From an uncultured Anaerolineales bacterium (GTDB lineage: Bacteria > Chloroflexota > Anaerolineae > B4-G1): DNA of 54,659 bases. This document shows, piece after piece, positions 1 to 54,659 of this stretch. The first letter of the stretch is position 1. The number at the start of each line of letters is the position of its first letter. The position numbers were made by a program, and so were the translations under genes. A model generated the notes under the pieces. The model worked only from the letters and a program-made list of their open reading frames with translations. It was not told the origin of the DNA and did not search any database. Location of the stretch: the NCBI GenBank assembly GCA_964444825.1, contig CAYUIS010000004.1, positions 482 to 55,140 on the forward strand. Direction: 5' to 3'.

Positions 1-1194
1 GAGGTCGGTGGGCTCCAGCTCGATCATCAGTGTGTAGGTCGTGTCGCCTTGTTGCACTACGGCGACCGGCGAGATCGTGACCACGCGCCCGTGGAGCGTC
101 TCGTCCCGAAAGGCATTCACGCGCACGCGGGCCTCCTGGCCCACCCGCACGCGGGCGATCTGCAACTCGCCCACGTTCTTGGTCTCGATGCGCCAGCGAG
201 ATACATCGAGCATCTCCACAACCGTTGCACCAGGCGCGGCCCACTCGCCCAAGCTGACCGGCACGGCCGAGACCACGCCGTCAAAGGGGGCCTCTAGGAT
301 CGCGCACTCCAGGTCTGCTTGGGCTGCCGCCAGCGCCAGTTCCGCCGCCTCTACCTCCACTGTCGCTGCCTCTATCTCTTTCTGCGCGGTCTGCACGTCT
401 AGCGGGTCCGCTCCCTCCAGCAGCAGCTCCAGACCGTCCTGGGCCTCCTGGTACGAGTGCTCCGCCTGCTCCACCGCGTTCCGTGCATCCTGCAACTGCG
501 CGTTCCCCTGCTGCCGGATCCGCTCCAGGTTCAGCTTTGTATCATCCAGCCGCTTCTGCGCCTGGTCCACGAACCAATAGTCCGGTTCCTCCCCCGATTC
601 GTACATCTCCAGCCGCGCCTCATACTTGTGCTGGACGTCCTCGTACACCCTCTCGGCGTCCTCCAGCGTCTCGTTCAGCAGCGTGCTGTTGAGCACCGCT
701 GCGATGTCGAACTGGGCGGCTTTCAGCGCGGCGCCAGCCTGGTCCACGGCGTGCTCCGCCTGCCGGATGTCCGTCTCGTCCGGGGGCTCCTGGAGTTGTC
801 TCAGCTTTAACTCTACTTGGCTGAGGCCGACCTGGGCTCGGTGGAGGTCGAGTTCTGCCTGGCCTATCGCCTGCTCCAGATCGGTCGTGTCCAGGCGGGC
901 CAGCGTCTGCCCGGCTCGCACGCCCCCGCCAATCTCGACTGCGACCATCTCAATGAAGCCTCCTACACCAAAGCTCAGTCTAACCTGCTGAGCGGGCAGC
1001 AGCACGCCGTTGGCGGTGATGCTACCAGAGGTCGATCCGGACATTGGATCGTTGTGGTCAGGCGCGCTGGTAGGTACAGGTGTGCTGATCCCATCTTTTC
1101 CACAGCCTGCCAGACAGAGACAAAAGACCAGCCCTCCCATCAGCAGCAGCTTTCCTATATTCCCACTTCCTTTGAACAAGATTCCTAGTCTCAT
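1..1194 (-). CDS. HlyD/efflux membrane-fusion (periplasmic adaptor) lipoprotein; 3' end runs off the window
   Basis: Not in the ORF track because it is truncated. Hand translation from the ATG at 1194 (RBS GGGAGA) gives MRLGILF...VFCLCLAGC (lipobox), ITANGVLLPAQQVRLSFGVGG...GQTLARLDT (lipoyl half), a long coiled coil, and ...GRVVTISPVAVVQQGDTTYTLMIELEPTDL (beta-barrel). Confidence 0.85.
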   Translation of the reverse strand, partial: MRLGILFKGSGNIGKLLLMGGLVFCLCLAGCGKDGISTPVPTSAPDHNDPMSGSTSGSITANGVLLPAQQVRLSFGVGGFIEMVAVEIGGGVRAGQTLARLDTTDLEQAIGQAELDLHRAQVGLSQVELKLRQLQEPPDETDIRQAEHAVDQAGAALKAAQFDIAAVLNSTLLNETLEDAERVYEDVQHKYEARLEMYESGEEPDYWFVDQAQKRLDDTKLNLERIRQQGNAQLQDARNAVEQAEHSYQEAQDGLELLLEGADPLDVQTAQKEIEAATVEVEAAELALAAAQADLECAILEAPFDGVVSAVPVSLGEWAAPGATVVEMLDVSRWRIETKNVGELQIARVRVGQEARVRVNAFRDETLHGRVVTISPVAVVQQGDTTYTLMIELEPTDL

Positions 1195-1200
1195 GTATTA

Positions 1201-1304
1201 TCTCCCGTTTTGCCTCTATGATACCAGTCGGGGCTGGGATTTTCCATAGGCACACGTCACGCTGTGCTTGTTATCGCCATCACATCCTACCGTGACACTG
1301 TCAT
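1201..1304 (-). promoter_or_regulatory. Promoter/operator element, copy 1 (upstream of the membrane-fusion gene)
   Basis: Ungapped 75/104 match (hand count) to 16782-16885. -10-like TATCAT at 1223-1218 and near-palindrome GTGACACTGTCAT at 1292-1304. Confidence 0.7.
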
Positions 1305-1311
1305 ATCTACA

Positions 1312-3657
1312 TCATCTTCTCTCGATAACTGCCACGGGGTCCAGCCTGTGCAGCATCCGCGCGATGGTGCCGGCGCTGGCCAGAGCGACGGCCAGCGGCA
1401 CGGGCGTCGTCAACAGCCAGGGAGTAAGGTTGAAAAAGTCCAGGGGCAGGCCGCGAGGTGCGTAGACGAGATTCTGCATGCCGACCAGCCCGACTCCACA
1501 TATCACAGCGCCAGCAAACCAGGCTATGCTGACTATACTACCGGTCTCTGCCATCGTGCGCAGCACGAGCCACCGGCGGCTGCGCCCCATGGCGTTCAGG
1601 ACGCCAAACTCCTCTCGACGCTGGGTGAAAAAGATGTGGTTCAACGTGGCCAGGGCCACCGCGGCCACGGCAGCAATCATACATTCAAGCAGGGCAAAAG
1701 TGACGGCGAGAGACGTCGTCGCTTCCCTGTACTCGCGCTCTTCCAGATTGTAGATGATGACGCGAGCTCGTGCCGGGTCCACGCTCTCCTCCAACCATCG
1801 ATCCAGCGCTGGCTTTTGCCCCTGGCGCGGGATGATCAGCAAGTGTGGGTTTCGAGATGAGGTGAGTTCGTGGCTGCGCAGATACTCGTAAGAAGCAAAT
1901 CCCACCCACGGGCGGTCGGGGGAGAGGATTCCTGTGATGATCATCTCGGTGGGGAGGTTGTCGGTAATGAGCGCATCGCCGGTGTCGGTATTCCCTCCTA
2001 TTACGTCGCCCACGTGTAGGTCACGGTTGGTGGCGATGGCCGCCGACAGCACGATCTCGTTGGTGCGAGGTCGAGGTAGGTGGCCTTTTTGCACCTGTAC
2101 GTCGAACAAGTCCAGGAGAATAGGTAGATCGGTTTCGGAAACGCCATAGATTCTGACGTCGATCCCGCCGCCTGGAGGGATGATCATCTGCATGCCAAGC
2201 GGAATGGCCGGGATGATCTGTTCCACCGCTTGGTGGCTCCCGACTTGGCCCACGACGCCGGGATCGAGCTCAACTTGGGATGAAGCGACTACGCTGACGT
2301 GTTGCAGATAGTCCAGGTATGGCAGCATAGCATCTGTCATGGCCGACAGCAGAAACACCGGAAAGGTGATGCCCACTATCATGAGCGCGGTGCTGAGGAT
2401 CATCAGCACCGCGCGCCGCCGGTGGCGCTGGTAAAAGGTGAGGGATGATAGCGGCTTGACCGACGAGCCTTTCACTGCCCGGTGTCCTTTTGGCTCTTCG
2501 CTCAGTTTGCCCTGCTCGACGATGGCAACGGCGTCCAACCGGGCAAAGATGCGCCTGATATTCATAAACGTCAGGGCGATGGTGATCAGGGGGATGGGTA
2601 GCACAAAGCAGAAAGGTGCCAGGTTGAGCAGATTCAGTTCCATGCCCAGGTTGTAGAAAAGGCTGTTCTTGAGCCATCCCATAGCCGCGAGAGCGATCCC
2701 CAACCCAACCAGGTATCCGAACCCGGCCATGGCTGACGTCTCCAGAGTCAGGCGGCGGGTCAGATGCTTTTTCGTGCGCCCCAGGGCGTGCAGCAGGCCG
2801 AATTCGCTCAGTCGCCTGGCCAGGGCGATCCGGTTGATGACGCCGATGACAAAGGCTACGGCGACGGCCACTATGCTGTTGACGGCGCCGAAAATGACGT
2901 ATACTGCGACGTGTGCCATCTTCAAGAACTCCATAAGCATGGCGAACGTCTCCACCTCGGTGTATTTGGATCTGACCGCCGTTTCCAAAAAGTCGTCCAC
3001 GGCGGCTTTGCGTCCTCCCTTGGCAATGACGAGTAGGCTGGTCGCGCGGGGGGCGTACAGCTCGTGGCCGTCTAGATACTCGGCTGAGACAAAGCCCAGA
3101 CGCACGCTTGGTCCTGGACTAGCCTGTGGATCGCCTTCCAGGATACCTACCAGCACCAGAGGCGCGGAAACGAGCTCATAGTAATCCTGGTCGATCGCGC
3201 GCCCGATCTCGCTGCCAAGCTCCAGGTTCAACACGCGGGCGATCTCTTCAGAGAGCACAATCTCGTTGGTGCGCGGCTCGAACATGCGCCCTTCTTTTAG
3301 CCGTGCGCTGCAGTGTTGCATGATGTACTCTGCGTCTTCCGGTGAGACGCCCAACAACCGTTGCGAATCTGTCCCGAGCAGGGAGGGCAAGGTAATCCCT
3401 AGCCCGTTGTCTGGAATCGCGCGCGCTACGTCCGGGTGGGTCTGGATTTGCGAGACTATGGCCGGATCGAGCGCAGTTCTGGCGGGAACCACTCGGCTGA
3501 GCCTGGTCAAGTAGCTGACGTTGGCGCGCAAGGGGATGGTATCGAGCACAGCGACGAGGACAAACAACCCTACCGTGGCCAGGCTGATGAGGGCGATCTG
3601 CAGCAGTGCGCTCCGCTTGTGGCGACGGTAGTAGGTGAAAGGTGATAATGGATTCAT
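1312..3657 (-). CDS. FtsX/MacB-like ABC transporter permease, double-unit, paralog 6
   Basis: 781 aa with two homologous halves (TM - large extracytoplasmic domain with GRxxxPRTNEI - EFGxLxAxG + 3 TM - LDxVxxxE). Confidence 0.9.
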   Translation of the reverse strand: MNPLSPFTYYRRHKRSALLQIALISLATVGLFVLVAVLDTIPLRANVSYLTRLSRVVPARTALDPAIVSQIQTHPDVARAIPDNGLGITLPSLLGTDSQRLLGVSPEDAEYIMQHCSARLKEGRMFEPRTNEIVLSEEIARVLNLELGSEIGRAIDQDYYELVSAPLVLVGILEGDPQASPGPSVRLGFVSAEYLDGHELYAPRATSLLVIAKGGRKAAVDDFLETAVRSKYTEVETFAMLMEFLKMAHVAVYVIFGAVNSIVAVAVAFVIGVINRIALARRLSEFGLLHALGRTKKHLTRRLTLETSAMAGFGYLVGLGIALAAMGWLKNSLFYNLGMELNLLNLAPFCFVLPIPLITIALTFMNIRRIFARLDAVAIVEQGKLSEEPKGHRAVKGSSVKPLSSLTFYQRHRRRAVLMILSTALMIVGITFPVFLLSAMTDAMLPYLDYLQHVSVVASSQVELDPGVVGQVGSHQAVEQIIPAIPLGMQMIIPPGGGIDVRIYGVSETDLPILLDLFDVQVQKGHLPRPRTNEIVLSAAIATNRDLHVGDVIGGNTDTGDALITDNLPTEMIITGILSPDRPWVGFASYEYLRSHELTSSRNPHLLIIPRQGQKPALDRWLEESVDPARARVIIYNLEEREYREATTSLAVTFALLECMIAAVAAVALATLNHIFFTQRREEFGVLNAMGRSRRWLVLRTMAETGSIVSIAWFAGAVICGVGLVGMQNLVYAPRGLPLDFFNLTPWLLTTPVPLAVALASAGTIARMLHRLDPVAVIERR

Positions 3658-3659
3658 CT

Positions 3660-6068
3660 CTATTTCCTCTCGATAATGGACACGGGATCAAGTTTGGACA
3701 GCGTCCGGGCGATCGTGCCAGTGCTGGCGGCCACGACGGCCAGCGGGATGGGGAACGTGAACAGCCACGGTCTGATGTTGAGTAAATCCAGTCTGCTGCC
3801 CATGCCCACACAGACGTTGCTTTGGTAGAACAGGAAAGCCACACAGAGAGCAGCTCCCACCAACCAGGCCACACTTACAACGCCCACGCTCTCGCGCAGG
3901 GTGCGCGTGAGCAACCGGGTGCGGCTGTGGCCTACTGCGTATAGAATCCCAAACTCGTCTCGGCGTTGTGTAAAAAAGATCGTGTTCAGGATGGACAGCC
4001 CAATGATGGCGACGGTGACGATAAAGGCCTCAGTGAGAACCATAATCTGCAGTCCGTCTCGCTCGCCCTCCCGATGGGTCTGATAGTTTTTACGGAAGGT
4101 CGTTACAGATACACGCGGGGAGGCGATGCTTTCCTCCAGCCACGCTTCCACCTCGGGTTCGCGTCCCTCAACCGGTAGGACCAGCGCGTGCGTGGGCACA
4201 GCGGCGTAGCGTTCGTGAGCCTCCACGTACTCGTACGAAGCGAATCCGGCCCATTGAGAGGCAGGGGGGATGTCGTATCCCTCTCGTTCCGCAAGTGCGG
4301 GTTTGTCCGACTTGAGCAGGCCTACGACGCGCATCTCTGTGGGCATACCGTCCCGCTCGTTGACTGGCTTGCCGACCGCATCGCCCACGCCGAGCCTGCG
4401 GTTGTGGGCCAGCCCGCTGGTCAGGATGACCTGGTTGGACTGTGGTTGGGTCAACTCCCCGGCGCTCAGGCACAGGTCATACGCATCCAAAAGGATCTGC
4501 AGATCCCCTTCGCGCACGGCGTAAATGGTCATCGGCAGCTCGCCCAGCGTGGGAATATCGACCACCATGCTCAGGGGTTTGACGGGGACCACGTGGGCGA
4601 CGTCTGGATGGACCCTGATCTGGGCGAGAACGTCGGCGCCCACGGCGCGATACATATTACCCGGCGAGACAATGCTTGCCTGGCCTGTGTAACTGAGGAT
4701 GTATGGCATCATTGCATCGGTGGACGTACTGATGACGAATGCCGGCAGGGCCACGCTAAAAACCATCAACCCAACCGCCACGACCAGCATAAGACCCCGG
4801 CGGCGGTGGCGTAGATAGAACAGCCGTGACGACAGAGGGCTAGATGACGAATTCCCTACCTCTTGCTGTTTGTCCTTTGCCTCTTCCATACTGAGCTTGC
4901 CGCGTTCGATGATAGTCACAGGGTCCAGGCGCTTGAGCAGGTGGTTGACGCTCACATTGACCCAAACGATGACAAGGAGCGGGGTTGGAAGCGTGAACAG
5001 GAGCGGTGTAAGGTCTGCCAGGTCGATGGCCGACCCTCTGACCGCGAAAAAGGTGGAATTGAGCAGTGCGGAAAACGTGTATCCTCCCAGTAGCCCCATT
5101 CCCCACCCGGCACAGGCAATCGCGGCGATCTCGATCGCCAGGCGACGAACGAGGCGGCGTTTCTCATACCCCACGGCGTGGAGCAGGCCGAATTCGGATA
5201 ATCGGTGCGTGACTGCAATTCGATTGATCATCCCTACGACCAACGCGGCTGCCGCGGCCACGAGGACGTCCGCAAAGCCGTACATAACATTGAAGGAGTG
5301 TTGGAACGTCTGCATCGCTTGCGTCTCGCCTTCGTACGTTTCCAGAAGCACGGACGTTGATTCACCGCTCTTTTCGATGATGCTGAGTGCAAAGTCGTTC
5401 ACAGCCGTCCTGCTCCCCTGGCGGGGGATGACGAGTAAGTTGGACAAGCGCGGCTGGTATAACTCGTGACTGTCGAGGTATTCGTACGATACAAAGCCTG
5501 CCCGAACCTCTGGCCCGGCGGCTGAGGGAACGCTCTCCAAAATGCCTACCAGCGTCAACTCTGTCAAGATGGTCGGGTAGTGATCCTCGTCGGTCTCGTG
5601 GCTGACGGAATCACCGATCTGCAGGCCCAGTGTGCGGACGAGCTGTTCGGAGAGGATGATCTCGGCTGCCCGTGGCTCGACCAAGCGGCCCGTTTTCAGC
5701 CGTAGGTCACAGGCGTCGATCACCACCGGCAAGTTGGCCTCGGTCACGCCCAGTATTGGGAACTCGGAGACCCCGATCACTGCCGGAGCGTTGGCCTGCA
5801 GGCCGTTTTCGGAAAAGACATAGTCGACGCCCTCGTGCGCTCGAATCTGATTGGCGATAGCCGCGATAGTCGAGTCCGACGTCCCGCCGAACGATAACCG
5901 GCTCATCCTGGTCAGGTAACGAACAGAATGGTAGTAAGTCTCCCCTATGACGTTCGTCAGGCTATACATCATATGAACGCCTAGCGTCAACGCGGCGATC
6001 AGTCCCACCAACAGCAGCGCCCGGCGCTTGTGGCGGCGATAGTAGGTGAAAGGCGAGAGTGGATTCAT
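3660..6068 (-). CDS. FtsX/MacB-like ABC transporter permease, paralog 5
   Basis: Start moved to the MNPLSP ATG at 6068 by paralog comparison; same double-FtsX architecture. Confidence 0.9.
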   Translation of the reverse strand: MNPLSPFTYYRRHKRRALLLVGLIAALTLGVHMMYSLTNVIGETYYHSVRYLTRMSRLSFGGTSDSTIAAIANQIRAHEGVDYVFSENGLQANAPAVIGVSEFPILGVTEANLPVVIDACDLRLKTGRLVEPRAAEIILSEQLVRTLGLQIGDSVSHETDEDHYPTILTELTLVGILESVPSAAGPEVRAGFVSYEYLDSHELYQPRLSNLLVIPRQGSRTAVNDFALSIIEKSGESTSVLLETYEGETQAMQTFQHSFNVMYGFADVLVAAAAALVVGMINRIAVTHRLSEFGLLHAVGYEKRRLVRRLAIEIAAIACAGWGMGLLGGYTFSALLNSTFFAVRGSAIDLADLTPLLFTLPTPLLVIVWVNVSVNHLLKRLDPVTIIERGKLSMEEAKDKQQEVGNSSSSPLSSRLFYLRHRRRGLMLVVAVGLMVFSVALPAFVISTSTDAMMPYILSYTGQASIVSPGNMYRAVGADVLAQIRVHPDVAHVVPVKPLSMVVDIPTLGELPMTIYAVREGDLQILLDAYDLCLSAGELTQPQSNQVILTSGLAHNRRLGVGDAVGKPVNERDGMPTEMRVVGLLKSDKPALAEREGYDIPPASQWAGFASYEYVEAHERYAAVPTHALVLPVEGREPEVEAWLEESIASPRVSVTTFRKNYQTHREGERDGLQIMVLTEAFIVTVAIIGLSILNTIFFTQRRDEFGILYAVGHSRTRLLTRTLRESVGVVSVAWLVGAALCVAFLFYQSNVCVGMGSRLDLLNIRPWLFTFPIPLAVVAASTGTIARTLSKLDPVSIIERK

Positions 6069-6075
6069 TCCGTGC

Positions 6076-8475
6076 TTATCTCCTCTCAATGATCGCCACC
6101 GGGTCGAGTCGTGAGAGCGCCCAGGCCACGGCGCCGGCGCTGACCACGAACACCGCCACGGGTATCGGCAGTGTGAACAACCAAGGGGTGAGATTAAAAA
6201 AGTTGAGCCTCATGCCGGCCGGGGCGTATAGGCCATATTGCAGGTAGGCCAGGATGATGGCGCATCCGAGCAGCCCGAACAGCCAGGCCACGCCGGTGGT
6301 AAAGAGGTTCTCGCGCGCAACGCGCCACACCAATTGCAGCCGGCCAAAACCCAGCGCGTTCAACACGCCAAACTCGGCCTGCCGCTGCGTGACAAAGATA
6401 TAGTTGAGACCTGCCAGGGCCAGGGCCGCCACCAGGGCAATGATGCTTTGCATCAGCGAAAAGGTAAACAACGCGGTGTTCATCGCTTCCTGAAACCAGG
6501 TCTGCTGCTTGCCATAGGTGAGCACGAAACGCCGCTCTCGGGCGATTTGACTCTCCAGCCAGGCGTCGAGGGCCGCCTTTTGCCCGGCCTTGGGCACGAC
6601 GATGAGGGAGAGATCGGTTCTCCAGTCACTCTGGTAGCTGTCGATGAACTCTATAGACATAAAGCTCAACCAGACGTCCTCGGCTGGATCCTCGGCTCGG
6701 GCAAAGATGCCCGAAACCACCAGCTCGGAGGGCAGTGTGGGTGCGTTTGGGTAGATGGGAAAGTCCCGATTGCCGATCACGTCGCCCACCTGGAGGTCCC
6801 GGTTTTTGGCGGCGGTCCAGGGAATGACGATTTCGTTGGTGTTGGGGCGCGGCAGGCGGCCTTCATCTAGCGCCAGACTGTAGAGCTCTATCAGGTAAGC
6901 CATATCCTCCGCCGTGACGCCATAGGTCTCGAGGGGCGAGTCGTCCCGTATGAGCGGCGTGGCGAGTCCCAGAGGTGAAACGATGGCGACGGGAATCGCC
7001 CGCTCCACCGCCGGGTGGGCGCGGATCTGGGCCATCTCCGCCGCCTCCAGCGGCAGGCCCTTGGGAGAGACCCTGCTCGTCCGATTCAGGTTGGCGAGCA
7101 CCGGCAGCGCACCATCCCAGACGGATCCGATGACAAAGACGAGTCCCGCTGTGCCCACAATCATCAGGGCCATCGCACCGATGAGCGTCGCTGCCCGGCG
7201 CGAATGCCGCTGGTAAAAGGTCGCCGTTGCCAGCGGGCGGGGCAGCGTCTTGGCCCGGACGCGGTCTGTCCGGCCGGATCGCGGGCGACCAGACCGCGCC
7301 TCTTCCAGGCTCAACTCGCCCCGCTCGACGATCGTCACGGCGTCCAAACGACTCAGGGCGCGGATGGCGGTGAGAAGCGTAAAGCCAATCACCACCAGTG
7401 GCATGGGCGCTACAAACAGGAGCGCCGTTATCTGAAGCGGGTTGAAAGCAAAGCCTTGGGGCGCGTAGACGGCCGCGCTCAGGGCGGCCATTCCGCCCCA
7501 CGACGCCAGGATGCCCAACACCCAGCCGGCGAGTGCCAGCCCGGCCGTTTCCAGCGTCAGGCGGCGCGCCAACCAGCCTTTGCTCCGGCCAACGGCGTGC
7601 AGGGTGCCGAACTCGGGCAGTCGCCGCATGAAGGCAAGCTGATTGATCGCGCCGATGACCAGCGTGACGGCTGTCGTCACCAGCAGCATGATCGGGGAAA
7701 GAAGCGCATACAGGGTCGCCTGAGACCTCACCGCGGCTTGTTCCACGAGCTTGTGTGTATAGACATCGGTTCGGGAGCTGCGAATGGTCTGCCGGAGAAA
7801 GTCATCCACCGCCGCCTCACGGCCTGGGCGGGCGATGACCAAGAGGCCGTAGCGGGCCAGGTCGCGATAGCGTTCGTGGCTATCCAGATATTCGTACGAA
7901 ATAACCCCCAGCCGGACGTCGCCGGAGAGAATGCCCACCACCTGCAAGGGGCTGACGATATTGGCGTAATGGGCAAAGAATGCGTCCTCGTCGTCTTGTG
8001 TCTCGTCGAATGTATCGCCGATTTCCAGGTCCAGCGCCGTGGCGATTGCCTGAGAGAGCGCGACGCCGTTGGTGCGCGGCCGCGGCAGTTCGCCTTCGAC
8101 AAGGGTGACGCCGCTCTGGGCCAGCACCGTGCCCACGTCCGCTTCCCGCAGGCCGAGCAGGCGAAAGTAAAAGCCGAGGCCCCCCACGTTTGGCACGGCG
8201 ATCTCAACGTTGTTTTGCGGCAGCACCTGAGCCACGTCCGGGTGCGCGCGAATCTGGGCGGCGACAGCCGGGTCCGGCGGTAATCCCATATCCGGCTGCA
8301 CCAGGCTGAAATTGCTCAGATAGCGGTTAATGGTATAGTCGGGCGTGACAAAGGATTCCTGAAACAGGCCGGCGAGCAGGTAAAGGCCCATGACCGCCAG
8401 GGCCAACAAAACGATCAGCATCAATGTCTGGCCTTTGTGGCGGCGGTAGTAGGTGAAGGGTGAGAGTGGGTTCAT
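6076..8475 (-). CDS. FtsX/MacB-like ABC transporter permease, paralog 4
   Basis: 799 aa; MNPLSPFTYYRRHK start, two EFGxLxAxG motifs, LDPVAIIERR end. Confidence 0.9.
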   Translation of the reverse strand: MNPLSPFTYYRRHKGQTLMLIVLLALAVMGLYLLAGLFQESFVTPDYTINRYLSNFSLVQPDMGLPPDPAVAAQIRAHPDVAQVLPQNNVEIAVPNVGGLGFYFRLLGLREADVGTVLAQSGVTLVEGELPRPRTNGVALSQAIATALDLEIGDTFDETQDDEDAFFAHYANIVSPLQVVGILSGDVRLGVISYEYLDSHERYRDLARYGLLVIARPGREAAVDDFLRQTIRSSRTDVYTHKLVEQAAVRSQATLYALLSPIMLLVTTAVTLVIGAINQLAFMRRLPEFGTLHAVGRSKGWLARRLTLETAGLALAGWVLGILASWGGMAALSAAVYAPQGFAFNPLQITALLFVAPMPLVVIGFTLLTAIRALSRLDAVTIVERGELSLEEARSGRPRSGRTDRVRAKTLPRPLATATFYQRHSRRAATLIGAMALMIVGTAGLVFVIGSVWDGALPVLANLNRTSRVSPKGLPLEAAEMAQIRAHPAVERAIPVAIVSPLGLATPLIRDDSPLETYGVTAEDMAYLIELYSLALDEGRLPRPNTNEIVIPWTAAKNRDLQVGDVIGNRDFPIYPNAPTLPSELVVSGIFARAEDPAEDVWLSFMSIEFIDSYQSDWRTDLSLIVVPKAGQKAALDAWLESQIARERRFVLTYGKQQTWFQEAMNTALFTFSLMQSIIALVAALALAGLNYIFVTQRQAEFGVLNALGFGRLQLVWRVARENLFTTGVAWLFGLLGCAIILAYLQYGLYAPAGMRLNFFNLTPWLFTLPIPVAVFVVSAGAVAWALSRLDPVAIIERR

Positions 8476-8481
8476 TTCGAA

Positions 8482-10887
8482 CTATCGCCTCTCGATCACG
8501 GCCACCGGGTCGAGCCGCGAGAGCGCCCAGCCCACTGTGCCCACACTGACGGCGACGACGACCAAGGGGATGGGCAGTGTGAACAGCCACGGCATGGGAT
8601 TGGAAAAGTCCATGCTCATACCTACTGGCGAGAGGATGTCGGCCTGGATCCAGAACACACCGATCATACAAAGGATGGCTCCTATCAGCCAGGCCACGCC
8701 TACGACGCTCACACTCTCTTGCAGGGTGCGTGTGGTGAGCCTCAGGCGGCTGTGGCCTACTGCGTGCAATGTCCCGAACTCGTCCCGGCGCTGCGAGAAA
8801 AAGATCGTGTTCAAAGTGATCAGCGCAATGGCCGCGACCGCAGCTAAGATGACCTCGGTGATGGCAAGGAACAGCAAGTAGCCTTGCCCTGTTCTTTGCC
8901 ATTCTCGATAGCTCGTGCCGAGGGTCGTCACGTTCACGCGCGGGGAGTCGATGCTCTCCTCCAACCACGCCTCCATCTCGGATTCACGTCCCTCGACAGG
9001 GATGATGAGGGCGTGGGTAGGCACAACGGCATAGCGCTCGTGATCCTCCACGAATTCGTACGAGGCGAACCCTACCCATCGAGGTGTGGGGGGCAAGTTA
9101 TATCCCTCTCGTTCTGCCAGCGCAGGGCCGGTTGACTCCAACAGACCGACAACGACCATCTCTGTAGGGAACCCATCCCGCTCACACACCGGCTCACCGA
9201 CCACATCGCCCACGTTCACGCCCCGGTTCTGGGCAAGGGTGTGGGTCAAGATGAGCTGGTTGGATCGCGGTTGAATTAGATTTCCTTCATCGAGATACAA
9301 GCCATACACGTCCAGCAGCAGGTGCAGATCCTGCTCGCGTACTGCGTAGACAGGCGTCTGCCATTCTATCCCCGGAGGAATGGTGATCTTGATGCCCAAA
9401 GCCCTGACGGGAATCACGTGCGCGACTGCCGGATTGGCCTTGATCTGGGCGAGTACGGTGGGATCCACGGTGCGCTGGGAGCCGCTTGGCGAGACCACAC
9501 CGGCCTGGCTCGAGTAGCTGAGGGCAAGAGGTGCCACTGCATCATTCATCATGTTGAGAATGAATGCGGGAAAGGCCACGCCCGAGACCATCAGCCCGGT
9601 TGCCATGATCAACATGAGCCCCCGGCGGCGATGGCGTGCGTAGAACGTCAGCGCTGAGAGCGGCTTGGACGGCACCTTTCTCACTTTTCTTTTGGGCTGA
9701 TCCTCCTCCCCGCCCAGTTTGCCGCGTTCGATGATGGCGATGGCGTCTAGGCGATTCAAGAGCCGGTTCACGCTCACATAAACCCAGACGACGACGACGA
9801 GCGGGATAGGGAGTGTGAGCAGGAATGGAATCGGGTTTGCCACGTTCATGACCCACCCGTGGGCTGCCCAGTAGGTGTTCTTGAGCAGAATCAAGGAAAC
9901 GTGTGCACCAACCAGGCCAACGCCCCATCCTACGCAGGCGGTGGTGGTGACCTCGAGCACCAAGCGCCGAACCAAGCCCCACTTCTGATAGCCCACTGCC
10001 TGAAGCAGGCCGAACTCGGGCAATCGCTGCGTAATCGCGATCCGGTTGATCATCCCCACGACTAATGCGATGGCCACGGTCACAAGGACATCCACAGAGC
10101 CATAGATCGCAACCTGGACAGGCCGCAGATGCTGGATATGCTCGCTCGCGCGCTCGAACGTCTCCAGGCGCACGGACGTCGCTCCGCCGTTCTCTTGAAC
10201 CAGTGGTTCCAGGTAATCGTTAACGCTTTTCCGGCTCCCTTCACCGGGAATGATGAGCAACCCAGGCAGGCGTGGCTGGTACAACTCGTGACTGTCGAGG
10301 TACTCGTAGGGTACAAAACCTACTCGGACCTGCGGCTCTGCATCAGGAATGCTCTCCAGAATGCCCACCAGCGTCAGTTCTGTCATAATGCCTGGGTAGG
10401 CACTCTCATCGATCTCGTAGCTGACCGGGTCGCCAATCCGCAGATCCAGCGCGCGGGCGAGTTCCTCCGAGAGAATGATCTCACCTGCACGTGGATCGGT
10501 CAGGCGACCATCTTTCAACCGCAGATCGCAGGCTGTCATCACCAGGGGCAGGTCCACTTCGGTGACTCCAAGGAGGGGAAAGGGGGAAGGACCACCTGGC
10601 TGTGGGACGATAACACTCAGGCCGTTCTCGGGGATGGTATGGTCGATATCTGGGTGTGGTCGAATCCCTCCCGCGATAGCTGCGACACTTGAACCCGTCT
10701 CTCCGGTAGCCGATATGCGGCTCATTCTGGTCAGATAGTGGTGCGGGTAGTAGGCGTTTTCTATGCCGGTATTCAGTATGTGCGCCATCGAATAGAGGCC
10801 TAGCGTCAACGAGGCGACCAACCCTATCAGCAGCAGCGCAGCACGCTTGTGGCGGCGATAGTAGGTCACGGGCGACAAGGGATTCAT
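8482..10887 (-). CDS. FtsX/MacB-like ABC transporter permease, paralog 3
   Basis: 801 aa; same motifs and architecture as the other paralogs. Confidence 0.9.
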   Translation of the reverse strand: MNPLSPVTYYRRHKRAALLLIGLVASLTLGLYSMAHILNTGIENAYYPHHYLTRMSRISATGETGSSVAAIAGGIRPHPDIDHTIPENGLSVIVPQPGGPSPFPLLGVTEVDLPLVMTACDLRLKDGRLTDPRAGEIILSEELARALDLRIGDPVSYEIDESAYPGIMTELTLVGILESIPDAEPQVRVGFVPYEYLDSHELYQPRLPGLLIIPGEGSRKSVNDYLEPLVQENGGATSVRLETFERASEHIQHLRPVQVAIYGSVDVLVTVAIALVVGMINRIAITQRLPEFGLLQAVGYQKWGLVRRLVLEVTTTACVGWGVGLVGAHVSLILLKNTYWAAHGWVMNVANPIPFLLTLPIPLVVVVWVYVSVNRLLNRLDAIAIIERGKLGGEEDQPKRKVRKVPSKPLSALTFYARHRRRGLMLIMATGLMVSGVAFPAFILNMMNDAVAPLALSYSSQAGVVSPSGSQRTVDPTVLAQIKANPAVAHVIPVRALGIKITIPPGIEWQTPVYAVREQDLHLLLDVYGLYLDEGNLIQPRSNQLILTHTLAQNRGVNVGDVVGEPVCERDGFPTEMVVVGLLESTGPALAEREGYNLPPTPRWVGFASYEFVEDHERYAVVPTHALIIPVEGRESEMEAWLEESIDSPRVNVTTLGTSYREWQRTGQGYLLFLAITEVILAAVAAIALITLNTIFFSQRRDEFGTLHAVGHSRLRLTTRTLQESVSVVGVAWLIGAILCMIGVFWIQADILSPVGMSMDFSNPMPWLFTLPIPLVVVAVSVGTVGWALSRLDPVAVIERR

Positions 10888-10889
10888 CG

Positions 10890-13253
10890 TTACCTCCTCT
10901 CAATCACCGCCACCGGATCGAGCCTGGACAGCGTCCACACGACGGTCCCCGCGCCGGCAACGACGACGGCCAGCGGGATGGGCAGCGTGAACATCCAGGG
11001 CACCAGGTTGAACAAGTCCAAGTTCAGCCCTCGCGGCGCGTAGACGAGCGCCTGGAAACCGATCAAGCCAAGAAGACACATCACTGCACCGACCAACCAG
11101 GCCAGGCCAACCACGCTCCCGGTCTCCTTGACGGTACGAAAGACGAGCCACGGCTGGCTGCGCCCGATGGCGTGCAGGACGCCAAACTCTTCCCGGCGCT
11201 GTGCGAAAAAGATATGGTTCAGGGCCGCCAGAGCAATCGCCGCGACCACGGCAATCAGTCCCTCGACCAAGGCACACAGCACGAACAGACTACGCGTAAC
11301 CATCTGGAATTCGCGCTGCTTTGCACTGTAGGTGGTCACATTCGTCTGCGCCGAGGCTACGTTCTCCTCCAGCCAGGTATCTAGCTCAGTTCCGCGCCCT
11401 TCGGCCGGGACGACGAGTAGCCCGGTTCCTCGAAACGCGGTGAGTTCGTGGCTCTCCAGATATTCCAGAGAAGCGAACCCCAACCACACGTCATCGCGAG
11501 AGAGCAAGCCCACGATCATCATTTCGATCGGAATGCCATCCGAGATCAGGGGATTCTCCTCGCCGTTTCTTTCCAGGACAGGTTGGCCGACCGAGTCTCC
11601 CACTCTCAAGCCCCGGTTCATCGCCGCGGCTTGCGATATGACGATCTCGTTTGATCGCGCGCGAGGCATACGTCCTTCCACAAGCTGTTCCCCAAGCGTG
11701 TCCATCAGCACCGGCAGATCGGCCTCAGAGACGCCATAGATATTGACCGAACCTCCTCCTCCGGGCGGCGCGAGGACCTGCAACCACATTGAGATCGTGG
11801 GAATGACGCGCTCGACGACGGTATGCCCCCTGATCTGTGCGGCCACGCCGGGATCAACAAAATCCCCTACAGCGGGTGAAACCCTGCCAAAGTAGCGCAG
11901 ATGTTCATAACCAGGCCTCAGCGCATCCACCGAAGCCGTAAGAATAAAGACGGGAAGGGCAACCCCAAGGATCATCAACGCCATACTCAGGACCAGTATG
12001 ATGCCCCGGCGGCGATGACGCAGATAAAAGGTCAGGGAAGATAGCGGCCTGGTTGATGAGCGCACCGCTTGCTTGTGGTCTTGTGGCTCCACACTGAGCT
12101 TGCCCCGCTCGATGATGGCCACCGCGTCTAATTGGCGGAATATCCGCCGGGTGCTGATGTTCGCAAAGGCGATCACAACCAGGGGAATCGGGAGAACGAA
12201 CCAGATCGGCATCCTATTCCCCAGGTCCAGTTCCATTCCCTTGGCATAGTAAAAACTGGTCTTGAGACCAAACAGAATCAGCAGTGCAAGCCCCAGACCA
12301 GTCCCCCATCCCATCGCGGTCACCACTGCCGTCTCCAGCGTCAGCCGGCCGACGAGGCGATTCTTCTGATACCCCACGGCGTGCAGCAGGCCCATCTGTT
12401 CCACCCGCTGGAGCAGCGCGATCCGGTTGATCACGCCGACGACCAGCGCGACGACGACGGCAACCAGGCAGTTCACGACGCCAAACATGCCATAAAGCAG
12501 TTGGCGGGCCATCTCCACAAACCGGTATTCTTCTCGAAAGGTATTCGTCTCGGTGCGAGCGGATTCGACCTCCGTCTCCAGGAACGCTTCCACCACCTCG
12601 TTGCGCCCCTCCCGCGCGACGACCAGCAAGCCCGGCGCGTTTGACGCGAACAACTCGTGAGTCTTTAGATACTCGTAGGAGGCAAAGCCCACCCGCACAC
12701 TTGGGCCTGGATTGACCGCCGGATCGCCCTCCAGAATCCCGACCAACCTGAGCGAGGCCGGAACAGCTGCATAGTACAGATCGTCGACTGAGCGTTCGAT
12801 CTCGTCGCCAAGGTCCAGTCCCAGCGCGCGGACGACCTCCTCCGAGATCACAATCTCGTTGGTGTGCGGTTCAAGCATCCGCCCTTCTTTCAAGCGCACG
12901 CCGCAGTGAGACATCAAGTACCGGGCATCCTCCTGAGACACCCCCATCAGGCGCAAGGGCTCCGTCCCGATCAACGTCGGCCGCGCGATGGACAGGCCGC
13001 TATCCCGGATCACGCGCGCCACGTCTGGGTGGGTCTCGATCTGCGCCACGATGCCTGGCTCCAGCCCGTCCCCGCTGGTGGGGTAGACCCGACTGACCTT
13101 GGTCAGGTAGATGAACTGAGCACGCATTGGGACCGAGTCCAGTACGGCAACCATCACATAAACCCCTATCGTCGCCAGGCAGACGAGGGCCATCAGAAGC
13201 AACGCGCTCCGCTTGTGGCGGCGATAGTAGGTCATGGGCGACAATGGATTCAC
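10890..13253 (-). CDS. FtsX/MacB-like ABC transporter permease, paralog 2
   Basis: 787 aa; GTG start; same motifs as the other paralogs. Confidence 0.9.
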   Translation of the reverse strand: MNPLSPMTYYRRHKRSALLLMALVCLATIGVYVMVAVLDSVPMRAQFIYLTKVSRVYPTSGDGLEPGIVAQIETHPDVARVIRDSGLSIARPTLIGTEPLRLMGVSQEDARYLMSHCGVRLKEGRMLEPHTNEIVISEEVVRALGLDLGDEIERSVDDLYYAAVPASLRLVGILEGDPAVNPGPSVRVGFASYEYLKTHELFASNAPGLLVVAREGRNEVVEAFLETEVESARTETNTFREEYRFVEMARQLLYGMFGVVNCLVAVVVALVVGVINRIALLQRVEQMGLLHAVGYQKNRLVGRLTLETAVVTAMGWGTGLGLALLILFGLKTSFYYAKGMELDLGNRMPIWFVLPIPLVVIAFANISTRRIFRQLDAVAIIERGKLSVEPQDHKQAVRSSTRPLSSLTFYLRHRRRGIILVLSMALMILGVALPVFILTASVDALRPGYEHLRYFGRVSPAVGDFVDPGVAAQIRGHTVVERVIPTISMWLQVLAPPGGGGSVNIYGVSEADLPVLMDTLGEQLVEGRMPRARSNEIVISQAAAMNRGLRVGDSVGQPVLERNGEENPLISDGIPIEMMIVGLLSRDDVWLGFASLEYLESHELTAFRGTGLLVVPAEGRGTELDTWLEENVASAQTNVTTYSAKQREFQMVTRSLFVLCALVEGLIAVVAAIALAALNHIFFAQRREEFGVLHAIGRSQPWLVFRTVKETGSVVGLAWLVGAVMCLLGLIGFQALVYAPRGLNLDLFNLVPWMFTLPIPLAVVVAGAGTVVWTLSRLDPVAVIERR

Positions 13254-13257
13254 CTTT

Positions 13258-15684
13258 TCATCTCCTCTCGATGATAGTTACCGGATCCAGTTTCGACAGT
13301 GTCCGGGCGATCGTGCCGGTACCAGCAATGACGACGGCTATCGGAACCGGAAACGTCAACACCCACGGTGTGAGGTTGAAAAAGTTCAGGCTCAATCCCT
13401 TGGGCGCAAAGACGAGGACCTGGAAGCAGATCAGACCAATACAGCAGATCACGGCGCCCGCCAGCCAGGCTATGGTAATCACGCTGCCTGTTTCCTTCAT
13501 CGTGCGCAGGACGAGCCACAAGCGGCTGCGTCCCACGGCGTGCAGGATACCGAATTCCTCCTGCCGCTGCGTAAAGAAAATATAGTTCAAGGTAGCCATC
13601 GCAATTGCCGCGACGATGGCCGTGACGCACCCAACCACGGCAAAGTTCAGGATCAGAACTTGCGCGATCTGTCGATGCTCGCGGTACTCGACGTCATAGG
13701 TCGTCACGCCTGTTTGGGCAGATGCCACGATTCCCTCCAGCCAGGCGTCGAGTTCATCCTTGCGTCCATCAGCCGGGACGACGAGCTGGTGCACTAGCCG
13801 GGATGAAGTAAGCTCGTGGCCCTCCAGGTACTCGAAAGACGCAAGTCCCAACCACATCGCGCCAGAGGAGAGAGTCTGTCCCGAACGCGAAAGTTCCGCT
13901 CGTGGCTGAAGGGACCTGTCCTGAGCTTGTCGAAGGATGCCGACCACCACCATCTCGACCGGGATATCGTCCATGTCCAGTAACTCGAACTCTCCCCTTT
14001 CATAGGCCGGCACACCGATCCTGTCGCCGACGCGCAACCCGCGATTCAGCGCCACCGGTTCTGACAGGACGATCTCGTTGGAGCGAGGACGGGGCAGACG
14101 GCCTTCCTTGACGTCCATCCCAAACAGATCCACCAGAATTGGTAGATCCCCTTCAAGGGCACCATAGATGCTGGTTCTCATTAGGCTGCTCGGTGGTACG
14201 TCGACTTGCAGCCCCAGGGACATCACGGGAATCACGCGCTCGACGGCCTGGTGGCTTCTGATCTGCCCTATCACGCTGGCGTCGACGGTGCGCCCGTTGC
14301 TCGGCGCGACCTTGCTCACATAGCGCAGGTATTCCAGGTCGGGCATCATCGCGTCGGTCACCGCTGAAAAGAGGAACACGGGGAGGGCAACCCCCACGAT
14401 CACCAGTGCCGCGCTCACCACCAGCACGATTCCCCGGCGGCGATGGCGCAGGTAAAAGGTCCAGGAAGATAACGGCCTACCCGACGATTGCTTTGCTCCT
14501 CGCCTATGGCTTCCCTCTTCCGTGCTGAGTTTCCCCCGCTCCACGATCGCCACAGCATCAAACCGGGCAAACAGACGCCGCAGGCTAAGAACCGCCAGAG
14601 CGACCACTATCAACGGAATAGGAATGACAAACCAGAGTGGCACCGGGTTCGCCAGATCAAGCGCCATGCCCCTGGCATAGTAGAGATTTGCCTTCATCCA
14701 GGAGAGGATCAGCAACGCAAGTATCAGGCCCGCGATCCACCCCAGGCCCGCCACGCCAGCCGTCTCCAACGTCAGACGGCGGATCAGCCTATTTCTATGG
14801 TGGCCCAGAGCGTTCAGCAGGCCAAGCTCTGAGACCCGCCGCATCAGGGCAATCTGATTGATCACTCCGACGACCACCGCGACCGCGACCGCCACCAGGC
14901 AGTTCACGATGCCAAAGGTGAGATAGAGGAACCGGCGAGCCTGCGCGGCTATCTCGACGACATCCCTGTAGGTCTCTACCGCCGTGCGTGCAGAAGCGAT
15001 CGTTGTTTCCAGGAATTCGTCCACCGCTTCCTTGCGGCCCTGTCGCGCGACGACGAGCGCACTGTCTATCCGAGGCGCATACAACTCGTGCCCCTCCAGG
15101 TACTCGTATGAGACAAACCCCACGCGAACGCCTGGCTCTTCACCCATCTCAAGGTCAGCCTCCAGGATGCCCACCAATACCAGCGGCTCTAGAACACCCT
15201 CGTAGTAACTATCATTGACCGAGCGACCAATCCGGTCATCGATCTCCAGTCCCAGCGCGCGGGCGGTCTCTTCCGAAAGTATAAACTCGTTCGTGCGCGG
15301 TTCGAGCAAGCGCCCCTCTTTCAGGCGCACACCACAGCGCGCCATCAGATACTCTACGTCGCCTTGAGAAGCGCCTATCAGGTGCAAGGCTTCGATGCCA
15401 CCGAGCGTCGGCACAGCAATCAGCATGCCATTGTCTGATATCACACGCGCCACGTCTGGATGCGCCTGTATCTGCGATACGACGCCTGGCTCAAGCGCGT
15501 GGCCGGTGTCAGGGCGAACCCGGCTGAGCCGGCTCAGGTAGCTAAAGTCAAGCTGCATCGTGAGAGAGTCTAGTACGCCGACGATGGCATAGAGGACCAT
15601 TGTCGCCAGCATAACAAGAGCTATTAACAGCACCGCACTCCGCTTGTGGCGGCGGTAGTAGGTTAACGGTGATAGCGGGTTCAT
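13258..15684 (-). CDS. FtsX/MacB-like ABC transporter permease, paralog 1
   Basis: 808 aa; RBS AGGAGGT; same motifs; carries a ~21-aa insertion that looks repeat-derived. Confidence 0.9.
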   Translation of the reverse strand: MNPLSPLTYYRRHKRSAVLLIALVMLATMVLYAIVGVLDSLTMQLDFSYLSRLSRVRPDTGHALEPGVVSQIQAHPDVARVISDNGMLIAVPTLGGIEALHLIGASQGDVEYLMARCGVRLKEGRLLEPRTNEFILSEETARALGLEIDDRIGRSVNDSYYEGVLEPLVLVGILEADLEMGEEPGVRVGFVSYEYLEGHELYAPRIDSALVVARQGRKEAVDEFLETTIASARTAVETYRDVVEIAAQARRFLYLTFGIVNCLVAVAVAVVVGVINQIALMRRVSELGLLNALGHHRNRLIRRLTLETAGVAGLGWIAGLILALLILSWMKANLYYARGMALDLANPVPLWFVIPIPLIVVALAVLSLRRLFARFDAVAIVERGKLSTEEGSHRRGAKQSSGRPLSSWTFYLRHRRRGIVLVVSAALVIVGVALPVFLFSAVTDAMMPDLEYLRYVSKVAPSNGRTVDASVIGQIRSHQAVERVIPVMSLGLQVDVPPSSLMRTSIYGALEGDLPILVDLFGMDVKEGRLPRPRSNEIVLSEPVALNRGLRVGDRIGVPAYERGEFELLDMDDIPVEMVVVGILRQAQDRSLQPRAELSRSGQTLSSGAMWLGLASFEYLEGHELTSSRLVHQLVVPADGRKDELDAWLEGIVASAQTGVTTYDVEYREHRQIAQVLILNFAVVGCVTAIVAAIAMATLNYIFFTQRQEEFGILHAVGRSRLWLVLRTMKETGSVITIAWLAGAVICCIGLICFQVLVFAPKGLSLNFFNLTPWVLTFPVPIAVVIAGTGTIARTLSKLDPVTIIERR
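13915..13936. repeat. Short palindromic repeat (CCTGTCCTGAGCTTGTCGAAGG) inside a permease CDS
   Basis: Resembles the CCTGAGCnnGTCGAAGG ('LRQAQ/FDKL') type of interspersed repeat and lies in a segment absent from the closest paralogs. Confidence 0.55.
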
Positions 15685-15781
15685 CGGAACCTCCTAACCC
15701 GGGTCAACCGGAATCCCAAGCCTGCGGCCCTGCTCCTGAAATCCCCGCACGAGGGGCAAGGATCGCAGGGGGTAGGCACGG

Positions 15782-16471
15782 TCATGTCGAGTTGGTGGCC
15801 ACGCGCGCCAGCCGATCCTCGACCTTGATGACCTGTCCATCGCGCATCCTGACGACCAAGTCGGCCTCGGTCAGAATCTCTGGGTTGTGCGTCACGGCGA
15901 TCAGGCTGCCCTGGTCGCGGTAGCTGCGCAGGAGGGCCATCACCTGCAAGCCGGTGCGCCGGTCCAGCAACCCCGTCGGCTCGTCGGCAAAGATGATGCG
16001 CGGGCGGTGGATCATGGCGCGCGCGATGGCCACCCGCTGCCGCTCACCGCCGGAAAGCTCGTAGGGGAAGCGGTGCAGCTTGTCGCCCATTCCCAGATCG
16101 GCCAGCAATGCCTTGGCCTGCTCGGCGTGGGCCGTATCCTGCACCGGTGCGGAGACCATCACGTTCTCCAACGCGGTCAGGTAGTTGATCAGAAAGTGCT
16201 GTTGGAAGACAAAGCCGTACTCGCTACGTCGCAAAGCCACCCGCTCCCGGTCAGACATCTTGCCGTAGGCCCGGCCGTCGAGGTAAACCTCGCCTTCCGT
16301 CACCTTGCGCAGCCCGCTCAGGAGATATAGCAGCGAGCTCTTGCCGGAGCCCGAGGGCCCCAGGATGCCGATAAACTGGTGATCCTCGACAGAGATCGAG
16401 ACGTCGTCCACGGCGTCTATCGTTCTATCACCATCTTGGTACGTTAACGTGAGATTCTCTCCCTGTAACAT
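15782..16471 (-). CDS. ABC transporter ATP-binding protein (LolD/MacB-NBD type)
   Basis: Walker A GPSGSGKS, signature LSGGERQR, Walker [11 protein letters not shown]-loop VTHN. Start set at ATG 16471 after RBS AAGGAGG. Confidence 0.95.
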
Positions 16472-16486
16472 GAATTCCTCCTTAAT

Positions 16487-16545
16487 TGTGGGGTAGGTTT
16501 CCAGCCTACCGCTACCTGTTGGCGGCTGTGGAAAGCCGCCCTGCA
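16487..16545. repeat. Pair of inverted REP-like hairpin units
   Basis: TGTGGGGTAGGTTTCCAGCCTACC (16487-16510, +) and TGCAGGGCGGCTTTCCACAGCCGCC (16545-16521, -). Each is a hairpin around a TTTCC/GGAAA core, and they face each other. Confidence 0.6.
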
Positions 16546-16547
16546 TT

Positions 16548-16724
16548 CTATCTCCTCTCGATTGTGGACACGGGATCGAGCTTGGACAATGTCTCGTTGA
16601 ATATCGCCCAGGTCAATGCACCCATCAGGTAGAGTCCAGCCGTCACCAGGCTGATCAAACTCAGCATCAGAACGGCCTGTCGTTTGTGACGACGGCAGAA
16701 TGTCCAGAGCGATAAGGGGTTCAT
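16548..16724 (-). pseudogene. 58-aa mini-permease: N-terminal helix fused in frame to the C-terminal tail of a permease paralog (deletion remnant or small protein)
   Basis: MNPLSLWTFCRRHKRQAVLM...AIFNE-TLSKLDPVSTIERR. Both ends match the six paralogs, and it has its own RBS (CAGGAG). Confidence 0.75.
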
Positions 16725-16781
16725 ACGATCAACTCCTGCATCTTGCGGCTCACACGACCTTTCTGCACTATGCTCTCCAAT

Positions 16782-16885
16782 TCTCCCGTTTTGCTCCCAT
16801 AATACTCGATTCAGGTCGGATTTTCCATAGGCGCACGTCATGTCGCGCTTGTTACCGCAGTCACTTTGACATATGACACTGTCAT
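16782..16885 (-). promoter_or_regulatory. Promoter/operator element, copy 2 (upstream of the mini-gene/ATPase/permease operon)
   Basis: -10-like TATTAT at 16804-16799; perfect inverted repeat ATGACA-C-TGTCAT at 16873-16885; homologous to 1201-1304. Confidence 0.7.
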
Positions 16886-16907
16886 GGTGCCGCGTTACTA
16901 GGGCATA

Positions 16908-16936
16908 TTGACTTTTGACCAGCCTCTGGGTACAAT
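16908..16936 (+). promoter_or_regulatory. Sigma70-type promoter of the response regulator/kinase operon
   Basis: TTGACT-N17-TACAAT, about 40 bp upstream of the GTG start. Confidence 0.75.
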
Positions 16937-16975
16937 AAATCTGCCGAGTGGGTTTGTTCACGAAAGGAACAGCGG

Positions 16976-17602
16976 GTGATCCGTGTTGTTGTTGTAGACG
17001 ACCATCCCCACGTTGCCATCGCTTTGCGGGCGCTCTTGGAAAAGACGCCCGATATTCAGTTGGTGGCCGAATCACAGCGCGGTGGCGACGTGGTCGGGCT
17101 GGTGCGCCGGACGCGCCCGGACGTGTTGTTGCTCGACATGTTCATCGAGCCAGGCTTTGATGCACTTTCGGCGGTGCGTTCCCTGCGGGCCGATTTCCCC
17201 GACCTCAAGATCTGTCTGCTCAGCGCCTATCTCGAGCCCGCGTGGGTGCGCGACCTATTACAGGCTGGCGTCTATGGCTACATTCTCAAGGACGACGACT
17301 ATGTCTCGCGCATCGACACCATCATCCGCGACCTGGCCGACGGACGGATGTACCTTAGTCCGCAGGCATACGAGGCTCTGGCCCAGGCCACGCGCACCCA
17401 GAGTCCAGAGTCCACGCTGACGGAACGAGAGATCGAGATCCTGCGCCTGGCGAAGCGTGGTTTGCCCAATCCACAGATTGCACAGTCCCTGCACCTCTCG
17501 CCCGGCACCGTGCGCAATCACCTCAGCGCCGTTTATCGCAAGTTGGGCGTTCACAGCCGCCACGAGGCGCTCCAGGTGGCTGAGGAGCGCCATTTGATCT
17601 GA
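16976..17602 (+). CDS. NarL/LuxR-family response regulator
   Basis: Receiver domain (VVDDH, LLD, GYILK) plus LuxR HTH (LTEREIEIL...GTVRNHLSAVYRKLGV). Confidence 0.95.
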   Translation: MIRVVVVDDHPHVAIALRALLEKTPDIQLVAESQRGGDVVGLVRRTRPDVLLLDMFIEPGFDALSAVRSLRADFPDLKICLLSAYLEPAWVRDLLQAGVYGYILKDDDYVSRIDTIIRDLADGRMYLSPQAYEALAQATRTQSPESTLTEREIEILRLAKRGLPNPQIAQSLHLSPGTVRNHLSAVYRKLGVHSRHEALQVAEERHLI

Positions 17603-17608
17603 GACCGA

Positions 17609-17641
17609 AGAAACCAGGTTTTTGCCAAAAGCCTGGTTTCT
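17609..17641. repeat. AGAAACCAGGTTTT...AAAACCTGGTTTCT palindromic repeat, copy 1
   Basis: Short-loop hairpin of a family that occurs at six sites in the window. Confidence 0.85.
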
Positions 17642-17657
17642 GTATGCAGAAACAACG

Positions 17658-18893
17658 ATGGGAGAAAACACTGGCCTCTTGCTGATCGGCCTGGCCCTGG
17701 GGTGGCTCACCCTGGTGGCCGGGCTGTCGCTGTACCGGGGATGGCGCGGGTGGTGGCGCAACCGGCGCTATGGACCGTCCGTCGATCACAGCGTCCTGTT
17801 GGTTGAGTATGGGCGCAAGATGACGAGCGCACCCGACCGCCAGGCTCTGGCCCAACTGCTGACCGCCGAACTCCCAAACGCACTGCAGGTGGCGCGCGCG
17901 GCGCTGTTGTTGCCGGAGGTTTACCAGCTCGTCGACGTCGAGACAGGTGACCTACGCCTGCCCGTCAGTCACGCCGCCGTCCGTTGGGTGGCATCAGGGG
18001 GGGAGGCGCAACGAACGAACCGAGGCCGGTTGCACGAACTGCTCCAGCAGGGACCTGCCGACCTGGCGTGGACGCAGGTCTGGGTGCCCCTGATGCGTGG
18101 AACCGAGCTGCGCGGCATGTGGCTGCTGGGTGCACGGGATGGCAAGCTCCAATACGCGCCTGAAGATCTAGGCTGCCTGACGGCCGTGGGTCGCCAGGCA
18201 GCCGTCATGTTGGAAGCGACCAACTATGCCGAACAGGAACGGCAGACCGCCTCAGAGATGCGGGTGCTCTATCGTCAGTTGGTGGCAGCGCGAGAGATGG
18301 AGCGCGGGCAGTTGGCGCGGGAACTGCACGACGGTGTGCTCCAGGATCTGTGCGCCGTGACCCGCGACCTGAAGGCGCTAGAGGCGCAAGTGGATGCCGA
18401 CGGCTCGCTCTACGCGGATCTGGCGGACCGCTCTGGCGAGACGGTGCAGTCGGTGCGCGCGATCTGCAACGACCTGCGCCCGCCGCTTCTACAGCACGAC
18501 CTGATCACCGCGCTCAAGACGCTGGTAGAGGAACTGGACCGGCGCTCTCCCGCGCCCGTTCACATCGAGATCGCGACCCAGACAGACAGCCTGCACCTAC
18601 CCGACGACGTGGCGCTGGCTATCTTTCGCATCACCCAGGAAGCGCTGCACAACGCTATTCAGCACGCCGACGCCTCCGAGATCGCCGCGAGGCTGACCCA
18701 GTACCCTGATCGGTTGCGCCTGACGATCACCGACGACGGGCGCGGCATCAAGGGTGGCGTGGAACCGGCCCGCTTTGTGGCCCAGGGGCACCTGGGGCTG
18801 GCGGGGATGCGGGAACGGGCGGCGATGATCGGGGCCAAGCTGGATGTTCAGACAGCCGTCGACTATGGCACGGTGGTGATCCTCGAACTATAG
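17658..18893 (+). CDS. Sensor histidine kinase (1 TM, GAF-like domain, HisKA_3, HATPase)
   Basis: ARELHDGVLQ H-box, QEALHNAIQHA N-box, DDGRG, GLAGMRERA. ATG 17658 is preferred because the longer start lies inside the repeat. Confidence 0.9.
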   Translation: MGENTGLLLIGLALGWLTLVAGLSLYRGWRGWWRNRRYGPSVDHSVLLVEYGRKMTSAPDRQALAQLLTAELPNALQVARAALLLPEVYQLVDVETGDLRLPVSHAAVRWVASGGEAQRTNRGRLHELLQQGPADLAWTQVWVPLMRGTELRGMWLLGARDGKLQYAPEDLGCLTAVGRQAAVMLEATNYAEQERQTASEMRVLYRQLVAAREMERGQLARELHDGVLQDLCAVTRDLKALEAQVDADGSLYADLADRSGETVQSVRAICNDLRPPLLQHDLITALKTLVEELDRRSPAPVHIEIATQTDSLHLPDDVALAIFRITQEALHNAIQHADASEIAARLTQYPDRLRLTITDDGRGIKGGVEPARFVAQGHLGLAGMRERAAMIGAKLDVQTAVDYGTVVILEL

Positions 18894-18911
18894 GCCCGGA
18901 CGACAAGACTG

Positions 18912-18944
18912 GCTGGGCCGTGATGGAGACCACCACGGCCCAGC
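18912..18944. terminator. GC-rich hairpin between convergent genes (probable terminator)
   Basis: GCTGGGCCGTG...CACGGCCCAGC forms a perfect 11-bp stem; there is no long U tract. Confidence 0.5.
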
Positions 18945-18982
18945 AGATTCATAGGCAGGCTATTTGAACCAGTATCTCTTGC

Positions 18983-20095
18983 TTATTCCCACCGCCAGAA
19001 CCTAGCTGCCAGCACAAAGAGCACCACTAGCCATCCTCCCAGCACCCCAAAGTCCAGCCACAGCGGATGCAGCGGTGGTGCACCGGAGATGATCTGCCGC
19101 AGAGCATCGCTCAGGTAGGTGAGGGGCATAGCCGCCACCACCGGCCGGAGAAAGTCTGGCAGGATCTCAACTTCGAACAAGCTGCCTGAAAGGAACATCA
19201 TCGGGAAATTGACGATTTGCACTATTGCCATCACCCCCTCCGTCGAGGCGGCCAGGCCGGCCAAAAAGTAGGCCAGGCTGATGAACACCAGCGCACCCAT
19301 AGTCACCGCAGCGAGGAGCAGGAGCCAGTTGGTCCAGTCACCGGTGACCGTCACGCCAAAGCCGAGATACCCCACCAGCAGGAAGAGTGCTGCTTGAAGC
19401 AGTCCGACCGTCACCCGCCACGCCACCTGCGCAACCAGCAACGCGCCCGTAGTGAGTGGCGTCACACTGAGTCGCCGCAGTACCTGCCCCTCGCGTTGCT
19501 GCACCAACGGCATAGCCGTGCCAAAGAGACCCAACCAGAATAGCGCGATCCCCAGCAGGTTGGGCACGTGGAGATCGATCGGCCGCAGCGGACTGGTCTG
19601 CACACTCTTCTCCACCATCACCAACGGAGGCGGCGAACCACTAATGGTCGCGTTTGCCTCGCTCAGCAGGGCGCGCACCATTCCCAGGCCTACGCCTCCC
19701 GAGATCGACCGTGCTGGGTCGTAAAAGACCTCTACCGCAGCGGGCTCCTCGCTGGCCAACGAATCGGTCAAGTCCTGTGGAAGCAGGATGACGACGCTGA
19801 GATCCCCTTTCTTCAGTGCCTGCACCATCTCGGCTCGCGTGCCGGTGTGCAGATCGAGCACCTCCTCTTCTTCATCCGCCAGAGAGGATTCCAGGTTCGC
19901 CAGGAACTGCTCTCCGGCCGGTCCGGCATCCTCGTTCACCACGCCAAGTTCCAGGGTGACTCCGCCGCTGCCACTAAAGATCAGGCCGAAGAAAGCGGCC
20001 AGAACGACGGGCAGCAGCAACACCAGGAACGTCGCCATAGGTTCACGCATAAACTCTCTGGCGTTTGCCAGATACAGGGCTTTGATCTCCCTCAT
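18983..20095 (-). CDS. ABC-2 type exporter permease
   Basis: 370 aa; N-terminal TM, extracellular domain, 5 TMs; PMMFLSG...MPLTY motif. Confidence 0.92.
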   Translation of the reverse strand: MREIKALYLANAREFMREPMATFLVLLLPVVLAAFFGLIFSGSGGVTLELGVVNEDAGPAGEQFLANLESSLADEEEEVLDLHTGTRAEMVQALKKGDLSVVILLPQDLTDSLASEEPAAVEVFYDPARSISGGVGLGMVRALLSEANATISGSPPPLVMVEKSVQTSPLRPIDLHVPNLLGIALFWLGLFGTAMPLVQQREGQVLRRLSVTPLTTGALLVAQVAWRVTVGLLQAALFLLVGYLGFGVTVTGDWTNWLLLLAAVTMGALVFISLAYFLAGLAASTEGVMAIVQIVNFPMMFLSGSLFEVEILPDFLRPVVAAMPLTYLSDALRQIISGAPPLHPLWLDFGVLGGWLVVLFVLAARFWRWE

Positions 20096-21012
20096 GCTCG
20101 GATCCTCCTTCCAGTTACTTTGAGAAACACGTCCTCCAGCGTGGCCTGGCGGATGATCATGTCCTTGAAGGCCAGTGTGCCGGCTGTCACCAGGTCGAAC
20201 AGTCCAGCCATCGTGCGAGGTACATCGGTCGAATACAGGGTGGGGTGTCCATTTTCAAAGAGCGCCTGGGTGACACCAGGCAGTTCGGTCAGCCGTTGGC
20301 GGGGCAGATCGCCCACAGAGACGAACTCGATGGCTGTCTCCTGAAAGTGCTGGTTGATGAGCGCCTCTGGTCTATCCAGGGCGATGATCCGCCCGTGATC
20401 CATCACCGCCACCCGGTCGCACAACTGCTCAGCCTCCTCCATATAATGGGTGGTCAGCAGCACGGTCTTGCCGGTGAGCTTTAACTCGCGCACCACGTCC
20501 CACAATCCACGCCGTGCCTGAGGGTCGAGACCGGTCGTTGGTTCGTCGAGAAAGATCAGGTCAGGGTCGTTGATCAACGCCAGGGCTACGGCCAGGCGTT
20601 GCCGTTGCCCGCCGGAGAGGTCCTTGCTTGGGGTCCTGGCCTTTTCCTGCAAGCCGACCAGTTCGATCACCTCGTCGGTGGGCCGGGCTTTGGGAAAGAG
20701 ATGGGCAAAGAGTTCGACCAACTCGCGCACCGTCAACCGGGGGTACAGGCCGGTGGTCTGCAACTGTGCCCCGATTCGGGCTTTGATCTGCCGCGCCTGC
20801 GTAGCGTGGGCCATTCCCAGCAGGGTAATCGACCCCCTATCCGGCTGCCGCAGCCCGAGGATGGATTCCACCGTGGTGGTCTTGCCCGCGCCGTTGGGGC
20901 CGAGCAGGCCAAAGATCTCGCCCGCTGCGACGTCAAAGCTCACACCGTCGACGGCCACCGTGTCTCCGTACTGTTTGTACAGGTCGTTTACTGTGATGCT
21001 TGTGCGATTCAT
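20092..21012 (-). CDS. ABC-2 type exporter ATP-binding protein (DrrA/NodI-like)
   Basis: GPNGAGKTT, LSGGQRQR, FLDEPTTGLDP, TTHYMEEAE, TLEDVF. Start set at ATG 21012 after AAGGGAGG. Confidence 0.95.
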   Translation of the reverse strand: MNRTSITVNDLYKQYGDTVAVDGVSFDVAAGEIFGLLGPNGAGKTTTVESILGLRQPDRGSITLLGMAHATQARQIKARIGAQLQTTGLYPRLTVRELVELFAHLFPKARPTDEVIELVGLQEKARTPSKDLSGGQRQRLAVALALINDPDLIFLDEPTTGLDPQARRGLWDVVRELKLTGKTVLLTTHYMEEAEQLCDRVAVMDHGRIIALDRPEALINQHFQETAIEFVSVGDLPRQRLTELPGVTQALFENGHPTLYSTDVPRTMAGLFDLVTAGTLAFKDMIIRQATLEDVFLKVTGRRIRA

Positions 21013-21947
21013 AGTGTTGCCTCCCTTTTGCTCGGGTGTCCCGGCCGCCGGAGCAGATTGCGTATGGAAACGTGCCGGCGCTGTAACACCCAGGCGACGA
21101 TCCAGCCGAACAAAAAGTTCGACGATGTCACCTCCACAAAGTGTGCCCGTCGGATTGCCTCGGGCATGATCGGGTTGGGCATCAGCAGGAGAAATCCCAT
21201 CAGGACAGAGAACAGAAGGGCCACTGCCAGGTTGGATTCCCACCGTTGGCCCTCCATCATCCGGATCACGGGCAGCGCCAGGATTGCCCATATGATGCCC
21301 CGCGCCACTTGCAGGAGTGGCATCCAAGCGGGTGTTTGGAGATCCCCGTAATAGCTCTGAAATGCGTCGCCGACGAGCGGCATGAATACGAGTAAGCCAA
21401 ACGAAAAGTAGACGGCTACGTAGATGGCCCCGATTGCCAGGAGCCTCCCAATCCACCTCATCCAGCCCATGTCGGGCATCCGGTCGGGCTTCTGAGTGTC
21501 TCTAGCCCCCGTCATCTTGCCGTGGATTAGGACAGCCATGGGTGAAAACAACGCTGCTACGACGGCCCCATGGGCAAACTGGTGGGGAATCATTGCGGCC
21601 GGCATAATGTCTACCAAGTATTTGAGAAACACAACCGCCTCAATCGCCGACAGGAACGTCGTTACGCCGTATTGCACCAAAAAGATCGCTAGAATCAGCC
21701 GCCAGCCGGTCCACCGCGAGCGAACGATGGGATAGCTTAGCACGGCGGCATGGCACGCGCACACAATCAGCAGGGGCAATACCGCGTCCGCTGGGTCTAT
21801 GGACTGCACAAAGTATGTCGCTAGCTCAGCGGTGGGGATTGGCAGGACGATGCCCATCACAGTATTAGCCACCGAGTAGCACAGGAACAGGATGATGGTC
21901 AGGGCGACTATTTTGAGCCCTAGAGTAAGTTTTGCTTTGGCTTTCAT
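21009..21947 (-). CDS. Multi-pass membrane protein of unknown function
   Basis: About 8 hydrophobic segments; ATG 21947 after GGGGGA; 4-nt overlap with the ATPase gene. Confidence 0.75.
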   Translation of the reverse strand: MKAKAKLTLGLKIVALTIILFLCYSVANTVMGIVLPIPTAELATYFVQSIDPADAVLPLLIVCACHAAVLSYPIVRSRWTGWRLILAIFLVQYGVTTFLSAIEAVVFLKYLVDIMPAAMIPHQFAHGAVVAALFSPMAVLIHGKMTGARDTQKPDRMPDMGWMRWIGRLLAIGAIYVAVYFSFGLLVFMPLVGDAFQSYYGDLQTPAWMPLLQVARGIIWAILALPVIRMMEGQRWESNLAVALLFSVLMGFLLLMPNPIMPEAIRRAHFVEVTSSNFLFGWIVAWVLQRRHVSIRNLLRRPGHPSKREATL

Positions 21948-22002
21948 TCGAGTTTCCCCCCTGTATGAAATACCGCAATGATTATGTCCACTCACGTTCT
22001 TC

Positions 22003-22191
22003 CTATGCGTCCGTGTTCTGAAGAGCAGCCAGCGCGAGGGTGAACAAGCCTATCCCCAGCAGGGTGATGTGGACATCGACCGATGCGGTGTTCAGGACGC
22101 CCAGCACCACACTGGTGACGGACATTCCCAGTGCCACAGCCTTTAGCACCAGGTCGACGATTGAGCTAACGCTAGTCTTTTGGTTTTCCAT
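22003..22191 (-). CDS. Small two-TM membrane protein (62 aa)
   Basis: Strong RBS AGGAGGT; two hydrophobic helices; first gene of the exporter operon. Confidence 0.75.
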   Translation of the reverse strand: MENQKTSVSSIVDLVLKAVALGMSVTSVVLGVLNTASVDVHITLLGIGLFTLALAALQNTDA

Positions 22192-22224
22192 CCGAGTTGA
22201 CCTCCTATGTGTTGGACTTTAGTC

Positions 22225-22337
22225 ATTATACGCGCGTATGCCGGCCCGCGCATCGTCTGACTGAACATATCTGCACTTGTACCTTTGGACAGTGTACGAA
22301 GGTGCAATTGCATTCCCGTCTCTTTTTGTGGTACAAT
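22225..22337. promoter_or_regulatory. Divergent promoter region with a tandem palindromic operator
   Basis: Leftward TATAAT (22230-22225); rightward TTGCAT-N18-TACAAT with TG extension (22308-22337); TGTACCTTTGGACA (22278-22291) and TGTACGAAGGTGCA (22293-22306). Confidence 0.65.
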
Positions 22338-22353
22338 GGGCTGGAGGTTAAAA

Positions 22354-23592
22354 ATGGCACAACCATACCGGCCTTCTACTGACGAGATGACGATCCGCGA
22401 GGAAATCGCGGGGATATGGCCCTTTTTTGCATTGGTGACGCTTGTTATCGCGGGAGGCTATGTGACGGCCCTGTTCTCCCAGCGAGCTTTGCACCAGCCG
22501 CTCCGGCTGGCGATCTTTACCCTGCTGATGCTGCTGCACGGCGGTCTGTACTGGTTGGTGGGGTACTTGATCAGATACAGGCGCTGGTTGCCGATCTACT
22601 TTGTCGTGCAAGGGGCACTGGCCTTTGCCATCGGGCTTCTCACACCTGGCCATTGGTTAACGATCGCGCTCCATCTGGCCTTGGCTGGCCTCATGATCGG
22701 CGCCTTGTGGCCCAACGTGCGTGCGAGCATCCTGGCAGCGCTGATTTGCTTTGCACTCCTGGCGCTCAACCTTGGTCTCACATCGTGGGACCTGCAGGCG
22801 CTTCTCGAGTTCTTGCCACTCGTTGGGTTTATGCTGTTGTTCGTGTTTATCTATGTGGCACTCCTCGTCCATCAAGTTGAGGCCCATGAGCAGACCCAGA
22901 AGCTCTTGCGCGAACTGGAGATCGCCCATCAGCGGCTGCAGGCGTATGCCGATCAGGTTGAGGAGTTGACCCTCAGCCAGGAGCGGGAGCGGATGGCCCG
23001 CGAGTTGCACGATACGCTAGCTCAAGGCGTAGCAGGCTTGATCCTGCAACTGGAAGCGGCTGACGGTCACCTGGAGCACGGCAATTCAGCGCGAGCGCAC
23101 GCGGTGGTACAGCAAGCGATGCAGGGTGCCAGAACGACGCTGGACGAAGCACGTCGGGCAATCCAGGCGCTGCGTCCAGCGGCACTGGAGCAGGGTGACC
23201 TGGTCGATGCCCTGAAACGGGAAGTAGGTCAATTCACTACCACGACCGGCACGCCTGCCACGCTTGATATCGACGGCAGCCTGTCCGAGCTGGCGATCGA
23301 TGGTGCTCAGAATGTCCTTCGTATCGTTCAGGAGAGCCTGACCAATGTCGCCCGCCACGCCGACGCCAGTCACGTCTTGGTTCGACTGGCAGAGCGGGAT
23401 GGGTTTCTCCAGGTGATGGTCCAGGATGATGGTGTGGGATTCGATCTGGTTGAGGCGCAAGGACAGCCGGACAGATTTGGGCTGGCGGGGATGGAGGAAC
23501 GGGCGCAGCGCATAGGCGGGGTACTGCAGGTGGAGAGCGCGGCAGGGGAGGGGACCACGGTAACGCTCCAGGTCAAAGGGGAAGGGCAATGA
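22354..23592 (+). CDS. Membrane sensor histidine kinase (HisKA_3, YdfH-like)
   Basis: About 5-6 TMs; ARELHDTLAQGVAGLILQLEA, QESLTNVARHA, DDGVGF; ATG 22354 after GGAGG. Confidence 0.93.
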   Translation: MAQPYRPSTDEMTIREEIAGIWPFFALVTLVIAGGYVTALFSQRALHQPLRLAIFTLLMLLHGGLYWLVGYLIRYRRWLPIYFVVQGALAFAIGLLTPGHWLTIALHLALAGLMIGALWPNVRASILAALICFALLALNLGLTSWDLQALLEFLPLVGFMLLFVFIYVALLVHQVEAHEQTQKLLRELEIAHQRLQAYADQVEELTLSQERERMARELHDTLAQGVAGLILQLEAADGHLEHGNSARAHAVVQQAMQGARTTLDEARRAIQALRPAALEQGDLVDALKREVGQFTTTTGTPATLDIDGSLSELAIDGAQNVLRIVQESLTNVARHADASHVLVRLAERDGFLQVMVQDDGVGFDLVEAQGQPDRFGLAGMEERAQRIGGVLQVESAAGEGTTVTLQVKGEGQ

Positions 23593-24221
23593 TCCGCGTC
23601 CTGATCGCCGACGACCATATGGTGGTTCGCGAAGGGCTGCACACCATTCTGGAGGTAGCCGAGGATCTTGTTCCGGTAGGGGAGGCATCCGACGGCGCCG
23701 AGGCCGTGAGGCTGGCGGGCGAACTCTTGCCTGACGTGGTGCTGATGGACCTGCGTATGCCCAATATGGATGGCATTGAGGCTATCCGACAGATCAAGGC
23801 CCTCTATCCCAATGTAGAGATCGTTATCCTGACGACCTATGATGACGACGAGTACATCGTGCGCGGACTGCAGGCCGGGGCGCGGGGATATCTGCTCAAG
23901 GATGCTGGACGCCAGGCGCTGTTCGAGTCCATCCGGGCCGCCGCGCGGGGTGAGTCACTCCTACCATCGGCAGTGGTCGATAGGGTTGTGGCTCATCTGG
24001 CGAGGCCCCGGCCGGTCGAACAGGATACACTGTCGCAGCGTGAGCAGGAGGTGCTGGCGCTCTTGGCGCAGGGGGCGGCGAACAAGGAAATCGCGGCGCA
24101 GCTTCACATCACCGAACGCACCGTCAAAGCCCACGTGACGAGCATATTCAACAAACTCGGCGTGAACTCCCGCGCCGAGGCGGTGGCCGTCGCCCTGCGA
24201 AGCGGGCTCCTGCCTGCATAG
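23589..24221 (+). CDS. NarL/LuxR-family response regulator (YdfI-like)
   Basis: IADDH, VLMDLRMP, GYLLKD, LuxR HTH; ATGA overlap with the kinase. Confidence 0.95.
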   Translation: MIRVLIADDHMVVREGLHTILEVAEDLVPVGEASDGAEAVRLAGELLPDVVLMDLRMPNMDGIEAIRQIKALYPNVEIVILTTYDDDEYIVRGLQAGARGYLLKDAGRQALFESIRAAARGESLLPSAVVDRVVAHLARPRPVEQDTLSQREQEVLALLAQGAANKEIAAQLHITERTVKAHVTSIFNKLGVNSRAEAVAVALRSGLLPA

Positions 24222-24252
24222 CCACCGGGCTGGTTGCCGCCTTCCTATCCAC

Positions 24253-25347
24253 CTAACCCTGCCGGAAACGCAACGCGTCCGTCGGACAGACCGTGGTGCA
24301 TAGACCACACGAGCGGCACCGCGCCTTTTCGAGAATCATCTCCACTTCGGGGGTGAGGTGGCGGGCTCTGTAGGCGCACGCGGTGACACAGCGGCCACAT
24401 TGGGTGCACAGTTCTGGGTCGAAGCAAAAGTCGAGCGCGGCGGAAGGGATGGACCTCTGCAGGTGGGGTAGGGCCAGGCCGCGTAATTCCTCCAGACTGG
24501 CGTAGTGGTGCTGCTCCAGCCATCGTTCCAGGCGGACCAGTGTCTTGCCGAACCATCCCAGCCCCTGAAGCAGGGGAGCGGTGTGGACACCTACCGCTGT
24601 CGCGCCAGCCATCACCATCTCGACGGCATGTTCCGCTTGCCCTACTCCCCCGGTGCCCACTACCGGGACGTCGTGCTGAAGACAGACTTCGGCCACGGCG
24701 CGCAGAGCGACGGGGCGGATAGCACTACCCGACAGCCAGGCGAAAGAGCCCAGCATCGGTTGCCCGGTCTCGACGTCCACCCGCAGTGCCGGGCCGATGG
24801 AGTCGATGGCGGTCACGCCGTCGGCGCCGGCCTGCAGGCATCCATCCACCACCCCTGCGAGGTCGGGCCAGTTGGCGCTGACCTTGATCAGGACGGGGAT
24901 CGTGACGTTCCGCTTCGCCGCTGCCACCATCGGCGCGGCATCGCGTGCCTGGTAGGAGACCAGTTCCAGCATATCGGCCCCGGCCGCGGCCAGAGGCGCT
25001 GCCAGTTGTTCCACCTCGGCAGGCGTGTGACCAGTGCTGGCGATGATGACCCTGTTCTGGAGAGCATTGTCCCTGTCAGCAAGAGTGGGCAGTTCCTCTT
25101 CGATCCACTGCAAAGCCGATAGATCGGACCAGCCCTCGGTGTTGAGCATACTCCCGCGTCCTGCCGCGGCGATGTGGGGCATAGGGTTGGTCGTCGCCTC
25201 AGGACGGATGGTCTTGGTGACCACTGCTGCCGCACCGGCGTCAAATGCTGCCTGAATCGCTTCCGCGTTCCAGGAGAGCGGGCCGGAAGCCAGGACGAGG
25301 GGGTTCGGTAGTCTAATGCCGCATAGGGCTACAGTCAGGTCAGACAC
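24253..25347 (-). CDS. Dihydroorotate/dihydropyrimidine dehydrogenase (PreA)-like FMN protein with C-terminal 2x[4Fe-4S], copy 1
   Basis: LPNPLVLASGP, VVTKT, LSGSAIRPVAL, GTGGV, CTQCGRC...CRSCGLCTTVCP. GTG 25347 follows AAGGAGG. The catalytic Cys loop is missing. Confidence 0.85.
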   Translation of the reverse strand: MSDLTVALCGIRLPNPLVLASGPLSWNAEAIQAAFDAGAAAVVTKTIRPEATTNPMPHIAAAGRGSMLNTEGWSDLSALQWIEEELPTLADRDNALQNRVIIASTGHTPAEVEQLAAPLAAAGADMLELVSYQARDAAPMVAAAKRNVTIPVLIKVSANWPDLAGVVDGCLQAGADGVTAIDSIGPALRVDVETGQPMLGSFAWLSGSAIRPVALRAVAEVCLQHDVPVVGTGGVGQAEHAVEMVMAGATAVGVHTAPLLQGLGWFGKTLVRLERWLEQHHYASLEELRGLALPHLQRSIPSAALDFCFDPELCTQCGRCVTACAYRARHLTPEVEMILEKARCRSCGLCTTVCPTDALRFRQG

Positions 25348-25438
25348 TGTGCCTCCTTGCTGCTTCAAGTGTCAGAGCTTCAGGTTATCGTGAATGGCTC
25401 GACCAAGAACCTGAGGCCCGGAAACAGATGACCCTGGA

Positions 25439-26764
25439 TCACGTCCGCCACAGGTGAACTGCTGCCTCAACCGCTCGTGCCCGCACCCTCGCCTCATCTA
25501 CGCCGATCACGTCCCCGTCCTTGAGGAGCCAGCGTCCAGCGCACATCACGCCACGCAGGTCTGAGGGGTTCCGCCAGAGGAGCAACTGATCGGCCAGGTT
25601 GTGGCGGGCCAGGGGGGTAGGTAGGTCGGCGGCGATCAGTAAGAGATCGGCCTGGTTGCCGAGGGCCAATGTCCCCAGGTTTTCGAAACCCAGTGCCCGA
25701 GCGCCGTTCTGTGTCGCCATTGTCCACACGGTGTCCGCTGGCATCGTGCCCGGGTCGAGCAGCCGGGCCTTTGGGATCAGAGCAGCGGCCCGCATCACCT
25801 CGAAAAAGTTATTGACATAACCATCGGTGCCCAGGGTGACGTTGACACCGGCAGCCAGCATCTCCGGAACGGGGGCAAAGCCGCCGCCCACTTCGCAGTT
25901 GGAAAGCGGCTGATGGGAAACGTGCACACCATTCTGAGCCAGGATAGCGATCTCAGCGGCGTCGATCTGCACGCATTGGGAGGCCAGCACGTGGTCACCC
26001 AGGACGCCCAGTTGGCCATAGTAGGCAACAGGCCGCAACCCAAAGTGGGACAGGCAGTATTCCGGCTCATAGGTTCCCTCAGAAAGGTGCATGTGCACTT
26101 TTGCACCCCGTTCTGCAGCCAGCCCAAAAGCACGCCGGATAAAGTCAGCGGAGCAGGTGAAGGTGGTGTGAAAGCACATCATTCCAGAGACCAGCCCGTC
26201 CCGTTCTCGGCAGGCGTCGATAAGGTCGGCGTTTTCGCGCAGACCCAGCTCGCCGTTCTCCGCACTCACCCGCTGGGTGGCCTCGAAGGAGAGCACGCCC
26301 CGCAGCCCTCGGCGGCGCACAATCTCAGCCTCCACCTCCAGCGCACCCGGCAGGGCATAGGGGGCTTCCAGGCAGTCATAGAACGTGGTGACGCCGGAAC
26401 GGACCATCTCCAGGCAGGCCCAATCGGTTGCGGCCGCGATGAGGTCGTGGGTCAGGCTGTCCTCGACCCGGGGCCACCAATAGTCCTCCAGGAATGGCCA
26501 AAAGCCAGCAGGAGCCTCCTCCAGCGGGATGCCGTGGGCCAGAACGCCGTACATATGATGATGCGCGTTGACAAAGGCGGGTGTGAGGATACAATCCTTC
26601 GCCTCCACGACGGCGGCATTTGGGAAACGGGCGCGCAGGTCGGCGTGGGGGGCAACAGCAACTATACGCTCATCTTGAACAGCTACGCCCCAACCCAGGT
26701 GGGGTGGCTGCGTCGTGTCAGCCCAGAGCATATGGCCCAAGATCAATGTCGTAAGCGTACGCAC
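25439..26764 (-). CDS. Metal-dependent amidohydrolase (SsnA/MtaD/deaminase-like), copy 1
   Basis: NAHHH, HMHLSE and LGTDG motifs. GTG 26764 fits the RBS AGGAGGT better than 26770. Confidence 0.88.
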   Translation of the reverse strand: MRTLTTLILGHMLWADTTQPPHLGWGVAVQDERIVAVAPHADLRARFPNAAVVEAKDCILTPAFVNAHHHMYGVLAHGIPLEEAPAGFWPFLEDYWWPRVEDSLTHDLIAAATDWACLEMVRSGVTTFYDCLEAPYALPGALEVEAEIVRRRGLRGVLSFEATQRVSAENGELGLRENADLIDACRERDGLVSGMMCFHTTFTCSADFIRRAFGLAAERGAKVHMHLSEGTYEPEYCLSHFGLRPVAYYGQLGVLGDHVLASQCVQIDAAEIAILAQNGVHVSHQPLSNCEVGGGFAPVPEMLAAGVNVTLGTDGYVNNFFEVMRAAALIPKARLLDPGTMPADTVWTMATQNGARALGFENLGTLALGNQADLLLIAADLPTPLARHNLADQLLLWRNPSDLRGVMCAGRWLLKDGDVIGVDEARVRARAVEAAVHLWRT

Positions 26765-26790
26765 TCTCACCTCCTAATACCCAATCTCCG

Positions 26791-26816
26791 GTAGGGGCCG
26801 CCCTTGTGGCGGCCCT
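26791..26816 (+). repeat. GTAG-type REP-like hairpin
   Basis: GTAGGGGCCGCC-CTTGT-GGCGGCCCT: GTAG followed by a GC-rich palindrome, intergenic. Confidence 0.6.
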
Positions 26817-26821
26817 CGGCG

Positions 26822-27106
26822 TCATCCCCCGGCGATGGCCGGGAAGAGCATCAGTTCGTCGCCGTCGGACAGCGGATCGTCGAACCGCTTGTGGGGCACC
26901 AGCTTTCGATTGCGAAATACGACCAGGTGGGACACGACATTTCCCTGCGGTGAAAAAAGCATCTGCTTTAGGTGAGGGCCGTGACGGTCTGCCAGGTATC
27001 CCAGCCCGGCGCGTAGCGACGTCCCCTCGTGCAGGGTGATGGTCTCCTGTTCAATGCCCGCGCTCCGGCGGAGCATATTGTGGTAGCGTATGCTGACGGT
27101 GATCAT
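26822..27106 (-). CDS. MoaD/ThiS-family sulfur-carrier (ubiquitin-like) protein, copy 1
   Basis: About 94 aa ending LSDGDELMLFPAIAGG; ATGA overlap with the AOR stop. Confidence 0.9.
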   Translation of the reverse strand: MITVSIRYHNMLRRSAGIEQETITLHEGTSLRAGLGYLADRHGPHLKQMLFSPQGNVVSHLVVFRNRKLVPHKRFDDPLSDGDELMLFPAIAGG

Positions 27107-29043
27107 TTCTCCGCCAGGCTCGGGTTCAGCCACGGGGCGGCCTCCTCCAGTCCCAGTTCGCGCAGCTTACGCTCGGTCGGCCAGCCGGTCTCTGGATCCC
27201 ATTCCCTCAACCGGTAGTATCCTTCCAACATCTGATCGAGTTCAACGACTTGCCCCTCAGCGTTCCCGGAGGGGGAAGGGTCCTCGGTAAACCGGCGGGG
27301 GAGGCGATCGTCGGCGCGGGTGATGCCGTGCCTGGCGTTGTAGCAGCGCTGGAGATTGTAAATCCGTTCGCCGATACGCTTCAACCGTTCCACAGGCATG
27401 TCCATCCCAGTCGCGGCCTCCAGCGCTGCAGCGATGTCGGGCCAATAGATCTCGGCCAGGACAAAGGTGCCGCCGGATTTGCACACCCCCACTGAGTCCA
27501 CCACCGCCCCGAAATCCTCGCCGTCCTTGACCAGCAGCGGCTTGTGCTTGATCGCCAGTGGATCTGCCATCTCCGGCAGGTACTTTTCTCCGTAACGACG
27601 GCGGGCCTCGTCTGGGAAGCCGGTCTCGTCGATGACGGGAAAGGCCTTGAGGTGGTCGGCTCCGCGGTTGGATGTGGCGTGTGCCAGCCCCATCGACTTT
27701 TGAGCACGGCCATCCTGCGCGGCGATCTCCATCCCCTTGACGTGCATCGCGTACTCTTCCGCACCCCGCCCGATAATGTCGGCCGCCCTGCGTACCCCCT
27801 CCGCAAGCAGAGCACCAAACCCCTCTCGACGGCTGATTTTTTCCAATAGGGGGAGGACGACGTCCGTGTCACTCCAGCGGAGCGCGAGCCCGTCCGTGTC
27901 GTCGAGGTTGAGGATCTCGTTTTCCCACAACTCCATAGCGAAACTGATCATCCGACCTGCAGAGATGGTGTCCATCCCCAGATCGTCACACAGTTGGTTG
28001 GCCGCCAATATGACGTCCAGGTCAGCGTTCAGGATATTGGCCCCCATCGAGTTGAGGGTCTCGTACTCAACGCTGTGCAGGGCGGTACCGGCGTGCGGTC
28101 CATCGGGGAGGCTGTACAGCTTGTCGCACCCGATGGGACAGCCGAAACAGGCCATGTGGCGAACAAAAGCCCGGCCTATCAGCGACTCTACGTTGATCTT
28201 GTCTACCTCCGAAAAAGACCCCATCTGGAAATTCTTGGTGGGGAAGCGGCCTAGGGGGTCCATCAGAGAGACGATGCCGGGGGTTCCGTGGGCGGAGACG
28301 TCAGGATAGATGGGATTGGCGCGAATCCGGCGGTGAAACTCGACCGCCAGATCGTGGAAACGCTCCGGATCAGCTATATGCACAGGCCCGCGTCCCCGAA
28401 CTGCGATCGCCTTTAGGTTCTTGCTTCCCATCACCGCGCCCAATCCACAACGACCGAGTGAACGCTGCGACGTAACCTGAATACTGGCAAAACGAACCTG
28501 GTTCTCGCCAGCCGGTCCAATCGTCGCAACCTTGATCTGAGGGTCGCGCCCAGCATGGCGGATGGCAGACTCGGTCTGGGAGGTGGTCAGCCCCCAGAGT
28601 TCATCCGCGGGGCGCAGCTCGACTCTGCCCTTGTCCTGCCCGCCAGGAACAGGGTCGTCGGATAGCGCCAGGTAGACCGGCTCGGGTGCCCGTCCGACGA
28701 AAACGACCGCATCCCATCCGGCGAACTTTAGTTCCGGACCGAAGAAACCACCAGCGTTCGCGTCACCATATATGCCGGTGAGGGGCGACTTGGCGATGGC
28801 CTCCATCCGGCAGGCGTTGGGCACCAATGTGCCGATGAGAGGGCCCGCAGCGATGATGAGGAGGTTCTCCGGGGCCAGGGGGTCCACCTCAGCTCCCACG
28901 TTGTCCCACAATAGGCGGGTCCCGAAACCATTGCCGCCCAGGTAGTCTTCGGCCAGTGTCTGGTCATATTCCTGCGGTTCGATCTTGCCCGTGCTCAGAT
29001 CGATGCGCAACCACTTGCCGACAAAACCTTTGTACGGAAACAT
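27103..29043 (-). CDS. Aldehyde:ferredoxin oxidoreductase-family (W-pterin) catalytic subunit 1
   Basis: KSPLTG, GAVMGSKNLKAI, CFGCPIGC, EYET, DDLGMDTIS, RGADHL, YYRLREWD. Confidence 0.93.
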   Translation of the reverse strand: MFPYKGFVGKWLRIDLSTGKIEPQEYDQTLAEDYLGGNGFGTRLLWDNVGAEVDPLAPENLLIIAAGPLIGTLVPNACRMEAIAKSPLTGIYGDANAGGFFGPELKFAGWDAVVFVGRAPEPVYLALSDDPVPGGQDKGRVELRPADELWGLTTSQTESAIRHAGRDPQIKVATIGPAGENQVRFASIQVTSQRSLGRCGLGAVMGSKNLKAIAVRGRGPVHIADPERFHDLAVEFHRRIRANPIYPDVSAHGTPGIVSLMDPLGRFPTKNFQMGSFSEVDKINVESLIGRAFVRHMACFGCPIGCDKLYSLPDGPHAGTALHSVEYETLNSMGANILNADLDVILAANQLCDDLGMDTISAGRMISFAMELWENEILNLDDTDGLALRWSDTDVVLPLLEKISRREGFGALLAEGVRRAADIIGRGAEEYAMHVKGMEIAAQDGRAQKSMGLAHATSNRGADHLKAFPVIDETGFPDEARRRYGEKYLPEMADPLAIKHKPLLVKDGEDFGAVVDSVGVCKSGGTFVLAEIYWPDIAAALEAATGMDMPVERLKRIGERIYNLQRCYNARHGITRADDRLPRRFTEDPSPSGNAEGQVVELDQMLEGYYRLREWDPETGWPTERKLRELGLEEAAPWLNPSLAEK

Positions 29044-29051
29044 ATGCCTAC

Positions 29052-29079
29052 TCCCTGATCCCCGATCCCTGCTCCCTGC
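29052..29079. repeat. Heptamer tandem repeat (TCCCTGM) x4
   Basis: TCCCTGA TCCCCGA TCCCTGC TCCCTGC. Confidence 0.7.
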
Positions 29080-29114
29080 TCCGAAGTAAATGGGCAGTGA
29101 TTTCTAGAGCATAG

Positions 29115-29540
29115 TCAAGCGTGCACCGTAACTACCCCGGTCGGGCACATCGCTGCGCACTCGGGCTCACCGCCACACAGGTCACATTTGAGGGATACAC
29201 CCAGTTCCTCGTTCACGAATATCGCCCCGTACGGACACGCCTGCTCGCAGTCGCCGCAGCCAATACACACGTCCACATCGACCACCCACGCACCAAGAAT
29301 GTCGTTCAAGGCGATCGCGTCTACCGGGCAGGCCTCAGCGCAGGGGGCGGTTTCACCATCCGGCCACTCCAAAGCGCCACACTGGCGGCAGATGTTGGGC
29401 GTGAACGGTCCCTTGTCGCTCTCAGCCAGGATGGTGATACGTGAGCGTCCCGGCCAGATGGCCCTCTCGTGGTGGAAAGAGCAAAAGCTCTCACAGATGC
29501 GGCAGCCAGTGCACTTTTCGGTTTCTACCTTCAGATACAT
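29115..29540 (-). CDS. 4Fe-4S dicluster protein (DmsB/AOR small-subunit type), copy 1
   Basis: CTGCRICESFC, CRQC...CAEACP, CIGCGDCEQACP, KCDLC...CAAMCP; ATG 29540 after GGAGG. Confidence 0.92.
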   Translation of the reverse strand: MYLKVETEKCTGCRICESFCSFHHERAIWPGRSRITILAESDKGPFTPNICRQCGALEWPDGETAPCAEACPVDAIALNDILGAWVVDVDVCIGCGDCEQACPYGAIFVNEELGVSLKCDLCGGEPECAAMCPTGVVTVHA

Positions 29541-29543
29541 GTC

Positions 29544-29571
29544 TGCCTCCTGCCTCCTGCTTCTTGCTTCC
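29544..29571. repeat. Heptamer tandem repeat (TGCYTCY) x4
   Basis: TGCCTCC TGCCTCC TGCTTCT TGCTTCC. Confidence 0.7.
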
Positions 29572-29576
29572 TGCAC

Positions 29577-30956
29577 CTACGCGCCAGGCTGTCGAACCAC
29601 AAAGCGCCCCCAGTCCTCTTTGCCGACGAATTCGCCATCGCGCACGATCACCCGGCCTCGACTGAGCACATCACGGGGCCAGCCCTGGATGTGTTTTCCC
29701 TCGTAGGGCGACCAGTCCACGCGCTCGTGGAGCGTTTCCCCGGCCTGCAGAGTTACCCAATGGTCTGGATCGAAGATAACCAGGTCAGCGTCAAAGCCAG
29801 GCGCGATCTGCCCCTTGCGATCCAGACCAAAGATGCGGGCCGGGTTGGTGCAGCAGACCTCGACCCAACGCTCCAGTGTCATCCAGTATCGCTGGCCAAA
29901 GTGGTAGGCCAGGCTAAGGCGCGCCTCGATGGAGGGCAGCCCGCCAGGGACCGTGGTAAAGTCGGCATGACGGCTCTTGTCAGCGGCAGTAAATGGGCAG
30001 TGATCGGTCGCCAGCACGTCCAGATCCTCGAAGGCTAATCCGCCCCATAGCGCCTCATTGTCCTCCTCCGCTCTCAGGGGCGGCGAACAGATCAGGCGTT
30101 CTCCACCGGGCAGATCCAGGGCCATCCCGTTCAGCAATAGGTACTGCGGGCAGGTCTCGCCGTAGATGTCCTCGCCGCGCGCCCGTGCGGCCTGGATGCG
30201 CGATAGGCTGTCCTCACATGAGACATGGACGATGTAGACAGGGCTCTCGGCTAGCGCGGCGACGTCGATAGCTCGGCTCACCGCCTCCGCCTCCTGGCGG
30301 GGTGGGCGGGTCAGGGCATGGTAGATAGGGAGAGTATCGCCACGAGCCACCGCCTGGGCGCGCAGGGCCTCACATATGGGGCCGTTCTCACAGTGGATGA
30401 TGGGCAGACCGCCAACCGCCGCGATGGCCTCCATCGCACGGAAGAGCTGCACGTCATCCAATCGCAAATCCTCATAGGCCAGGTAGAGCTTGAAGCTGGA
30501 CACACCTGCCGCCATCACCGCTGGCAGATCGTCCAGCGATTCAGGATGGGCAGCGTGCCACGTGGGGATGGTCATATGGAGACCATAGTCCACTGCCACG
30601 CGTCCATCCGCCTCGGCCCGCCGTTTCTCCAGCGCCTCCAGCAGCCGCTCTCCCGGCTCCGGCTCGACAAAGTCAATGACCGTTGTCGTGCCCCCCCACG
30701 CCGCCGCGACCGTGCCGCTGGCAAAGTCGTCACTGCTGACGTATTCACCGACCGGCATCTGGAGATGGACGTGGGGATCTATGCCTCCAGGCAGCACGTA
30801 GCAGCCCGTAGCATCAAGCTCGACCGCGCCCTGGGAGCCAGGTGGATTTGCTCCCACCTCAACCAGTGCGGCAATGCGCTCCCCGACGATGCCCACGTCG
30901 GCGGAAAAGACACCACTTGGGGTTATGAGTGTGCCGTTACGAATGACTGTATCCAT
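29577..30956 (-). CDS. hydA: Dihydropyrimidinase / D-hydantoinase
   Basis: PGGIDPHVH, GGTTT, SFKLY (carbamylated Lys), HCENG, HVS, ETCPQYL, SPPLR, TDHCPF. Confidence 0.92.
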   Translation of the reverse strand: MDTVIRNGTLITPSGVFSADVGIVGERIAALVEVGANPPGSQGAVELDATGCYVLPGGIDPHVHLQMPVGEYVSSDDFASGTVAAAWGGTTTVIDFVEPEPGERLLEALEKRRAEADGRVAVDYGLHMTIPTWHAAHPESLDDLPAVMAAGVSSFKLYLAYEDLRLDDVQLFRAMEAIAAVGGLPIIHCENGPICEALRAQAVARGDTLPIYHALTRPPRQEAEAVSRAIDVAALAESPVYIVHVSCEDSLSRIQAARARGEDIYGETCPQYLLLNGMALDLPGGERLICSPPLRAEEDNEALWGGLAFEDLDVLATDHCPFTAADKSRHADFTTVPGGLPSIEARLSLAYHFGQRYWMTLERWVEVCCTNPARIFGLDRKGQIAPGFDADLVIFDPDHWVTLQAGETLHERVDWSPYEGKHIQGWPRDVLSRGRVIVRDGEFVGKEDWGRFVVRQPGA

Positions 30957-30976
30957 CAAGATAGCTCACCCCTTTG

Positions 30977-32887
30977 TCAGATTCCCCTCCCCCGGTGGGA
31001 GGGGCTAGGGGAGGGGATCAGGTCGTCCAGCCCCAATCTCCGCAACGTCTCTGGAGTGGGGGCGCCGCTTTCGTCCCATCCGCGCAATTGATAATATCGG
31101 TCTAGCATTGCCTCAAAATCGTGTAGGCGCCCGACCTGCACCGGTTCCGGCGAGGGCCGCACCTCTCCCGTCGCCTCGTCCCGTTCAAAGGCGTACACCT
31201 CTAACGGTTCCGACGTGAACCTGTCCGGGAGACGATCGTCGACCCGCGAGAGGCCCAGGCGCACGTTGTACAGCCGCTCCAGGTTGACGATCCGCTCGCC
31301 CGCCATCAGCAGTTCCTCGCTGCTGATCTCCCGCTCCCACAGCGCGCTCAACCCCGCTGCCAGATCCTCTGGGTAGAGGGCAAAGGTCTCGGCGGTCGCA
31401 AACTTGCAGACCCCCAGCGCGTCGGAGACGGCGCAGTAGTGCTCGGTGAAGGCAATGAGATCAGGCTTGTAGGTCTCGTCGTCTGTCTCCATCAATGAGG
31501 GGACGATGTCGGCAGGGAAAAACCGTTGAGCGGCCTCCAGGTTCCCCGCCAGGTCGATCGTGGGCAGGGCGTAGAGGTGGTCCGCACCCCGATTCGCGGT
31601 GGCGTGGGCCAGGCCAAATCCCTTGGCGATGCGAGGCTCCTGGCGTGGAAGCTCCATCCCTTTGACCTGCATCGCGTACTTTGGCGCGTCTCCGCCGAGG
31701 GTCTGGGCGGCGTGCCAGCTCCCTTCTGCCAGGAGGTCACCCAGGCCGCGCCGGTGGGCGATGTGCTGGATCAGGCCAAGGAGGGTGTCCGCGTCTCCCC
31801 ACTGGAGGGAGAATTCCTCATCCTCCAGGATGGCGCGCTGGTGGCACTCCATCGCAAAGGCTATCACGGTCCCCGTTGAGATGGTGTCGAGCCCCAGGTC
31901 GTTACAGAGCCGGTTGGCGTGAAAAATGACCTCGGGGTCATCGATCCCACACATCGGCCCCAGCGCGTCCAATGTTTCGTATTCCGGACCTTCCAGGTCT
32001 CCGGCGTGAGGGCCGCTCTCAACTCGGGTGATCCGACCGCAACGGATGGGACAGGCGAAGCAACCCTTGTTCTTGAGCGTGTAGCGGGCGATGGCTTGAG
32101 CGTTCACGCGATCCGCCCAGGGTACCTGCCCCAACTGGTGGTTATGGGCGGGCAGGTCACCTACCTGATTCTTGCCCGCCACCAGGACGACGGTGCCCCA
32201 GTCGCGCAATCCGGCGACGTGGGGATGGTCGCGGACTTGTTCGAATGCACGTTTGGCCTGGTCTCGGAAGGCGGACGGCAGACCCAGGTCCACTTGCCCC
32301 CGCACCACGAGCGCTTTCAGGTTCTTGCTTCCCATCAGCGCTCCACCGCCACACCGGGCCGCCGCCCGGCTTCTGTCGTTGATGATGCTGGCGATCCGCA
32401 CGCCGCGCTCGCCCGCGGGTCCGATGCAGGCCACCCTGGCCCCGTCGGTCGCCAGGCTATCGTGCGTTTCGTATGACCCTCTGCCCCACAGGTGGTTGGC
32501 AGGCTGGATGGTGGCCCCATCCGGTGTCAGCTCCAGATACACTGGTTGCTCGGCCCGGCCGGTGATCACGACAACGTCGTACCCGGCGCGGCGGAGACCT
32601 GCACCAAGGAACCCGCCGGTGTTGGCGTAACCATAGATGGAGGTCAGAGGGGAGGGAAAGGTGACGTGGGTGCGAGCGCCGGTGGGCCAGGCGGTTCCGG
32701 TCAGCGGACCGACTGAGAATATCAGGGGGTTTTCCGGCGACAGAGGGTCATCAGGGTTAGCCAGGTGACGGAAGAGCAACGCGGCTCCCAGCCCTCTTCC
32801 ACCCAGAAAGCGGGAGGTCAGATCCTCGTCCACAGGGCGGAGGTCGACGGAACGCTTGGAAAGATTGATCCAGGCAGCGCGCGGCAT
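30977..32887 (-). CDS. Aldehyde:ferredoxin oxidoreductase-family subunit 2
   Basis: MGSKNLKA, CFACPIRC, PEYET, NDLGLDTIS, RGADHL; ATG 32887 after AAGGAG. Confidence 0.92.
   Translation of the reverse strand: MPRAAWINLSKRSVDLRPVDEDLTSRFLGGRGLGAALLFRHLANPDDPLSPENPLIFSVGPLTGTAWPTGARTHVTFPSPLTSIYGYANTGGFLGAGLRRAGYDVVVITGRAEQPVYLELTPDGATIQPANHLWGRGSYETHDSLATDGARVACIGPAGERGVRIASIINDRSRAAARCGGGALMGSKNLKALVVRGQVDLGLPSAFRDQAKRAFEQVRDHPHVAGLRDWGTVVLVAGKNQVGDLPAHNHQLGQVPWADRVNAQAIARYTLKNKGCFACPIRCGRITRVESGPHAGDLEGPEYETLDALGPMCGIDDPEVIFHANRLCNDLGLDTISTGTVIAFAMECHQRAILEDEEFSLQWGDADTLLGLIQHIAHRRGLGDLLAEGSWHAAQTLGGDAPKYAMQVKGMELPRQEPRIAKGFGLAHATANRGADHLYALPTIDLAGNLEAAQRFFPADIVPSLMETDDETYKPDLIAFTEHYCAVSDALGVCKFATAETFALYPEDLAAGLSALWEREISSEELLMAGERIVNLERLYNVRLGLSRVDDRLPDRFTSEPLEVYAFERDEATGEVRPSPEPVQVGRLHDFEAMLDRYYQLRGWDESGAPTPETLRRLGLDDLIPSPSPSHRGRGI
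30984..31016. repeat. CCCTCCC...GGGAGGGG-CTAGGGGAGGGG repeat forming the last codons of AOR 2
   Basis: Hairpin plus tail of the 'PSPxPS...RGRG' repeat type; translated as PSPSPSHRGRGI at the C-terminus. Confidence 0.55.
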
Positions 32888-32897
32888 AAGCAACTCC

Positions 32898-33266
32898 TTA
32901 ACTGATGACCGAGTACAGGATCACCTTGATAGAGTCGGGATCGGTGACCGAAAAGGCGCGATGACCCCAGGGTTTGTCAGCGAGACCCTTCTTGATAGGC
33001 AGCCCCTTCTCCTGGACACGTTCGTACCATCCATCCACATCGTCCACCTCGTAGGATAACTCCATTCCCTGCGGTGGCACATACGTCTCTCCAGGGCGTA
33101 AGGCCAAAACCTCAATGATGCCAGAGGCTGCCTGGAACAATGTCCCACGTTCAGCCGGCCCTCGATCCCATGAGCTAACGATGGGCAACCTTAGCCCATC
33201 TCGGTAAAACGCCACTGAGGCGTCATAGTCCTTTGCTCTAAAAATAAAACGAAACTCCCCTGTCAT
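32898..33266 (-). CDS. VOC/glyoxalase-family protein
   Basis: SVAFYRDGL, VDDVD, DKPWGHRAFSVTDPD. Confidence 0.9.
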   Translation of the reverse strand: MTGEFRFIFRAKDYDASVAFYRDGLRLPIVSSWDRGPAERGTLFQAASGIIEVLALRPGETYVPPQGMELSYEVDDVDGWYERVQEKGLPIKKGLADKPWGHRAFSVTDPDSIKVILYSVIS

Positions 33267-33282
33267 TGTCAAACTCCTCCTC

Positions 33283-33957
33283 TCAGCTATCTCGTCTCAG
33301 GATCCGCACATCCAAAGCCATCAGACCGTGCTCGAACAACCTCACGGGGTTCAGGTCCAATTCCTCAATCTCTGGCCTCTCTGTGATCATCTGGGAAACC
33401 GTGAGCAGCAACTTGATCAACGCCTCAACGTCGTATCCAGACTGGCCGCGCACACCCTCCAGCAGAGACCACCCACGAATCTCCCGGACCATCTCCTGTG
33501 CATCTCTATATTCCAGAGGAACGACCCGGAAGCTCACGTCCTTCAGTACTTCCGTAAAAATCCCCCCCAGGCCGAACATCACCGTCGGCCCGAACATCAC
33601 GTCGTGCAGCGCGCCCACGATCACTTCGAGCCCAGCAGACACCTGCTTGGAGACCAGGATTCCCTGGATGTCAGCGCCAGGAACATGCTCACGAACCGTG
33701 GCGACGATCCGGTCATAGGTGTTTGCCACACTTGGCCCGTCGTCCAGCCCCACGACCACTCCTCCCACGTCGCTCTTGTGGGGCGCGTCCGGCGAGACGA
33801 CCTTGAGCACGACAGGGTACCCCAGGCGGGCAGCAAGAATCGCCGCTTCCTCGGCGCTGTGTGCTACAGCGTGATCTGGATATGGAATCCCATAATCATA
33901 CAGGAGAGAAACGGCCTCCGGTTCCAAGAGGACACGGGATGGTGTATCCCCGCTCAT
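33283..33957 (-). CDS. acdB: Acyl-CoA synthetase (ADP-forming) beta subunit, ATP-grasp
   Basis: GYPVVLKVVSP...HKSDVGGV, FGPTVMFGLGGIFTEVLKDVSFR, ELDLNP. Confidence 0.92.
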   Translation of the reverse strand: MSGDTPSRVLLEPEAVSLLYDYGIPYPDHAVAHSAEEAAILAARLGYPVVLKVVSPDAPHKSDVGGVVVGLDDGPSVANTYDRIVATVREHVPGADIQGILVSKQVSAGLEVIVGALHDVMFGPTVMFGLGGIFTEVLKDVSFRVVPLEYRDAQEMVREIRGWSLLEGVRGQSGYDVEALIKLLLTVSQMITERPEIEELDLNPVRLFEHGLMALDVRILRRDS

Positions 33958-34577
33958 TCTGCCTCCCCTATTGACTTTTGCACCACCTGATATCCCAGGT
34001 CGTATGCCGTGCGGTTCACCGTCACCAGGCGGCTGGGCCAGCGCTCCGCCATCGCGTCAAACAGGCTCTCCTCAGAGATGTCGAGCAGGCCGAGCGCAAA
34101 CAGACCGCCAAGCATTACAGTGTTCGCCGTTCGCGCGTTGCCAGCCTGCAGCGCCAGGTTCGTGGCATCAAGGGTCAACACGCGCGCGTCCAGACTCCCA
34201 AGCCCGCCAAGGATGCTCTCCACATCAGGATATTGGGCACGACCGACAGCCACGTCCACCGGAAGCCAGGGACGGGTGTTGAGCAGCACCCATCCCCCGG
34301 GTCTGAGGAACCGGACGGCCACGCGCAGGCCCTCAAGCGGTTCCATAGAGACTACGACGTCTGCCTCATCCTCCATCATCATCGGCGCCCAGACCTCGCC
34401 CACCCGAACGTGAGCCATCACAGATCCACCCCGTGTTGCTGCCCCAAAGGTCTCGGCCAGTTTCACCTCGCGCCCATCTTTCAAGGCTGCCTCTGCCAGC
34501 AGGCGGGAGGCCAGGATGCTCCCCTGGCCGCCGACACCTGCCACGACGATGTTGGTAGATTCGGAATTGCTGCTCAT
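33954..34577 (-). CDS. iorB: Indolepyruvate:ferredoxin oxidoreductase-type beta subunit
   Basis: GVGGQGSILAS, ETFGAATRGGSV, EPLEGLR, ANTVMLG; ATG 34577 overlaps the iorA stop. Confidence 0.9.
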   Translation of the reverse strand: MSSNSESTNIVVAGVGGQGSILASRLLAEAALKDGREVKLAETFGAATRGGSVMAHVRVGEVWAPMMMEDEADVVVSMEPLEGLRVAVRFLRPGGWVLLNTRPWLPVDVAVGRAQYPDVESILGGLGSLDARVLTLDATNLALQAGNARTANTVMLGGLFALGLLDISEESLFDAMAERWPSRLVTVNRTAYDLGYQVVQKSIGEAE

Positions 34578-36553
34578 TCTGTCTCTCCTGTATCCACACC
34601 TTTGATCGCTTCGGATGGGCAGAGTTGGGCGCAGATTCCACAACCCACGCACAGGATCGCGTCAATTCCTGCCCCATCCTCGGAGTAGGTGATGGCCGGG
34701 CAGCCCAACTGTACGCACTGTCCACACGCCGTGCAATCATCGGTAACGATGAATGGTTCCCCAAACTTTCTCTCACGTCGTAGAATCTGGAGCATACACT
34801 CCCGGCGGGCCACGACGACCGCTGCGCCGTCAAAATCCAACGCCCGGCGAATTACCTCCGTAGCCTCCTGGAGGTTGAAGGGGTCAACGACCTCCACAAA
34901 CTCGACTCCCATCGCCCGCGCGACCTCCTCGATGAGGATCGTTTTTGCCGGCTGCCCGGCTGCCCGCATCCCGGTCGCAGGGCAGGCCTGGTGACCGGTC
35001 ATAGAAGTCCAATAGTTGTCCATTACGACAAAAGTGAGTTTGGTCCCATTCCACACCGCGTTCAACAGACCCGGCATGCACGTGTGGAAGAACGTCGAAT
35101 CGCCAGCCACAGCCACTATCTCTCCACTGAGGCCGGTCTCTGCCCCTGTTCCGTACCCAGCCCGGGCTTGCCCCTGTGCCATCGAAATGCCCGATCCCAT
35201 GACGTAGAGCGTGTCCAGGAAATCATACAGTATCTTGGAACTGTGACGCGCCGATGCTTCGTTGCTAGGCTCCGGCGTCTGGCCCTTTACACCGTACCCT
35301 GCCTGCTCGTAACAACCAATGTCCCCGTTCACGATCGGCACCTGATTTCGTCCAGATTTGATCGCCTTTCGTATCGCCCAATACGTCCCCAGATGCGGGC
35401 AGCCCGCGCAGAGCGTGGACGACCGGGGGATGACCAGTGATGCAGTCTCCTGCTTGGCCTTGCTGCGCGTCTCGTCACTCTCCAGAGAGATCCCCATCAA
35501 ATCGGCAAGCGCCTGGCGGACCAACGCTGTATTCAACTCGCCGTGCCGGGGCAGCACCAGGTCGAATTGTTTCCCAGTTATCCGGATACGTACGTCGTGG
35601 GCCTGCGCCAAAACACGCAATTGTGACTCTACGAACGGGTCGCCATCTTCGATGACCAACACCCGCTCGCAACCGGACAGCACATCTAGCGAGAGCTTTG
35701 TCGGTATAGGGTAGACCATCCCAATCTTGAGCAACCAGACGCGGTCTTGCAGCCCCAAATCACGGAGGGCCTCGCGGGCGTAGGCAGCCCCCATTCCGGA
35801 GACGACCACCGCCACGGGGGCGCTCCCCTCATGCAGCTCATTGAACTGCAGTGACTCCGACTCTTGCACCATCGACGGCAAACGGGCCAGCAGCCACTCG
35901 TGCTTCGCCGTTGGTCCCGGCGGACCGTAGACGTTCCAGCGGTATGGGAGCTTCCAATGCTTGTTAAAGCCCGGCTTCAGCGCCGAGGGCTCGACCGCTC
36001 CCAACTCGACCACTCCGTTGGAGTGTGAAAGACGTGTGGCCGCGCGAACCATCACCGGCAGTTCCAACCGCTCCGAGAGGGCAAAGGCCGTTTTGGTCAT
36101 CTCTTTTGCTTCCTGATGGCTTTCCGGCTCCAGGCAGGGAATCATCGCCCACTCCGCCGCGATACGCGAGTCCTGCTCGTTTGAGGAATAGTGCGCGCCC
36201 GGATCGTCTGCCACGACCACAACCAGCGCCCCTCGGGTTCCCCCATAGGGCAAGGTCAGGAAGAGATCCATCACGACGTTAAGCCCGGCCCCCTTCATCG
36301 CTGCCAGGGAGCGCGCGCCGGTGAGCGCTGCCCCCGCTGCCATCTCGAATGAGACCTTTTCGTTCACACTCCACTCGGCGTAGAATCCCAGTTCGGAGGA
36401 GACCTCAGTCAATGTCTCGACGATCTCCGAGCTAGGCGTGCCCGGGTAGGCTGTTACCACCTGGACCCCTGCTTCGATCGCGCCGCGCGCAATGGCCTCG
36501 TTGCCGAGCAATAACAATCGGTCTCCAGGTTCACTTGTGGCGATTTTGTTCAA
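34574..36553 (-). CDS. iorA: Indolepyruvate:ferredoxin oxidoreductase-type alpha subunit
   Basis: LGNEAIARG, YPGTPSSE, NEK, CAGCPH, DIGCY, TPP motif GDSTFFH...DN, C-terminal 2x[4Fe-4S]. Confidence 0.92.
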   Translation of the reverse strand: MNKIATSEPGDRLLLLGNEAIARGAIEAGVQVVTAYPGTPSSEIVETLTEVSSELGFYAEWSVNEKVSFEMAAGAALTGARSLAAMKGAGLNVVMDLFLTLPYGGTRGALVVVVADDPGAHYSSNEQDSRIAAEWAMIPCLEPESHQEAKEMTKTAFALSERLELPVMVRAATRLSHSNGVVELGAVEPSALKPGFNKHWKLPYRWNVYGPPGPTAKHEWLLARLPSMVQESESLQFNELHEGSAPVAVVVSGMGAAYAREALRDLGLQDRVWLLKIGMVYPIPTKLSLDVLSGCERVLVIEDGDPFVESQLRVLAQAHDVRIRITGKQFDLVLPRHGELNTALVRQALADLMGISLESDETRSKAKQETASLVIPRSSTLCAGCPHLGTYWAIRKAIKSGRNQVPIVNGDIGCYEQAGYGVKGQTPEPSNEASARHSSKILYDFLDTLYVMGSGISMAQGQARAGYGTGAETGLSGEIVAVAGDSTFFHTCMPGLLNAVWNGTKLTFVVMDNYWTSMTGHQACPATGMRAAGQPAKTILIEEVARAMGVEFVEVVDPFNLQEATEVIRRALDFDGAAVVVARRECMLQILRRERKFGEPFIVTDDCTACGQCVQLGCPAITYSEDGAGIDAILCVGCGICAQLCPSEAIKGVDTGETE

Positions 36554-37970
36554 TTCTCAGTCTCCTTGCTCGTGTCGAGAAACCAGGTTTTGTCGCTTCG
36601 CTTACACGAAAAACCTGGTTTCTTGTTGCCCAAACCACGTCTCGGATCGCCCGAATTGCGCGTTGCGGTGTGGGGAAGACGGGAATCCCCAGCGCGTGCA
36701 TACGGAAACGTTCAGTTTTTTCGACCTCCCCGCCGCCCAGGTAGGCGACGACAACGCGCGCCCCGACCCTCTCCTTGAGACGTTGAGCCACCTCCGCCGC
36801 GCCTGGGATCGGGTCCCCAAAGATGAGCAGATAGACATCGGCCAGGTCGTGCCGCTCGATGACGGAGGTCGCCGCCTCAAAGTGGGCTGCCGGAGCCACG
36901 GTCAGATCCAGGGGATTGGCAAGTATGGCGGTGGGCAGCAAGCCCGCGGCCTCGAGTTCTGCGACCGCCTCTGGCGGCAACGGTTCCACCCGCAGGCCAA
37001 GCCGCTCCCCCTCATCCGTCGCCAGGATGCCACAGCCGCCGGAGCTGGTGACGGTAAACACACGGTCGCCTCCGTTCAAATCCAGGCTGGACAGCGCCTT
37101 GGCGCTATCGTATAACGACTCGATGTCGGGCGTACGTACGATGCCGAACTGTCTACAAGCCGCGTCAAAGACCTCGTCCCTTCCGGCCAGCGACCGGGTG
37201 TGAGAAGCAGCCGCACGTCGCCCACCCTCTGTCCGCCCGGACTTTAAAGCGACGATTGGCTTGTTGGGAATTGCGCGTTTCACGGCCTCCAGGAACCGTC
37301 GACCATCCTTGGCTCCTTCGAGATAGAGCGCGATTACCCTGCTCTCCTCATCGTCAACGAAAAAGTCAATCAGGTCTGTCTCGCAGACGTCCACTTGGTT
37401 GCCCAGACTGACCGTCGCCGAGATGCCGAGGCCCTCATCCACAGCCCAGCCAGCCAGCGTGGCCGCTACCGTTCCACTCTGTGAGATTACGGCCAGAGAG
37501 CCGGACGCGGTGACCAATGGCCACGACGCGCAGAGCTTGTTAGGCCGGTAGTTGACTCCCTGGCAGTTCGGCCCCACGAGCCGTATGCCGGTCTCTGCGA
37601 CGATGTCCAGCAACTCTTGTTCCAGATCCTCCCGTCCCGATTCCCGAAACCCCCCACTGATAATGATACCGGCTGTGGCACCTTTGCCGACCGCCTCCCG
37701 CAGCGTCCCTGGAACAAACCGCGCTGGAACGACGACTACCACCAGGTCCAAGTTCGCTGGTATCTCACCTACCGTCGGATAGACCCGCAGCCCCAGAATC
37801 TCATCTGCCTTCGGATTGACCGGGTAGACTTCTCCTTCATACCCTCCGCTGACAATGTTCACCAGGATCTCGTGTCCTAACTTTGCCGGATTTGATGACG
37901 CCCCTACAACCGCCACAGAGCGTGCCCAGAACAACCGGGATATTCCGTTCTTTGTCGCTTTATCGTTCAT
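36531..37970 (-). CDS. acdA: Acyl-CoA synthetase (ADP-forming) alpha subunit
   Basis: VAVVGAS, YPVNP, GPNCQG, SQSG, SLGNQ, phospho-His motif AAASHTRSLAG, NPLDLT. Confidence 0.92.
   Translation of the reverse strand: MNDKATKNGISRLFWARSVAVVGASSNPAKLGHEILVNIVSGGYEGEVYPVNPKADEILGLRVYPTVGEIPANLDLVVVVVPARFVPGTLREAVGKGATAGIIISGGFRESGREDLEQELLDIVAETGIRLVGPNCQGVNYRPNKLCASWPLVTASGSLAVISQSGTVAATLAGWAVDEGLGISATVSLGNQVDVCETDLIDFFVDDEESRVIALYLEGAKDGRRFLEAVKRAIPNKPIVALKSGRTEGGRRAAASHTRSLAGRDEVFDAACRQFGIVRTPDIESLYDSAKALSSLDLNGGDRVFTVTSSGGCGILATDEGERLGLRVEPLPPEAVAELEAAGLLPTAILANPLDLTVAPAAHFEAATSVIERHDLADVYLLIFGDPIPGAAEVAQRLKERVGARVVVAYLGGGEVEKTERFRMHALGIPVFPTPQRAIRAIRDVVWATRNQVFRVSEATKPGFSTRARRLRIEQNRHK
36578..36623. 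repeat. AGAAACCAGG palindromic repeat, copy 2 (46 bp, inside the acdA 3' end)
   Basis: Exact reverse complement of 41711-41756. Confidence 0.9.
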
Positions 37971-38916
37971 TCCGTTTTGTTCCTCGTGCTCGCTGCATCA
38001 CCATCACCCCACCCATAATCAGCAGGACCCCCAAGCCCATGAGCCATGTCATCCGCTCCCCAACAAATGCCCAGGCAATCAGCGGCGCTAGCCCAACCTG
38101 GAGCGAGTTAAGCGTGCTGGCGCTGGCGATGGTGGTCAGCGAATACGCCGTAGTGACGCTGACGAGCGCGACTGTATTAAACAACCCGGCGATCAGTACG
38201 TTGAGCAACAGCCCTCGGGACGTGGTCACATACAGCGCTATGTTTCCAGTCGCGAGAAGATAGGCATTGTTGATCATGATACCCGTCAGCGTGGCAATGG
38301 CCAGCGCAGGAAAACGGTCAACGCCACGGCGCATCGTGTAGGTGACCAGCACGCCCGAGAGCGACCAACAGAACGCCGTAGCTGTAGCATACGGCACCGC
38401 CAGCCACCAAGTGGGTGAAAGCGTCACGTCGCCACTGCGCCCCAGTGACAACACAGATATCCCTAGCACGCTGATCGCCATTCCCGCCGCCATCCCACGG
38501 GTGAACGGCTCGTGCAGAAAAACCGCCGCGAGCAACGCCCCCCAGAATACCTGCGTGCCGGTGACTGGGCTGGCGACCAGGATACCACCCTTTTCCAACG
38601 CCGCAAACAGCAGTGGATTGGCGATCACAAAGGTCAGCACCCCGTAGCCGACCAGTGGGACGAGCAGCCGCCAGTCGCTCAGTGGCGAGACCAGGTTGGG
38701 GTCACGACGTCTGGCGCGCCACCCCATCACCAGAGAGAACAGGAAGATCGGCGTCGCCCGCAGGCTGACACCCAACATATAATTCAGGTCGCTTCCCCGC
38801 ACCGCTATACCGGTAAAGACATTGTTGAGTGCATAAGCAAGAGCCGCTGTTAATGCCCAGAATTCACCCTTGCCCAGACGAACGCGACGAATGGAGGAAC
38901 CACTCGGCAGGGTCAT
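37960..38916 (-). CDS. DMT/EamA-family transporter
   Basis: 10 TMs in two repeats with FLHEP and FVGER motifs. Confidence 0.9.
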   Translation of the reverse strand: MTLPSGSSIRRVRLGKGEFWALTAALAYALNNVFTGIAVRGSDLNYMLGVSLRATPIFLFSLVMGWRARRRDPNLVSPLSDWRLLVPLVGYGVLTFVIANPLLFAALEKGGILVASPVTGTQVFWGALLAAVFLHEPFTRGMAAGMAISVLGISVLSLGRSGDVTLSPTWWLAVPYATATAFCWSLSGVLVTYTMRRGVDRFPALAIATLTGIMINNAYLLATGNIALYVTTSRGLLLNVLIAGLFNTVALVSVTTAYSLTTIASASTLNSLQVGLAPLIAWAFVGERMTWLMGLGVLLIMGGVMVMQRARGTKRNER

Positions 38917-41699
38917 GCTTCAACTCCCCGGTTGCTCCGAGAGACCGCGCCAGTTTTGCTCACTTCGGCGGTCACACGATCCGGGGTGGCGGGCAGTCGG
39001 CGAATACGCACGCCGACAGCGTCATAGATTGCGTTGATGATGGCGGGTGCAGTGGGGATTGCGGCAGCCTCTGCGATGCCCTTAGCGCCGTAAGGTCCGT
39101 TCGGGTCCGGGTCCTCGATAAGCAGCACTTCCACCGGTGGCGCATCTTTGATGACCGGGATGCCGACTTTGGCCAGGGTATCCGTCGCCAGGTAGCCCCG
39201 ATCCAGAATGAACTCCTCCGAAAGCGCGTAGCCTAGCCCCATCAGGCAACTTCCCTCGATCTGCCCTCTTGCGCCGTGAGGGTTGATGGTCCGGCCGACA
39301 TCGTGAGCGGCGACGATCTTTCGCACGTGCACCTCGCCGCTGGCCTCGTCCACGTCCACGATGGCGGCCTGGGTGGCGTAGCTGAAGGAGACAAAGTTGA
39401 CGCGCTCGTCCTCGCCGCTCGCTTCGAGGGAAAATGTCGGCGGTGGATTGTACGTATGCTCCACGGATAGCGTCCGTCCCTCAGCCTGGAGCCGTGCGGC
39501 TAGTTGGACCAGCGCCTCGGTAGTGAATCTTGTTTCGCCTGGCAGCTCTGCCTTCAACTGTGCCAGGAACAGCGGTGCAGCCTCAACCACGGCGTTGCCC
39601 GACATGAAGGTGGTGCGCGAAGCGCTGGTGATGCCGCCATCGGGAGTACGGGCCGTGTCGCAGGCCAGCACGTCAACGTCCGTGTATGGCACACCCAAGG
39701 CATGTGCCGCTATCTGCGCGATGACTGTGTCGGCTCCCTGGCCCAGGTCGGCCCCGCCGAACCGGACGAGAAAACGTCCCTCTGGCGTCAACTCTATCGC
39801 CGCGCCAGTAGGTTCCGGCAAGCCCAATCCCAGTCCGACGTTCTTGTAGCAACTGGCCACGCCCACACCGCGCCGGTGGCCGGCCGCCGGTGGCGGCAAC
39901 TCGGCCTTTGTTGCCTCTAGCGCTTTTTCAAGTTGCGTCAGCGTCTCTACAAACGGCACGCTCTCGGCCAGCACCTGACCGGTCGCTGTCCTGCTGCCGG
40001 GCCTTAGGCCGTTGATACGGCGTAACTCGAATGGGCTGATCCCCAGCTTTTCGGCCACCTCGTCTACCAAAGACTCGATGGCAAAGGCCGACTGGGGGAT
40101 GCCGAAACCCCGCATCGCCCCGCACGCGACGTTGTTGGTGTAGACAGAAAGCCCCTTGATGCGCAGGTTGGGGATGTCGTAGGGGCCGGTGGCAAAGAGT
40201 GTGGCCTGGTCGAGCACCGGGATTCCCGCGCTGGAGTAGGCCCCGGTGTCGGCCAGGATGTCACAGGTCAGGGCGACCAATCGGCCGTCGTGGGTCGCGC
40301 CCAGACGGACGGTGTGCTCCATCGCGTGGCGCTTGGTGTGGAAGCGCAGGCTCTCGGCCCGCGTCAGGTCCATGTTGACCGGTCGCCGGGCGTGGAAGGC
40401 TGCCAGCGCCAGGTAGGGATGCAAACTCATATCGTTGCGCGCGCCAAACGCGCCGCCTGGGGAGACGTGTACCAACCGTACCTTCTCCAGCGGCAGCCCC
40501 AGCACCTCGGCCACCCCCCGGTGATGGAACGAGACGGCTTGACTTGCCATCCAAACTGTGACCACGTCGTCCCCGTCCAGCGCCGCCGCGCCGGCCTCCG
40601 GCTCCAGGTAGGCGTGTTCAATGAAGGGTGTGCGGAAGGTGAAAACGACGACCACGTCTGCCTTGGCCATCGCCGCCTCGACATCCCCCCTTTCGACGTG
40701 GGTGGCGTACATCACGTTGCTGGGTTCGTCGCCGGGGCGCGGTGGGTGGAGAATGGGCGCATCTGGGGCCAGCGCCTCGTGGGGCGAAAAGACCCCCGCC
40801 AACTCACGGTATTCGACGCGCACCTGCTCCGCGGCGGCCCGAGCGCTCGCTTCAGATTCGGCCACAACCAGCGCCAGCACGTCGCTGATGGAGCGCACCC
40901 GCCCGCCCACGGGCACAAAGACCGGCTGGTGGGGGATGATGATGCCAAAACTATTCCGCCCAGGGACATCCTCAGCAGTGAGCACCGCGACCACGCCCGC
41001 CATCGCCTCGGCCTGGCTTGTGTCCAGAGCGAGCAGTTCAGCATAGGGGTGTTGGCTGAATATGGCCACCGCGTGCAACGCTCCCCCGTCCTTGGCTCCC
41101 GGGCCAAGTTGCGGCTTCCAGTCAGCGCCGTAACGGTGCGTGCCGGTAACCTTTGGCACACCATCCTTGCGCACCACAGCCCGCCCAACTACGTTCGAGT
41201 CTTCCCCAAAGTCCAGCAGGATATCCGTTCCATCGCGCAGGGCCGCCGCTGCCCGGTGCACAGCCGCGATGATCGTGTTGTAGCCGGTGCAGCGGCAGAG
41301 ATGACCGGTGAACCACTCACGAATCTCGTCGTCGGTGGGATCGGGGTTCTGGTCGAGCAGCGCCTGGGCCGCCAGTAGCATCCCCGGGGTGCAAAAGCCG
41401 CACTGCACAGCACCTTCCGCCAGAAACGCCTTTTGAATGGGATGGAGGGCGCCGTCCGGACCAGCGAGCCCTTCGACGGTGAGCACATGGCGTCCCTGGG
41501 CTTTTAACGCGGGCGTGATGCACGAGGCCACTGGCTCCCCGTCGAGCAACACGGTGCAGGCCCCACACTCGCCCTCACCACAACCGACCTTGACGCCGGT
41601 TAACCCGAGCTGGTCGCGCAATACGTCAACCAGCATCGCCCCTGGCGCTACATCAACCGAAATCTCTTGTCTGTTTACACGCATCGCTAGCGTGCCCAT
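38913..41699 (-). CDS. Xanthine dehydrogenase-family molybdenum enzyme, [2Fe-2S] domain fused to the Mo-binding subunit
   Basis: GCGEGECGAC, QCGFC, CRCTGY; GGAFG, AMRGFG, SASR, GQIEG, GAKGIAE (catalytic Glu). Confidence 0.92.
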   Translation of the reverse strand: MGTLAMRVNRQEISVDVAPGAMLVDVLRDQLGLTGVKVGCGEGECGACTVLLDGEPVASCITPALKAQGRHVLTVEGLAGPDGALHPIQKAFLAEGAVQCGFCTPGMLLAAQALLDQNPDPTDDEIREWFTGHLCRCTGYNTIIAAVHRAAAALRDGTDILLDFGEDSNVVGRAVVRKDGVPKVTGTHRYGADWKPQLGPGAKDGGALHAVAIFSQHPYAELLALDTSQAEAMAGVVAVLTAEDVPGRNSFGIIIPHQPVFVPVGGRVRSISDVLALVVAESEASARAAAEQVRVEYRELAGVFSPHEALAPDAPILHPPRPGDEPSNVMYATHVERGDVEAAMAKADVVVVFTFRTPFIEHAYLEPEAGAAALDGDDVVTVWMASQAVSFHHRGVAEVLGLPLEKVRLVHVSPGGAFGARNDMSLHPYLALAAFHARRPVNMDLTRAESLRFHTKRHAMEHTVRLGATHDGRLVALTCDILADTGAYSSAGIPVLDQATLFATGPYDIPNLRIKGLSVYTNNVACGAMRGFGIPQSAFAIESLVDEVAEKLGISPFELRRINGLRPGSRTATGQVLAESVPFVETLTQLEKALEATKAELPPPAAGHRRGVGVASCYKNVGLGLGLPEPTGAAIELTPEGRFLVRFGGADLGQGADTVIAQIAAHALGVPYTDVDVLACDTARTPDGGITSASRTTFMSGNAVVEAAPLFLAQLKAELPGETRFTTEALVQLAARLQAEGRTLSVEHTYNPPPTFSLEASGEDERVNFVSFSYATQAAIVDVDEASGEVHVRKIVAAHDVGRTINPHGARGQIEGSCLMGLGYALSEEFILDRGYLATDTLAKVGIPVIKDAPPVEVLLIEDPDPNGPYGAKGIAEAAAIPTAPAIINAIYDAVGVRIRRLPATPDRVTAEVSKTGAVSRSNRGVEA

Positions 41700-41708
41700 A
41701 GATACTCC

Positions 41709-42602
41709 TCAGAAACCAGGTTTTTCGTGTAAGCGAAGCGACAAAACCTGGTTTCTAGCTTGCTTCAACACACTCTGCACCAACACCGCCACCATCGCCT
41801 CGCGGTAGACCTTTGAGCAACGCAGGAAGCTGTCGCGAGGGCTGGCCCCCTCCTGCGCCAACGTCGCGGCGTGGACAATCGTCTCGGCAGTCACCGGCTG
41901 ACCAGCCATCCACGCTTCGGCGGTGGCAGCGCGGAACGGTCGCGGTCCCACCGGCCCCAGCGCGATAGCGGTCGACGCGAACCTATCTCCATCCAACTGC
42001 ACGATAGCCGCCGCACACATCACCGGCAGGGCGATGGACTTGCACTTACCCAGCCGTCGGTAGGCTGAGCCAACCTGTCCGGTCGGCAGCCGAAAACGGA
42101 ATGCCCGCACGAGTTCGGCGGTACTGTCCACGCGTGAAACGCCGGGACCTTTATACAGTTCGATCAACCCTGCCCAGCGCGGGCCGTCCACACCAACGAC
42201 TTCGGCCTCAGCGTCCAGCGCCAGGAGCGCTAGCGCAGCGTCAGCGGCGGGTTGGGCGTTGACCACATTCCCCCCTAGCGTGCCGACGTTGCGAACCTGC
42301 GTTGACCCGATCTCGGCGGCGGCCTGGGCCAACACCGTAACTCGCTCTCGAATCAGTGGGGACGCAACTACCTCGGCGTGGGTCGTCGCCGCGCCGATCG
42401 TGACAAAGCCATCGGTCTTGGAAATACCCCGCAACGCATCGACACGGCTGATGTCCACCAGGCAACTCGCCTGCCGCTCGCCGCGCCGCAGTTGCAGCAC
42501 CAGGTCGGTACCGCCAGCGACCACGCGCGCCCGCCCACCATAGTCAGCCAGCATTTGTAGGGCTTGGTCAACGGTTGCGGGATAGAGATACTCTTGCCAC
42601 AT
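41709..42602 (-). CDS. Xanthine dehydrogenase-family FAD-binding subunit
   Basis: AGGTDL, IGAATT, QVRNVGTLGGN, PAAD. Confidence 0.92.
   Translation of the reverse strand: MWQEYLYPATVDQALQMLADYGGRARVVAGGTDLVLQLRRGERQASCLVDISRVDALRGISKTDGFVTIGAATTHAEVVASPLIRERVTVLAQAAAEIGSTQVRNVGTLGGNVVNAQPAADAALALLALDAEAEVVGVDGPRWAGLIELYKGPGVSRVDSTAELVRAFRFRLPTGQVGSAYRRLGKCKSIALPVMCAAAIVQLDGDRFASTAIALGPVGPRPFRAATAEAWMAGQPVTAETIVHAATLAQEGASPRDSFLRCSKVYREAMVAVLVQSVLKQARNQVLSLRLHEKPGF
41711..41756. repeat. AGAAACCAGG palindromic repeat, copy 3 (encodes the C-terminus of the FAD subunit)
   Basis: 46 bp; translated as RNQVLSLRLHEKPGF. Confidence 0.9.
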
Positions 42603-42648
42603 ACAGCCTCCAAATCCGTGAACGCAAAACGTTACACAGAGTCACGCA

Positions 42649-43758
42649 TCACTCTCCGTTCTCCAGATACTCGTACAACCGCTCCACGCTCCAGTCTGTG
42701 TCGAAACCCAGCTTGTCCAGCGAGCGGCCCTCGGCGCGGAAATCGCGGTCGAGCAGGCCCGAGGCGACGGTGACGATTGCGTCGCTCACAGGGGTCGGCA
42801 CGCCCATCAAACGACCCAGCTCGCAGTACGTGAACAGGCCGTAGGGAATATCCTCGGTCAGATGACGCGTGTCGAGCTTGAACGGCCCCTCACAGATCTC
42901 CAGGTTCTCAGTATGGATGGCGTCGTAGAGCGGTAACACCCCTTCGTCCTCACGCCCCTTGGGGTTCCAGCCGACGTGATAGATCTCCTCCTCCAGCGTG
43001 TACGCCTTGATGCCCAGCGCCTCCGAAAGCGCCATCCGCTCCCGATCTACCAGCTTGATCAGGTTGACCACCGCTGGAGTATTGGCCGTCTTGTCAAAGA
43101 GACAGAAGGTGGGATCGCCACGCTCGATGCGGGCCGCGTTGCAGATCATCGGCGGCGGATGGGTGATGGCGTTATAGTCCACCAGAATCGTCTCCAACAC
43201 GCTGCTGGCCGGACGGATCGAATAGTCCGGGAAGGCCGCCTTGAGGGTATTTACCACACGATCGCTCAGTTTGCCGGGAAAGGCGGCGGTGATCAGCTCC
43301 ATCACCCGCGCCTCGATACGCACCAGCGTCGGTTCCATCTTGGTCGCGCCGTAGGGGAGCGTGTTGGTATCGCCCAGCGCCACGTCGGCGGTGACGCCCG
43401 CGTCCCGAAAGACCTTGCCATAGATCAAGCACGCGCCGCCTTTTCCCCAGATGACAATCGTCTGTCCATCCTCAACGTGAGGCGCACAGACGCGGGCAAA
43501 AACCTCGTGGGCAAAGGCCGGCACTGGGTTAAAGACGTACTCGGCTCCCCGCATTGCCTCGGCGACGCTAGATGTAACGGTATCAATCTCGGCAAAGCCC
43601 TCGTCCATGATCTCGATGCCACCACGCGCTTGGATAGGTTCCAGCACGTGGGCAAACTCGGGTAGGTCATACAGCGCAACGGAGTGACCGCGCAGCGTCA
43701 GGTCGGCCGCGGCCGCACAGCCCCCATTGCCCGCACCCAGGATTGCGATTCTTGACAT
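42649..43758 (-). CDS. NAD/NADP octopine/nopaline (opine) dehydrogenase-family protein
   Basis: GAGNGG Rossmann motif, TLPYG, NAITHPP, RHLTEDIPYGL, GVPTP; ATG 43758 after AGGAGGAG. Confidence 0.9.
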   Translation of the reverse strand: MSRIAILGAGNGGCAAAADLTLRGHSVALYDLPEFAHVLEPIQARGGIEIMDEGFAEIDTVTSSVAEAMRGAEYVFNPVPAFAHEVFARVCAPHVEDGQTIVIWGKGGACLIYGKVFRDAGVTADVALGDTNTLPYGATKMEPTLVRIEARVMELITAAFPGKLSDRVVNTLKAAFPDYSIRPASSVLETILVDYNAITHPPPMICNAARIERGDPTFCLFDKTANTPAVVNLIKLVDRERMALSEALGIKAYTLEEEIYHVGWNPKGREDEGVLPLYDAIHTENLEICEGPFKLDTRHLTEDIPYGLFTYCELGRLMGVPTPVSDAIVTVASGLLDRDFRAEGRSLDKLGFDTDWSVERLYEYLENGE

Positions 43759-43780
43759 AGTTATCTCCTCCTGCGGAGAA

Positions 43781-43814
43781 AGAAACCAGGTTCTTCGCAA
43801 AAAACCTGGTTTCT
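43781..43814. repeat. AGAAACCAGG palindromic repeat, copy 4
   Basis: AGAAACCAGGTTCTTCGCAAAAAACCTGGTTTCT, abutting the hydantoinase B stop. Confidence 0.85.
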
Positions 43815-45577
43815 CAGTTGGTCTCACACCGCAGCTTCTCTGTCGCCCCTTCGTCCACCTCACCTTCCCGTATCACCACCCCGTAGAGTTCCTCGGCAGC
43901 CTGGAGGCTGATGTACCCGTTGCGCACGTCATCGAGAACAGCCGCAGGGTCGCGCTCCAGTGGATTGCCCCAGCCGCCCCCGCCCGACGAGTAGACCGTG
44001 TACGTGTCGCCCTTCTTGAGCTGGCGCATACCCTTGGCGGGCAGCACCTCCTCGTCGTCGGTGCCCTCGTTGATCACCAAGTAGTTGGTCCGGCCAGGGA
44101 GTCCCCCGTACAAACCAAAGGGCGGATTCCGCATACCGTCGCCAAAGATGGCGAGGAAAGGCTCTTCATCGTAGAAACGGATAGAGTAACGTACGCCCAG
44201 CCCTCCACGATACTTGCCCGCACCGCCCGAGTCGACAAGGAATTCGTGGAACTCGGTGATACTTGGCATATCCAGTTCGTTCGTCTCGATGTTGGGGGCG
44301 GTCAGACCGCCCAGGTCAATTCCATCGCCGACGTAGCTAGGACCATCTTGGAAGGGCATCGCACCACCGCCGCCCATCCCACAGAAGGCGTAACTGACGT
44401 AGAACTCGCCGCTGCGCGGGTCAATGCCAGAGACCGCCGGGCCGCACCAGCGGTTCCACGCAGCCGTGGCGCGCTCGGGCAGCGCCTTTGACAGCGCCAT
44501 GTACATCGCCTCCAACACCGCGCAGGCGGTATCCAGCGTGCAACTTGCTACCGGCGCGGGGGGCAGCGGATTGACCAGCGTTCCCTCCGGTGCGGTGATA
44601 TGGATCGGCTGATACGCGCCCTCGTTGTGCGGCACGTCGAGACTTACGCACGTCAGCACGGCCACGTAGACCGAGGTACAAGAGTTGGCAAAGGGGCTGT
44701 TGATGAAACCGGTTGTCTGTGGATCGGTGCCGTCGAAATCGACCCACATCTCGTCCCCTTCCACCTTGATGGTCACCTTGACCTTGATGTCTCGCCGGTC
44801 AAAGCCATCGTCGTCGAGGATGGCCTCGCCCTCGTAGACGCCGTCGGGGATCTTACTGATCTCGGCCCGCATCATCTGCTCGGCGTAGACCTGGATGGCG
44901 TCCAGGATCTCTTTTACACGCGCCACGCCAAGTTCGTCGGCAATCTCCAACAACCGCCGTTCGGCCACGTTGCACGAGGCGACCTGGGCGCGGATATCAC
45001 TCTCGAACAGATCGGGCATACGGGTGTTGATTTTGAGCAGATCAATGATGTACTGGATCGGCTCGTCGTTCTCATAGACGCGGATGGGTGGGATGCGAAT
45101 CCCCTCGTGAAAGATCTCTTGTGCCTCTGGGCTGTAGCTGCCGGCGACCATCCCGCCGATATCCAGATGATGGGCGCGGTTGATCGCCATGAACAGCAGC
45201 TCGCCTTTGTAATAGATCGGCTTGACCACTGTGACGTCAGCCAGATGCGTGCCGCCTTCGTAAGGGTCGTTGATCAGGTAGACGTCACCGGGCTTTATCT
45301 CTTCCTGAAACCTATCCACAATGGCCCGCGCCGCCATCATCGAGGAAGCTGTGTGGGAAGGCACGCCATCCACCTGGGCGACGATGCGTGGCACCCAGTC
45401 GCAGATCGCGCACGAAAAGTCGTGCACCTCGGCAAAGATCGGCGAGCGGGAAGTGCGCATCATCGTGATGCCCATCTCCTTGTTGATCGTCCCCAGCCGA
45501 TGAAAGACAACCGCCATCGTGATCGGGTCAACGCTCATCTGTCCATTGTTCATAGACTCGTTATTCATTTTTCCCAT
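43814..45577 (-). CDS. Hydantoinase B / oxoprolinase-family subunit
   Basis: DFSCAI, NDPYEGGTHLAD, HHLDIGG, EGIRIPP, DSGGAGKYRGG, GGGGWGNPLER. The exact start is uncertain (several Met within 45538-45577). Confidence 0.92.
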   Translation of the reverse strand: MGKMNNESMNNGQMSVDPITMAVVFHRLGTINKEMGITMMRTSRSPIFAEVHDFSCAICDWVPRIVAQVDGVPSHTASSMMAARAIVDRFQEEIKPGDVYLINDPYEGGTHLADVTVVKPIYYKGELLFMAINRAHHLDIGGMVAGSYSPEAQEIFHEGIRIPPIRVYENDEPIQYIIDLLKINTRMPDLFESDIRAQVASCNVAERRLLEIADELGVARVKEILDAIQVYAEQMMRAEISKIPDGVYEGEAILDDDGFDRRDIKVKVTIKVEGDEMWVDFDGTDPQTTGFINSPFANSCTSVYVAVLTCVSLDVPHNEGAYQPIHITAPEGTLVNPLPPAPVASCTLDTACAVLEAMYMALSKALPERATAAWNRWCGPAVSGIDPRSGEFYVSYAFCGMGGGGAMPFQDGPSYVGDGIDLGGLTAPNIETNELDMPSITEFHEFLVDSGGAGKYRGGLGVRYSIRFYDEEPFLAIFGDGMRNPPFGLYGGLPGRTNYLVINEGTDDEEVLPAKGMRQLKKGDTYTVYSSGGGGWGNPLERDPAAVLDDVRNGYISLQAAEELYGVVIREGEVDEGATEKLRCETN

Positions 45578-47645
45578 TTACCTCAATCACCACATTCCCC
45601 AACCGATCGATCTCTGCCAGGTCATCCGGGTAGATCACAATGGTCGTCGTGACCTCCTCGATGATCGCCGGCCCCTCGATGCGGTTGCCTGCCTGGAGTT
45701 TGCTGCCGTCATAGACCGTGGTATCCACCCACCCGCCCTCCTCTCCAAAGTAGGCCGGGCGTTTTGCCTTGACCGCTCCGCTGGCGTCAGCGCCCCCGGT
45801 GGGCCAAGAGACCAACGGCGTCTTGGGAATCGCGCCGACGCCAGTCAGCCGGACGTTGATAGACTCTAGCGGACTCTCCGGCTCACTGTAGAGATACAGT
45901 CGCTCGTGGGCCTCGTGGAACCGTTGGGCGATCTCGGGCAGCCTCGCTGGTGTGATCTCGCCGGCAGGCACGACGACGGGCACCTCGTGGTGCTGCCCCA
46001 GGTAGCGTAGATCCATTCCCCGCTCGACCATCATCCCGTCGGCTGGGATGCCCTCGGCGTCCAGCGTGCTCCTGGCGTCAGTCTCCATCTCGTCAAAGAC
46101 ACGGTTCAGCTCAGAGAAGTCTAGCTCGTCGAGGGGGGCCCACATCGTGCGAACATAGTCGTGCTTGAGGTCGCTCTCGAGCATCCCGAGGGCACAAAAG
46201 ACGGATGCTGTCTTGGGCACGATCACACGGGGGATGCCGACGATCTCGGCGATCTTGGAACCGTGAAGCGCCCCCGCCCCGCCCGCCGCCACCAATGCAA
46301 AGTCGCGGGGGTCGTGGCCCTTCTCCACGCTGACCACCTTGGTCGCGTCGGCCATATTGGTATTGACCAGCCGGTAGATACCATACGCAGCCTCGGTGAG
46401 ATCGAGGCCCAGTGGTCCTGCAATCTCACTCCGGATCGATTCGACGGCGGATTCTTTGTTTATGGACAACTCGCCGCCCAGGTAAAAATCGGGATTGATG
46501 TAGCCCAGCACGACGTTGGCATCAGTTGTGGCAGGCTGGGTGCCGCCCTTGCCGTAACAGGCCGGCCCCGGATCTGCCCCCGCTGACTGTGGCCCCACTT
46601 TGAGCATATTTCCCTCGTCCAGGTGCGCAATGGAACCGCCGCCCGCCCCGATCGTGTGGATGTCAATCATCGGCAGCGCAACGCGGTAGCGGGCGACCTC
46701 GCCCTCGGTCGTCATCTCGTAGGCCCCATCCTTGATCAGGCTGACGTCGTAGCTGGTGCCCCCCATGTCCATCACGATCAGGTTCGGCATCTCCAATTGG
46801 GTGGCAAAGAATATCCCGCCGACCGCGCCAGCCGAAGGTCCTGAGAGCAGCGTCGCCGCGCCGTGTTCCAAGGCATAGCTGGCTGACATGATCCCGCCGT
46901 TCGACTGGGTGACGAGCACCTCCCGCTTCAGCCCTGCGCCGGCGAGCTTGTCCTGCAGGTGGTGGAGATATCGCCCCAACACCGGGCCGACGTAGGCGTT
47001 GACCGCCGTCGTGGATGTGCGCTCGTACTCGCGCACCTGGGGCAGGATCTCTGACGAGACGGAGACAAAGCACTTGGGGTGCTCCTCCAAAACGATCTCC
47101 CGGATGCGCTTCTCGTGCACCGGGTTGATGAACGAGAACAAGGTGCAAACCGCGATGGCCTGGACACCCTCGGCTTTCAACTGACGCACAGCCTGGCGTG
47201 TCTCCTCCTCGTCCAGGGGTGTGATGATCTCGCCCGCGTAGTTGAGCCGCTCCGTGACGCCCAGCCGCAGGTAGCGAGGGATGATGGGCGGCGGCGGGGT
47301 CAGCGACAGGTCCCAGATGTCCTCCTTGTGTGCTCGCCGCATCTCCAGCGCATCGCGGAACCCCTTGGTCGTGATCAGGCCAGTCTTGGCCCCTTTATAC
47401 TGCAACATCGTGTTGGTAGCTACGGTGGTACCGTGCACCAGCAACTCGACTTTGCTCAGAAACTCGCCCAATCCCAGGCCGAACTCGGCGGCGGCCTTTT
47501 TCAGGCAATCGAACATCCCGATCGAAGAGTCAGCCGGCGTGGAGGGTGATTTGAAGATGTGCATCTCCCCTCCGCTGGTGATGACCACCGCATCCGTAAA
47601 CGTGCCGCCGATGTCTATGCCTACTCGGTACGTTATATCGTTCAT
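45561..47645 (-). CDS. Hydantoinase A / oxoprolinase-family (ATP-binding) subunit
   Basis: GIDIGGTFTD, HGTTVATN, REYERTSTT, SGP, DMGGTS, GAGGGS, GPQSAGADPGPACYG; ATG 47645 after GGAGGAG. Confidence 0.93.
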   Translation of the reverse strand: MNDITYRVGIDIGGTFTDAVVITSGGEMHIFKSPSTPADSSIGMFDCLKKAAAEFGLGLGEFLSKVELLVHGTTVATNTMLQYKGAKTGLITTKGFRDALEMRRAHKEDIWDLSLTPPPPIIPRYLRLGVTERLNYAGEIITPLDEEETRQAVRQLKAEGVQAIAVCTLFSFINPVHEKRIREIVLEEHPKCFVSVSSEILPQVREYERTSTTAVNAYVGPVLGRYLHHLQDKLAGAGLKREVLVTQSNGGIMSASYALEHGAATLLSGPSAGAVGGIFFATQLEMPNLIVMDMGGTSYDVSLIKDGAYEMTTEGEVARYRVALPMIDIHTIGAGGGSIAHLDEGNMLKVGPQSAGADPGPACYGKGGTQPATTDANVVLGYINPDFYLGGELSINKESAVESIRSEIAGPLGLDLTEAAYGIYRLVNTNMADATKVVSVEKGHDPRDFALVAAGGAGALHGSKIAEIVGIPRVIVPKTASVFCALGMLESDLKHDYVRTMWAPLDELDFSELNRVFDEMETDARSTLDAEGIPADGMMVERGMDLRYLGQHHEVPVVVPAGEITPARLPEIAQRFHEAHERLYLYSEPESPLESINVRLTGVGAIPKTPLVSWPTGGADASGAVKAKRPAYFGEEGGWVDTTVYDGSKLQAGNRIEGPAIIEEVTTTIVIYPDDLAEIDRLGNVVIEVNGKNE

Positions 47646-47659
47646 AGGTACTCCTCCCG

Positions 47660-47731
47660 AGAAACCAGGTTTTTCTGTAAGCAACGCGGCAAAACCTGGT
47701 TTCTTAAGCAACGCGACAAAACCTGGTTTCT
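47660..47731. repeat. AGAAACCAGG palindromic repeat, copy 5, with a tandemly duplicated right half
   Basis: Full element at 47660-47704 followed by a second TAAGCAACGCGACAAAACCTGGTTTCT. Confidence 0.88.
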
Positions 47732-47736
47732 TTCCG

Positions 47737-49077
47737 CTAGATCGCTCCTGCGCGTTTCCAGAGCGCCGTCGTCTCCTCGACCACCTTGCGGTGAATCTCC
47801 TCCTCGTCCACGTTGACCAGCTTGCCATCCTGGACAACCACCTCGCCATCCACCAGGACCGTCTCCACATCCGCGCCGTCCACGTCGTTGATGAGCGTAT
47901 CGTAGAACAACTGTGGGAGGAGTGGCGAGGGTTGGCTTGGGTTGATGATGATCACGTCCGCCTTTTTGCCGACCTCCAGCGAGCCGATCTCTTGCTCCAT
48001 TTGGAGTGATTTGGCGGCGTTGGTCGTCGCCAGGTCAATTGCCTGGAAGGGTGGGATGAGCATGGGGTTGTGGTGATGGACCTTGTGCAGCAGGTAGGCC
48101 ATACGGACGTACTGGAAAATGTCGAGGGTAAAGAAACAATCGTGGCCCAGGCTGACCGTGATGCCCTCGTTCAACATATCCACCACCGGCGCGACTCCGC
48201 TGCCGCCCAGCATGTTGCTCATCGGCGTGTGTGAGACCTTGACGTCGTGCTCTTTCCAGATCGCGATCTCTTCCTCCGTCATATGGATACAGTGGACGGC
48301 CAGCACATCGGGGCCGAGGAATCCGGTATCGCGCAGCACGACCGGGGCGGTGCGCCCAAACTTTTCCACCACCATCGGCGGCGGGACTTCGGCGACGTGG
48401 ATCACCAGCCCGGCCCCCAGGTCGGTGGCGATACCGCGCACCTGGCGCAACATCTCCTCGGAGGCGGTGAAGGCGGTGTGAACGCCGATGCGCCCCGTGA
48501 TGCGACTGTCGGGCGCGTCTCGCCACTTTTTGAAAAAGCGCACGTTCTCATTGATCCCTGCCTCGGCGTTCTCCTTGTCGATACGCTCTGTCGACTCGTA
48601 GCAGATGACGGCGCGGCTGCCAAGCTCTCCGATGGCCTCGGCGGTCTTGTCCAGGCATCCGTCCACGACGCTGGCCGCCTCGACCATGTCGCACACGGTC
48701 GTGGTGCCGGTCTTGAGCATCTTGCCCGCGGCCCAGAGCGTCGTCCAGTAGATGCCCTCGAGGGTCGTCTGCTCCTCGATGTCGGGCCACCACCACTTGG
48801 TCAGCAGGTCCATAAACGACTGGAACTTTGAAAAGTCCACCGGCATATTGTGCCCCACGACGCTGGGCATGTGGGTGTGGGTGCAGATAAAACCCGGTGC
48901 GACGATCTTGCCGGTAGCGTCTATGACGGTGGGAGCGGTGTGAGCCGCCTCCACCTCGTCCCGCGGGCCGACGGCCACGATACGATTTCCCTCGATAACC
49001 ACCGCGCCATCGGCAAAGACACGGCGGTCAGTGTCTTGCGTTCCTACCAATCCTCCTGCGATAAGTATGTCTGCCAT
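47737..49077 (-). CDS. Metal-dependent amidohydrolase (SsnA/MtaD/deaminase-like), copy 2
   Basis: CTHTH, IHVAE, AVHC, LGHD; paralog of 25439-26764 (shared WWPxxE and ExTxR segments). Confidence 0.88.
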   Translation of the reverse strand: MADILIAGGLVGTQDTDRRVFADGAVVIEGNRIVAVGPRDEVEAAHTAPTVIDATGKIVAPGFICTHTHMPSVVGHNMPVDFSKFQSFMDLLTKWWWPDIEEQTTLEGIYWTTLWAAGKMLKTGTTTVCDMVEAASVVDGCLDKTAEAIGELGSRAVICYESTERIDKENAEAGINENVRFFKKWRDAPDSRITGRIGVHTAFTASEEMLRQVRGIATDLGAGLVIHVAEVPPPMVVEKFGRTAPVVLRDTGFLGPDVLAVHCIHMTEEEIAIWKEHDVKVSHTPMSNMLGGSGVAPVVDMLNEGITVSLGHDCFFTLDIFQYVRMAYLLHKVHHHNPMLIPPFQAIDLATTNAAKSLQMEQEIGSLEVGKKADVIIINPSQPSPLLPQLFYDTLINDVDGADVETVLVDGEVVVQDGKLVNVDEEEIHRKVVEETTALWKRAGAI

Positions 49078-49117
49078 TCGGTAACCTCCTTTTGTGTTTC
49101 GCGTTCAACGGCTGGGA

Positions 49118-49752
49118 GTTGGACGGCGCATTACTAACCGCACCAACTGCGCCTAGTCACCTCATCTGTTGTGTATTTCACATTCACTGCCTTCAAGTCG
49201 TCTTTGAAGATGCAAAGCACATCCTCAATCTCATGCGGTTCAAGTTGACCAAGTTCTGGAGGTAACTCCGACATTTCGAGTGTCCGGGCTTTACTCTCAA
49301 AGCCTAAGGCTCGCGCACCTTTCCGTGTTCCTGCATGGAGGTATACCTTTGTCGGTAGCAAACCCAGCTTTGCGCCGATACGCAGACTGGTATCATAAAT
49401 GTAGAGTTCGCCAATACCGGTGATTCCCCCAACTCTTGTCTCGACCAGCGAAAACAGATCATCGAAACTCTTGGACTGCGCGATTGCTTTTGAATTCATC
49501 AACAGAACCCGACGCGCTTCTTCGAGAGCAGTCTTTTTGAGCCTATACTGATGCGAGTATCTCTTACCCTCGCTGTTGGTGGCAAGTGCCGCCTGTTCGA
49601 TAGCCGACTCCAGCGAGGGTTGCTGCCGAAACCAATCTAATTCAGTCTGAGCTCGAGGCCGAATATCACGGACGTAGATGTGAGCAATGGCTTTCAAGTT
49701 CATATTTGATTCTCCGGTATTATGATTGAGTCAGCAGCAAGCGTCGTCCAAC
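49118..49752 (-). mobile_element. Integron gene-cassette-like insertion (orphan, attC incomplete)
   Basis: Low-GC gene bounded by 11/12 inverted repeats that read GTTGGAC (GTTRRRY) upstream and GTCCAAC (RYYYAAC) just after the stop. Confidence 0.5.
49134..49703 (-). CDS. Hypothetical protein, possibly with a helix-hairpin-helix fold
   Basis: 189 aa; RBS GGAG; ITGIGEL and EIEDVLCIFK motifs; composition differs from its neighbours. Confidence 0.75.
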   Translation of the reverse strand: MNLKAIAHIYVRDIRPRAQTELDWFRQQPSLESAIEQAALATNSEGKRYSHQYRLKKTALEEARRVLLMNSKAIAQSKSFDDLFSLVETRVGGITGIGELYIYDTSLRIGAKLGLLPTKVYLHAGTRKGARALGFESKARTLEMSELPPELGQLEPHEIEDVLCIFKDDLKAVNVKYTTDEVTRRSWCG

Positions 49753-49844
49753 CAGTTATTAGTGACTCCAGTACACCTACGACACCCTTCTTTCAGACGG
49801 CAACTGTCCACGCCAGTTGCTTGGGAGGCCGCGATTTCTCCGTC

Positions 49845-51026
49845 TCAATCAAAGTACGCAAACCGAATCGCCTGCACCGGGCAGCTATCCCGGCATAGAC
49901 CACAGCCATAACACCGGTCCGCGTCCGCGTGAGCCAGTTTGTCGTCGCCCACGTGGATCGCGTCGTAGACACAGGAAACCTCACACCGCTTGCAGCCGGT
50001 GCAGCGATCGAGGTCAATAATGGGCATCTGAGGCGTGGTGATGGCGACCAGTCCCCGCTCGCGCCGCGCCTCGATTCTGCGCAACGCCAGCCCGACGAAA
50101 TCGCTCACGTCGCTGTAGCCGTGATCGGCGACCCAGCGTTCAATGTCCGCGATGATCTTGCTGAACGTGCGCGCGCCTTTCAAATGGCCTGCGGTCACCA
50201 CGCCGACAAAGCTAGCGCCGGCCATAAAGTACTCGATGGCGTCCTCGGCGCGGGAGATGCCACCCACGCCGATAAGGGGAATAGAGACGTGTTGCGCCAT
50301 CTCCAGGATCATACGTAGCGCGATAGGCTTGAGCGCTGGACCAGTCAGGCCGCCCGCCCCCCGAGGCCCGCCGAGCGAAGGCTCGCCGCTTTCGATGTCG
50401 ATCTTGATGGCGGGACCAAATGCATCGGCGCAGGCGATTGCATCGGCGCCCGCCTCCTCGACCGCGGTAGCCCACTCGACGACGTTGGCGTGGAAGAGCG
50501 AGCTGAACTTGGCGATGACGGGCACGTCCACCGCCGCTTTCACGGCCTGCACGTTCGCCACATAGGGTGCGACGTCGTGCACCTCCGGCGGGGGCATCGT
50601 CATGCCGGGGAACATTGCCTCCAGGATCTCGCCCATGTGCGGGCAGACGGTGGGCATCTCGATCATGTCGGCCCCGGCAGCGACGGCGCGCTTGGCCAGG
50701 TCAGCGCCTTCGCCAGGGCTCAGCCCTGCCAATGAGGCGATGATGGGGATCCCTGCCTCTCGGGCGCGAGGCAACTCTCGCTCGAACCACTGCTCTGCCG
50801 GTAGCGTCGTGCCGAACACACAGTTGAGAAAGCCTCCCTCGACTCCGGCGAAACAGGGCCGCACGTCCTCCACCGCCTGCGCGACGATGGTCTTGGTGGT
50901 GATGGCAGCAACCCCTTCACCGCTGGTGCGGACGATGATGTCACCATCGGCGCCGTGGCAGCCGGCCGCCACGATGACCCGGTTGCGCATCGGAACGCCG
51001 GCGAGGGTCAGATTGGCATCTTGCAT
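49845..51026 (-). CDS. DHODH/PreA-like FMN protein with C-terminal 2x[4Fe-4S], copy 2
   Basis: ITTKT, VCPH, GGLTGPALKPIALR, GVGGI, CTGCKRC...CYGCGLCRDSCP. Confidence 0.87.
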   Translation of the reverse strand: MQDANLTLAGVPMRNRVIVAAGCHGADGDIIVRTSGEGVAAITTKTIVAQAVEDVRPCFAGVEGGFLNCVFGTTLPAEQWFERELPRAREAGIPIIASLAGLSPGEGADLAKRAVAAGADMIEMPTVCPHMGEILEAMFPGMTMPPPEVHDVAPYVANVQAVKAAVDVPVIAKFSSLFHANVVEWATAVEEAGADAIACADAFGPAIKIDIESGEPSLGGPRGAGGLTGPALKPIALRMILEMAQHVSIPLIGVGGISRAEDAIEYFMAGASFVGVVTAGHLKGARTFSKIIADIERWVADHGYSDVSDFVGLALRRIEARRERGLVAITTPQMPIIDLDRCTGCKRCEVSCVYDAIHVGDDKLAHADADRCYGCGLCRDSCPVQAIRFAYFD

Positions 51027-51047
51027 AGTTTTTGCTCCTGGCCGTGG

Positions 51048-51092
51048 AGAAACCAGGTTTTGTCGCGTTGCTTACACAAAAACCTGGTTTCT
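51048..51092. repeat. AGAAACCAGG palindromic repeat, copy 6
   Basis: 45 bp, nearly identical to copy 2. Confidence 0.9.
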
Positions 51093-51095
51093 TGG

Positions 51096-52097
51096 CTATG
51101 CTCCCAACAGCAGTGCCAGAACCGCTTTTTGCACGTGCAGCCGGTTCTCGGCCTCATCCTGGATGACCGACTGGGGACCATAGATGACGTCTGCGGTCAC
51201 CTCGTGGCCCACGGCGGCCGGCATACAGTGCATAAACTTGGCACTGGGCTTGGCGAGCGACATGATCTCGTCGTCCACGATCCACTTTTTGAACGGTTCA
51301 GGGTTCTGATTGTGTGGGACCGGGGCCTGCCAGTCGTATTCCGGGCCGGCGCGAAAGTCGGCTGGCATCACGTAGCTGTAGGCATTGACAAAGTCCGCGT
51401 CCTTGGCTGCCTTTTTCATGTCGTGGACGATCTCAATATCGGCGCCGCCTTCGCTGGCAAAACCTTTGGCCCGCTCAACAATGTCCTGCGGTGGGGTGTA
51501 CTCTTCCGGGCAGGCCAGCACAAACTGCATATTGGGGATGCGCGAGGCCAGGTAGAGGCTGGATGTGACCAGCCCCAGCGGCGGGTTGTACTCGTGATAG
51601 GCCCAGGTCAACACGTACTTAGTGTTATCAAAGCTTCCCTTCTTTTCCAGCGCGGTCTGAAAGTCGGCCAGCGCCTGGAAGGGATGCTCGAAATCGGTGG
51701 AGGCGTTGAGCACAGGGATCTCGGCGATGCCTGCCGCCTCCTCCAGCGTGGATTGGGCCAGCAGGCGGGCGATGATGACGTCAAAGTAACGATCCATCAC
51801 GCGGACGGTATCGCCCCAACTCTCCACGCCCGAATCAGACCAAATCTTGCCGCCGCTCAGATCCTGTGCGGCACCGCCAAGTTGGTGCATCGCCCGCCAG
51901 AAAGACATCCGGGTCCGGGACGACGGTGTCTCATAGATCATCGCCGCCGCCTTGCCACGCAAGATGTCGTCCTGGTGCTGCCCCCGAGAGACTCCCCGCT
52001 TCAGTTCCAGCGAAGTCTGGAGAATCAGTTCGATCTCTTCCAGAGAAAAGTCAGCCAGCGAGAGAACGTCACGGCCTTTAAGACCCAAAGCGCCCAT
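51096..52097 (-). CDS. Ornithine carbamoyltransferase-superfamily transcarbamylase (AOTCase/YgeW-like)
   Basis: SSRT, HPFQALAD, YVLTWAYH, FMHCMP, EAENRLHVQKA; lacks the DxxxSMG ornithine motif. Confidence 0.88.
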   Translation of the reverse strand: MGALGLKGRDVLSLADFSLEEIELILQTSLELKRGVSRGQHQDDILRGKAAAMIYETPSSRTRMSFWRAMHQLGGAAQDLSGGKIWSDSGVESWGDTVRVMDRYFDVIIARLLAQSTLEEAAGIAEIPVLNASTDFEHPFQALADFQTALEKKGSFDNTKYVLTWAYHEYNPPLGLVTSSLYLASRIPNMQFVLACPEEYTPPQDIVERAKGFASEGGADIEIVHDMKKAAKDADFVNAYSYVMPADFRAGPEYDWQAPVPHNQNPEPFKKWIVDDEIMSLAKPSAKFMHCMPAAVGHEVTADVIYGPQSVIQDEAENRLHVQKAVLALLLGA

Positions 52098-52179
52098 TTT
52101 TAGCTCCTTTCTAATGTGTATTGTCTGTCACGTGATGTGCGATTTGATATTTGGGGTTTGTCATTATGTCAGTGTTTAT

Positions 52180-52467
52180 TCATCCACCAGCCATTGGCGG
52201 CACAAAGACCACCACGTCGCCTTCGGATAGGGAGCGGTCAAGGTCAGTTGGCCCACGCGGATGGGCGCGGTTGACCAGCATCAATGCCAGTGGACCTGTG
52301 CCCGTTTCGAGTGGCGTCACCACTTGCTCAACGAACGGTGCGGGTAGCAGCTCACGCAGGACGTCCAGCAAGTCACGCAACGTGGCTCTGTCGGTCAGCG
52401 ACAGCTTCAGGCTCTGATGACCAGCCAGCGTACGCAACGGTCCGGAGAACCGGACGGTGATCTGCAT
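52180..52467 (-). CDS. MoaD/ThiS-family protein, copy 2
   Basis: MQITVRFSGPLR...LSEGDVVVFVPPMAGG; ATG 52467 directly after the AOR stop. Confidence 0.9.
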   Translation of the reverse strand: MQITVRFSGPLRTLAGHQSLKLSLTDRATLRDLLDVLRELLPAPFVEQVVTPLETGTGPLALMLVNRAHPRGPTDLDRSLSEGDVVVFVPPMAGG

Positions 52468-52468
52468 A

Positions 52469-54298
52469 TCACGCGTGGAGTCCGAGTGCCGCCAGACGCT
52501 CGGGCGTGGGATGGCCTCGTTCGTCCCACCCGCGTGTCTCGTAATAGTCCCGCAGCAGCCTCGCAAAGTCCTCCCGCGTGAGCGGTTTGGCGTCCTCTGG
52601 AAAGTCCCCTGGCACCTCAAAGCAGATATCGGGCAGCCGATCCTCGCTTCCGTCAATCCCGGCCGCGAGGTTGTACAGCCGCTCCAGGTTCCAGATACCT
52701 TCGCCCAGCCGCATGAGCTGCTCCTCGGTGTAGCTCAAGCCGCTGGCGGTGTTTAGCAACGCCAGGAACTGTTCCATCGGCAGGGTGAACTCGGCAAACC
52801 GGCACGCGATGAGGCAAAAGATCGCGTTTACCTTGTTCTGAATCTCTGCCACCAGCGCCGCACGTCCCTCAAGACCGTCCATCGGTATCACGTCCATAAG
52901 CTCCATCCCGATGGGAGCACGTTTGTGGCACGCACCCCGGTTGGAAGTAGCAAAAGTGACGGCGATGCCGCGCATTCGTTCCGGCATCCAGGCGGCAAAC
53001 TCCATACCTTTGACCTGCAAGGCAAAAGCCTCTGAACCCTGCCCGATCGTCTGCGAGGCGCGCCGGACGCCTTCAGCCAGCATATCGCCCAGGCCCTTCC
53101 GTTGGCCGATCATGTCTATCAACTTGATCGTGGCGTCGGCGTTGCCGAACTCTAGCGGCACGTCCCCCCCCAGCGCGTCTCGCGGCAGTATGCCCCGTTC
53201 AGCGCACTCCATTGCAAAGGCGACACAAACCCCCAGGGAGAGCGTGTCCATACCATACTGTTCAGCCTGATTGTTGGCTTTGAGCAGCATCTCGGGATCG
53301 TCGTTAAAACACAAGGAGCCCAGCGAGTACATCGTCTCGTATTCGGGGCCTCGGGTCCAGATCTCACCCCACCTGGTTTTCACCGGCTTGTGCAGCATAC
53401 CGCAGTGTACCTGACAGCCCATACAGGCGATGGCACGGGTGGGGAAGCTGTCGACAAAGGCTTGCCCTCCGATCTCCTCCGCCTTCTCAAAGTGGGTCTG
53501 CCGGTGATATCGCGTCGCCAGGGCGTGTTTTTCGTTGACCAGCCCTATCGAGCCTCCCGTGCCAGTCCGCCCAAAAATGCCCAGTAGACTCCACGGATCA
53601 GATACATCCTCACGGAAGGTCTGGTAGGCCGCGTCCACAGCCGCTCCAAAAGCCTCTGGATCGCCCACCCTTACATCGCCGATACCGGCTACCCCCACCA
53701 CCTTGAGGTTCTTGGAGCCGAATACCGCGCCCGCCCCACCTCGTCCAAAGGCCCGGGTCTCGGAGATCACGGAGGCGTACCGTATCCTATTCTCACCAGC
53801 CTGTCCGATGGCCAGGGTATGCAGATCATCTCGTCCGGAGGCGGCCTTTACCGCTTCCTCTGCGTCTCGAGCGGGTTCCCCTGCCAGCTTGGGGCAATCC
53901 ACGATCTGTGCCCCATCGGGCGTAACCAGGAGGTAGACCAGTTGGTCCGCCTTACCCTCGATGGCGATGACGTCATACCCGGTGGCTTTGATAGCGCCTC
54001 CCATATGACCGCCTGCGTACGTGTTGATAATGCCTCCGGTGAGGGGAGATTTGGTGATGATGGCGGTCTGCGCAAACAGGGGGGCCAGCGTGCCGGTGAG
54101 CGGGCCTACGCAGATATAGATCTTGTTTTCTGGACCCAGCGGATCCGCGGTGGGGGCCACCTCGTCGCAAAAGAGCTTGGTGCCAAACCCCATCCCGCCG
54201 ACCCAACGCTCGATGAAGGCGTCTCGCAACGGCTCTTCGGTTACCGTGCGCGTGCTCAAGTTGATCCGTAGCAGCTTTTTCCCATAACACTCAAACAT
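52469..54298 (-). CDS. Aldehyde:ferredoxin oxidoreductase-family catalytic subunit 3
   Basis: TKSPLTG, GRGGAGAVFGSKNLK, CMGCQVHC, PEYET, YGMDT, RGACH; ATG 54298 after AGGGAG. Confidence 0.93.
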   Translation of the reverse strand: MFECYGKKLLRINLSTRTVTEEPLRDAFIERWVGGMGFGTKLFCDEVAPTADPLGPENKIYICVGPLTGTLAPLFAQTAIITKSPLTGGIINTYAGGHMGGAIKATGYDVIAIEGKADQLVYLLVTPDGAQIVDCPKLAGEPARDAEEAVKAASGRDDLHTLAIGQAGENRIRYASVISETRAFGRGGAGAVFGSKNLKVVGVAGIGDVRVGDPEAFGAAVDAAYQTFREDVSDPWSLLGIFGRTGTGGSIGLVNEKHALATRYHRQTHFEKAEEIGGQAFVDSFPTRAIACMGCQVHCGMLHKPVKTRWGEIWTRGPEYETMYSLGSLCFNDDPEMLLKANNQAEQYGMDTLSLGVCVAFAMECAERGILPRDALGGDVPLEFGNADATIKLIDMIGQRKGLGDMLAEGVRRASQTIGQGSEAFALQVKGMEFAAWMPERMRGIAVTFATSNRGACHKRAPIGMELMDVIPMDGLEGRAALVAEIQNKVNAIFCLIACRFAEFTLPMEQFLALLNTASGLSYTEEQLMRLGEGIWNLERLYNLAAGIDGSEDRLPDICFEVPGDFPEDAKPLTREDFARLLRDYYETRGWDERGHPTPERLAALGLHA

Positions 54299-54308
54299 CG
54301 CCCACTCC

Positions 54309-54659
54309 CTATTCACCTATGCTCAATGCGCCTGCAAAGCAATCCGCCACGCATTCGAACTGACCGTCGCAGGTATCACACTTTATCGCGACCTCTGACA
54401 GTGGATCCAACCAGATGCCGTCATAGGGACAGGCATCGACGCAGTCGCCACATCCGATGCACGCGTCATAATCTACCTTGACGATACCCTTTTCGGTGCG
54501 CACCAGTGCCTCGACCGGGCAGGCCGGCAGGCAGTGTGGGTCCTCGCATTGGATACATACCCGCGCTTGTGGCAGACCTGGCCAGCTTGAAACGATCCGC
54601 ACCCCCGATTTGTTGGGGTTGAATAGATCAAAATGCACGAAGGAGCACTTTAGCTCGCA
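54309..54659 (-). CDS. 4Fe-4S dicluster protein, copy 2 (5' end outside the window)
   Basis: The frame stays open to the window edge (CELKCSFVHF...); CIQCEDPHCLPACP, CIGCGDCVDACP, KCDTC. Confidence 0.9.
   Translation of the reverse strand, partial: CELKCSFVHFDLFNPNKSGVRIVSSWPGLPQARVCIQCEDPHCLPACPVEALVRTEKGIVKVDYDACIGCGDCVDACPYDGIWLDPLSEVAIKCDTCDGQFECVADCFAGALSIGE

Follow-up and report, generated by a model that had tools for sequence, protein, structure and literature searches.

Among the described systems closest to the locus studied here, MacAB-TolC combines the MacB fold and a mechanotransmission architecture with an adaptor; its ATPase is fused to the permease, and TolC is required. It has been reported that Gram-positive MacAB-like pumps pair a MacB-fold permease with an HlyD-type adaptor without an outer membrane (PMC5985334). 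Spr0693-0694-0695 of S. pneumoniae (PDB 5XU1) and YknXYZ of Bacillus consist of a separate ATPase, a MacB-fold permease and an HlyD-type adaptor, and their permease is a 4-TM homodimerising protein encoded by one gene per operon. In E. coli YbbAP(-TesA) (PDB 9GE6–9GE8), one polypeptide comprises two MacB-type halves with two extracytoplasmic domains, and two copies of a separate ATPase serve this fused permease. YbbAP has been described with 2:1 stoichiometry and one coupling helix in each half; YbbP has ten TM helices, two of which link the duplicated halves (PMC12646458). YbbP, the product of one gene, has TesA as its partner and no adaptor.

Other systems are related by a single trait. BceAB-BceRS has a 10-TM permease with one large extracellular domain, a Bce-type kinase and an OmpR-type regulator. 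One ATPase energises several membrane modules in the case of MsiK and of the group II ECF modules; MceG is reported to be one ATPase common to Mce1–4. The permeases of the ADOP family (TIGR03434), about 800 aa long with two FtsX units and MacB-type extracytoplasmic domains, are described as 'orphan' permeases. Such duplicated FtsX permeases form clusters, and in Psychroflexus torquis a ten-paralog ADOP cluster has been described that is abundantly translated and includes a putative acyl-CoA thioesterase gene (PMC3914696). The first-pass annotation of the present locus had taken type VII loci as normally encoding one or two permeases per ATPase, which is too narrow in view of the ADOP clusters in print. 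Our literature search returned no description of Anaerolineae arrays of the kind described below or of type VII loci that combine several permeases with a single ATPase.

Layout of the array

The window, that is, the whole 54,659-nucleotide stretch analysed from contig CAYUIS010000004.1 of an uncultured Anaerolineales bacterium (GCA_964444825.1), contains the following features.

1..1194, minus strand: HlyD-family adaptor, 413 aa, start at 1194, stop outside the window, about 45 bp beyond its first base
1199..1304, minus strand: second regulatory region, within the 117-bp spacer preceding the adaptor gene, aligning to 16781–16885
1312..3657, minus strand: permease P1, 781 aa, 8-TM double FtsX/MacB unit at the adaptor-proximal end of the array
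3660..6068, minus strand: permease P2, 802 aa, counted from ATG
6076..8475, minus strand: permease P3, 799 aa
8482..10887, minus strand: permease P4, 801 aa, FtsX and MacB_PCD above cut-off
10890..13253, minus strand: permease P5, 787 aa, GTG start, FtsX and MacB_PCD above cut-off
13258..15684, minus strand: permease P6, 808 aa, next gene after the ATPase and the copy chosen for AlphaFold2
15782..16471, minus strand: ABC ATPase of LolD/MacB type, 229 aa from an ATG behind AAGGAGG, Pfam ABC_tran
16548..16724, minus strand: permease remnant ORF, 58 aa, a collapsed copy read from the sequence
16781..16885, minus strand: operon regulatory region with a 13-bp palindrome and a predicted promoter
16976..17602, plus strand: response regulator, Pfam receiver domain and LuxR/GerE HTH, divergent from the operon
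17658..18893, plus strand: histidine kinase, Pfam HisKA_3 and HATPase_c

ORF calls place six intact permease genes of 781–808 aa head to tail on the minus strand at 1312–15684, separated from P1 to P6 by 2, 7, 6, 2 and 4 bp, as the first-pass annotation had described. Their products share 40–58% pairwise identity, and the gene order on this strand is remnant, ATPase, P6 to P1, adaptor, P7. The listed TTG start of P2 at 6089 would overlap P3. The earlier count of a single ATPase gene in the array also holds; the ABC ATPase at 20092–21456 is part of a separate ABC-2 system. Outside the window, a seventh permease gene begins 2 bp past the adaptor stop (contig C4:431) and is truncated by the contig end, while contig C118 ends in a matching permease C-terminal half; the copy total is six, probably seven. 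In the 58-aa ORF, a permease start (MNPLS... and TM1) is fused in frame to the C-terminal tail ...LDPVSTIERR, and it matches both the permease N-terminus (tblastn) and the permease profile; no equivalent was found in other loci among ORFs of at least 45 aa at E < 1e-5. The array had earlier been given as ending at 16724, which is the start of this remnant.

Mis-assembly of the array is unlikely. The P2/P3, P3/P4, P5/P6, P6/ATPase and ATPase/remnant junctions are bridged with 0–2 mismatches by contigs of two other runs, which may belong to one campaign because their habitat and year match the probable source, and arrays of this kind are also present in other MAGs, one of them a record with the title 'chromosome'. 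Runs X4 and X8 contain joints that skip between paralogs, with sides of 20–36 letters and 92% likeness; these were taken as coming from other organisms or repeats. The array layout is real, and comparable arrays, the ADOP clusters, are already known in other phyla.

Permease architecture and likeness to known systems

All six permeases have two FtsX (Pfam PF02687) stretches and score 36.4–60.5 bits (cut-off 25.5), and MacB_PCD exceeds its cut-off in P4 and P5 only. The internal duplication claimed earlier is borne out by the alignment of P1 residues 399–780 with the N-terminal half of P4 (31% identity across 395 aa; E 1.6e-46), and each permease consists of two FtsX/MacB units fused in tandem. 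Each protein has eight hydrophobic segments and two extracytoplasmic domains of about 220 aa. The AlphaFold2 model of P6 (pLDDT 82.7) has eight TM helices and two mixed alpha/beta extracytoplasmic domains at about 48–238 and 455–662; its linker at 386–401 is hydrophilic and disordered, with pLDDT below 50. In Foldseek, the best whole-length fold match of this model is YbbP (9ge6_A; TM-score 0.61, E 7e-18, identity 12%), and its domains also match the periplasmic domains of MacB, LolE and YknZ. With their FtsX domain, MacB-type extracytoplasmic domains and a putative partner ATPase of the LolD/MacB/FtsE clade, the permeases are members of type VII (MacB/FtsX fold).

Identity among the copies is 0.88 at the N-terminus, 0.81 at the C-terminus, 0.53–0.57 in the coupling regions and 0.61 in TM6; in the extracytoplasmic domains it is 0.40–0.42 against 0.32–0.44 in TM1, TM3, TM5 and TM7. 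The termini are therefore conserved as first described, but the extracytoplasmic domains, then singled out as diverged, are no more so than these four helices. Across 62 permease sequences, 38 columns are invariant. Synonymous sites within the first 15 codons vary from copy to copy, so the termini are conserved at the protein level, and gene conversion or recombination as the cause of their invariance was ruled out.

The window permeases resemble those of ADOP in size and domain make-up and in forming clusters of many diverged paralogs that adjoin a few other transporter parts. Unlike ADOP, they occur in Chloroflexota with no outer membrane duct found, and they adjoin an ATPase and an adaptor in all loci seen here. 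ADOP membership was rejected: TIGR03434 scores 22.9–46.1 bits against a cut-off of 622.3, in partial matches with no consistent half-to-half register. A YbbP-type 10-TM topology is ruled out by the eight hydrophobic segments, the eight long helices of the P6 model and its hydrophilic linker, and YbbP, a single gene without an adaptor, differs from the window in this respect as well. The composition of Spr0693-0695 and YknXYZ recurs in the window, where the permease is fused and multiplied. With MacAB-TolC the window has in common the MacB fold, the mechanotransmission architecture and an HlyD/RND_mfp-family adaptor; the window ATPase is a separate 229-aa gene, and no OEP match occurs in its own genome. 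MceG, MsiK and the ECF modules have different ABC folds and are importers or lipid importers with dispersed permease genes, in contrast to the coupled array of the window. A Bce-type module is ruled out by eight TM segments, two domains, a HisKA_3 kinase and a LuxR/GerE regulator; co-location with a two-component system is the only trait common to the array and BceAB-BceRS. [quoted passage not shown]

Shared ATPase, adaptor and related loci

The array ATPase matches the NCBIfam models LolD, DevA, MacB, YbbA-like and FtsE, all under their equivalog cut-offs, and its best PDB sequence matches are 5xu1_A (E 6.7e-48), LolD and MacB. It is 79.2–89.5% identical to the ATPases of 21 related loci, whichever permease clades are present, and against this near-constant ATPase the permeases of related loci range from 37 to 85% identity. 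Locus L024 has two ATPases (89.7% identical), and in L026 a second ATPase between the permeases is internally deleted. About 20 other LolD/MacB-like ATPase genes occur in the assembly; of 19 such hits inspected, 14 lie within 16 kb of FtsX domains, and those on contigs C136 and C167, of MacB type and without an FtsX domain on their own contig, could in principle serve some of the permeases. A search for dedicated ATPases, whose presence the first-pass annotation had named as refuting its claim, gave no close paralog elsewhere in the 86%-complete assembly (best 42.5% identity).

The adaptor matches Pfam HlyD_D23 and HlyD_3 and NCBIfam TIGR01730 RND_mfp (96.7 bits against a cut-off of 94.9). Its N-terminus has a lipoprotein signal with an LAGC lipobox and a single hydrophobic segment, and all related loci that extend beyond the last permease have an adaptor.

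In Anaerolineae MAGs, the chassis consists of the LuxR/HisKA_3 two-component system, a palindromic candidate operator, the ATPase and the adaptor. The copy-number survey suggested earlier gave 1 to 6 permeases on this otherwise constant chassis: 13 related loci bounded on both sides hold 1, 1, 1, 1, 2, 2, 2, 3, 3 (with 3 more upstream), 4, 4, 5 and 5, and the window holds 6. In G021, the ATPase has three permeases upstream of it, beyond a 1.3-kb gap where no palindrome was found; not every copy there belongs to one clear transcription unit.

In a FastTree phylogeny of 62 full-length permeases, the six window copies fall into five deep clades (support 99–100), each with orthologs from other MAGs, and within clades identity is 0.66–0.86 along the entire length. 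The P1 clade contains seven orthologs from other MAGs (support 100); that of P2 contains P4, L023 pos2 and L026 pos4; that of P3 contains the permeases of L034, L035, L036 and L038, with one full-length copy per locus in the tree; P5 has orthologs in L011 pos1 (73%) and L019 pos1, and those of P6 reach 84–85% identity. Every window copy has orthologs at 70–85% in other genera. Omega, estimated at domain scale rather than by site models (Nei-Gojobori, dS 0.14–1.0), is 0.04–0.38 in 8 of 8 ortholog pairs and in all domain classes, which is purifying selection, and the copies, judged from these sequences, are old and maintained. The same comparison, proposed earlier for the extracytoplasmic domains, gave an omega of 0.16–0.36 there, purifying and not diversifying at domain scale. 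Because these domains show no diversifying selection, the 'different specificities' proposed for the permeases rest only on 40–45% identity.

Regulation, mechanism and rival explanations

The palindrome ATGACAGTGTCAT (13 bp, 16873–16885) lies in the regulatory region ahead of the operon, and ATGACAGTGTCA (1293–1304) lies in that ahead of the adaptor; in the window it has three matches at two sites against 0.21 expected. The predicted promoters are TGGAAA-17-TATTAT (16827–16799) ahead of the operon and TGGAAA-17-TATCAT (1246–1218) ahead of the adaptor, within a promoter-like scan that overall does no better than chance (6 sites against 4.9 in shuffles). Of 18 related loci having enough upstream DNA, 13 have the palindrome ahead of the first gene of the operon and the other 5 lack it at up to 2 mismatches; L011 and L036 have the regulatory arrangement ahead of the adaptor as in the window. 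Of the 12 related loci with a scanned upstream flank, 11 have an orthologous regulator and/or kinase in the corresponding place, in a scan covering the 44 of 86 candidate ORFs nearest the operons. The histidine kinase has one N-terminal membrane anchor, its single hydrophobic segment, without an extracytoplasmic domain; its ortholog in L021 also matches GAF_3.

The permease copies are most likely translationally coupled: the Glu-Arg-Arg codons (GAGAGGAGA) that end each gene also serve as the ribosome-binding site of the gene that follows. AGA/AGG account for 10 of the 11 terminal Arg codons in the window and for 80 of the 90 at other loci, against a share of 13.4% elsewhere in the same genes (45/335 in the window, 397/2970 in other loci). 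This tight spacing with built-in ribosome-binding sites suggests that the copies are produced together and not switched. The first-pass annotation had proposed interchangeable cartridges on one motor: one ATPase and adaptor for alternative permeases gains indirect support from the constant ATPase, the variable copy number, the decay in L026 and the lack of a close ATPase paralog elsewhere in the 86%-complete assembly.

The explanation we favour, with moderate confidence and on comparison of sequences, is a regulated module resembling MacAB/YknXYZ, with a single motor and a single adaptor working for several alternative permeases. The module would be a two-component-regulated type VII ABC system of Gram-positive MacAB-type build, in a bacterium that appears to lack an outer membrane. 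Its permease would be a single 8-TM polypeptide fusing two FtsX units, kept as six or seven anciently diverged gene copies; two copies of the one ATPase may dock on the two coupling regions of any permease they meet, so that each permease and ATPase pair would make a complete alternative transporter, with the single lipoprotein adaptor serving all of them. One regulated promoter would transcribe all array copies, giving presumed co-expression, and the second promoter copy would drive the adaptor and the seventh permease; the divergent LuxR-type regulator probably activates both promoters via the palindrome. Different permeases would widen the range of putative substrates.

An unlikely though credible alternative is that the permeases are not mainly exporters but mechanotransmission devices that link ATP hydrolysis to a partner outside the cytoplasm, for example a hydrolase, on the pattern of YbbAP-TesA and FtsEX-EnvC, or co-sensors informing the sensor-less histidine kinase of their activity, in the way BceAB informs BceS. 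YbbP as the best whole-length fold match, a kinase with one anchor and no extracytoplasmic domain that is syntenic in most loci, alpha/beta-hydrolase genes adjoining the module in 3 of 16 scanned loci (L025, L035, L044) and the putative thioesterase gene reported for the Psychroflexus ADOP cluster (PMC3914696) all point this way; however, no hydrolase gene lies beside the window's array, an efflux-type adaptor is always present, and the kinase and regulator are of HisKA_3/LuxR and not of Bce type. More doubtful is a combined reading, drawn by analogy with Bce systems, of a flux-sensing kinase and a cassette repertoire, in which five or more ancient permease lineages are reshuffled, acquired and lost on the invariant chassis: if it held, each Anaerolineae lineage would assemble its own permease set, and the kinase would read permease activity, making the array a sensor panel as well as an effector.

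There is a small chance that some or all permeases use ATPases encoded elsewhere and that the 6:1 ratio is merely apparent, as the roughly 20 other LolD/MacB-like genes, C136 and C167 without FtsX on their contigs and the 86% completeness would allow. Against it, none of these genes exceeds 42.5% identity to the array ATPase, whose orthologs in other MAGs reach 79–90%, 14 of the 19 examined hits have FtsX domains nearby, and L026 has a decayed, redundant ATPase within its array. Slimmer still is the chance that most copies are redundant, decaying duplicates with one functional: remnants do exist, namely the collapsed 58-aa copy and split copies in L035 and L050, yet six genes are intact with orthologs at 70–85% in other genera, omega is low in all eight pairs and the 38 invariant columns persist. 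The probability that the array is an assembly artefact of the metagenome bin is close to negligible; the MAG is from short reads and a contig end interrupts its seventh copy, but 40–58% protein identity is too divergent for collapse or chimera, five junctions are bridged by contigs of other runs, and 21 of 34 related loci have similar arrays.

The Anaerolineae family offers a natural series, with constant ATPase, adaptor, regulator and operator and from one to six or seven permeases, that also holds relics in its decayed spare ATPases and collapsed permease; the shared-motor idea is therefore directly testable with few genes. Arrays of double-length MacB-type permeases are widespread and abundantly made where measured, and the adaptor-bearing arrays seen here would belong to cells that have no outer membrane, a setting that bears on the adaptor's role. 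In a search that scored two candidates per genome and so gives prevalence and not copy number, 11 of 401 genomes, the own included, had a match at E ≤ 1e-100; among the 41 genomes nearest the window's, 6, again with the own included, had one at E ≤ 1e-30.

The permease array and its neighbours

Six permease genes, P1 to P6, occupy the minus strand of the window, with P6 next to the ATPase and P1 next to the adaptor. The genes of this locus and of the second regulated transporter module next door (18983–24221) are as follows:

between 1312 and 15684, minus strand: six permease ORFs, 781–808 aa (ORF reading)
downstream of P1 after a 117-bp spacer, minus strand: HlyD-family adaptor, 413 aa (Pfam/NCBIfam matches)
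ATG at 16471 behind AAGGAGG, 97 bp upstream of P6, minus strand: ABC ATPase, 229 aa (start read from sequence)
start at 16724, minus strand: 58-aa ORF, a permease N-terminus and first membrane helix joined in frame to the last 14 permease residues (read from sequence)
16976–17602, divergent from the operon: LuxR-type response regulator (Pfam)
ending at 18893, divergent from the operon: HisKA_3 kinase (Pfam)
18983–20095, minus strand: ABC-2 permease (domain match)
20092–21456, minus strand: ABC ATPase of the ABC-2 module, 454 aa (domain match)
22285–23592, plus strand: second HisKA_3 kinase (domain match)
23589–24221, plus strand: second LuxR regulator (domain match)

With P2 started at the ATG at 6068, the gaps from P1 to P6 are 2, 7, 6, 2 and 4 bp. 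FtsX (Pfam) exceeds its cut-off in all six permeases, in two stretches apiece, and MacB_PCD (Pfam) also does so in P4 and P5. The permeases are 40–58% identical to one another, and the halves of each are homologous; for instance, an alignment of 395 aa pairs the second half of P1 with the first half of P4 at 31% identity (E 1.6e-46). By hydropathy, each permease has eight membrane segments and a pair of extracytoplasmic domains, each about 220 aa long, in agreement with an AlphaFold2 model of P6 (62 family members; pLDDT 82.7, pTM 0.76), in which eight long helices accompany two domains of mixed alpha/beta structure, and residues 386–401 form a disordered, hydrophilic linker. The top whole-length Foldseek match of this model is E. 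coli YbbP (9ge6_A; E 7e-18, TM-score 0.61, 12% identity), and its halves match MacB, LolE, Spr0695 and HrtB.

The ATPase is of the LolD/MacB/YbbA type, its best PDB sequence matches being 5xu1_A, from a MacAB-like pump of S. pneumoniae, and LolD. The adaptor begins with a lipoprotein signal bearing an LAGC lipobox, and the kinase beside the array has one N-terminal membrane anchor without an outside domain. The 58-aa ORF, whose start at 16724 had been taken as the upper coordinate of the array, is a collapsed permease copy. A 15-codon ORF (16722–16769, minus strand), also read from the sequence, has a GTG start behind a GGGAGA box and ends in a TGA that overlaps the remnant's start codon (ATGA). 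Farther along, 24253–32893 holds two aldehyde:ferredoxin oxidoreductase genes, two amidohydrolases and a dihydroorotate-dehydrogenase-like Fe-S protein, which are unrelated to the array.

The array described in the first-pass annotation is real and reaches past the window: a seventh permease begins 2 bp past the adaptor stop and runs off the contig, and the end of another contig, C118, carries a matching permease C-terminal half followed by an unrelated gene. Five junctions (P2/P3, P3/P4, P5/P6, P6/ATPase and ATPase/remnant) are bridged with 0–2 mismatches by contigs from two other public runs, which match the probable source in habitat and year and are thus only weakly independent; among the pieces listed, none bridges P1/P2 or P4/P5. 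Assembler confusion is implausible because the copies are far too different and like arrays recur in other loci. A contig from run X4 (estuary) joins the P1 start (3657) to the promoter region (16817), skipping 13,159 bases, with a shorter side of 24 letters; it may come from a relative that has one P1-like copy, or be noise.

Copy number and age of the permeases

The source genome, an Anaerolineae MAG, spans 4.95 Mb over 216 contigs and is 86% complete. The permease family is common in metagenomes: of 7999 scored candidates, 1015 proteins reached E <= 0.001, and identity is 56% or higher for each of the best 120. Among genomes it is patchy, occurring in 6 of the 41 nearest to the window's genome (own included) and in 11 of 401 sampled genomes of the class. 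Thirty-four related loci from species genomes were mapped for permeases, ATPases and adaptors; almost all are labelled Anaerolineae or Chloroflexota, and one just "bacterium". The recurring order is ATPase, n permeases, adaptor, where n in the 13 loci bounded on both sides is 1, 1, 1, 1, 2, 2, 2, 3, 3, 4, 4, 5 and 5; one of these, in genome G021 (L011/L018), has three further permeases on the upstream side of the ATPase. Of the 34 loci, 21 have two or more copies side by side, and the six between ATPase and adaptor in the window form the largest bounded array surveyed. One locus with 72% identity to P1, complete with the associated genes, lies in a MAG labelled Kiritimatiellae (L024), which may reflect a binning error or transfer.

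A FastTree phylogeny of 62 full-length sequences (local support values only) resolves P1–P6 into five deep clades, all of which contain orthologs from other MAGs. The P1 clade has seven further members (support 100), and those of P5 and P6 have two each (99 and 100, respectively). P3 is joined by L034, L035, L036 and L038, each with one full-length copy in the tree (100); P4 and P2 share a clade with two others (100). Because gene order varies between genomes, the arrays represent differing selections out of an old set. Members of a clade are 0.66–0.86 identical along the whole permease. For eight ortholog pairs with dS of 0.14–1.0, Nei-Gojobori omega was 0.16–0.36 in extracytoplasmic domains, 0.11–0.38 in membrane and cytoplasmic parts and 0.04–0.30 in coupling regions; thus every copy is kept by purifying selection. 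The selective divergence formerly proposed for the outside domains is not borne out, since their identity among the window paralogs (0.40–0.42) is no lower than that of TM1, TM3, TM5 and TM7 (0.32–0.44). The conserved parts are the N-terminus (0.88), the C-terminus (0.81), the coupling regions (0.53–0.57) and TM6 (0.61).

Operator and translation signals

Regulator and/or kinase genes lie divergently upstream in 11 of 12 related loci with a scanned upstream flank, the exception being L011; the scan covered the 44 of 86 candidate flank ORFs that lie closest to the operons. About 105 nt upstream of the operon (16781–16885) recur, with about 75% identity, in the spacer that precedes the adaptor gene (1199–1304). 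Both copies contain the palindrome ATGACAGTGTCA(T), with 3 matches at 2 sites in the window versus 0.21 expected, and share a predicted promoter, TGGAAA-17-TATTAT or TATCAT, in a promoter scan that was overall not above chance. Of 18 loci with sufficient DNA upstream, 13 have the palindrome before the first gene of the operon; as in the window, it precedes the adaptor in L011 and L036. It lies either about 31 or 52–53 nt from the conserved TGGAAA box, two classes that are two helical turns apart; such spacing would be expected of an activator site.

The invariant C-terminal Glu-Arg-Arg is encoded as GAG AGG AGA, which forms a ribosome-binding site 8–12 nt before the next ATG. AGA or AGG accounts for the two terminal Arg codons in 10 of 11 window cases and in 80 of 90 cases from other loci, versus 13.4% elsewhere in the same genes. 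Given this site and codon bias, the copies look translationally coupled and produced together rather than switched.

A probable shared ATPase and known systems

The window ATPase is 79.2–89.5% identical to the ATPases of all 21 other loci having one, a range that takes in single-permease loci whose permease is only about 41–43% identical to P6. The L024 array has two ATPases, 89.7% identical to each other. The five-permease array of L026 includes an ATPase pseudogene (12342–12745), internally deleted and frameshifted, between the second and third permeases; the leader before this relic resembles the window stretch between the 58-aa remnant and the ATPase, a likeness consistent with an ancestral ATPase flanked by permeases on each side, the layout seen in G021. 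The closest other ATPase in the window's genome has 42.5% identity. One to four FtsX domains lie within 16 kb of 14 of the 19 other ATPase hits examined, and the hits on contigs C136 and C167 have no FtsX domain on their contig. These observations support, indirectly and short of proof, the proposal that a single ATPase serves all permease copies, which is the best supported of the readings and moderately probable.

In E. coli YbbAP, each coupling helix of the fused two-half permease takes one ATPase copy, two in all. Other, unrelated double-FtsX permeases occur side by side in twos (four FtsX domains) next to one or two ATPases in the window's genome, where more than one fused permease per ATPase is therefore common:

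C11:52229–55945, adjacent double-FtsX pair
C32:381–4325, adjacent double-FtsX pair
C47:17273–21918, adjacent double-FtsX pair
C6:53143–55089, adjacent double-FtsX pair

No TolC/OEP or Omp85 was found in this 86%-complete genome (controls were detected in 7 of 14 reference genomes), and the module therefore resembles Gram-positive MacAB-like pumps, whose adaptor works without an outer membrane. Membership of the acidobacterial duplicated orphan permeases (ADOP, TIGR03434) is ruled out for the window permeases, at 22.9–46.1 bits versus the NCBI cut-off of 622.3.

The array is a variant of a known, functionally unexplained kind of permease cluster, and the rarity first ascribed to it does not hold, as duplicated-FtsX clusters have been published. 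PMC3914696 describes an abundantly translated 42-kb cluster of unknown role in Psychroflexus torquis, in which ten ADOP paralogs accompany other transporter proteins, and PMC11573002 gives 28 and 33 such duplicated-permease genes in two Dyadobacter genomes. The literature search found no description of the Anaerolineae family or of its surrounding two-component system, operator, ATPase and adaptor. The novel features are the natural series running from 1 up to 6–7 permease copies, the invariant ATPase with a decayed spare, the operator with its duplicate, and the ribosome-binding site written in the last codons of the permease genes.

Alpha/beta-hydrolase genes directly adjoin the module in 3 of 16 scanned loci:

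L025:18686–19534, alpha/beta-hydrolase gene
L035:1420–2196, alpha/beta-hydrolase gene
L044:14172–14954, alpha/beta-hydrolase gene

The published Psychroflexus cluster includes a putative acyl-CoA thioesterase, and E. coli YbbAP works with the hydrolase TesA; these associations may hint at a role in lipid extraction.

Follow-up and report, generated by a model that had tools for sequence, protein, structure and literature searches.

The question raised by this locus is whether a long run of co-oriented genes in an uncultured Anaerolineae bacterium encodes one catabolic pathway, and whether that pathway is already known. The initial annotation of the window, namely the whole stretch of 54,659 nucleotides analysed here, had described the interval 24253-54659 as a tungsten- or molybdenum-dependent unit of 25 co-oriented, tightly packed genes. 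An ORF survey bears out this layout: 25 of 25 ORFs lie on the minus strand and, with a few starts reset to the first ATG having domain support, adjacent genes either overlap (4-23 nt) or leave gaps of no more than about 141 nt. All enzyme families named earlier are confirmed by Pfam, and we add a pair each of AorA-like polyferredoxins and MoaD/ThiS-like proteins, a VOC/glyoxalase-fold protein and a 189-aa ORF with no assigned family. The features are as follows.

54309..54659, minus: Fd1, AorA-like polyferredoxin (Fer4_11 + Fer4_7)
52469..54316, minus: AOR1, AOR-family (W/Mo-pterin) oxidoreductase (AFOR_N + AFOR_C)
52180..52467, minus: MoaD1, MoaD/ThiS-like, C-terminal GG (PF02597)
51096..52097, minus: CTase, carbamoyltransferase (OTCace_N + OTCace)
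49845..51026, minus: UacX1, class-1 DHODH/DPD-like FMN domain + C-terminal 2x[4Fe-4S] (PF01180 + Fer4)
49134..49703, minus: hyp189, family-less 189-aa ORF
47737..49077, minus: SsnA1, SsnA-related amidohydrolase (Amidohydro_1)
45561..47645, minus: HydA, ATP-dependent hydantoinase/lactamase alpha (Hydant_A_N + Hydantoinase_A + Hydant_A_C)
43814..45577, minus: HydB, ATP-dependent hydantoinase/lactamase beta (Hydantoinase_B, 556 bits)
42649..43758, minus: OpineDH, opine-type secondary-amine dehydrogenase (Octopine_DH)
41709..42602, minus: XdhFAD, Mo hydroxylase FAD subunit (FAD_binding_5 + CO_deh_flav_C)
38913..41699, minus: XDH, fused 2x[2Fe-2S] + molybdopterin subunit (Fer2, Fer2_2, Ald_Xan_dh_C, MoCoBD_1/2)
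37960..38916, minus: EamA/DMT transporter (PF00892)
36531..37970, minus: ACD alpha, ADP-forming acyl-CoA synthetase alpha (CoA_binding_2 + Succ_CoA_lig)
34574..36553, minus: IorA (TIGR03336)
33954..34577, minus: IorB, POR domain (TIGR03334)
33283..33957, minus: ACD beta (ATP-grasp_5)
32898..33272, minus: VOC/glyoxalase-fold protein (PF00903)
30977..32893, minus: AOR2 (AFOR_N + AFOR_C)
29577..30959, minus: DHPase, dihydropyrimidinase/D-hydantoinase, HyuA-like (TIGR02033)
29115..29540, minus: Fd2, AorA-like polyferredoxin (Fer4 domains)
27103..29043, minus: AOR3 (AFOR_N + AFOR_C)
26822..27106, minus: MoaD2 (PF02597)
25439..26770, minus: SsnA2, SsnA-related amidohydrolase (Amidohydro_1)
24253..25368, minus: UacX2, second DHODH/DPD-like + 2x[4Fe-4S] reductase (PF01180 + Fer4)

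Position 54659 is merely the window edge: at least four further tightly spaced genes follow on the same contig, encoding an MtmB-like protein, a corrinoid protein (CoP), an OCD-like protein and an MttB-family protein, and co-oriented genes reach a GntR gene about 10.6 kb past this point. The array is larger than 24253-54659, its predicted first gene being that of the MttB family, outside the window. A 16-gene order, MttB-OCD-CoP-MtmB-Fd-AOR-MoaD-CTase-UacX-SsnA-HydA-HydB-OpineDH-XdhFAD-XDH-transporter, recurs in eight contigs (metagenome contigs L087, L089, L091, L092, L094 and L098 and MAG contigs G718:C33 and G487:C416) at 41-92% amino-acid identity, each locus being compared as far as its contig extends; the co-conservation that the earlier proposal called for is therefore present. 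The methyltransferase genes occur in 8/8 loci extending that far, CTase-UacX-SsnA is likewise found in 8/8, and in all of them MttB-OCD-CoP-MtmB leads directly into this trio, with or without the AOR unit. L092 and L094 still hold the MttB-to-SsnA order at 62-82% identity and with short spacing, one regulator standing in front of the block in L094. The CTase (80-92%) and OpineDH (78-87%) orthologues are highly similar, whereas the EamA transporter is only 53-56% conserved. In L092 and L094 the block ends after XDH, with EamA replaced by a YkoE-type ECF S-component and ATPase; the S-component of L092 matches PF09819 (ABC_cobalt), and that of L094 is assigned from an ORF of identical length in the same place. 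Within the PF09819 family, YkoE is the one linked to hydroxymethylpyrimidine uptake. The divergent L096 keeps CTase (47%)-UacX (41%)-SsnA (53%)-HydA (57%), and the distant G466:C38 keeps HydB (65%)-OpineDH (51%)-CTase (48%) adjoining a DHDPS-family lyase and a GntR/FCD regulator. The conserved core is thus not the interval originally delimited; it extends from window position 37960 to about 59385, including the methyltransferases, CoP and OCD-like dehydrogenase outside the window, and we read the window as holding most of a conserved putative catabolic operon.

The downstream IOR/ACD/AOR/DHPase half, among the loci compared, is kept only in close relatives. The ACD alpha N-terminus follows EamA in L087, L089 and L098 (66-67% identity), and G718 has orthologues of ACD alpha (80%) and IorA (72%) on contig C96 as well as of IorB (75%) and ACD beta (65%). 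For IOR/ACD, G487/G061 yielded no orthologues, only paralogues at 32-45% identity, and no orthologue of the VOC/glyoxalase protein was seen in the related loci examined. Orthologues in G487/G061 exist for AOR2 (71-73%, contig C159), Fd2 (58%) and UacX2 (68%, adjoining SsnA2), and in both G487/G061 and G718 for AOR3 (71-74%), MoaD2 (59%) and SsnA2 (76-82%); the DHPase of G487/G061 is instead found on another contig, away from the AOR2-Fd2 interval that it occupies in the window. AOR1 is present in 6/8 orthologous loci, being missing from L094 and from G487:C416, in the latter together with its Fd and MoaD. The absence of AOR1 from two loci, the relocated DHPase and the failure to find IOR/ACD in G487/G061 together imply that 24253-54659 is not all one obligatory pathway. 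In our reading, redox modules of the AOR/polyferredoxin type are accessory rather than essential parts, and tungsten dependence is not a core property as earlier supposed.

These units twice show the polyferredoxin-AOR-MoaD-like order of the Aromatoleum aromaticum tungsten AOR, whose layout is given in the available text of the source as aorA-aorB-aorD/E with MoaD-like aorD and aorE (PMC6365974), and AOR1 matches the solved AorB of that organism (8c0z) with 337 bits. Unlike the A. aromaticum system, they have no AorC (FAD/NAD) subunit gene and adjoin UacX/SsnA/XDH genes, as seen in four clusters (twice in the window, on contig C5 of the same genome and in G032:C126). Thermococcales-type IOR, ADP-forming acyl-CoA synthetase and AOR constitute an arylpyruvate fermentation module, which the window resembles in having IorAB, split ACD alpha/beta and AOR in one run, but here IorA and IorB lie just under their family cut-offs and only in the closest relatives is this module joined to the operon.

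In a profile scan of the 25 ORFs, almost no protein reaches a curated NCBIfam equivalog threshold, which supports the initial annotation. Only DHPase passes (TIGR02033, 474.7 against 393.25; 41% identity to E. coli HyuA); IorA is narrowly below (TIGR03336, 648 against 650.9), IorB also falls below (TIGR03334, 188.7 against 205.8), and none of the remaining proteins reaches any such cut-off. SsnA1 and SsnA2 score 296.6 and 249.7 against 455.5 (TIGR03314), HydA and HydB 766 and 435 against 1000 each (caprolactamase alpha and beta models), XdhFAD 198 against 310 (XdhB models), XDH 740 against 830 (TIGR03311) and 340 against 1102 (XdhD-type, TIGR03313), and CTase 253.4 against 280.85 (OTC) and 70.6 against 500 (YgeW), with UacX1 under all NCBIfam cut-offs.

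The best solved relative of UacX1, whose architecture appears UacX/PydAc/PreA-like, is DHODH B PyrD (102 bits), that of OpineDH is CENDH 1bg6 (164 bits), and those of AOR1 are the AORs 9mqx, 1aor and 8c0z (337-354 bits). HydA, present in one copy in the genome, is related to caprolactamase 6yra (562 bits) and N-methylhydantoinase 7hk5 (536 bits). Of the two Amidohydro_1 proteins, both of the SsnA/chlorohydrolase group, SsnA1 shares with E. coli SsnA a clade of 100/99 support in the tree, where it lies on the sister branch; SsnA2 belongs to the same wider clade, and both are apart from GuaD-type deaminases. XDH is without the XdhD insertion and has the motif GGAFGARN; because its best solved relatives are Desulfovibrio aldehyde oxidoreductases (488 bits) and its active-site GARN matches neither the KE/RE of the paralogues on C5 and C180 nor the KQ of E. 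coli XdhA/XdhD, it may not act on a ring. CTase keeps SxRTR, HPxQ and HCxP, with the OTC motifs GDGNN and DxxxSMG replaced and two insertions, and appears to represent an undescribed carbamoyltransferase subfamily, neither YgeW nor OTC. Outside the window, the OCD-like protein is nearest to Pyr2C reductase, archaeal AlaDH and SbnB, the MttB-family protein matches solved MtgB (294 bits), and the MtmB-family protein, whose reading frame has no in-frame stop, matches MtmB1 (165 bits).

The enzyme families support the N-heterocycle or cyclic-amide chemistry with substrate-level ATP formation proposed earlier. Our tentative preference, with a probability approaching but short of even, is for catabolism of an N-methylated, ureide-forming heterocycle by a paralogue of the reductive purine route that would gain ATP from carbamoyl phosphate, each step being assigned from family membership. 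The substrate would enter through an exchangeable transporter (EamA here, YkoE-type ECF elsewhere), and its N-methyl groups would pass to one corrinoid protein by means of the MttB-family and non-pyrrolysine MtmB-family methyltransferases. XDH with its FAD subunit may then hydroxylate or dehydroxylate, at molybdenum, a carbon adjoining nitrogen; UacX would reduce a ring C=C in a ferredoxin-type reaction pulled by hydrolytic cleavage through the adjacent SsnA-like amidohydrolase; and HydAB would spend ATP to open the ring still left, whether hydantoin, lactam or cyclic urea. The CTase of the new subfamily would phosphorolyse the ureido group to carbamoyl phosphate, which could yield ATP via a carbamate kinase encoded on contig C57, and the opine-type and OCD-type dehydrogenases would cleave or oxidise the amine left over, secondary or primary. 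Attached to this core in the closest relatives is a second block, with IOR + ACD, which might take a 2-oxoacid through acyl-CoA to ATP, a further two AORs of AorAB type, another UacX-SsnA pair and a dihydropyrimidinase. Candidate substrates, in no order of preference, are compounds like creatinine or N-methylhydantoin, purines or pyrimidines with N-methyl groups, and imidazole betaines, for instance hercynine. The characterised non-pyrrolysine enzymes of the MttB and MtmB families act on quaternary amines, which weighs against this reading, and no candidate combining a quaternary amine with ureide formation is known to be abundant. The linkage of the methyltransferase and ureide blocks could also reflect co-regulation of two routes.

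Two further known systems resemble parts of this scheme. Creatinine/N-methylhydantoin degradation uses creatinine deiminase, ATP-dependent N-methylhydantoinase HyuAB and N-carbamoylsarcosine amidohydrolase; its anaerobic version occurs in Clostridium sp. FS41 and Tissierella, the FS41 enzyme being reported as ATP-independent (PMC4417704). An aminohydrolase, a two-subunit ATP-dependent hydantoinase and a decarbamoylation step are common to both, and a creatinine-type route would end in an N-methyl amino acid, a possible substrate for an opine-type dehydrogenase or for a methyltransferase. However, the window cluster lacks the isochorismatase-type N-carbamoylsarcosine amidase and sarcosine reductase, its decarbamoylation would be phosphorolytic, and the creatinine route has no place for XDH or UacX. 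Among the enzymes of corrinoid-dependent quaternary-amine demethylation, MtgB, MtpB, MtcB and MtyB belong to the MttB superfamily; MtqB is described, in the available text of the source, as the first and sole characterised non-pyrrolysine MtmB homologue, likewise demethylating quaternary amines (PMC13044021). The operon shares with these systems MttB-family, non-pyrrolysine MtmB-family and B12-binding corrinoid proteins in one block, but differs in lacking a methylcorrinoid:THF/CoM methyltransferase or activase, in its ring-cleavage context and in the OCD-like dehydrogenase between MttB and CoP.

The statement that no recognised pathway is matched holds only in part, as a template was published in 2025: the reductive uric-acid/2,8-dioxopurine pathway, described from the gut, which according to the available text of two reports combines an XDH homologue, UacX/YgfK, SsnA, HyuA, a carbamoyltransferase and carbamate kinase, with the genes xdhD-ygfM, ygfK, ssnA, hyuA, ygeW, yqeA, ygeY and ygeX in E. 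coli and a UacX/UacY variant in C. difficile (10.1101/2025.05.19.654654; 10.1101/2025.04.24.650524). That the array is the Chloroflexota version of this pathway itself, acting on unmethylated purines, would accord with the shared family set, including a Mo hydroxylase with FAD subunit, a UacX-architecture FMN/Fe-S reductase adjoining an SsnA-clade amidohydrolase, a hydantoin-opening step with a HyuA-type DHPase, and a carbamoyltransferase whose product would yield ATP by way of a carbamate kinase lying outside the cluster. SsnA-family members in Chloroflexota are reported by Li et al. in the text available (10.1101/2025.05.19.654654), and the carbamate kinase of C. sporogenes is likewise encoded apart from its cluster (10.1101/2025.04.24.650524). 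Yet the five shared enzymes are distant paralogues under the curated cut-offs, as the XdhD, YgeW and SsnA scores above illustrate, and closer copies lie elsewhere in the genome: XdhD/YgfM-like proteins with the XdhD insertion on C41 (34-35% identity), YgfK-like (39%) and HyuA-like proteins on C14, an SsnA homologue on C55 (35%), a YgeY-like protein on C8, and two YgeW-like carbamoyltransferases on C57. The carbamate kinase, rightly noted as absent from the window, is also on C57; it is 45-47% identical to YqeA and the only YqeA homologue of the genome. Plain purines would be a better fit for a second cluster, on C5, which comprises an XDH with KE motif, a UacX, a DHPase, three amidohydrolases and an M20 peptidase. 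YgeX and YgeY are absent from the window cluster, as first noted; its CTase has the OTC fold as against the knotted type of YgeW; ATP-dependent HydAB occupies the hydantoinase position of its conserved core; and it adds two corrinoid methyltransferases, OCD-like and opine dehydrogenases and, variably, AorAB-type AORs, the methyltransferases, HydAB and OpineDH having no role in the published route. Given the closer XdhD, YgfK, SsnA and YgeW homologues and sole YqeA homologue on other contigs, the XDH without the XdhD insertion and a CTase that is neither YgeW nor OTC, the cluster appears to be a paralogue of the uric-acid pathway, and identity with it is very unlikely.

It is unlikely, too, that the array is a mosaic of independent modules lying head to tail, co-regulated or merely co-inherited, for quaternary-amine demethylation, AorAB aldehyde oxidation, ureide/hydantoin turnover and IOR-ACD arylpyruvate fermentation. 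The patchy occurrence of AOR1, IOR/ACD and DHPase and the altered ends of L092 and L094 point in this direction, and the 14 AOR, 9 XDH, 24 MttB and 11 SsnA-like paralogues of the genome mark such genes as common building blocks. Against it stands the closely spaced MttB-OCD-CoP-MtmB and CTase-UacX-SsnA order in 8/8 loci, with a single regulator ahead of it in L094, and a transporter swap at the edge of a fixed block would be typical of a single-substrate operon. A non-ring route, in which OpineDH, the OCD-like protein and CTase degrade an N-methylated or opine-type guanidino or carbamoyl amino acid (e.g. a basic-amino-acid opine or betaine), XDH and AOR oxidise aldehydes and HydAB reopens a spontaneously cyclised lactam, would explain the survival of HydB-OpineDH-CTase in the most distant locus, next to the lyase and regulator, as well as the affinities of the OCD-like protein and XDH. 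We consider it distinctly unlikely: the UacX-SsnA pairing, found twice and conserved in 8/8 loci, is a hallmark of reductive ring cleavage, CTase has no ornithine-binding motifs, and a domain scan of the cluster found no arginine deiminase, arginase or amidinotransferase family.

Consensus scans showed neither promoter-like sites (7 and 8 against 3.8 and 5.1 expected) nor terminator-like sites (10 and 11 against 12.4 expected) in excess, which weighs neither way. The host is an uncultured sediment bacterium. Fd1 is truncated at its 5' end by the window edge and by a run of N just outside it; a 599-aa "fusion" ORF in this contig was rejected as an artefact of that run, and in L089 a complete 135-aa Fd1 orthologue is its own gene, 13 nt after the MtmB-like gene. 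The hyp189 ORF, without match in Pfam and NCBIfam scans, occurs only in L084, a 98-100% identical contig, and in none of the other orthologous loci; it is a strain-specific insert.

The 25 ORFs between positions 24253 and 54659 of the window all lie on the minus strand, neighbours overlapping slightly (by a few bases) or lying at most about 141 nt apart. Families were assigned with Pfam, and equivalog-level identity was judged against the curated cut-offs of NCBIfam. The Pfam calls across 24253-54659 agree with the gene inventory of the initial annotation, which is thus correct. In order of transcription the array reads:

Fd1, an AorA-like polyferredoxin (cut by the window end), AOR1 and a MoaD/ThiS-like protein, minus strand
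CTase, a carbamoyltransferase of the OTC fold, minus strand
UacX1, a DHODH/DPD-like FMN protein with a C-terminal 2x[4Fe-4S] domain, minus strand
49134-49703, minus strand, a 189-aa ORF without a family (no Pfam or NCBIfam match)
SsnA1, an Amidohydro_1 protein, minus strand
Hydantoinase A (HydA), then Hydantoinase B (HydB), minus strand
Opine dehydrogenase (OpineDH), minus strand
XDH-family enzyme, FAD subunit (XdhFAD) then fused 2Fe-2S/Mo subunit (XDH), minus strand
EamA transporter, minus strand
ACD alpha, IorA, IorB and ACD beta, minus strand
VOC/glyoxalase protein, minus strand
AOR2, then dihydropyrimidinase (DHPase), minus strand
Fd2, AOR3 and a MoaD-like protein (MoaD2), minus strand
SsnA2 and UacX2, minus strand

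The dihydropyrimidinase is the only array protein above a curated NCBIfam cut-off, all others falling below every equivalog threshold; IorA comes 3 bits short (648.0 against 650.9) and IorB scores 188.7 against 205.8. The array is closed at 24253 by a convergent two-component system. The window sits in a 69.8-kb contig (C4) of an 86%-complete MAG, which directly upstream, with gaps of 12-24 nt, carries genes for an MtmB-family protein, a B12-binding corrinoid protein (CoP), a dehydrogenase of the OCD/mu-crystallin family and an MttB-superfamily protein, followed after 126 nt by Zn-ADH, a DeoC-type aldolase, PTS-Man IIC/IID and IIB, and a GntR/UTRA regulator. Of the regulator and carbamate kinase that had been expected in the upstream part of the operon, the former is present and the latter is absent, a YqeA-like copy lying on contig C57. 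A run of about 100 Ns on C4 just past the window end (L002:1093-1195) merges the MtmB and Fd1 frames into a 599-aa ORF; this fusion is rejected as an artefact of the run, the orthologous contig L089 having two genes 13 nt apart. Scans of the array for promoters and terminators gave no enrichment.

Searching metagenome contigs with SsnA1 recovered 15 loci with orthologues 53-100% identical, whose neighbours are the same wherever the contigs reach. Four of them (L089, L092, L094 and L098) run from MttB through XDH in the core order MttB-OCD-CoP-MtmB-Fd-AOR-MoaD-CTase-UacX-SsnA-HydA-HydB-OpineDH-XdhFAD-XDH (L094 without AOR1), L091 stops inside HydA, and L087 begins at CoP. The CTase is present in 3 of 400 sampled other genomes of the class Anaerolineae, two of which (G718 and G487) have the orthologous operon and one (G466) a distant version. 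G718:C33 retains the core order from MttB to HydA; on G487:C416 MttB-OCD-CoP-MtmB is followed directly by CTase-UacX-SsnA, with Fd-AOR-MoaD missing; and the distant version on G466:C38 (CTase 48% identical) keeps GntR/FCD-DHDPS-HydB-OpineDH-CTase. Counting the six named contigs together with G718:C33 and G487:C416 gives eight loci, not necessarily from eight organisms. The methyltransferase block and the CTase-UacX-SsnA run are both found in all eight, AOR1 in six (in L094 only an Fd fragment and MoaD remain), HydA next after SsnA1 in all seven that reach that far, and OpineDH-XdhFAD-XDH after HydB in the five extending to that point (L087, L089, L092, L094 and L098). The last arrangement is also seen in L086, with matching pieces on the separate contigs L003 and L137. 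Identities in L089 range from 92% (CTase) down to 52% (MoaD), the transporter being at 55%. In the closer loci XDH is followed by EamA and this by ACD alpha (66-67% over the 126-136 available residues), and in L092 and L094 it is followed instead by an ECF S-component with an ABC ATPase (PF09819 match in L092, the one scanned); in L094 a GntR/FCD regulator lies immediately ahead of MttB. The 189-aa ORF between UacX1 and SsnA1 occurs only here and on the near-identical contig L084, and its stretch is of lower G+C (0.573).

The proposal that the array genes are conserved together therefore holds for the core block, which recurs in eight loci; the downstream half is rearranged, and its place in the deeper conserved core cannot be shown. 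G061 and G487 are one MAG, that behind L003, as judged from identical match coordinates; it has AOR2-Fd2-AOR3-MoaD2 on one contig without DHPase between, SsnA2-UacX2 on a second and DHPase on a third, with downstream-half identities of 58-82%, and its best IorA and ACD matches reach merely 32-45%. In G718, one contig carries ACD alpha-IorA-IorB-ACD beta (65-80%) and a second SsnA2-MoaD2-AOR3 (59-76%). The downstream half is accordingly ascribed to the cluster only in its nearest relatives.

Operon orthologues with 70-91% amino-acid identity are found in MAGs of three families (G718 in f124, G487/G061 in f111 and the source genome G000 in f1). Among the 60 nearest relatives of the source genome the orthologous operon was not found and SsnA1 has no orthologue above 41%, a distribution which points to lateral transfer or to problems of binning or classification. 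An XDH-anchored synteny search of 185,579 species genomes recovered one close relative, L003 (76%), the other 79 loci kept being 29-40% identical and having at most XdhFAD or HydAB in common. The next-nearest XDH relatives (38-40%) lie on marine alphaproteobacterial MAG contigs (L005, L007, L008, L010, L011 and L045), where two genes without a Pfam family and then HydA/HydB homologues (33-37%) come after them; upstream of XDH, L007 carries a 2-oxoacid:ferredoxin oxidoreductase and a flavoprotein. The marine alphaproteobacterial loci of the layout XDH-x-x-HydA-HydB (36-39%) have OFOR and flavoprotein genes. The best HydA match in a sample of 400 Chloroflexota is 50%, and the HydA matches at E <= 1e-120 in 178 of 401 genomes (the source genome and the unpublished genome G288 included) are all at the paralogue level, a tally on which nothing here is based; G138, G247 and G105 show no synteny with the operon. 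The stretch recurs in salt-marsh (2019) and estuary (2025) metagenome runs, possibly from two campaigns: the share of sampled words is 0.93 in the best run (possibly the source sample) and 0.24-0.71 in six runs with six study codes, 17 runs with a share below 0.2 having been left out. The sequencing runs listed for the stretch include no RNA run.

The closest known template for the gene content is reductive uric-acid degradation. According to Li et al. (10.1101/2025.05.19.654654) and Liu et al. (10.1101/2025.04.24.650524), urate is converted to 2,8-dioxopurine by XdhD-YgfM or XdhAC and reductively dearomatised by YgfK or the PF01180 protein UacX; SsnA cleaves the ring, HyuA opens the hydantoin, the ureido group is cleaved by YgeY and by either UacY or YgeW, the latter together with a carbamate kinase that yields ATP, and YgeX acts as 2,3-diaminopropionate lyase. 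In the operon, members of these families cover the first five of the functions, but its enzymes fall outside XdhD, SsnA and YgeW proper. Its XDH scores 339.7 against 1101.9 on the XdhD model TIGR03313 and 740.4 against 830.45 on TIGR03311; neither it nor its orthologue has the XdhD-specific insertion carrying E606, which is present in a paralogue on contig C41 adjoining a YgfM-like gene. A putative UacX-type architecture (PF01180 plus 2x[4Fe-4S]), assigned by domain content, stands beside an SsnA-like gene twice, and a full-length YgfK homologue (39%) is found on C14. SsnA1 and SsnA2 score 296.6 and 249.7 against the TIGR03314 (IPR017700) cut-off of 455.5 and are 25-27% identical to E. coli SsnA, the copy on C55 being at 35%. 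A maximum-likelihood tree places the two as sister to E. coli SsnA and the C55 copy, within a clade that has support of 100/99 and leaves GuaD-type and other deaminase-type paralogues outside. On the YgeW model the CTase scores 70.6 against 500. The DHPase, at 474.7 against 393.25 on TIGR02033 and 41% identical to HyuA, does classify as a HyuA-type D-hydantoinase; its gene belongs to the non-core half, where it does not keep a fixed position. Neither the window nor the upstream genes yielded a carbamate kinase, an M20 peptidase or a PLP lyase, which bears out the earlier remark that carbamate kinase, YgeX and YgeY are missing from the window.

The best matches to the E. coli-like set in the source genome lie elsewhere: XdhD on C41, YgfK and HyuA on C14, SsnA on C55, YgeW and YqeA on C57, and YgeY on C8, YgeX having no real match in this genome beyond a 108-residue fragment. 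These dispersed genes, and a paralogous cluster on C5, are placed as follows:

C41:14941-18526, YgfM and XdhD-like genes
C14:23964-33163, YgfK-like gene through to a HyuA-like gene and an amidohydrolase
C57:10016-13994, GntR, two YgeW-like CTases and carbamate kinase
C55:26905-28305, SsnA
C5:44185-65020, GntR, SsnA-like, M20 peptidase, four ORFs without assignment, two amidohydrolases, then AOR, polyferredoxin, XDH, UacX-like and dihydropyrimidinase

With the C5 cluster counted, the genome holds at least three such sets, the others being the operon on C4 and the dispersed set of E. coli-like genes. The XDH of the C5 cluster has a KE motif and no FAD subunit, and G032:C126 carries a near-identical SsnA-like gene along with the same SsnA-SsnA-AOR-Fd-XDH run.

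The CTase appears to define a distinct clade. It scores 253.4 against 280.85 on the OTC model TIGR00658, placing it below the ornithine carbamoyltransferase level, and its best solved relative is a Pyrococcus OTC (205 bits). The carbamoyl-phosphate motifs are kept and the OTC second-substrate motifs replaced. In alignment A1, DxxxSMG and GDGNN, which we take to be the ornithine-binding motifs of OTC, are both replaced in 7 of 7 members of the new clade, which also have two insertions, and are both kept in four OTC-annotated sequences (including those of Pyrococcus horikoshii, Fictibacillus enclensis and Pyrodictium occultum). The clade comprises about 33 sequence clusters at least 80% identical and about 23 at 41-55% (about 56 in all), from MAGs of Anaerolineae, Bacillota and Spirochaetales, every member with a functional name being automatically labelled 'ornithine carbamoyltransferase'.

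As for the remaining enzymes, the best solved relatives of the operon XDH are Desulfovibrio aldehyde oxidoreductases. At the GGxFGxK-x motif, the position of which presumably corresponds to E802 of bovine XOR, it has RN, against KE/RE in the paralogues on C5 and C180 and KQ in XdhA and XdhD of E. coli. HydA and HydB are members of the two-subunit, putatively ATP-dependent hydantoinase/oxoprolinase family (Hydantoinase_A 320 and Hydantoinase_B 556 bits in Pfam); on the caprolactamase models they score 766 and 435 against 1000, short of equivalog level, and among solved structures HydA is about equally near to caprolactamase (562 bits) and to N-methylhydantoinase (536 bits). OpineDH is closest to CENDH, and the OCD-like protein to Pyr2C reductase, archaeal alanine dehydrogenase and SbnB. 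The upstream genes encode the MT1 proteins (PF06253, 369 bits; PF05369, 256 bits) and the corrinoid protein (PF02310 plus PF02607) of a predicted non-Pyl corrinoid methyltransferase system; the nearest match of the MttB-like protein is MtgB, a glycine betaine methyltransferase, and that of the MtmB-like protein, which has no in-frame stop, is MtmB1. MtqB, which demethylates tetramethylammonium and choline, is reported as the only non-Pyl MtmB homologue of known function (PMC13044021). The nearest relatives of AOR1 are bona fide AORs, and the triplet of AOR, 4-cluster polyferredoxin and MoaD-like protein is present twice, a layout like aorA-aorB-aorD/E of A. aromaticum (PMC6365974), except that aorC is absent. 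Such AorAB-type units stand beside UacX, SsnA or XDH genes in four clusters (the operon twice, the C5 cluster and G032:C126), which suggests a redox link; as AOR1 is missing from two of the eight loci, they are regarded as accessory. A complex prediction for UacX1 with the AorA-like polyferredoxin (alignments A2 and A3), run without control pairs, scored 0.00 against a mark of 0.32.

What is observed is the linkage alone; from family membership and gene order we infer the following steps. The substrate would be demethylated onto the corrinoid protein and undergo Mo-dependent hydroxylation (or dehydroxylation) adjacent to a ring nitrogen. Fe-S/flavin-dependent ring reduction would then be coupled to SsnA-type hydrolysis, and HydAB would open the remaining ring at the expense of ATP. 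Phosphorolysis could release carbamoyl phosphate, with ATP formed via the C57 carbamate kinase, and the leftover amine may be cleaved oxidatively by the opine-type and OCD-type dehydrogenases. In an extended version, IOR and ACD might derive a second ATP from a 2-oxoacid.

We tentatively put forward, as a possibility rather than a probability, that the operon encodes a hitherto unknown anaerobic route by which sediment Anaerolineae use an abundant N-methylated ring compound (e.g. creatinine/N-methylhydantoin, imidazole betaine or a methylated purine), corrinoid-dependent demethylation feeding C1 metabolism and a new CTase family turning the ureido carbon into ATP. One lead is that the most distant locus retains HydB-OpineDH-CTase, which would suit a ring that, once opened and decarbamoylated, leaves a secondary amine, as N-methylhydantoin would. 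The operon could instead be a mosaic of co-located modules, which the variability of the AOR, transporter, DHPase and IOR/ACD parts would favor; against it stands the fixed junction of the methyltransferase block with the CTase block, and we consider a mosaic rather unlikely. A route for a non-ring substrate, such as an opine or a guanidino amino acid, is improbable in view of the conservation of both UacX-SsnA pairs and of a CTase active site unlike that of OTC. That the operon is the uric-acid pathway proper is very improbable, given that its XDH, SsnA1, SsnA2 and CTase miss the equivalog thresholds and that closer paralogues of that pathway lie elsewhere in the same genome. No description of this gene combination was found in the literature searched; clusters of this kind from Chloroflexota might be listed in Li et al. 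(SSN and neighbourhood tables).

If the route for an N-methylated ring is the right reading, the urate chemistry of the gut, with its hydroxylase, Fe-S flavin reductase plus SsnA hydrolase, hydantoin opening and conversion of carbamoyl phosphate to ATP, would represent a general template that anaerobes have duplicated and re-tooled for other nitrogen heterocycles. On this reading a bacterial non-pyrrolysine MtmB homologue and the CTase clade would each gain their first physiological role; it would also bear on the turnover of methylated organic nitrogen in anoxic sediments. The operon offers a handle on the roles of such MtmB homologues, on the substrate of the OTC-like CTase clade and on why putative AorAB-type tungsten enzymes adjoin ring-reducing enzymes.

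A REP-like intergenic hairpin, AGAAACCAGGTTTT...AAAACCTGGTTTCT, which when read through gives 'KPGF', lies at 17610, 36579, 36610, 41712, 41743, 43801, 47661, 47691, 47718, 51049 and 51079. It has 70 copies genome-wide, 12 of them on this contig, and among the orthologous loci it is missing everywhere but in the near-identical L084; a role as operator is rejected on account of this copy number and absence, the hairpin being a strain-specific REP-like element. Elsewhere in the window, six tandem paralogues of about 780-810 aa (1312-16546, minus strand), 37-58% identical pairwise, encode FtsX-domain ABC permeases (Pfam on two of six), with one ABC ATPase gene as upstream neighbour (15782-16546).
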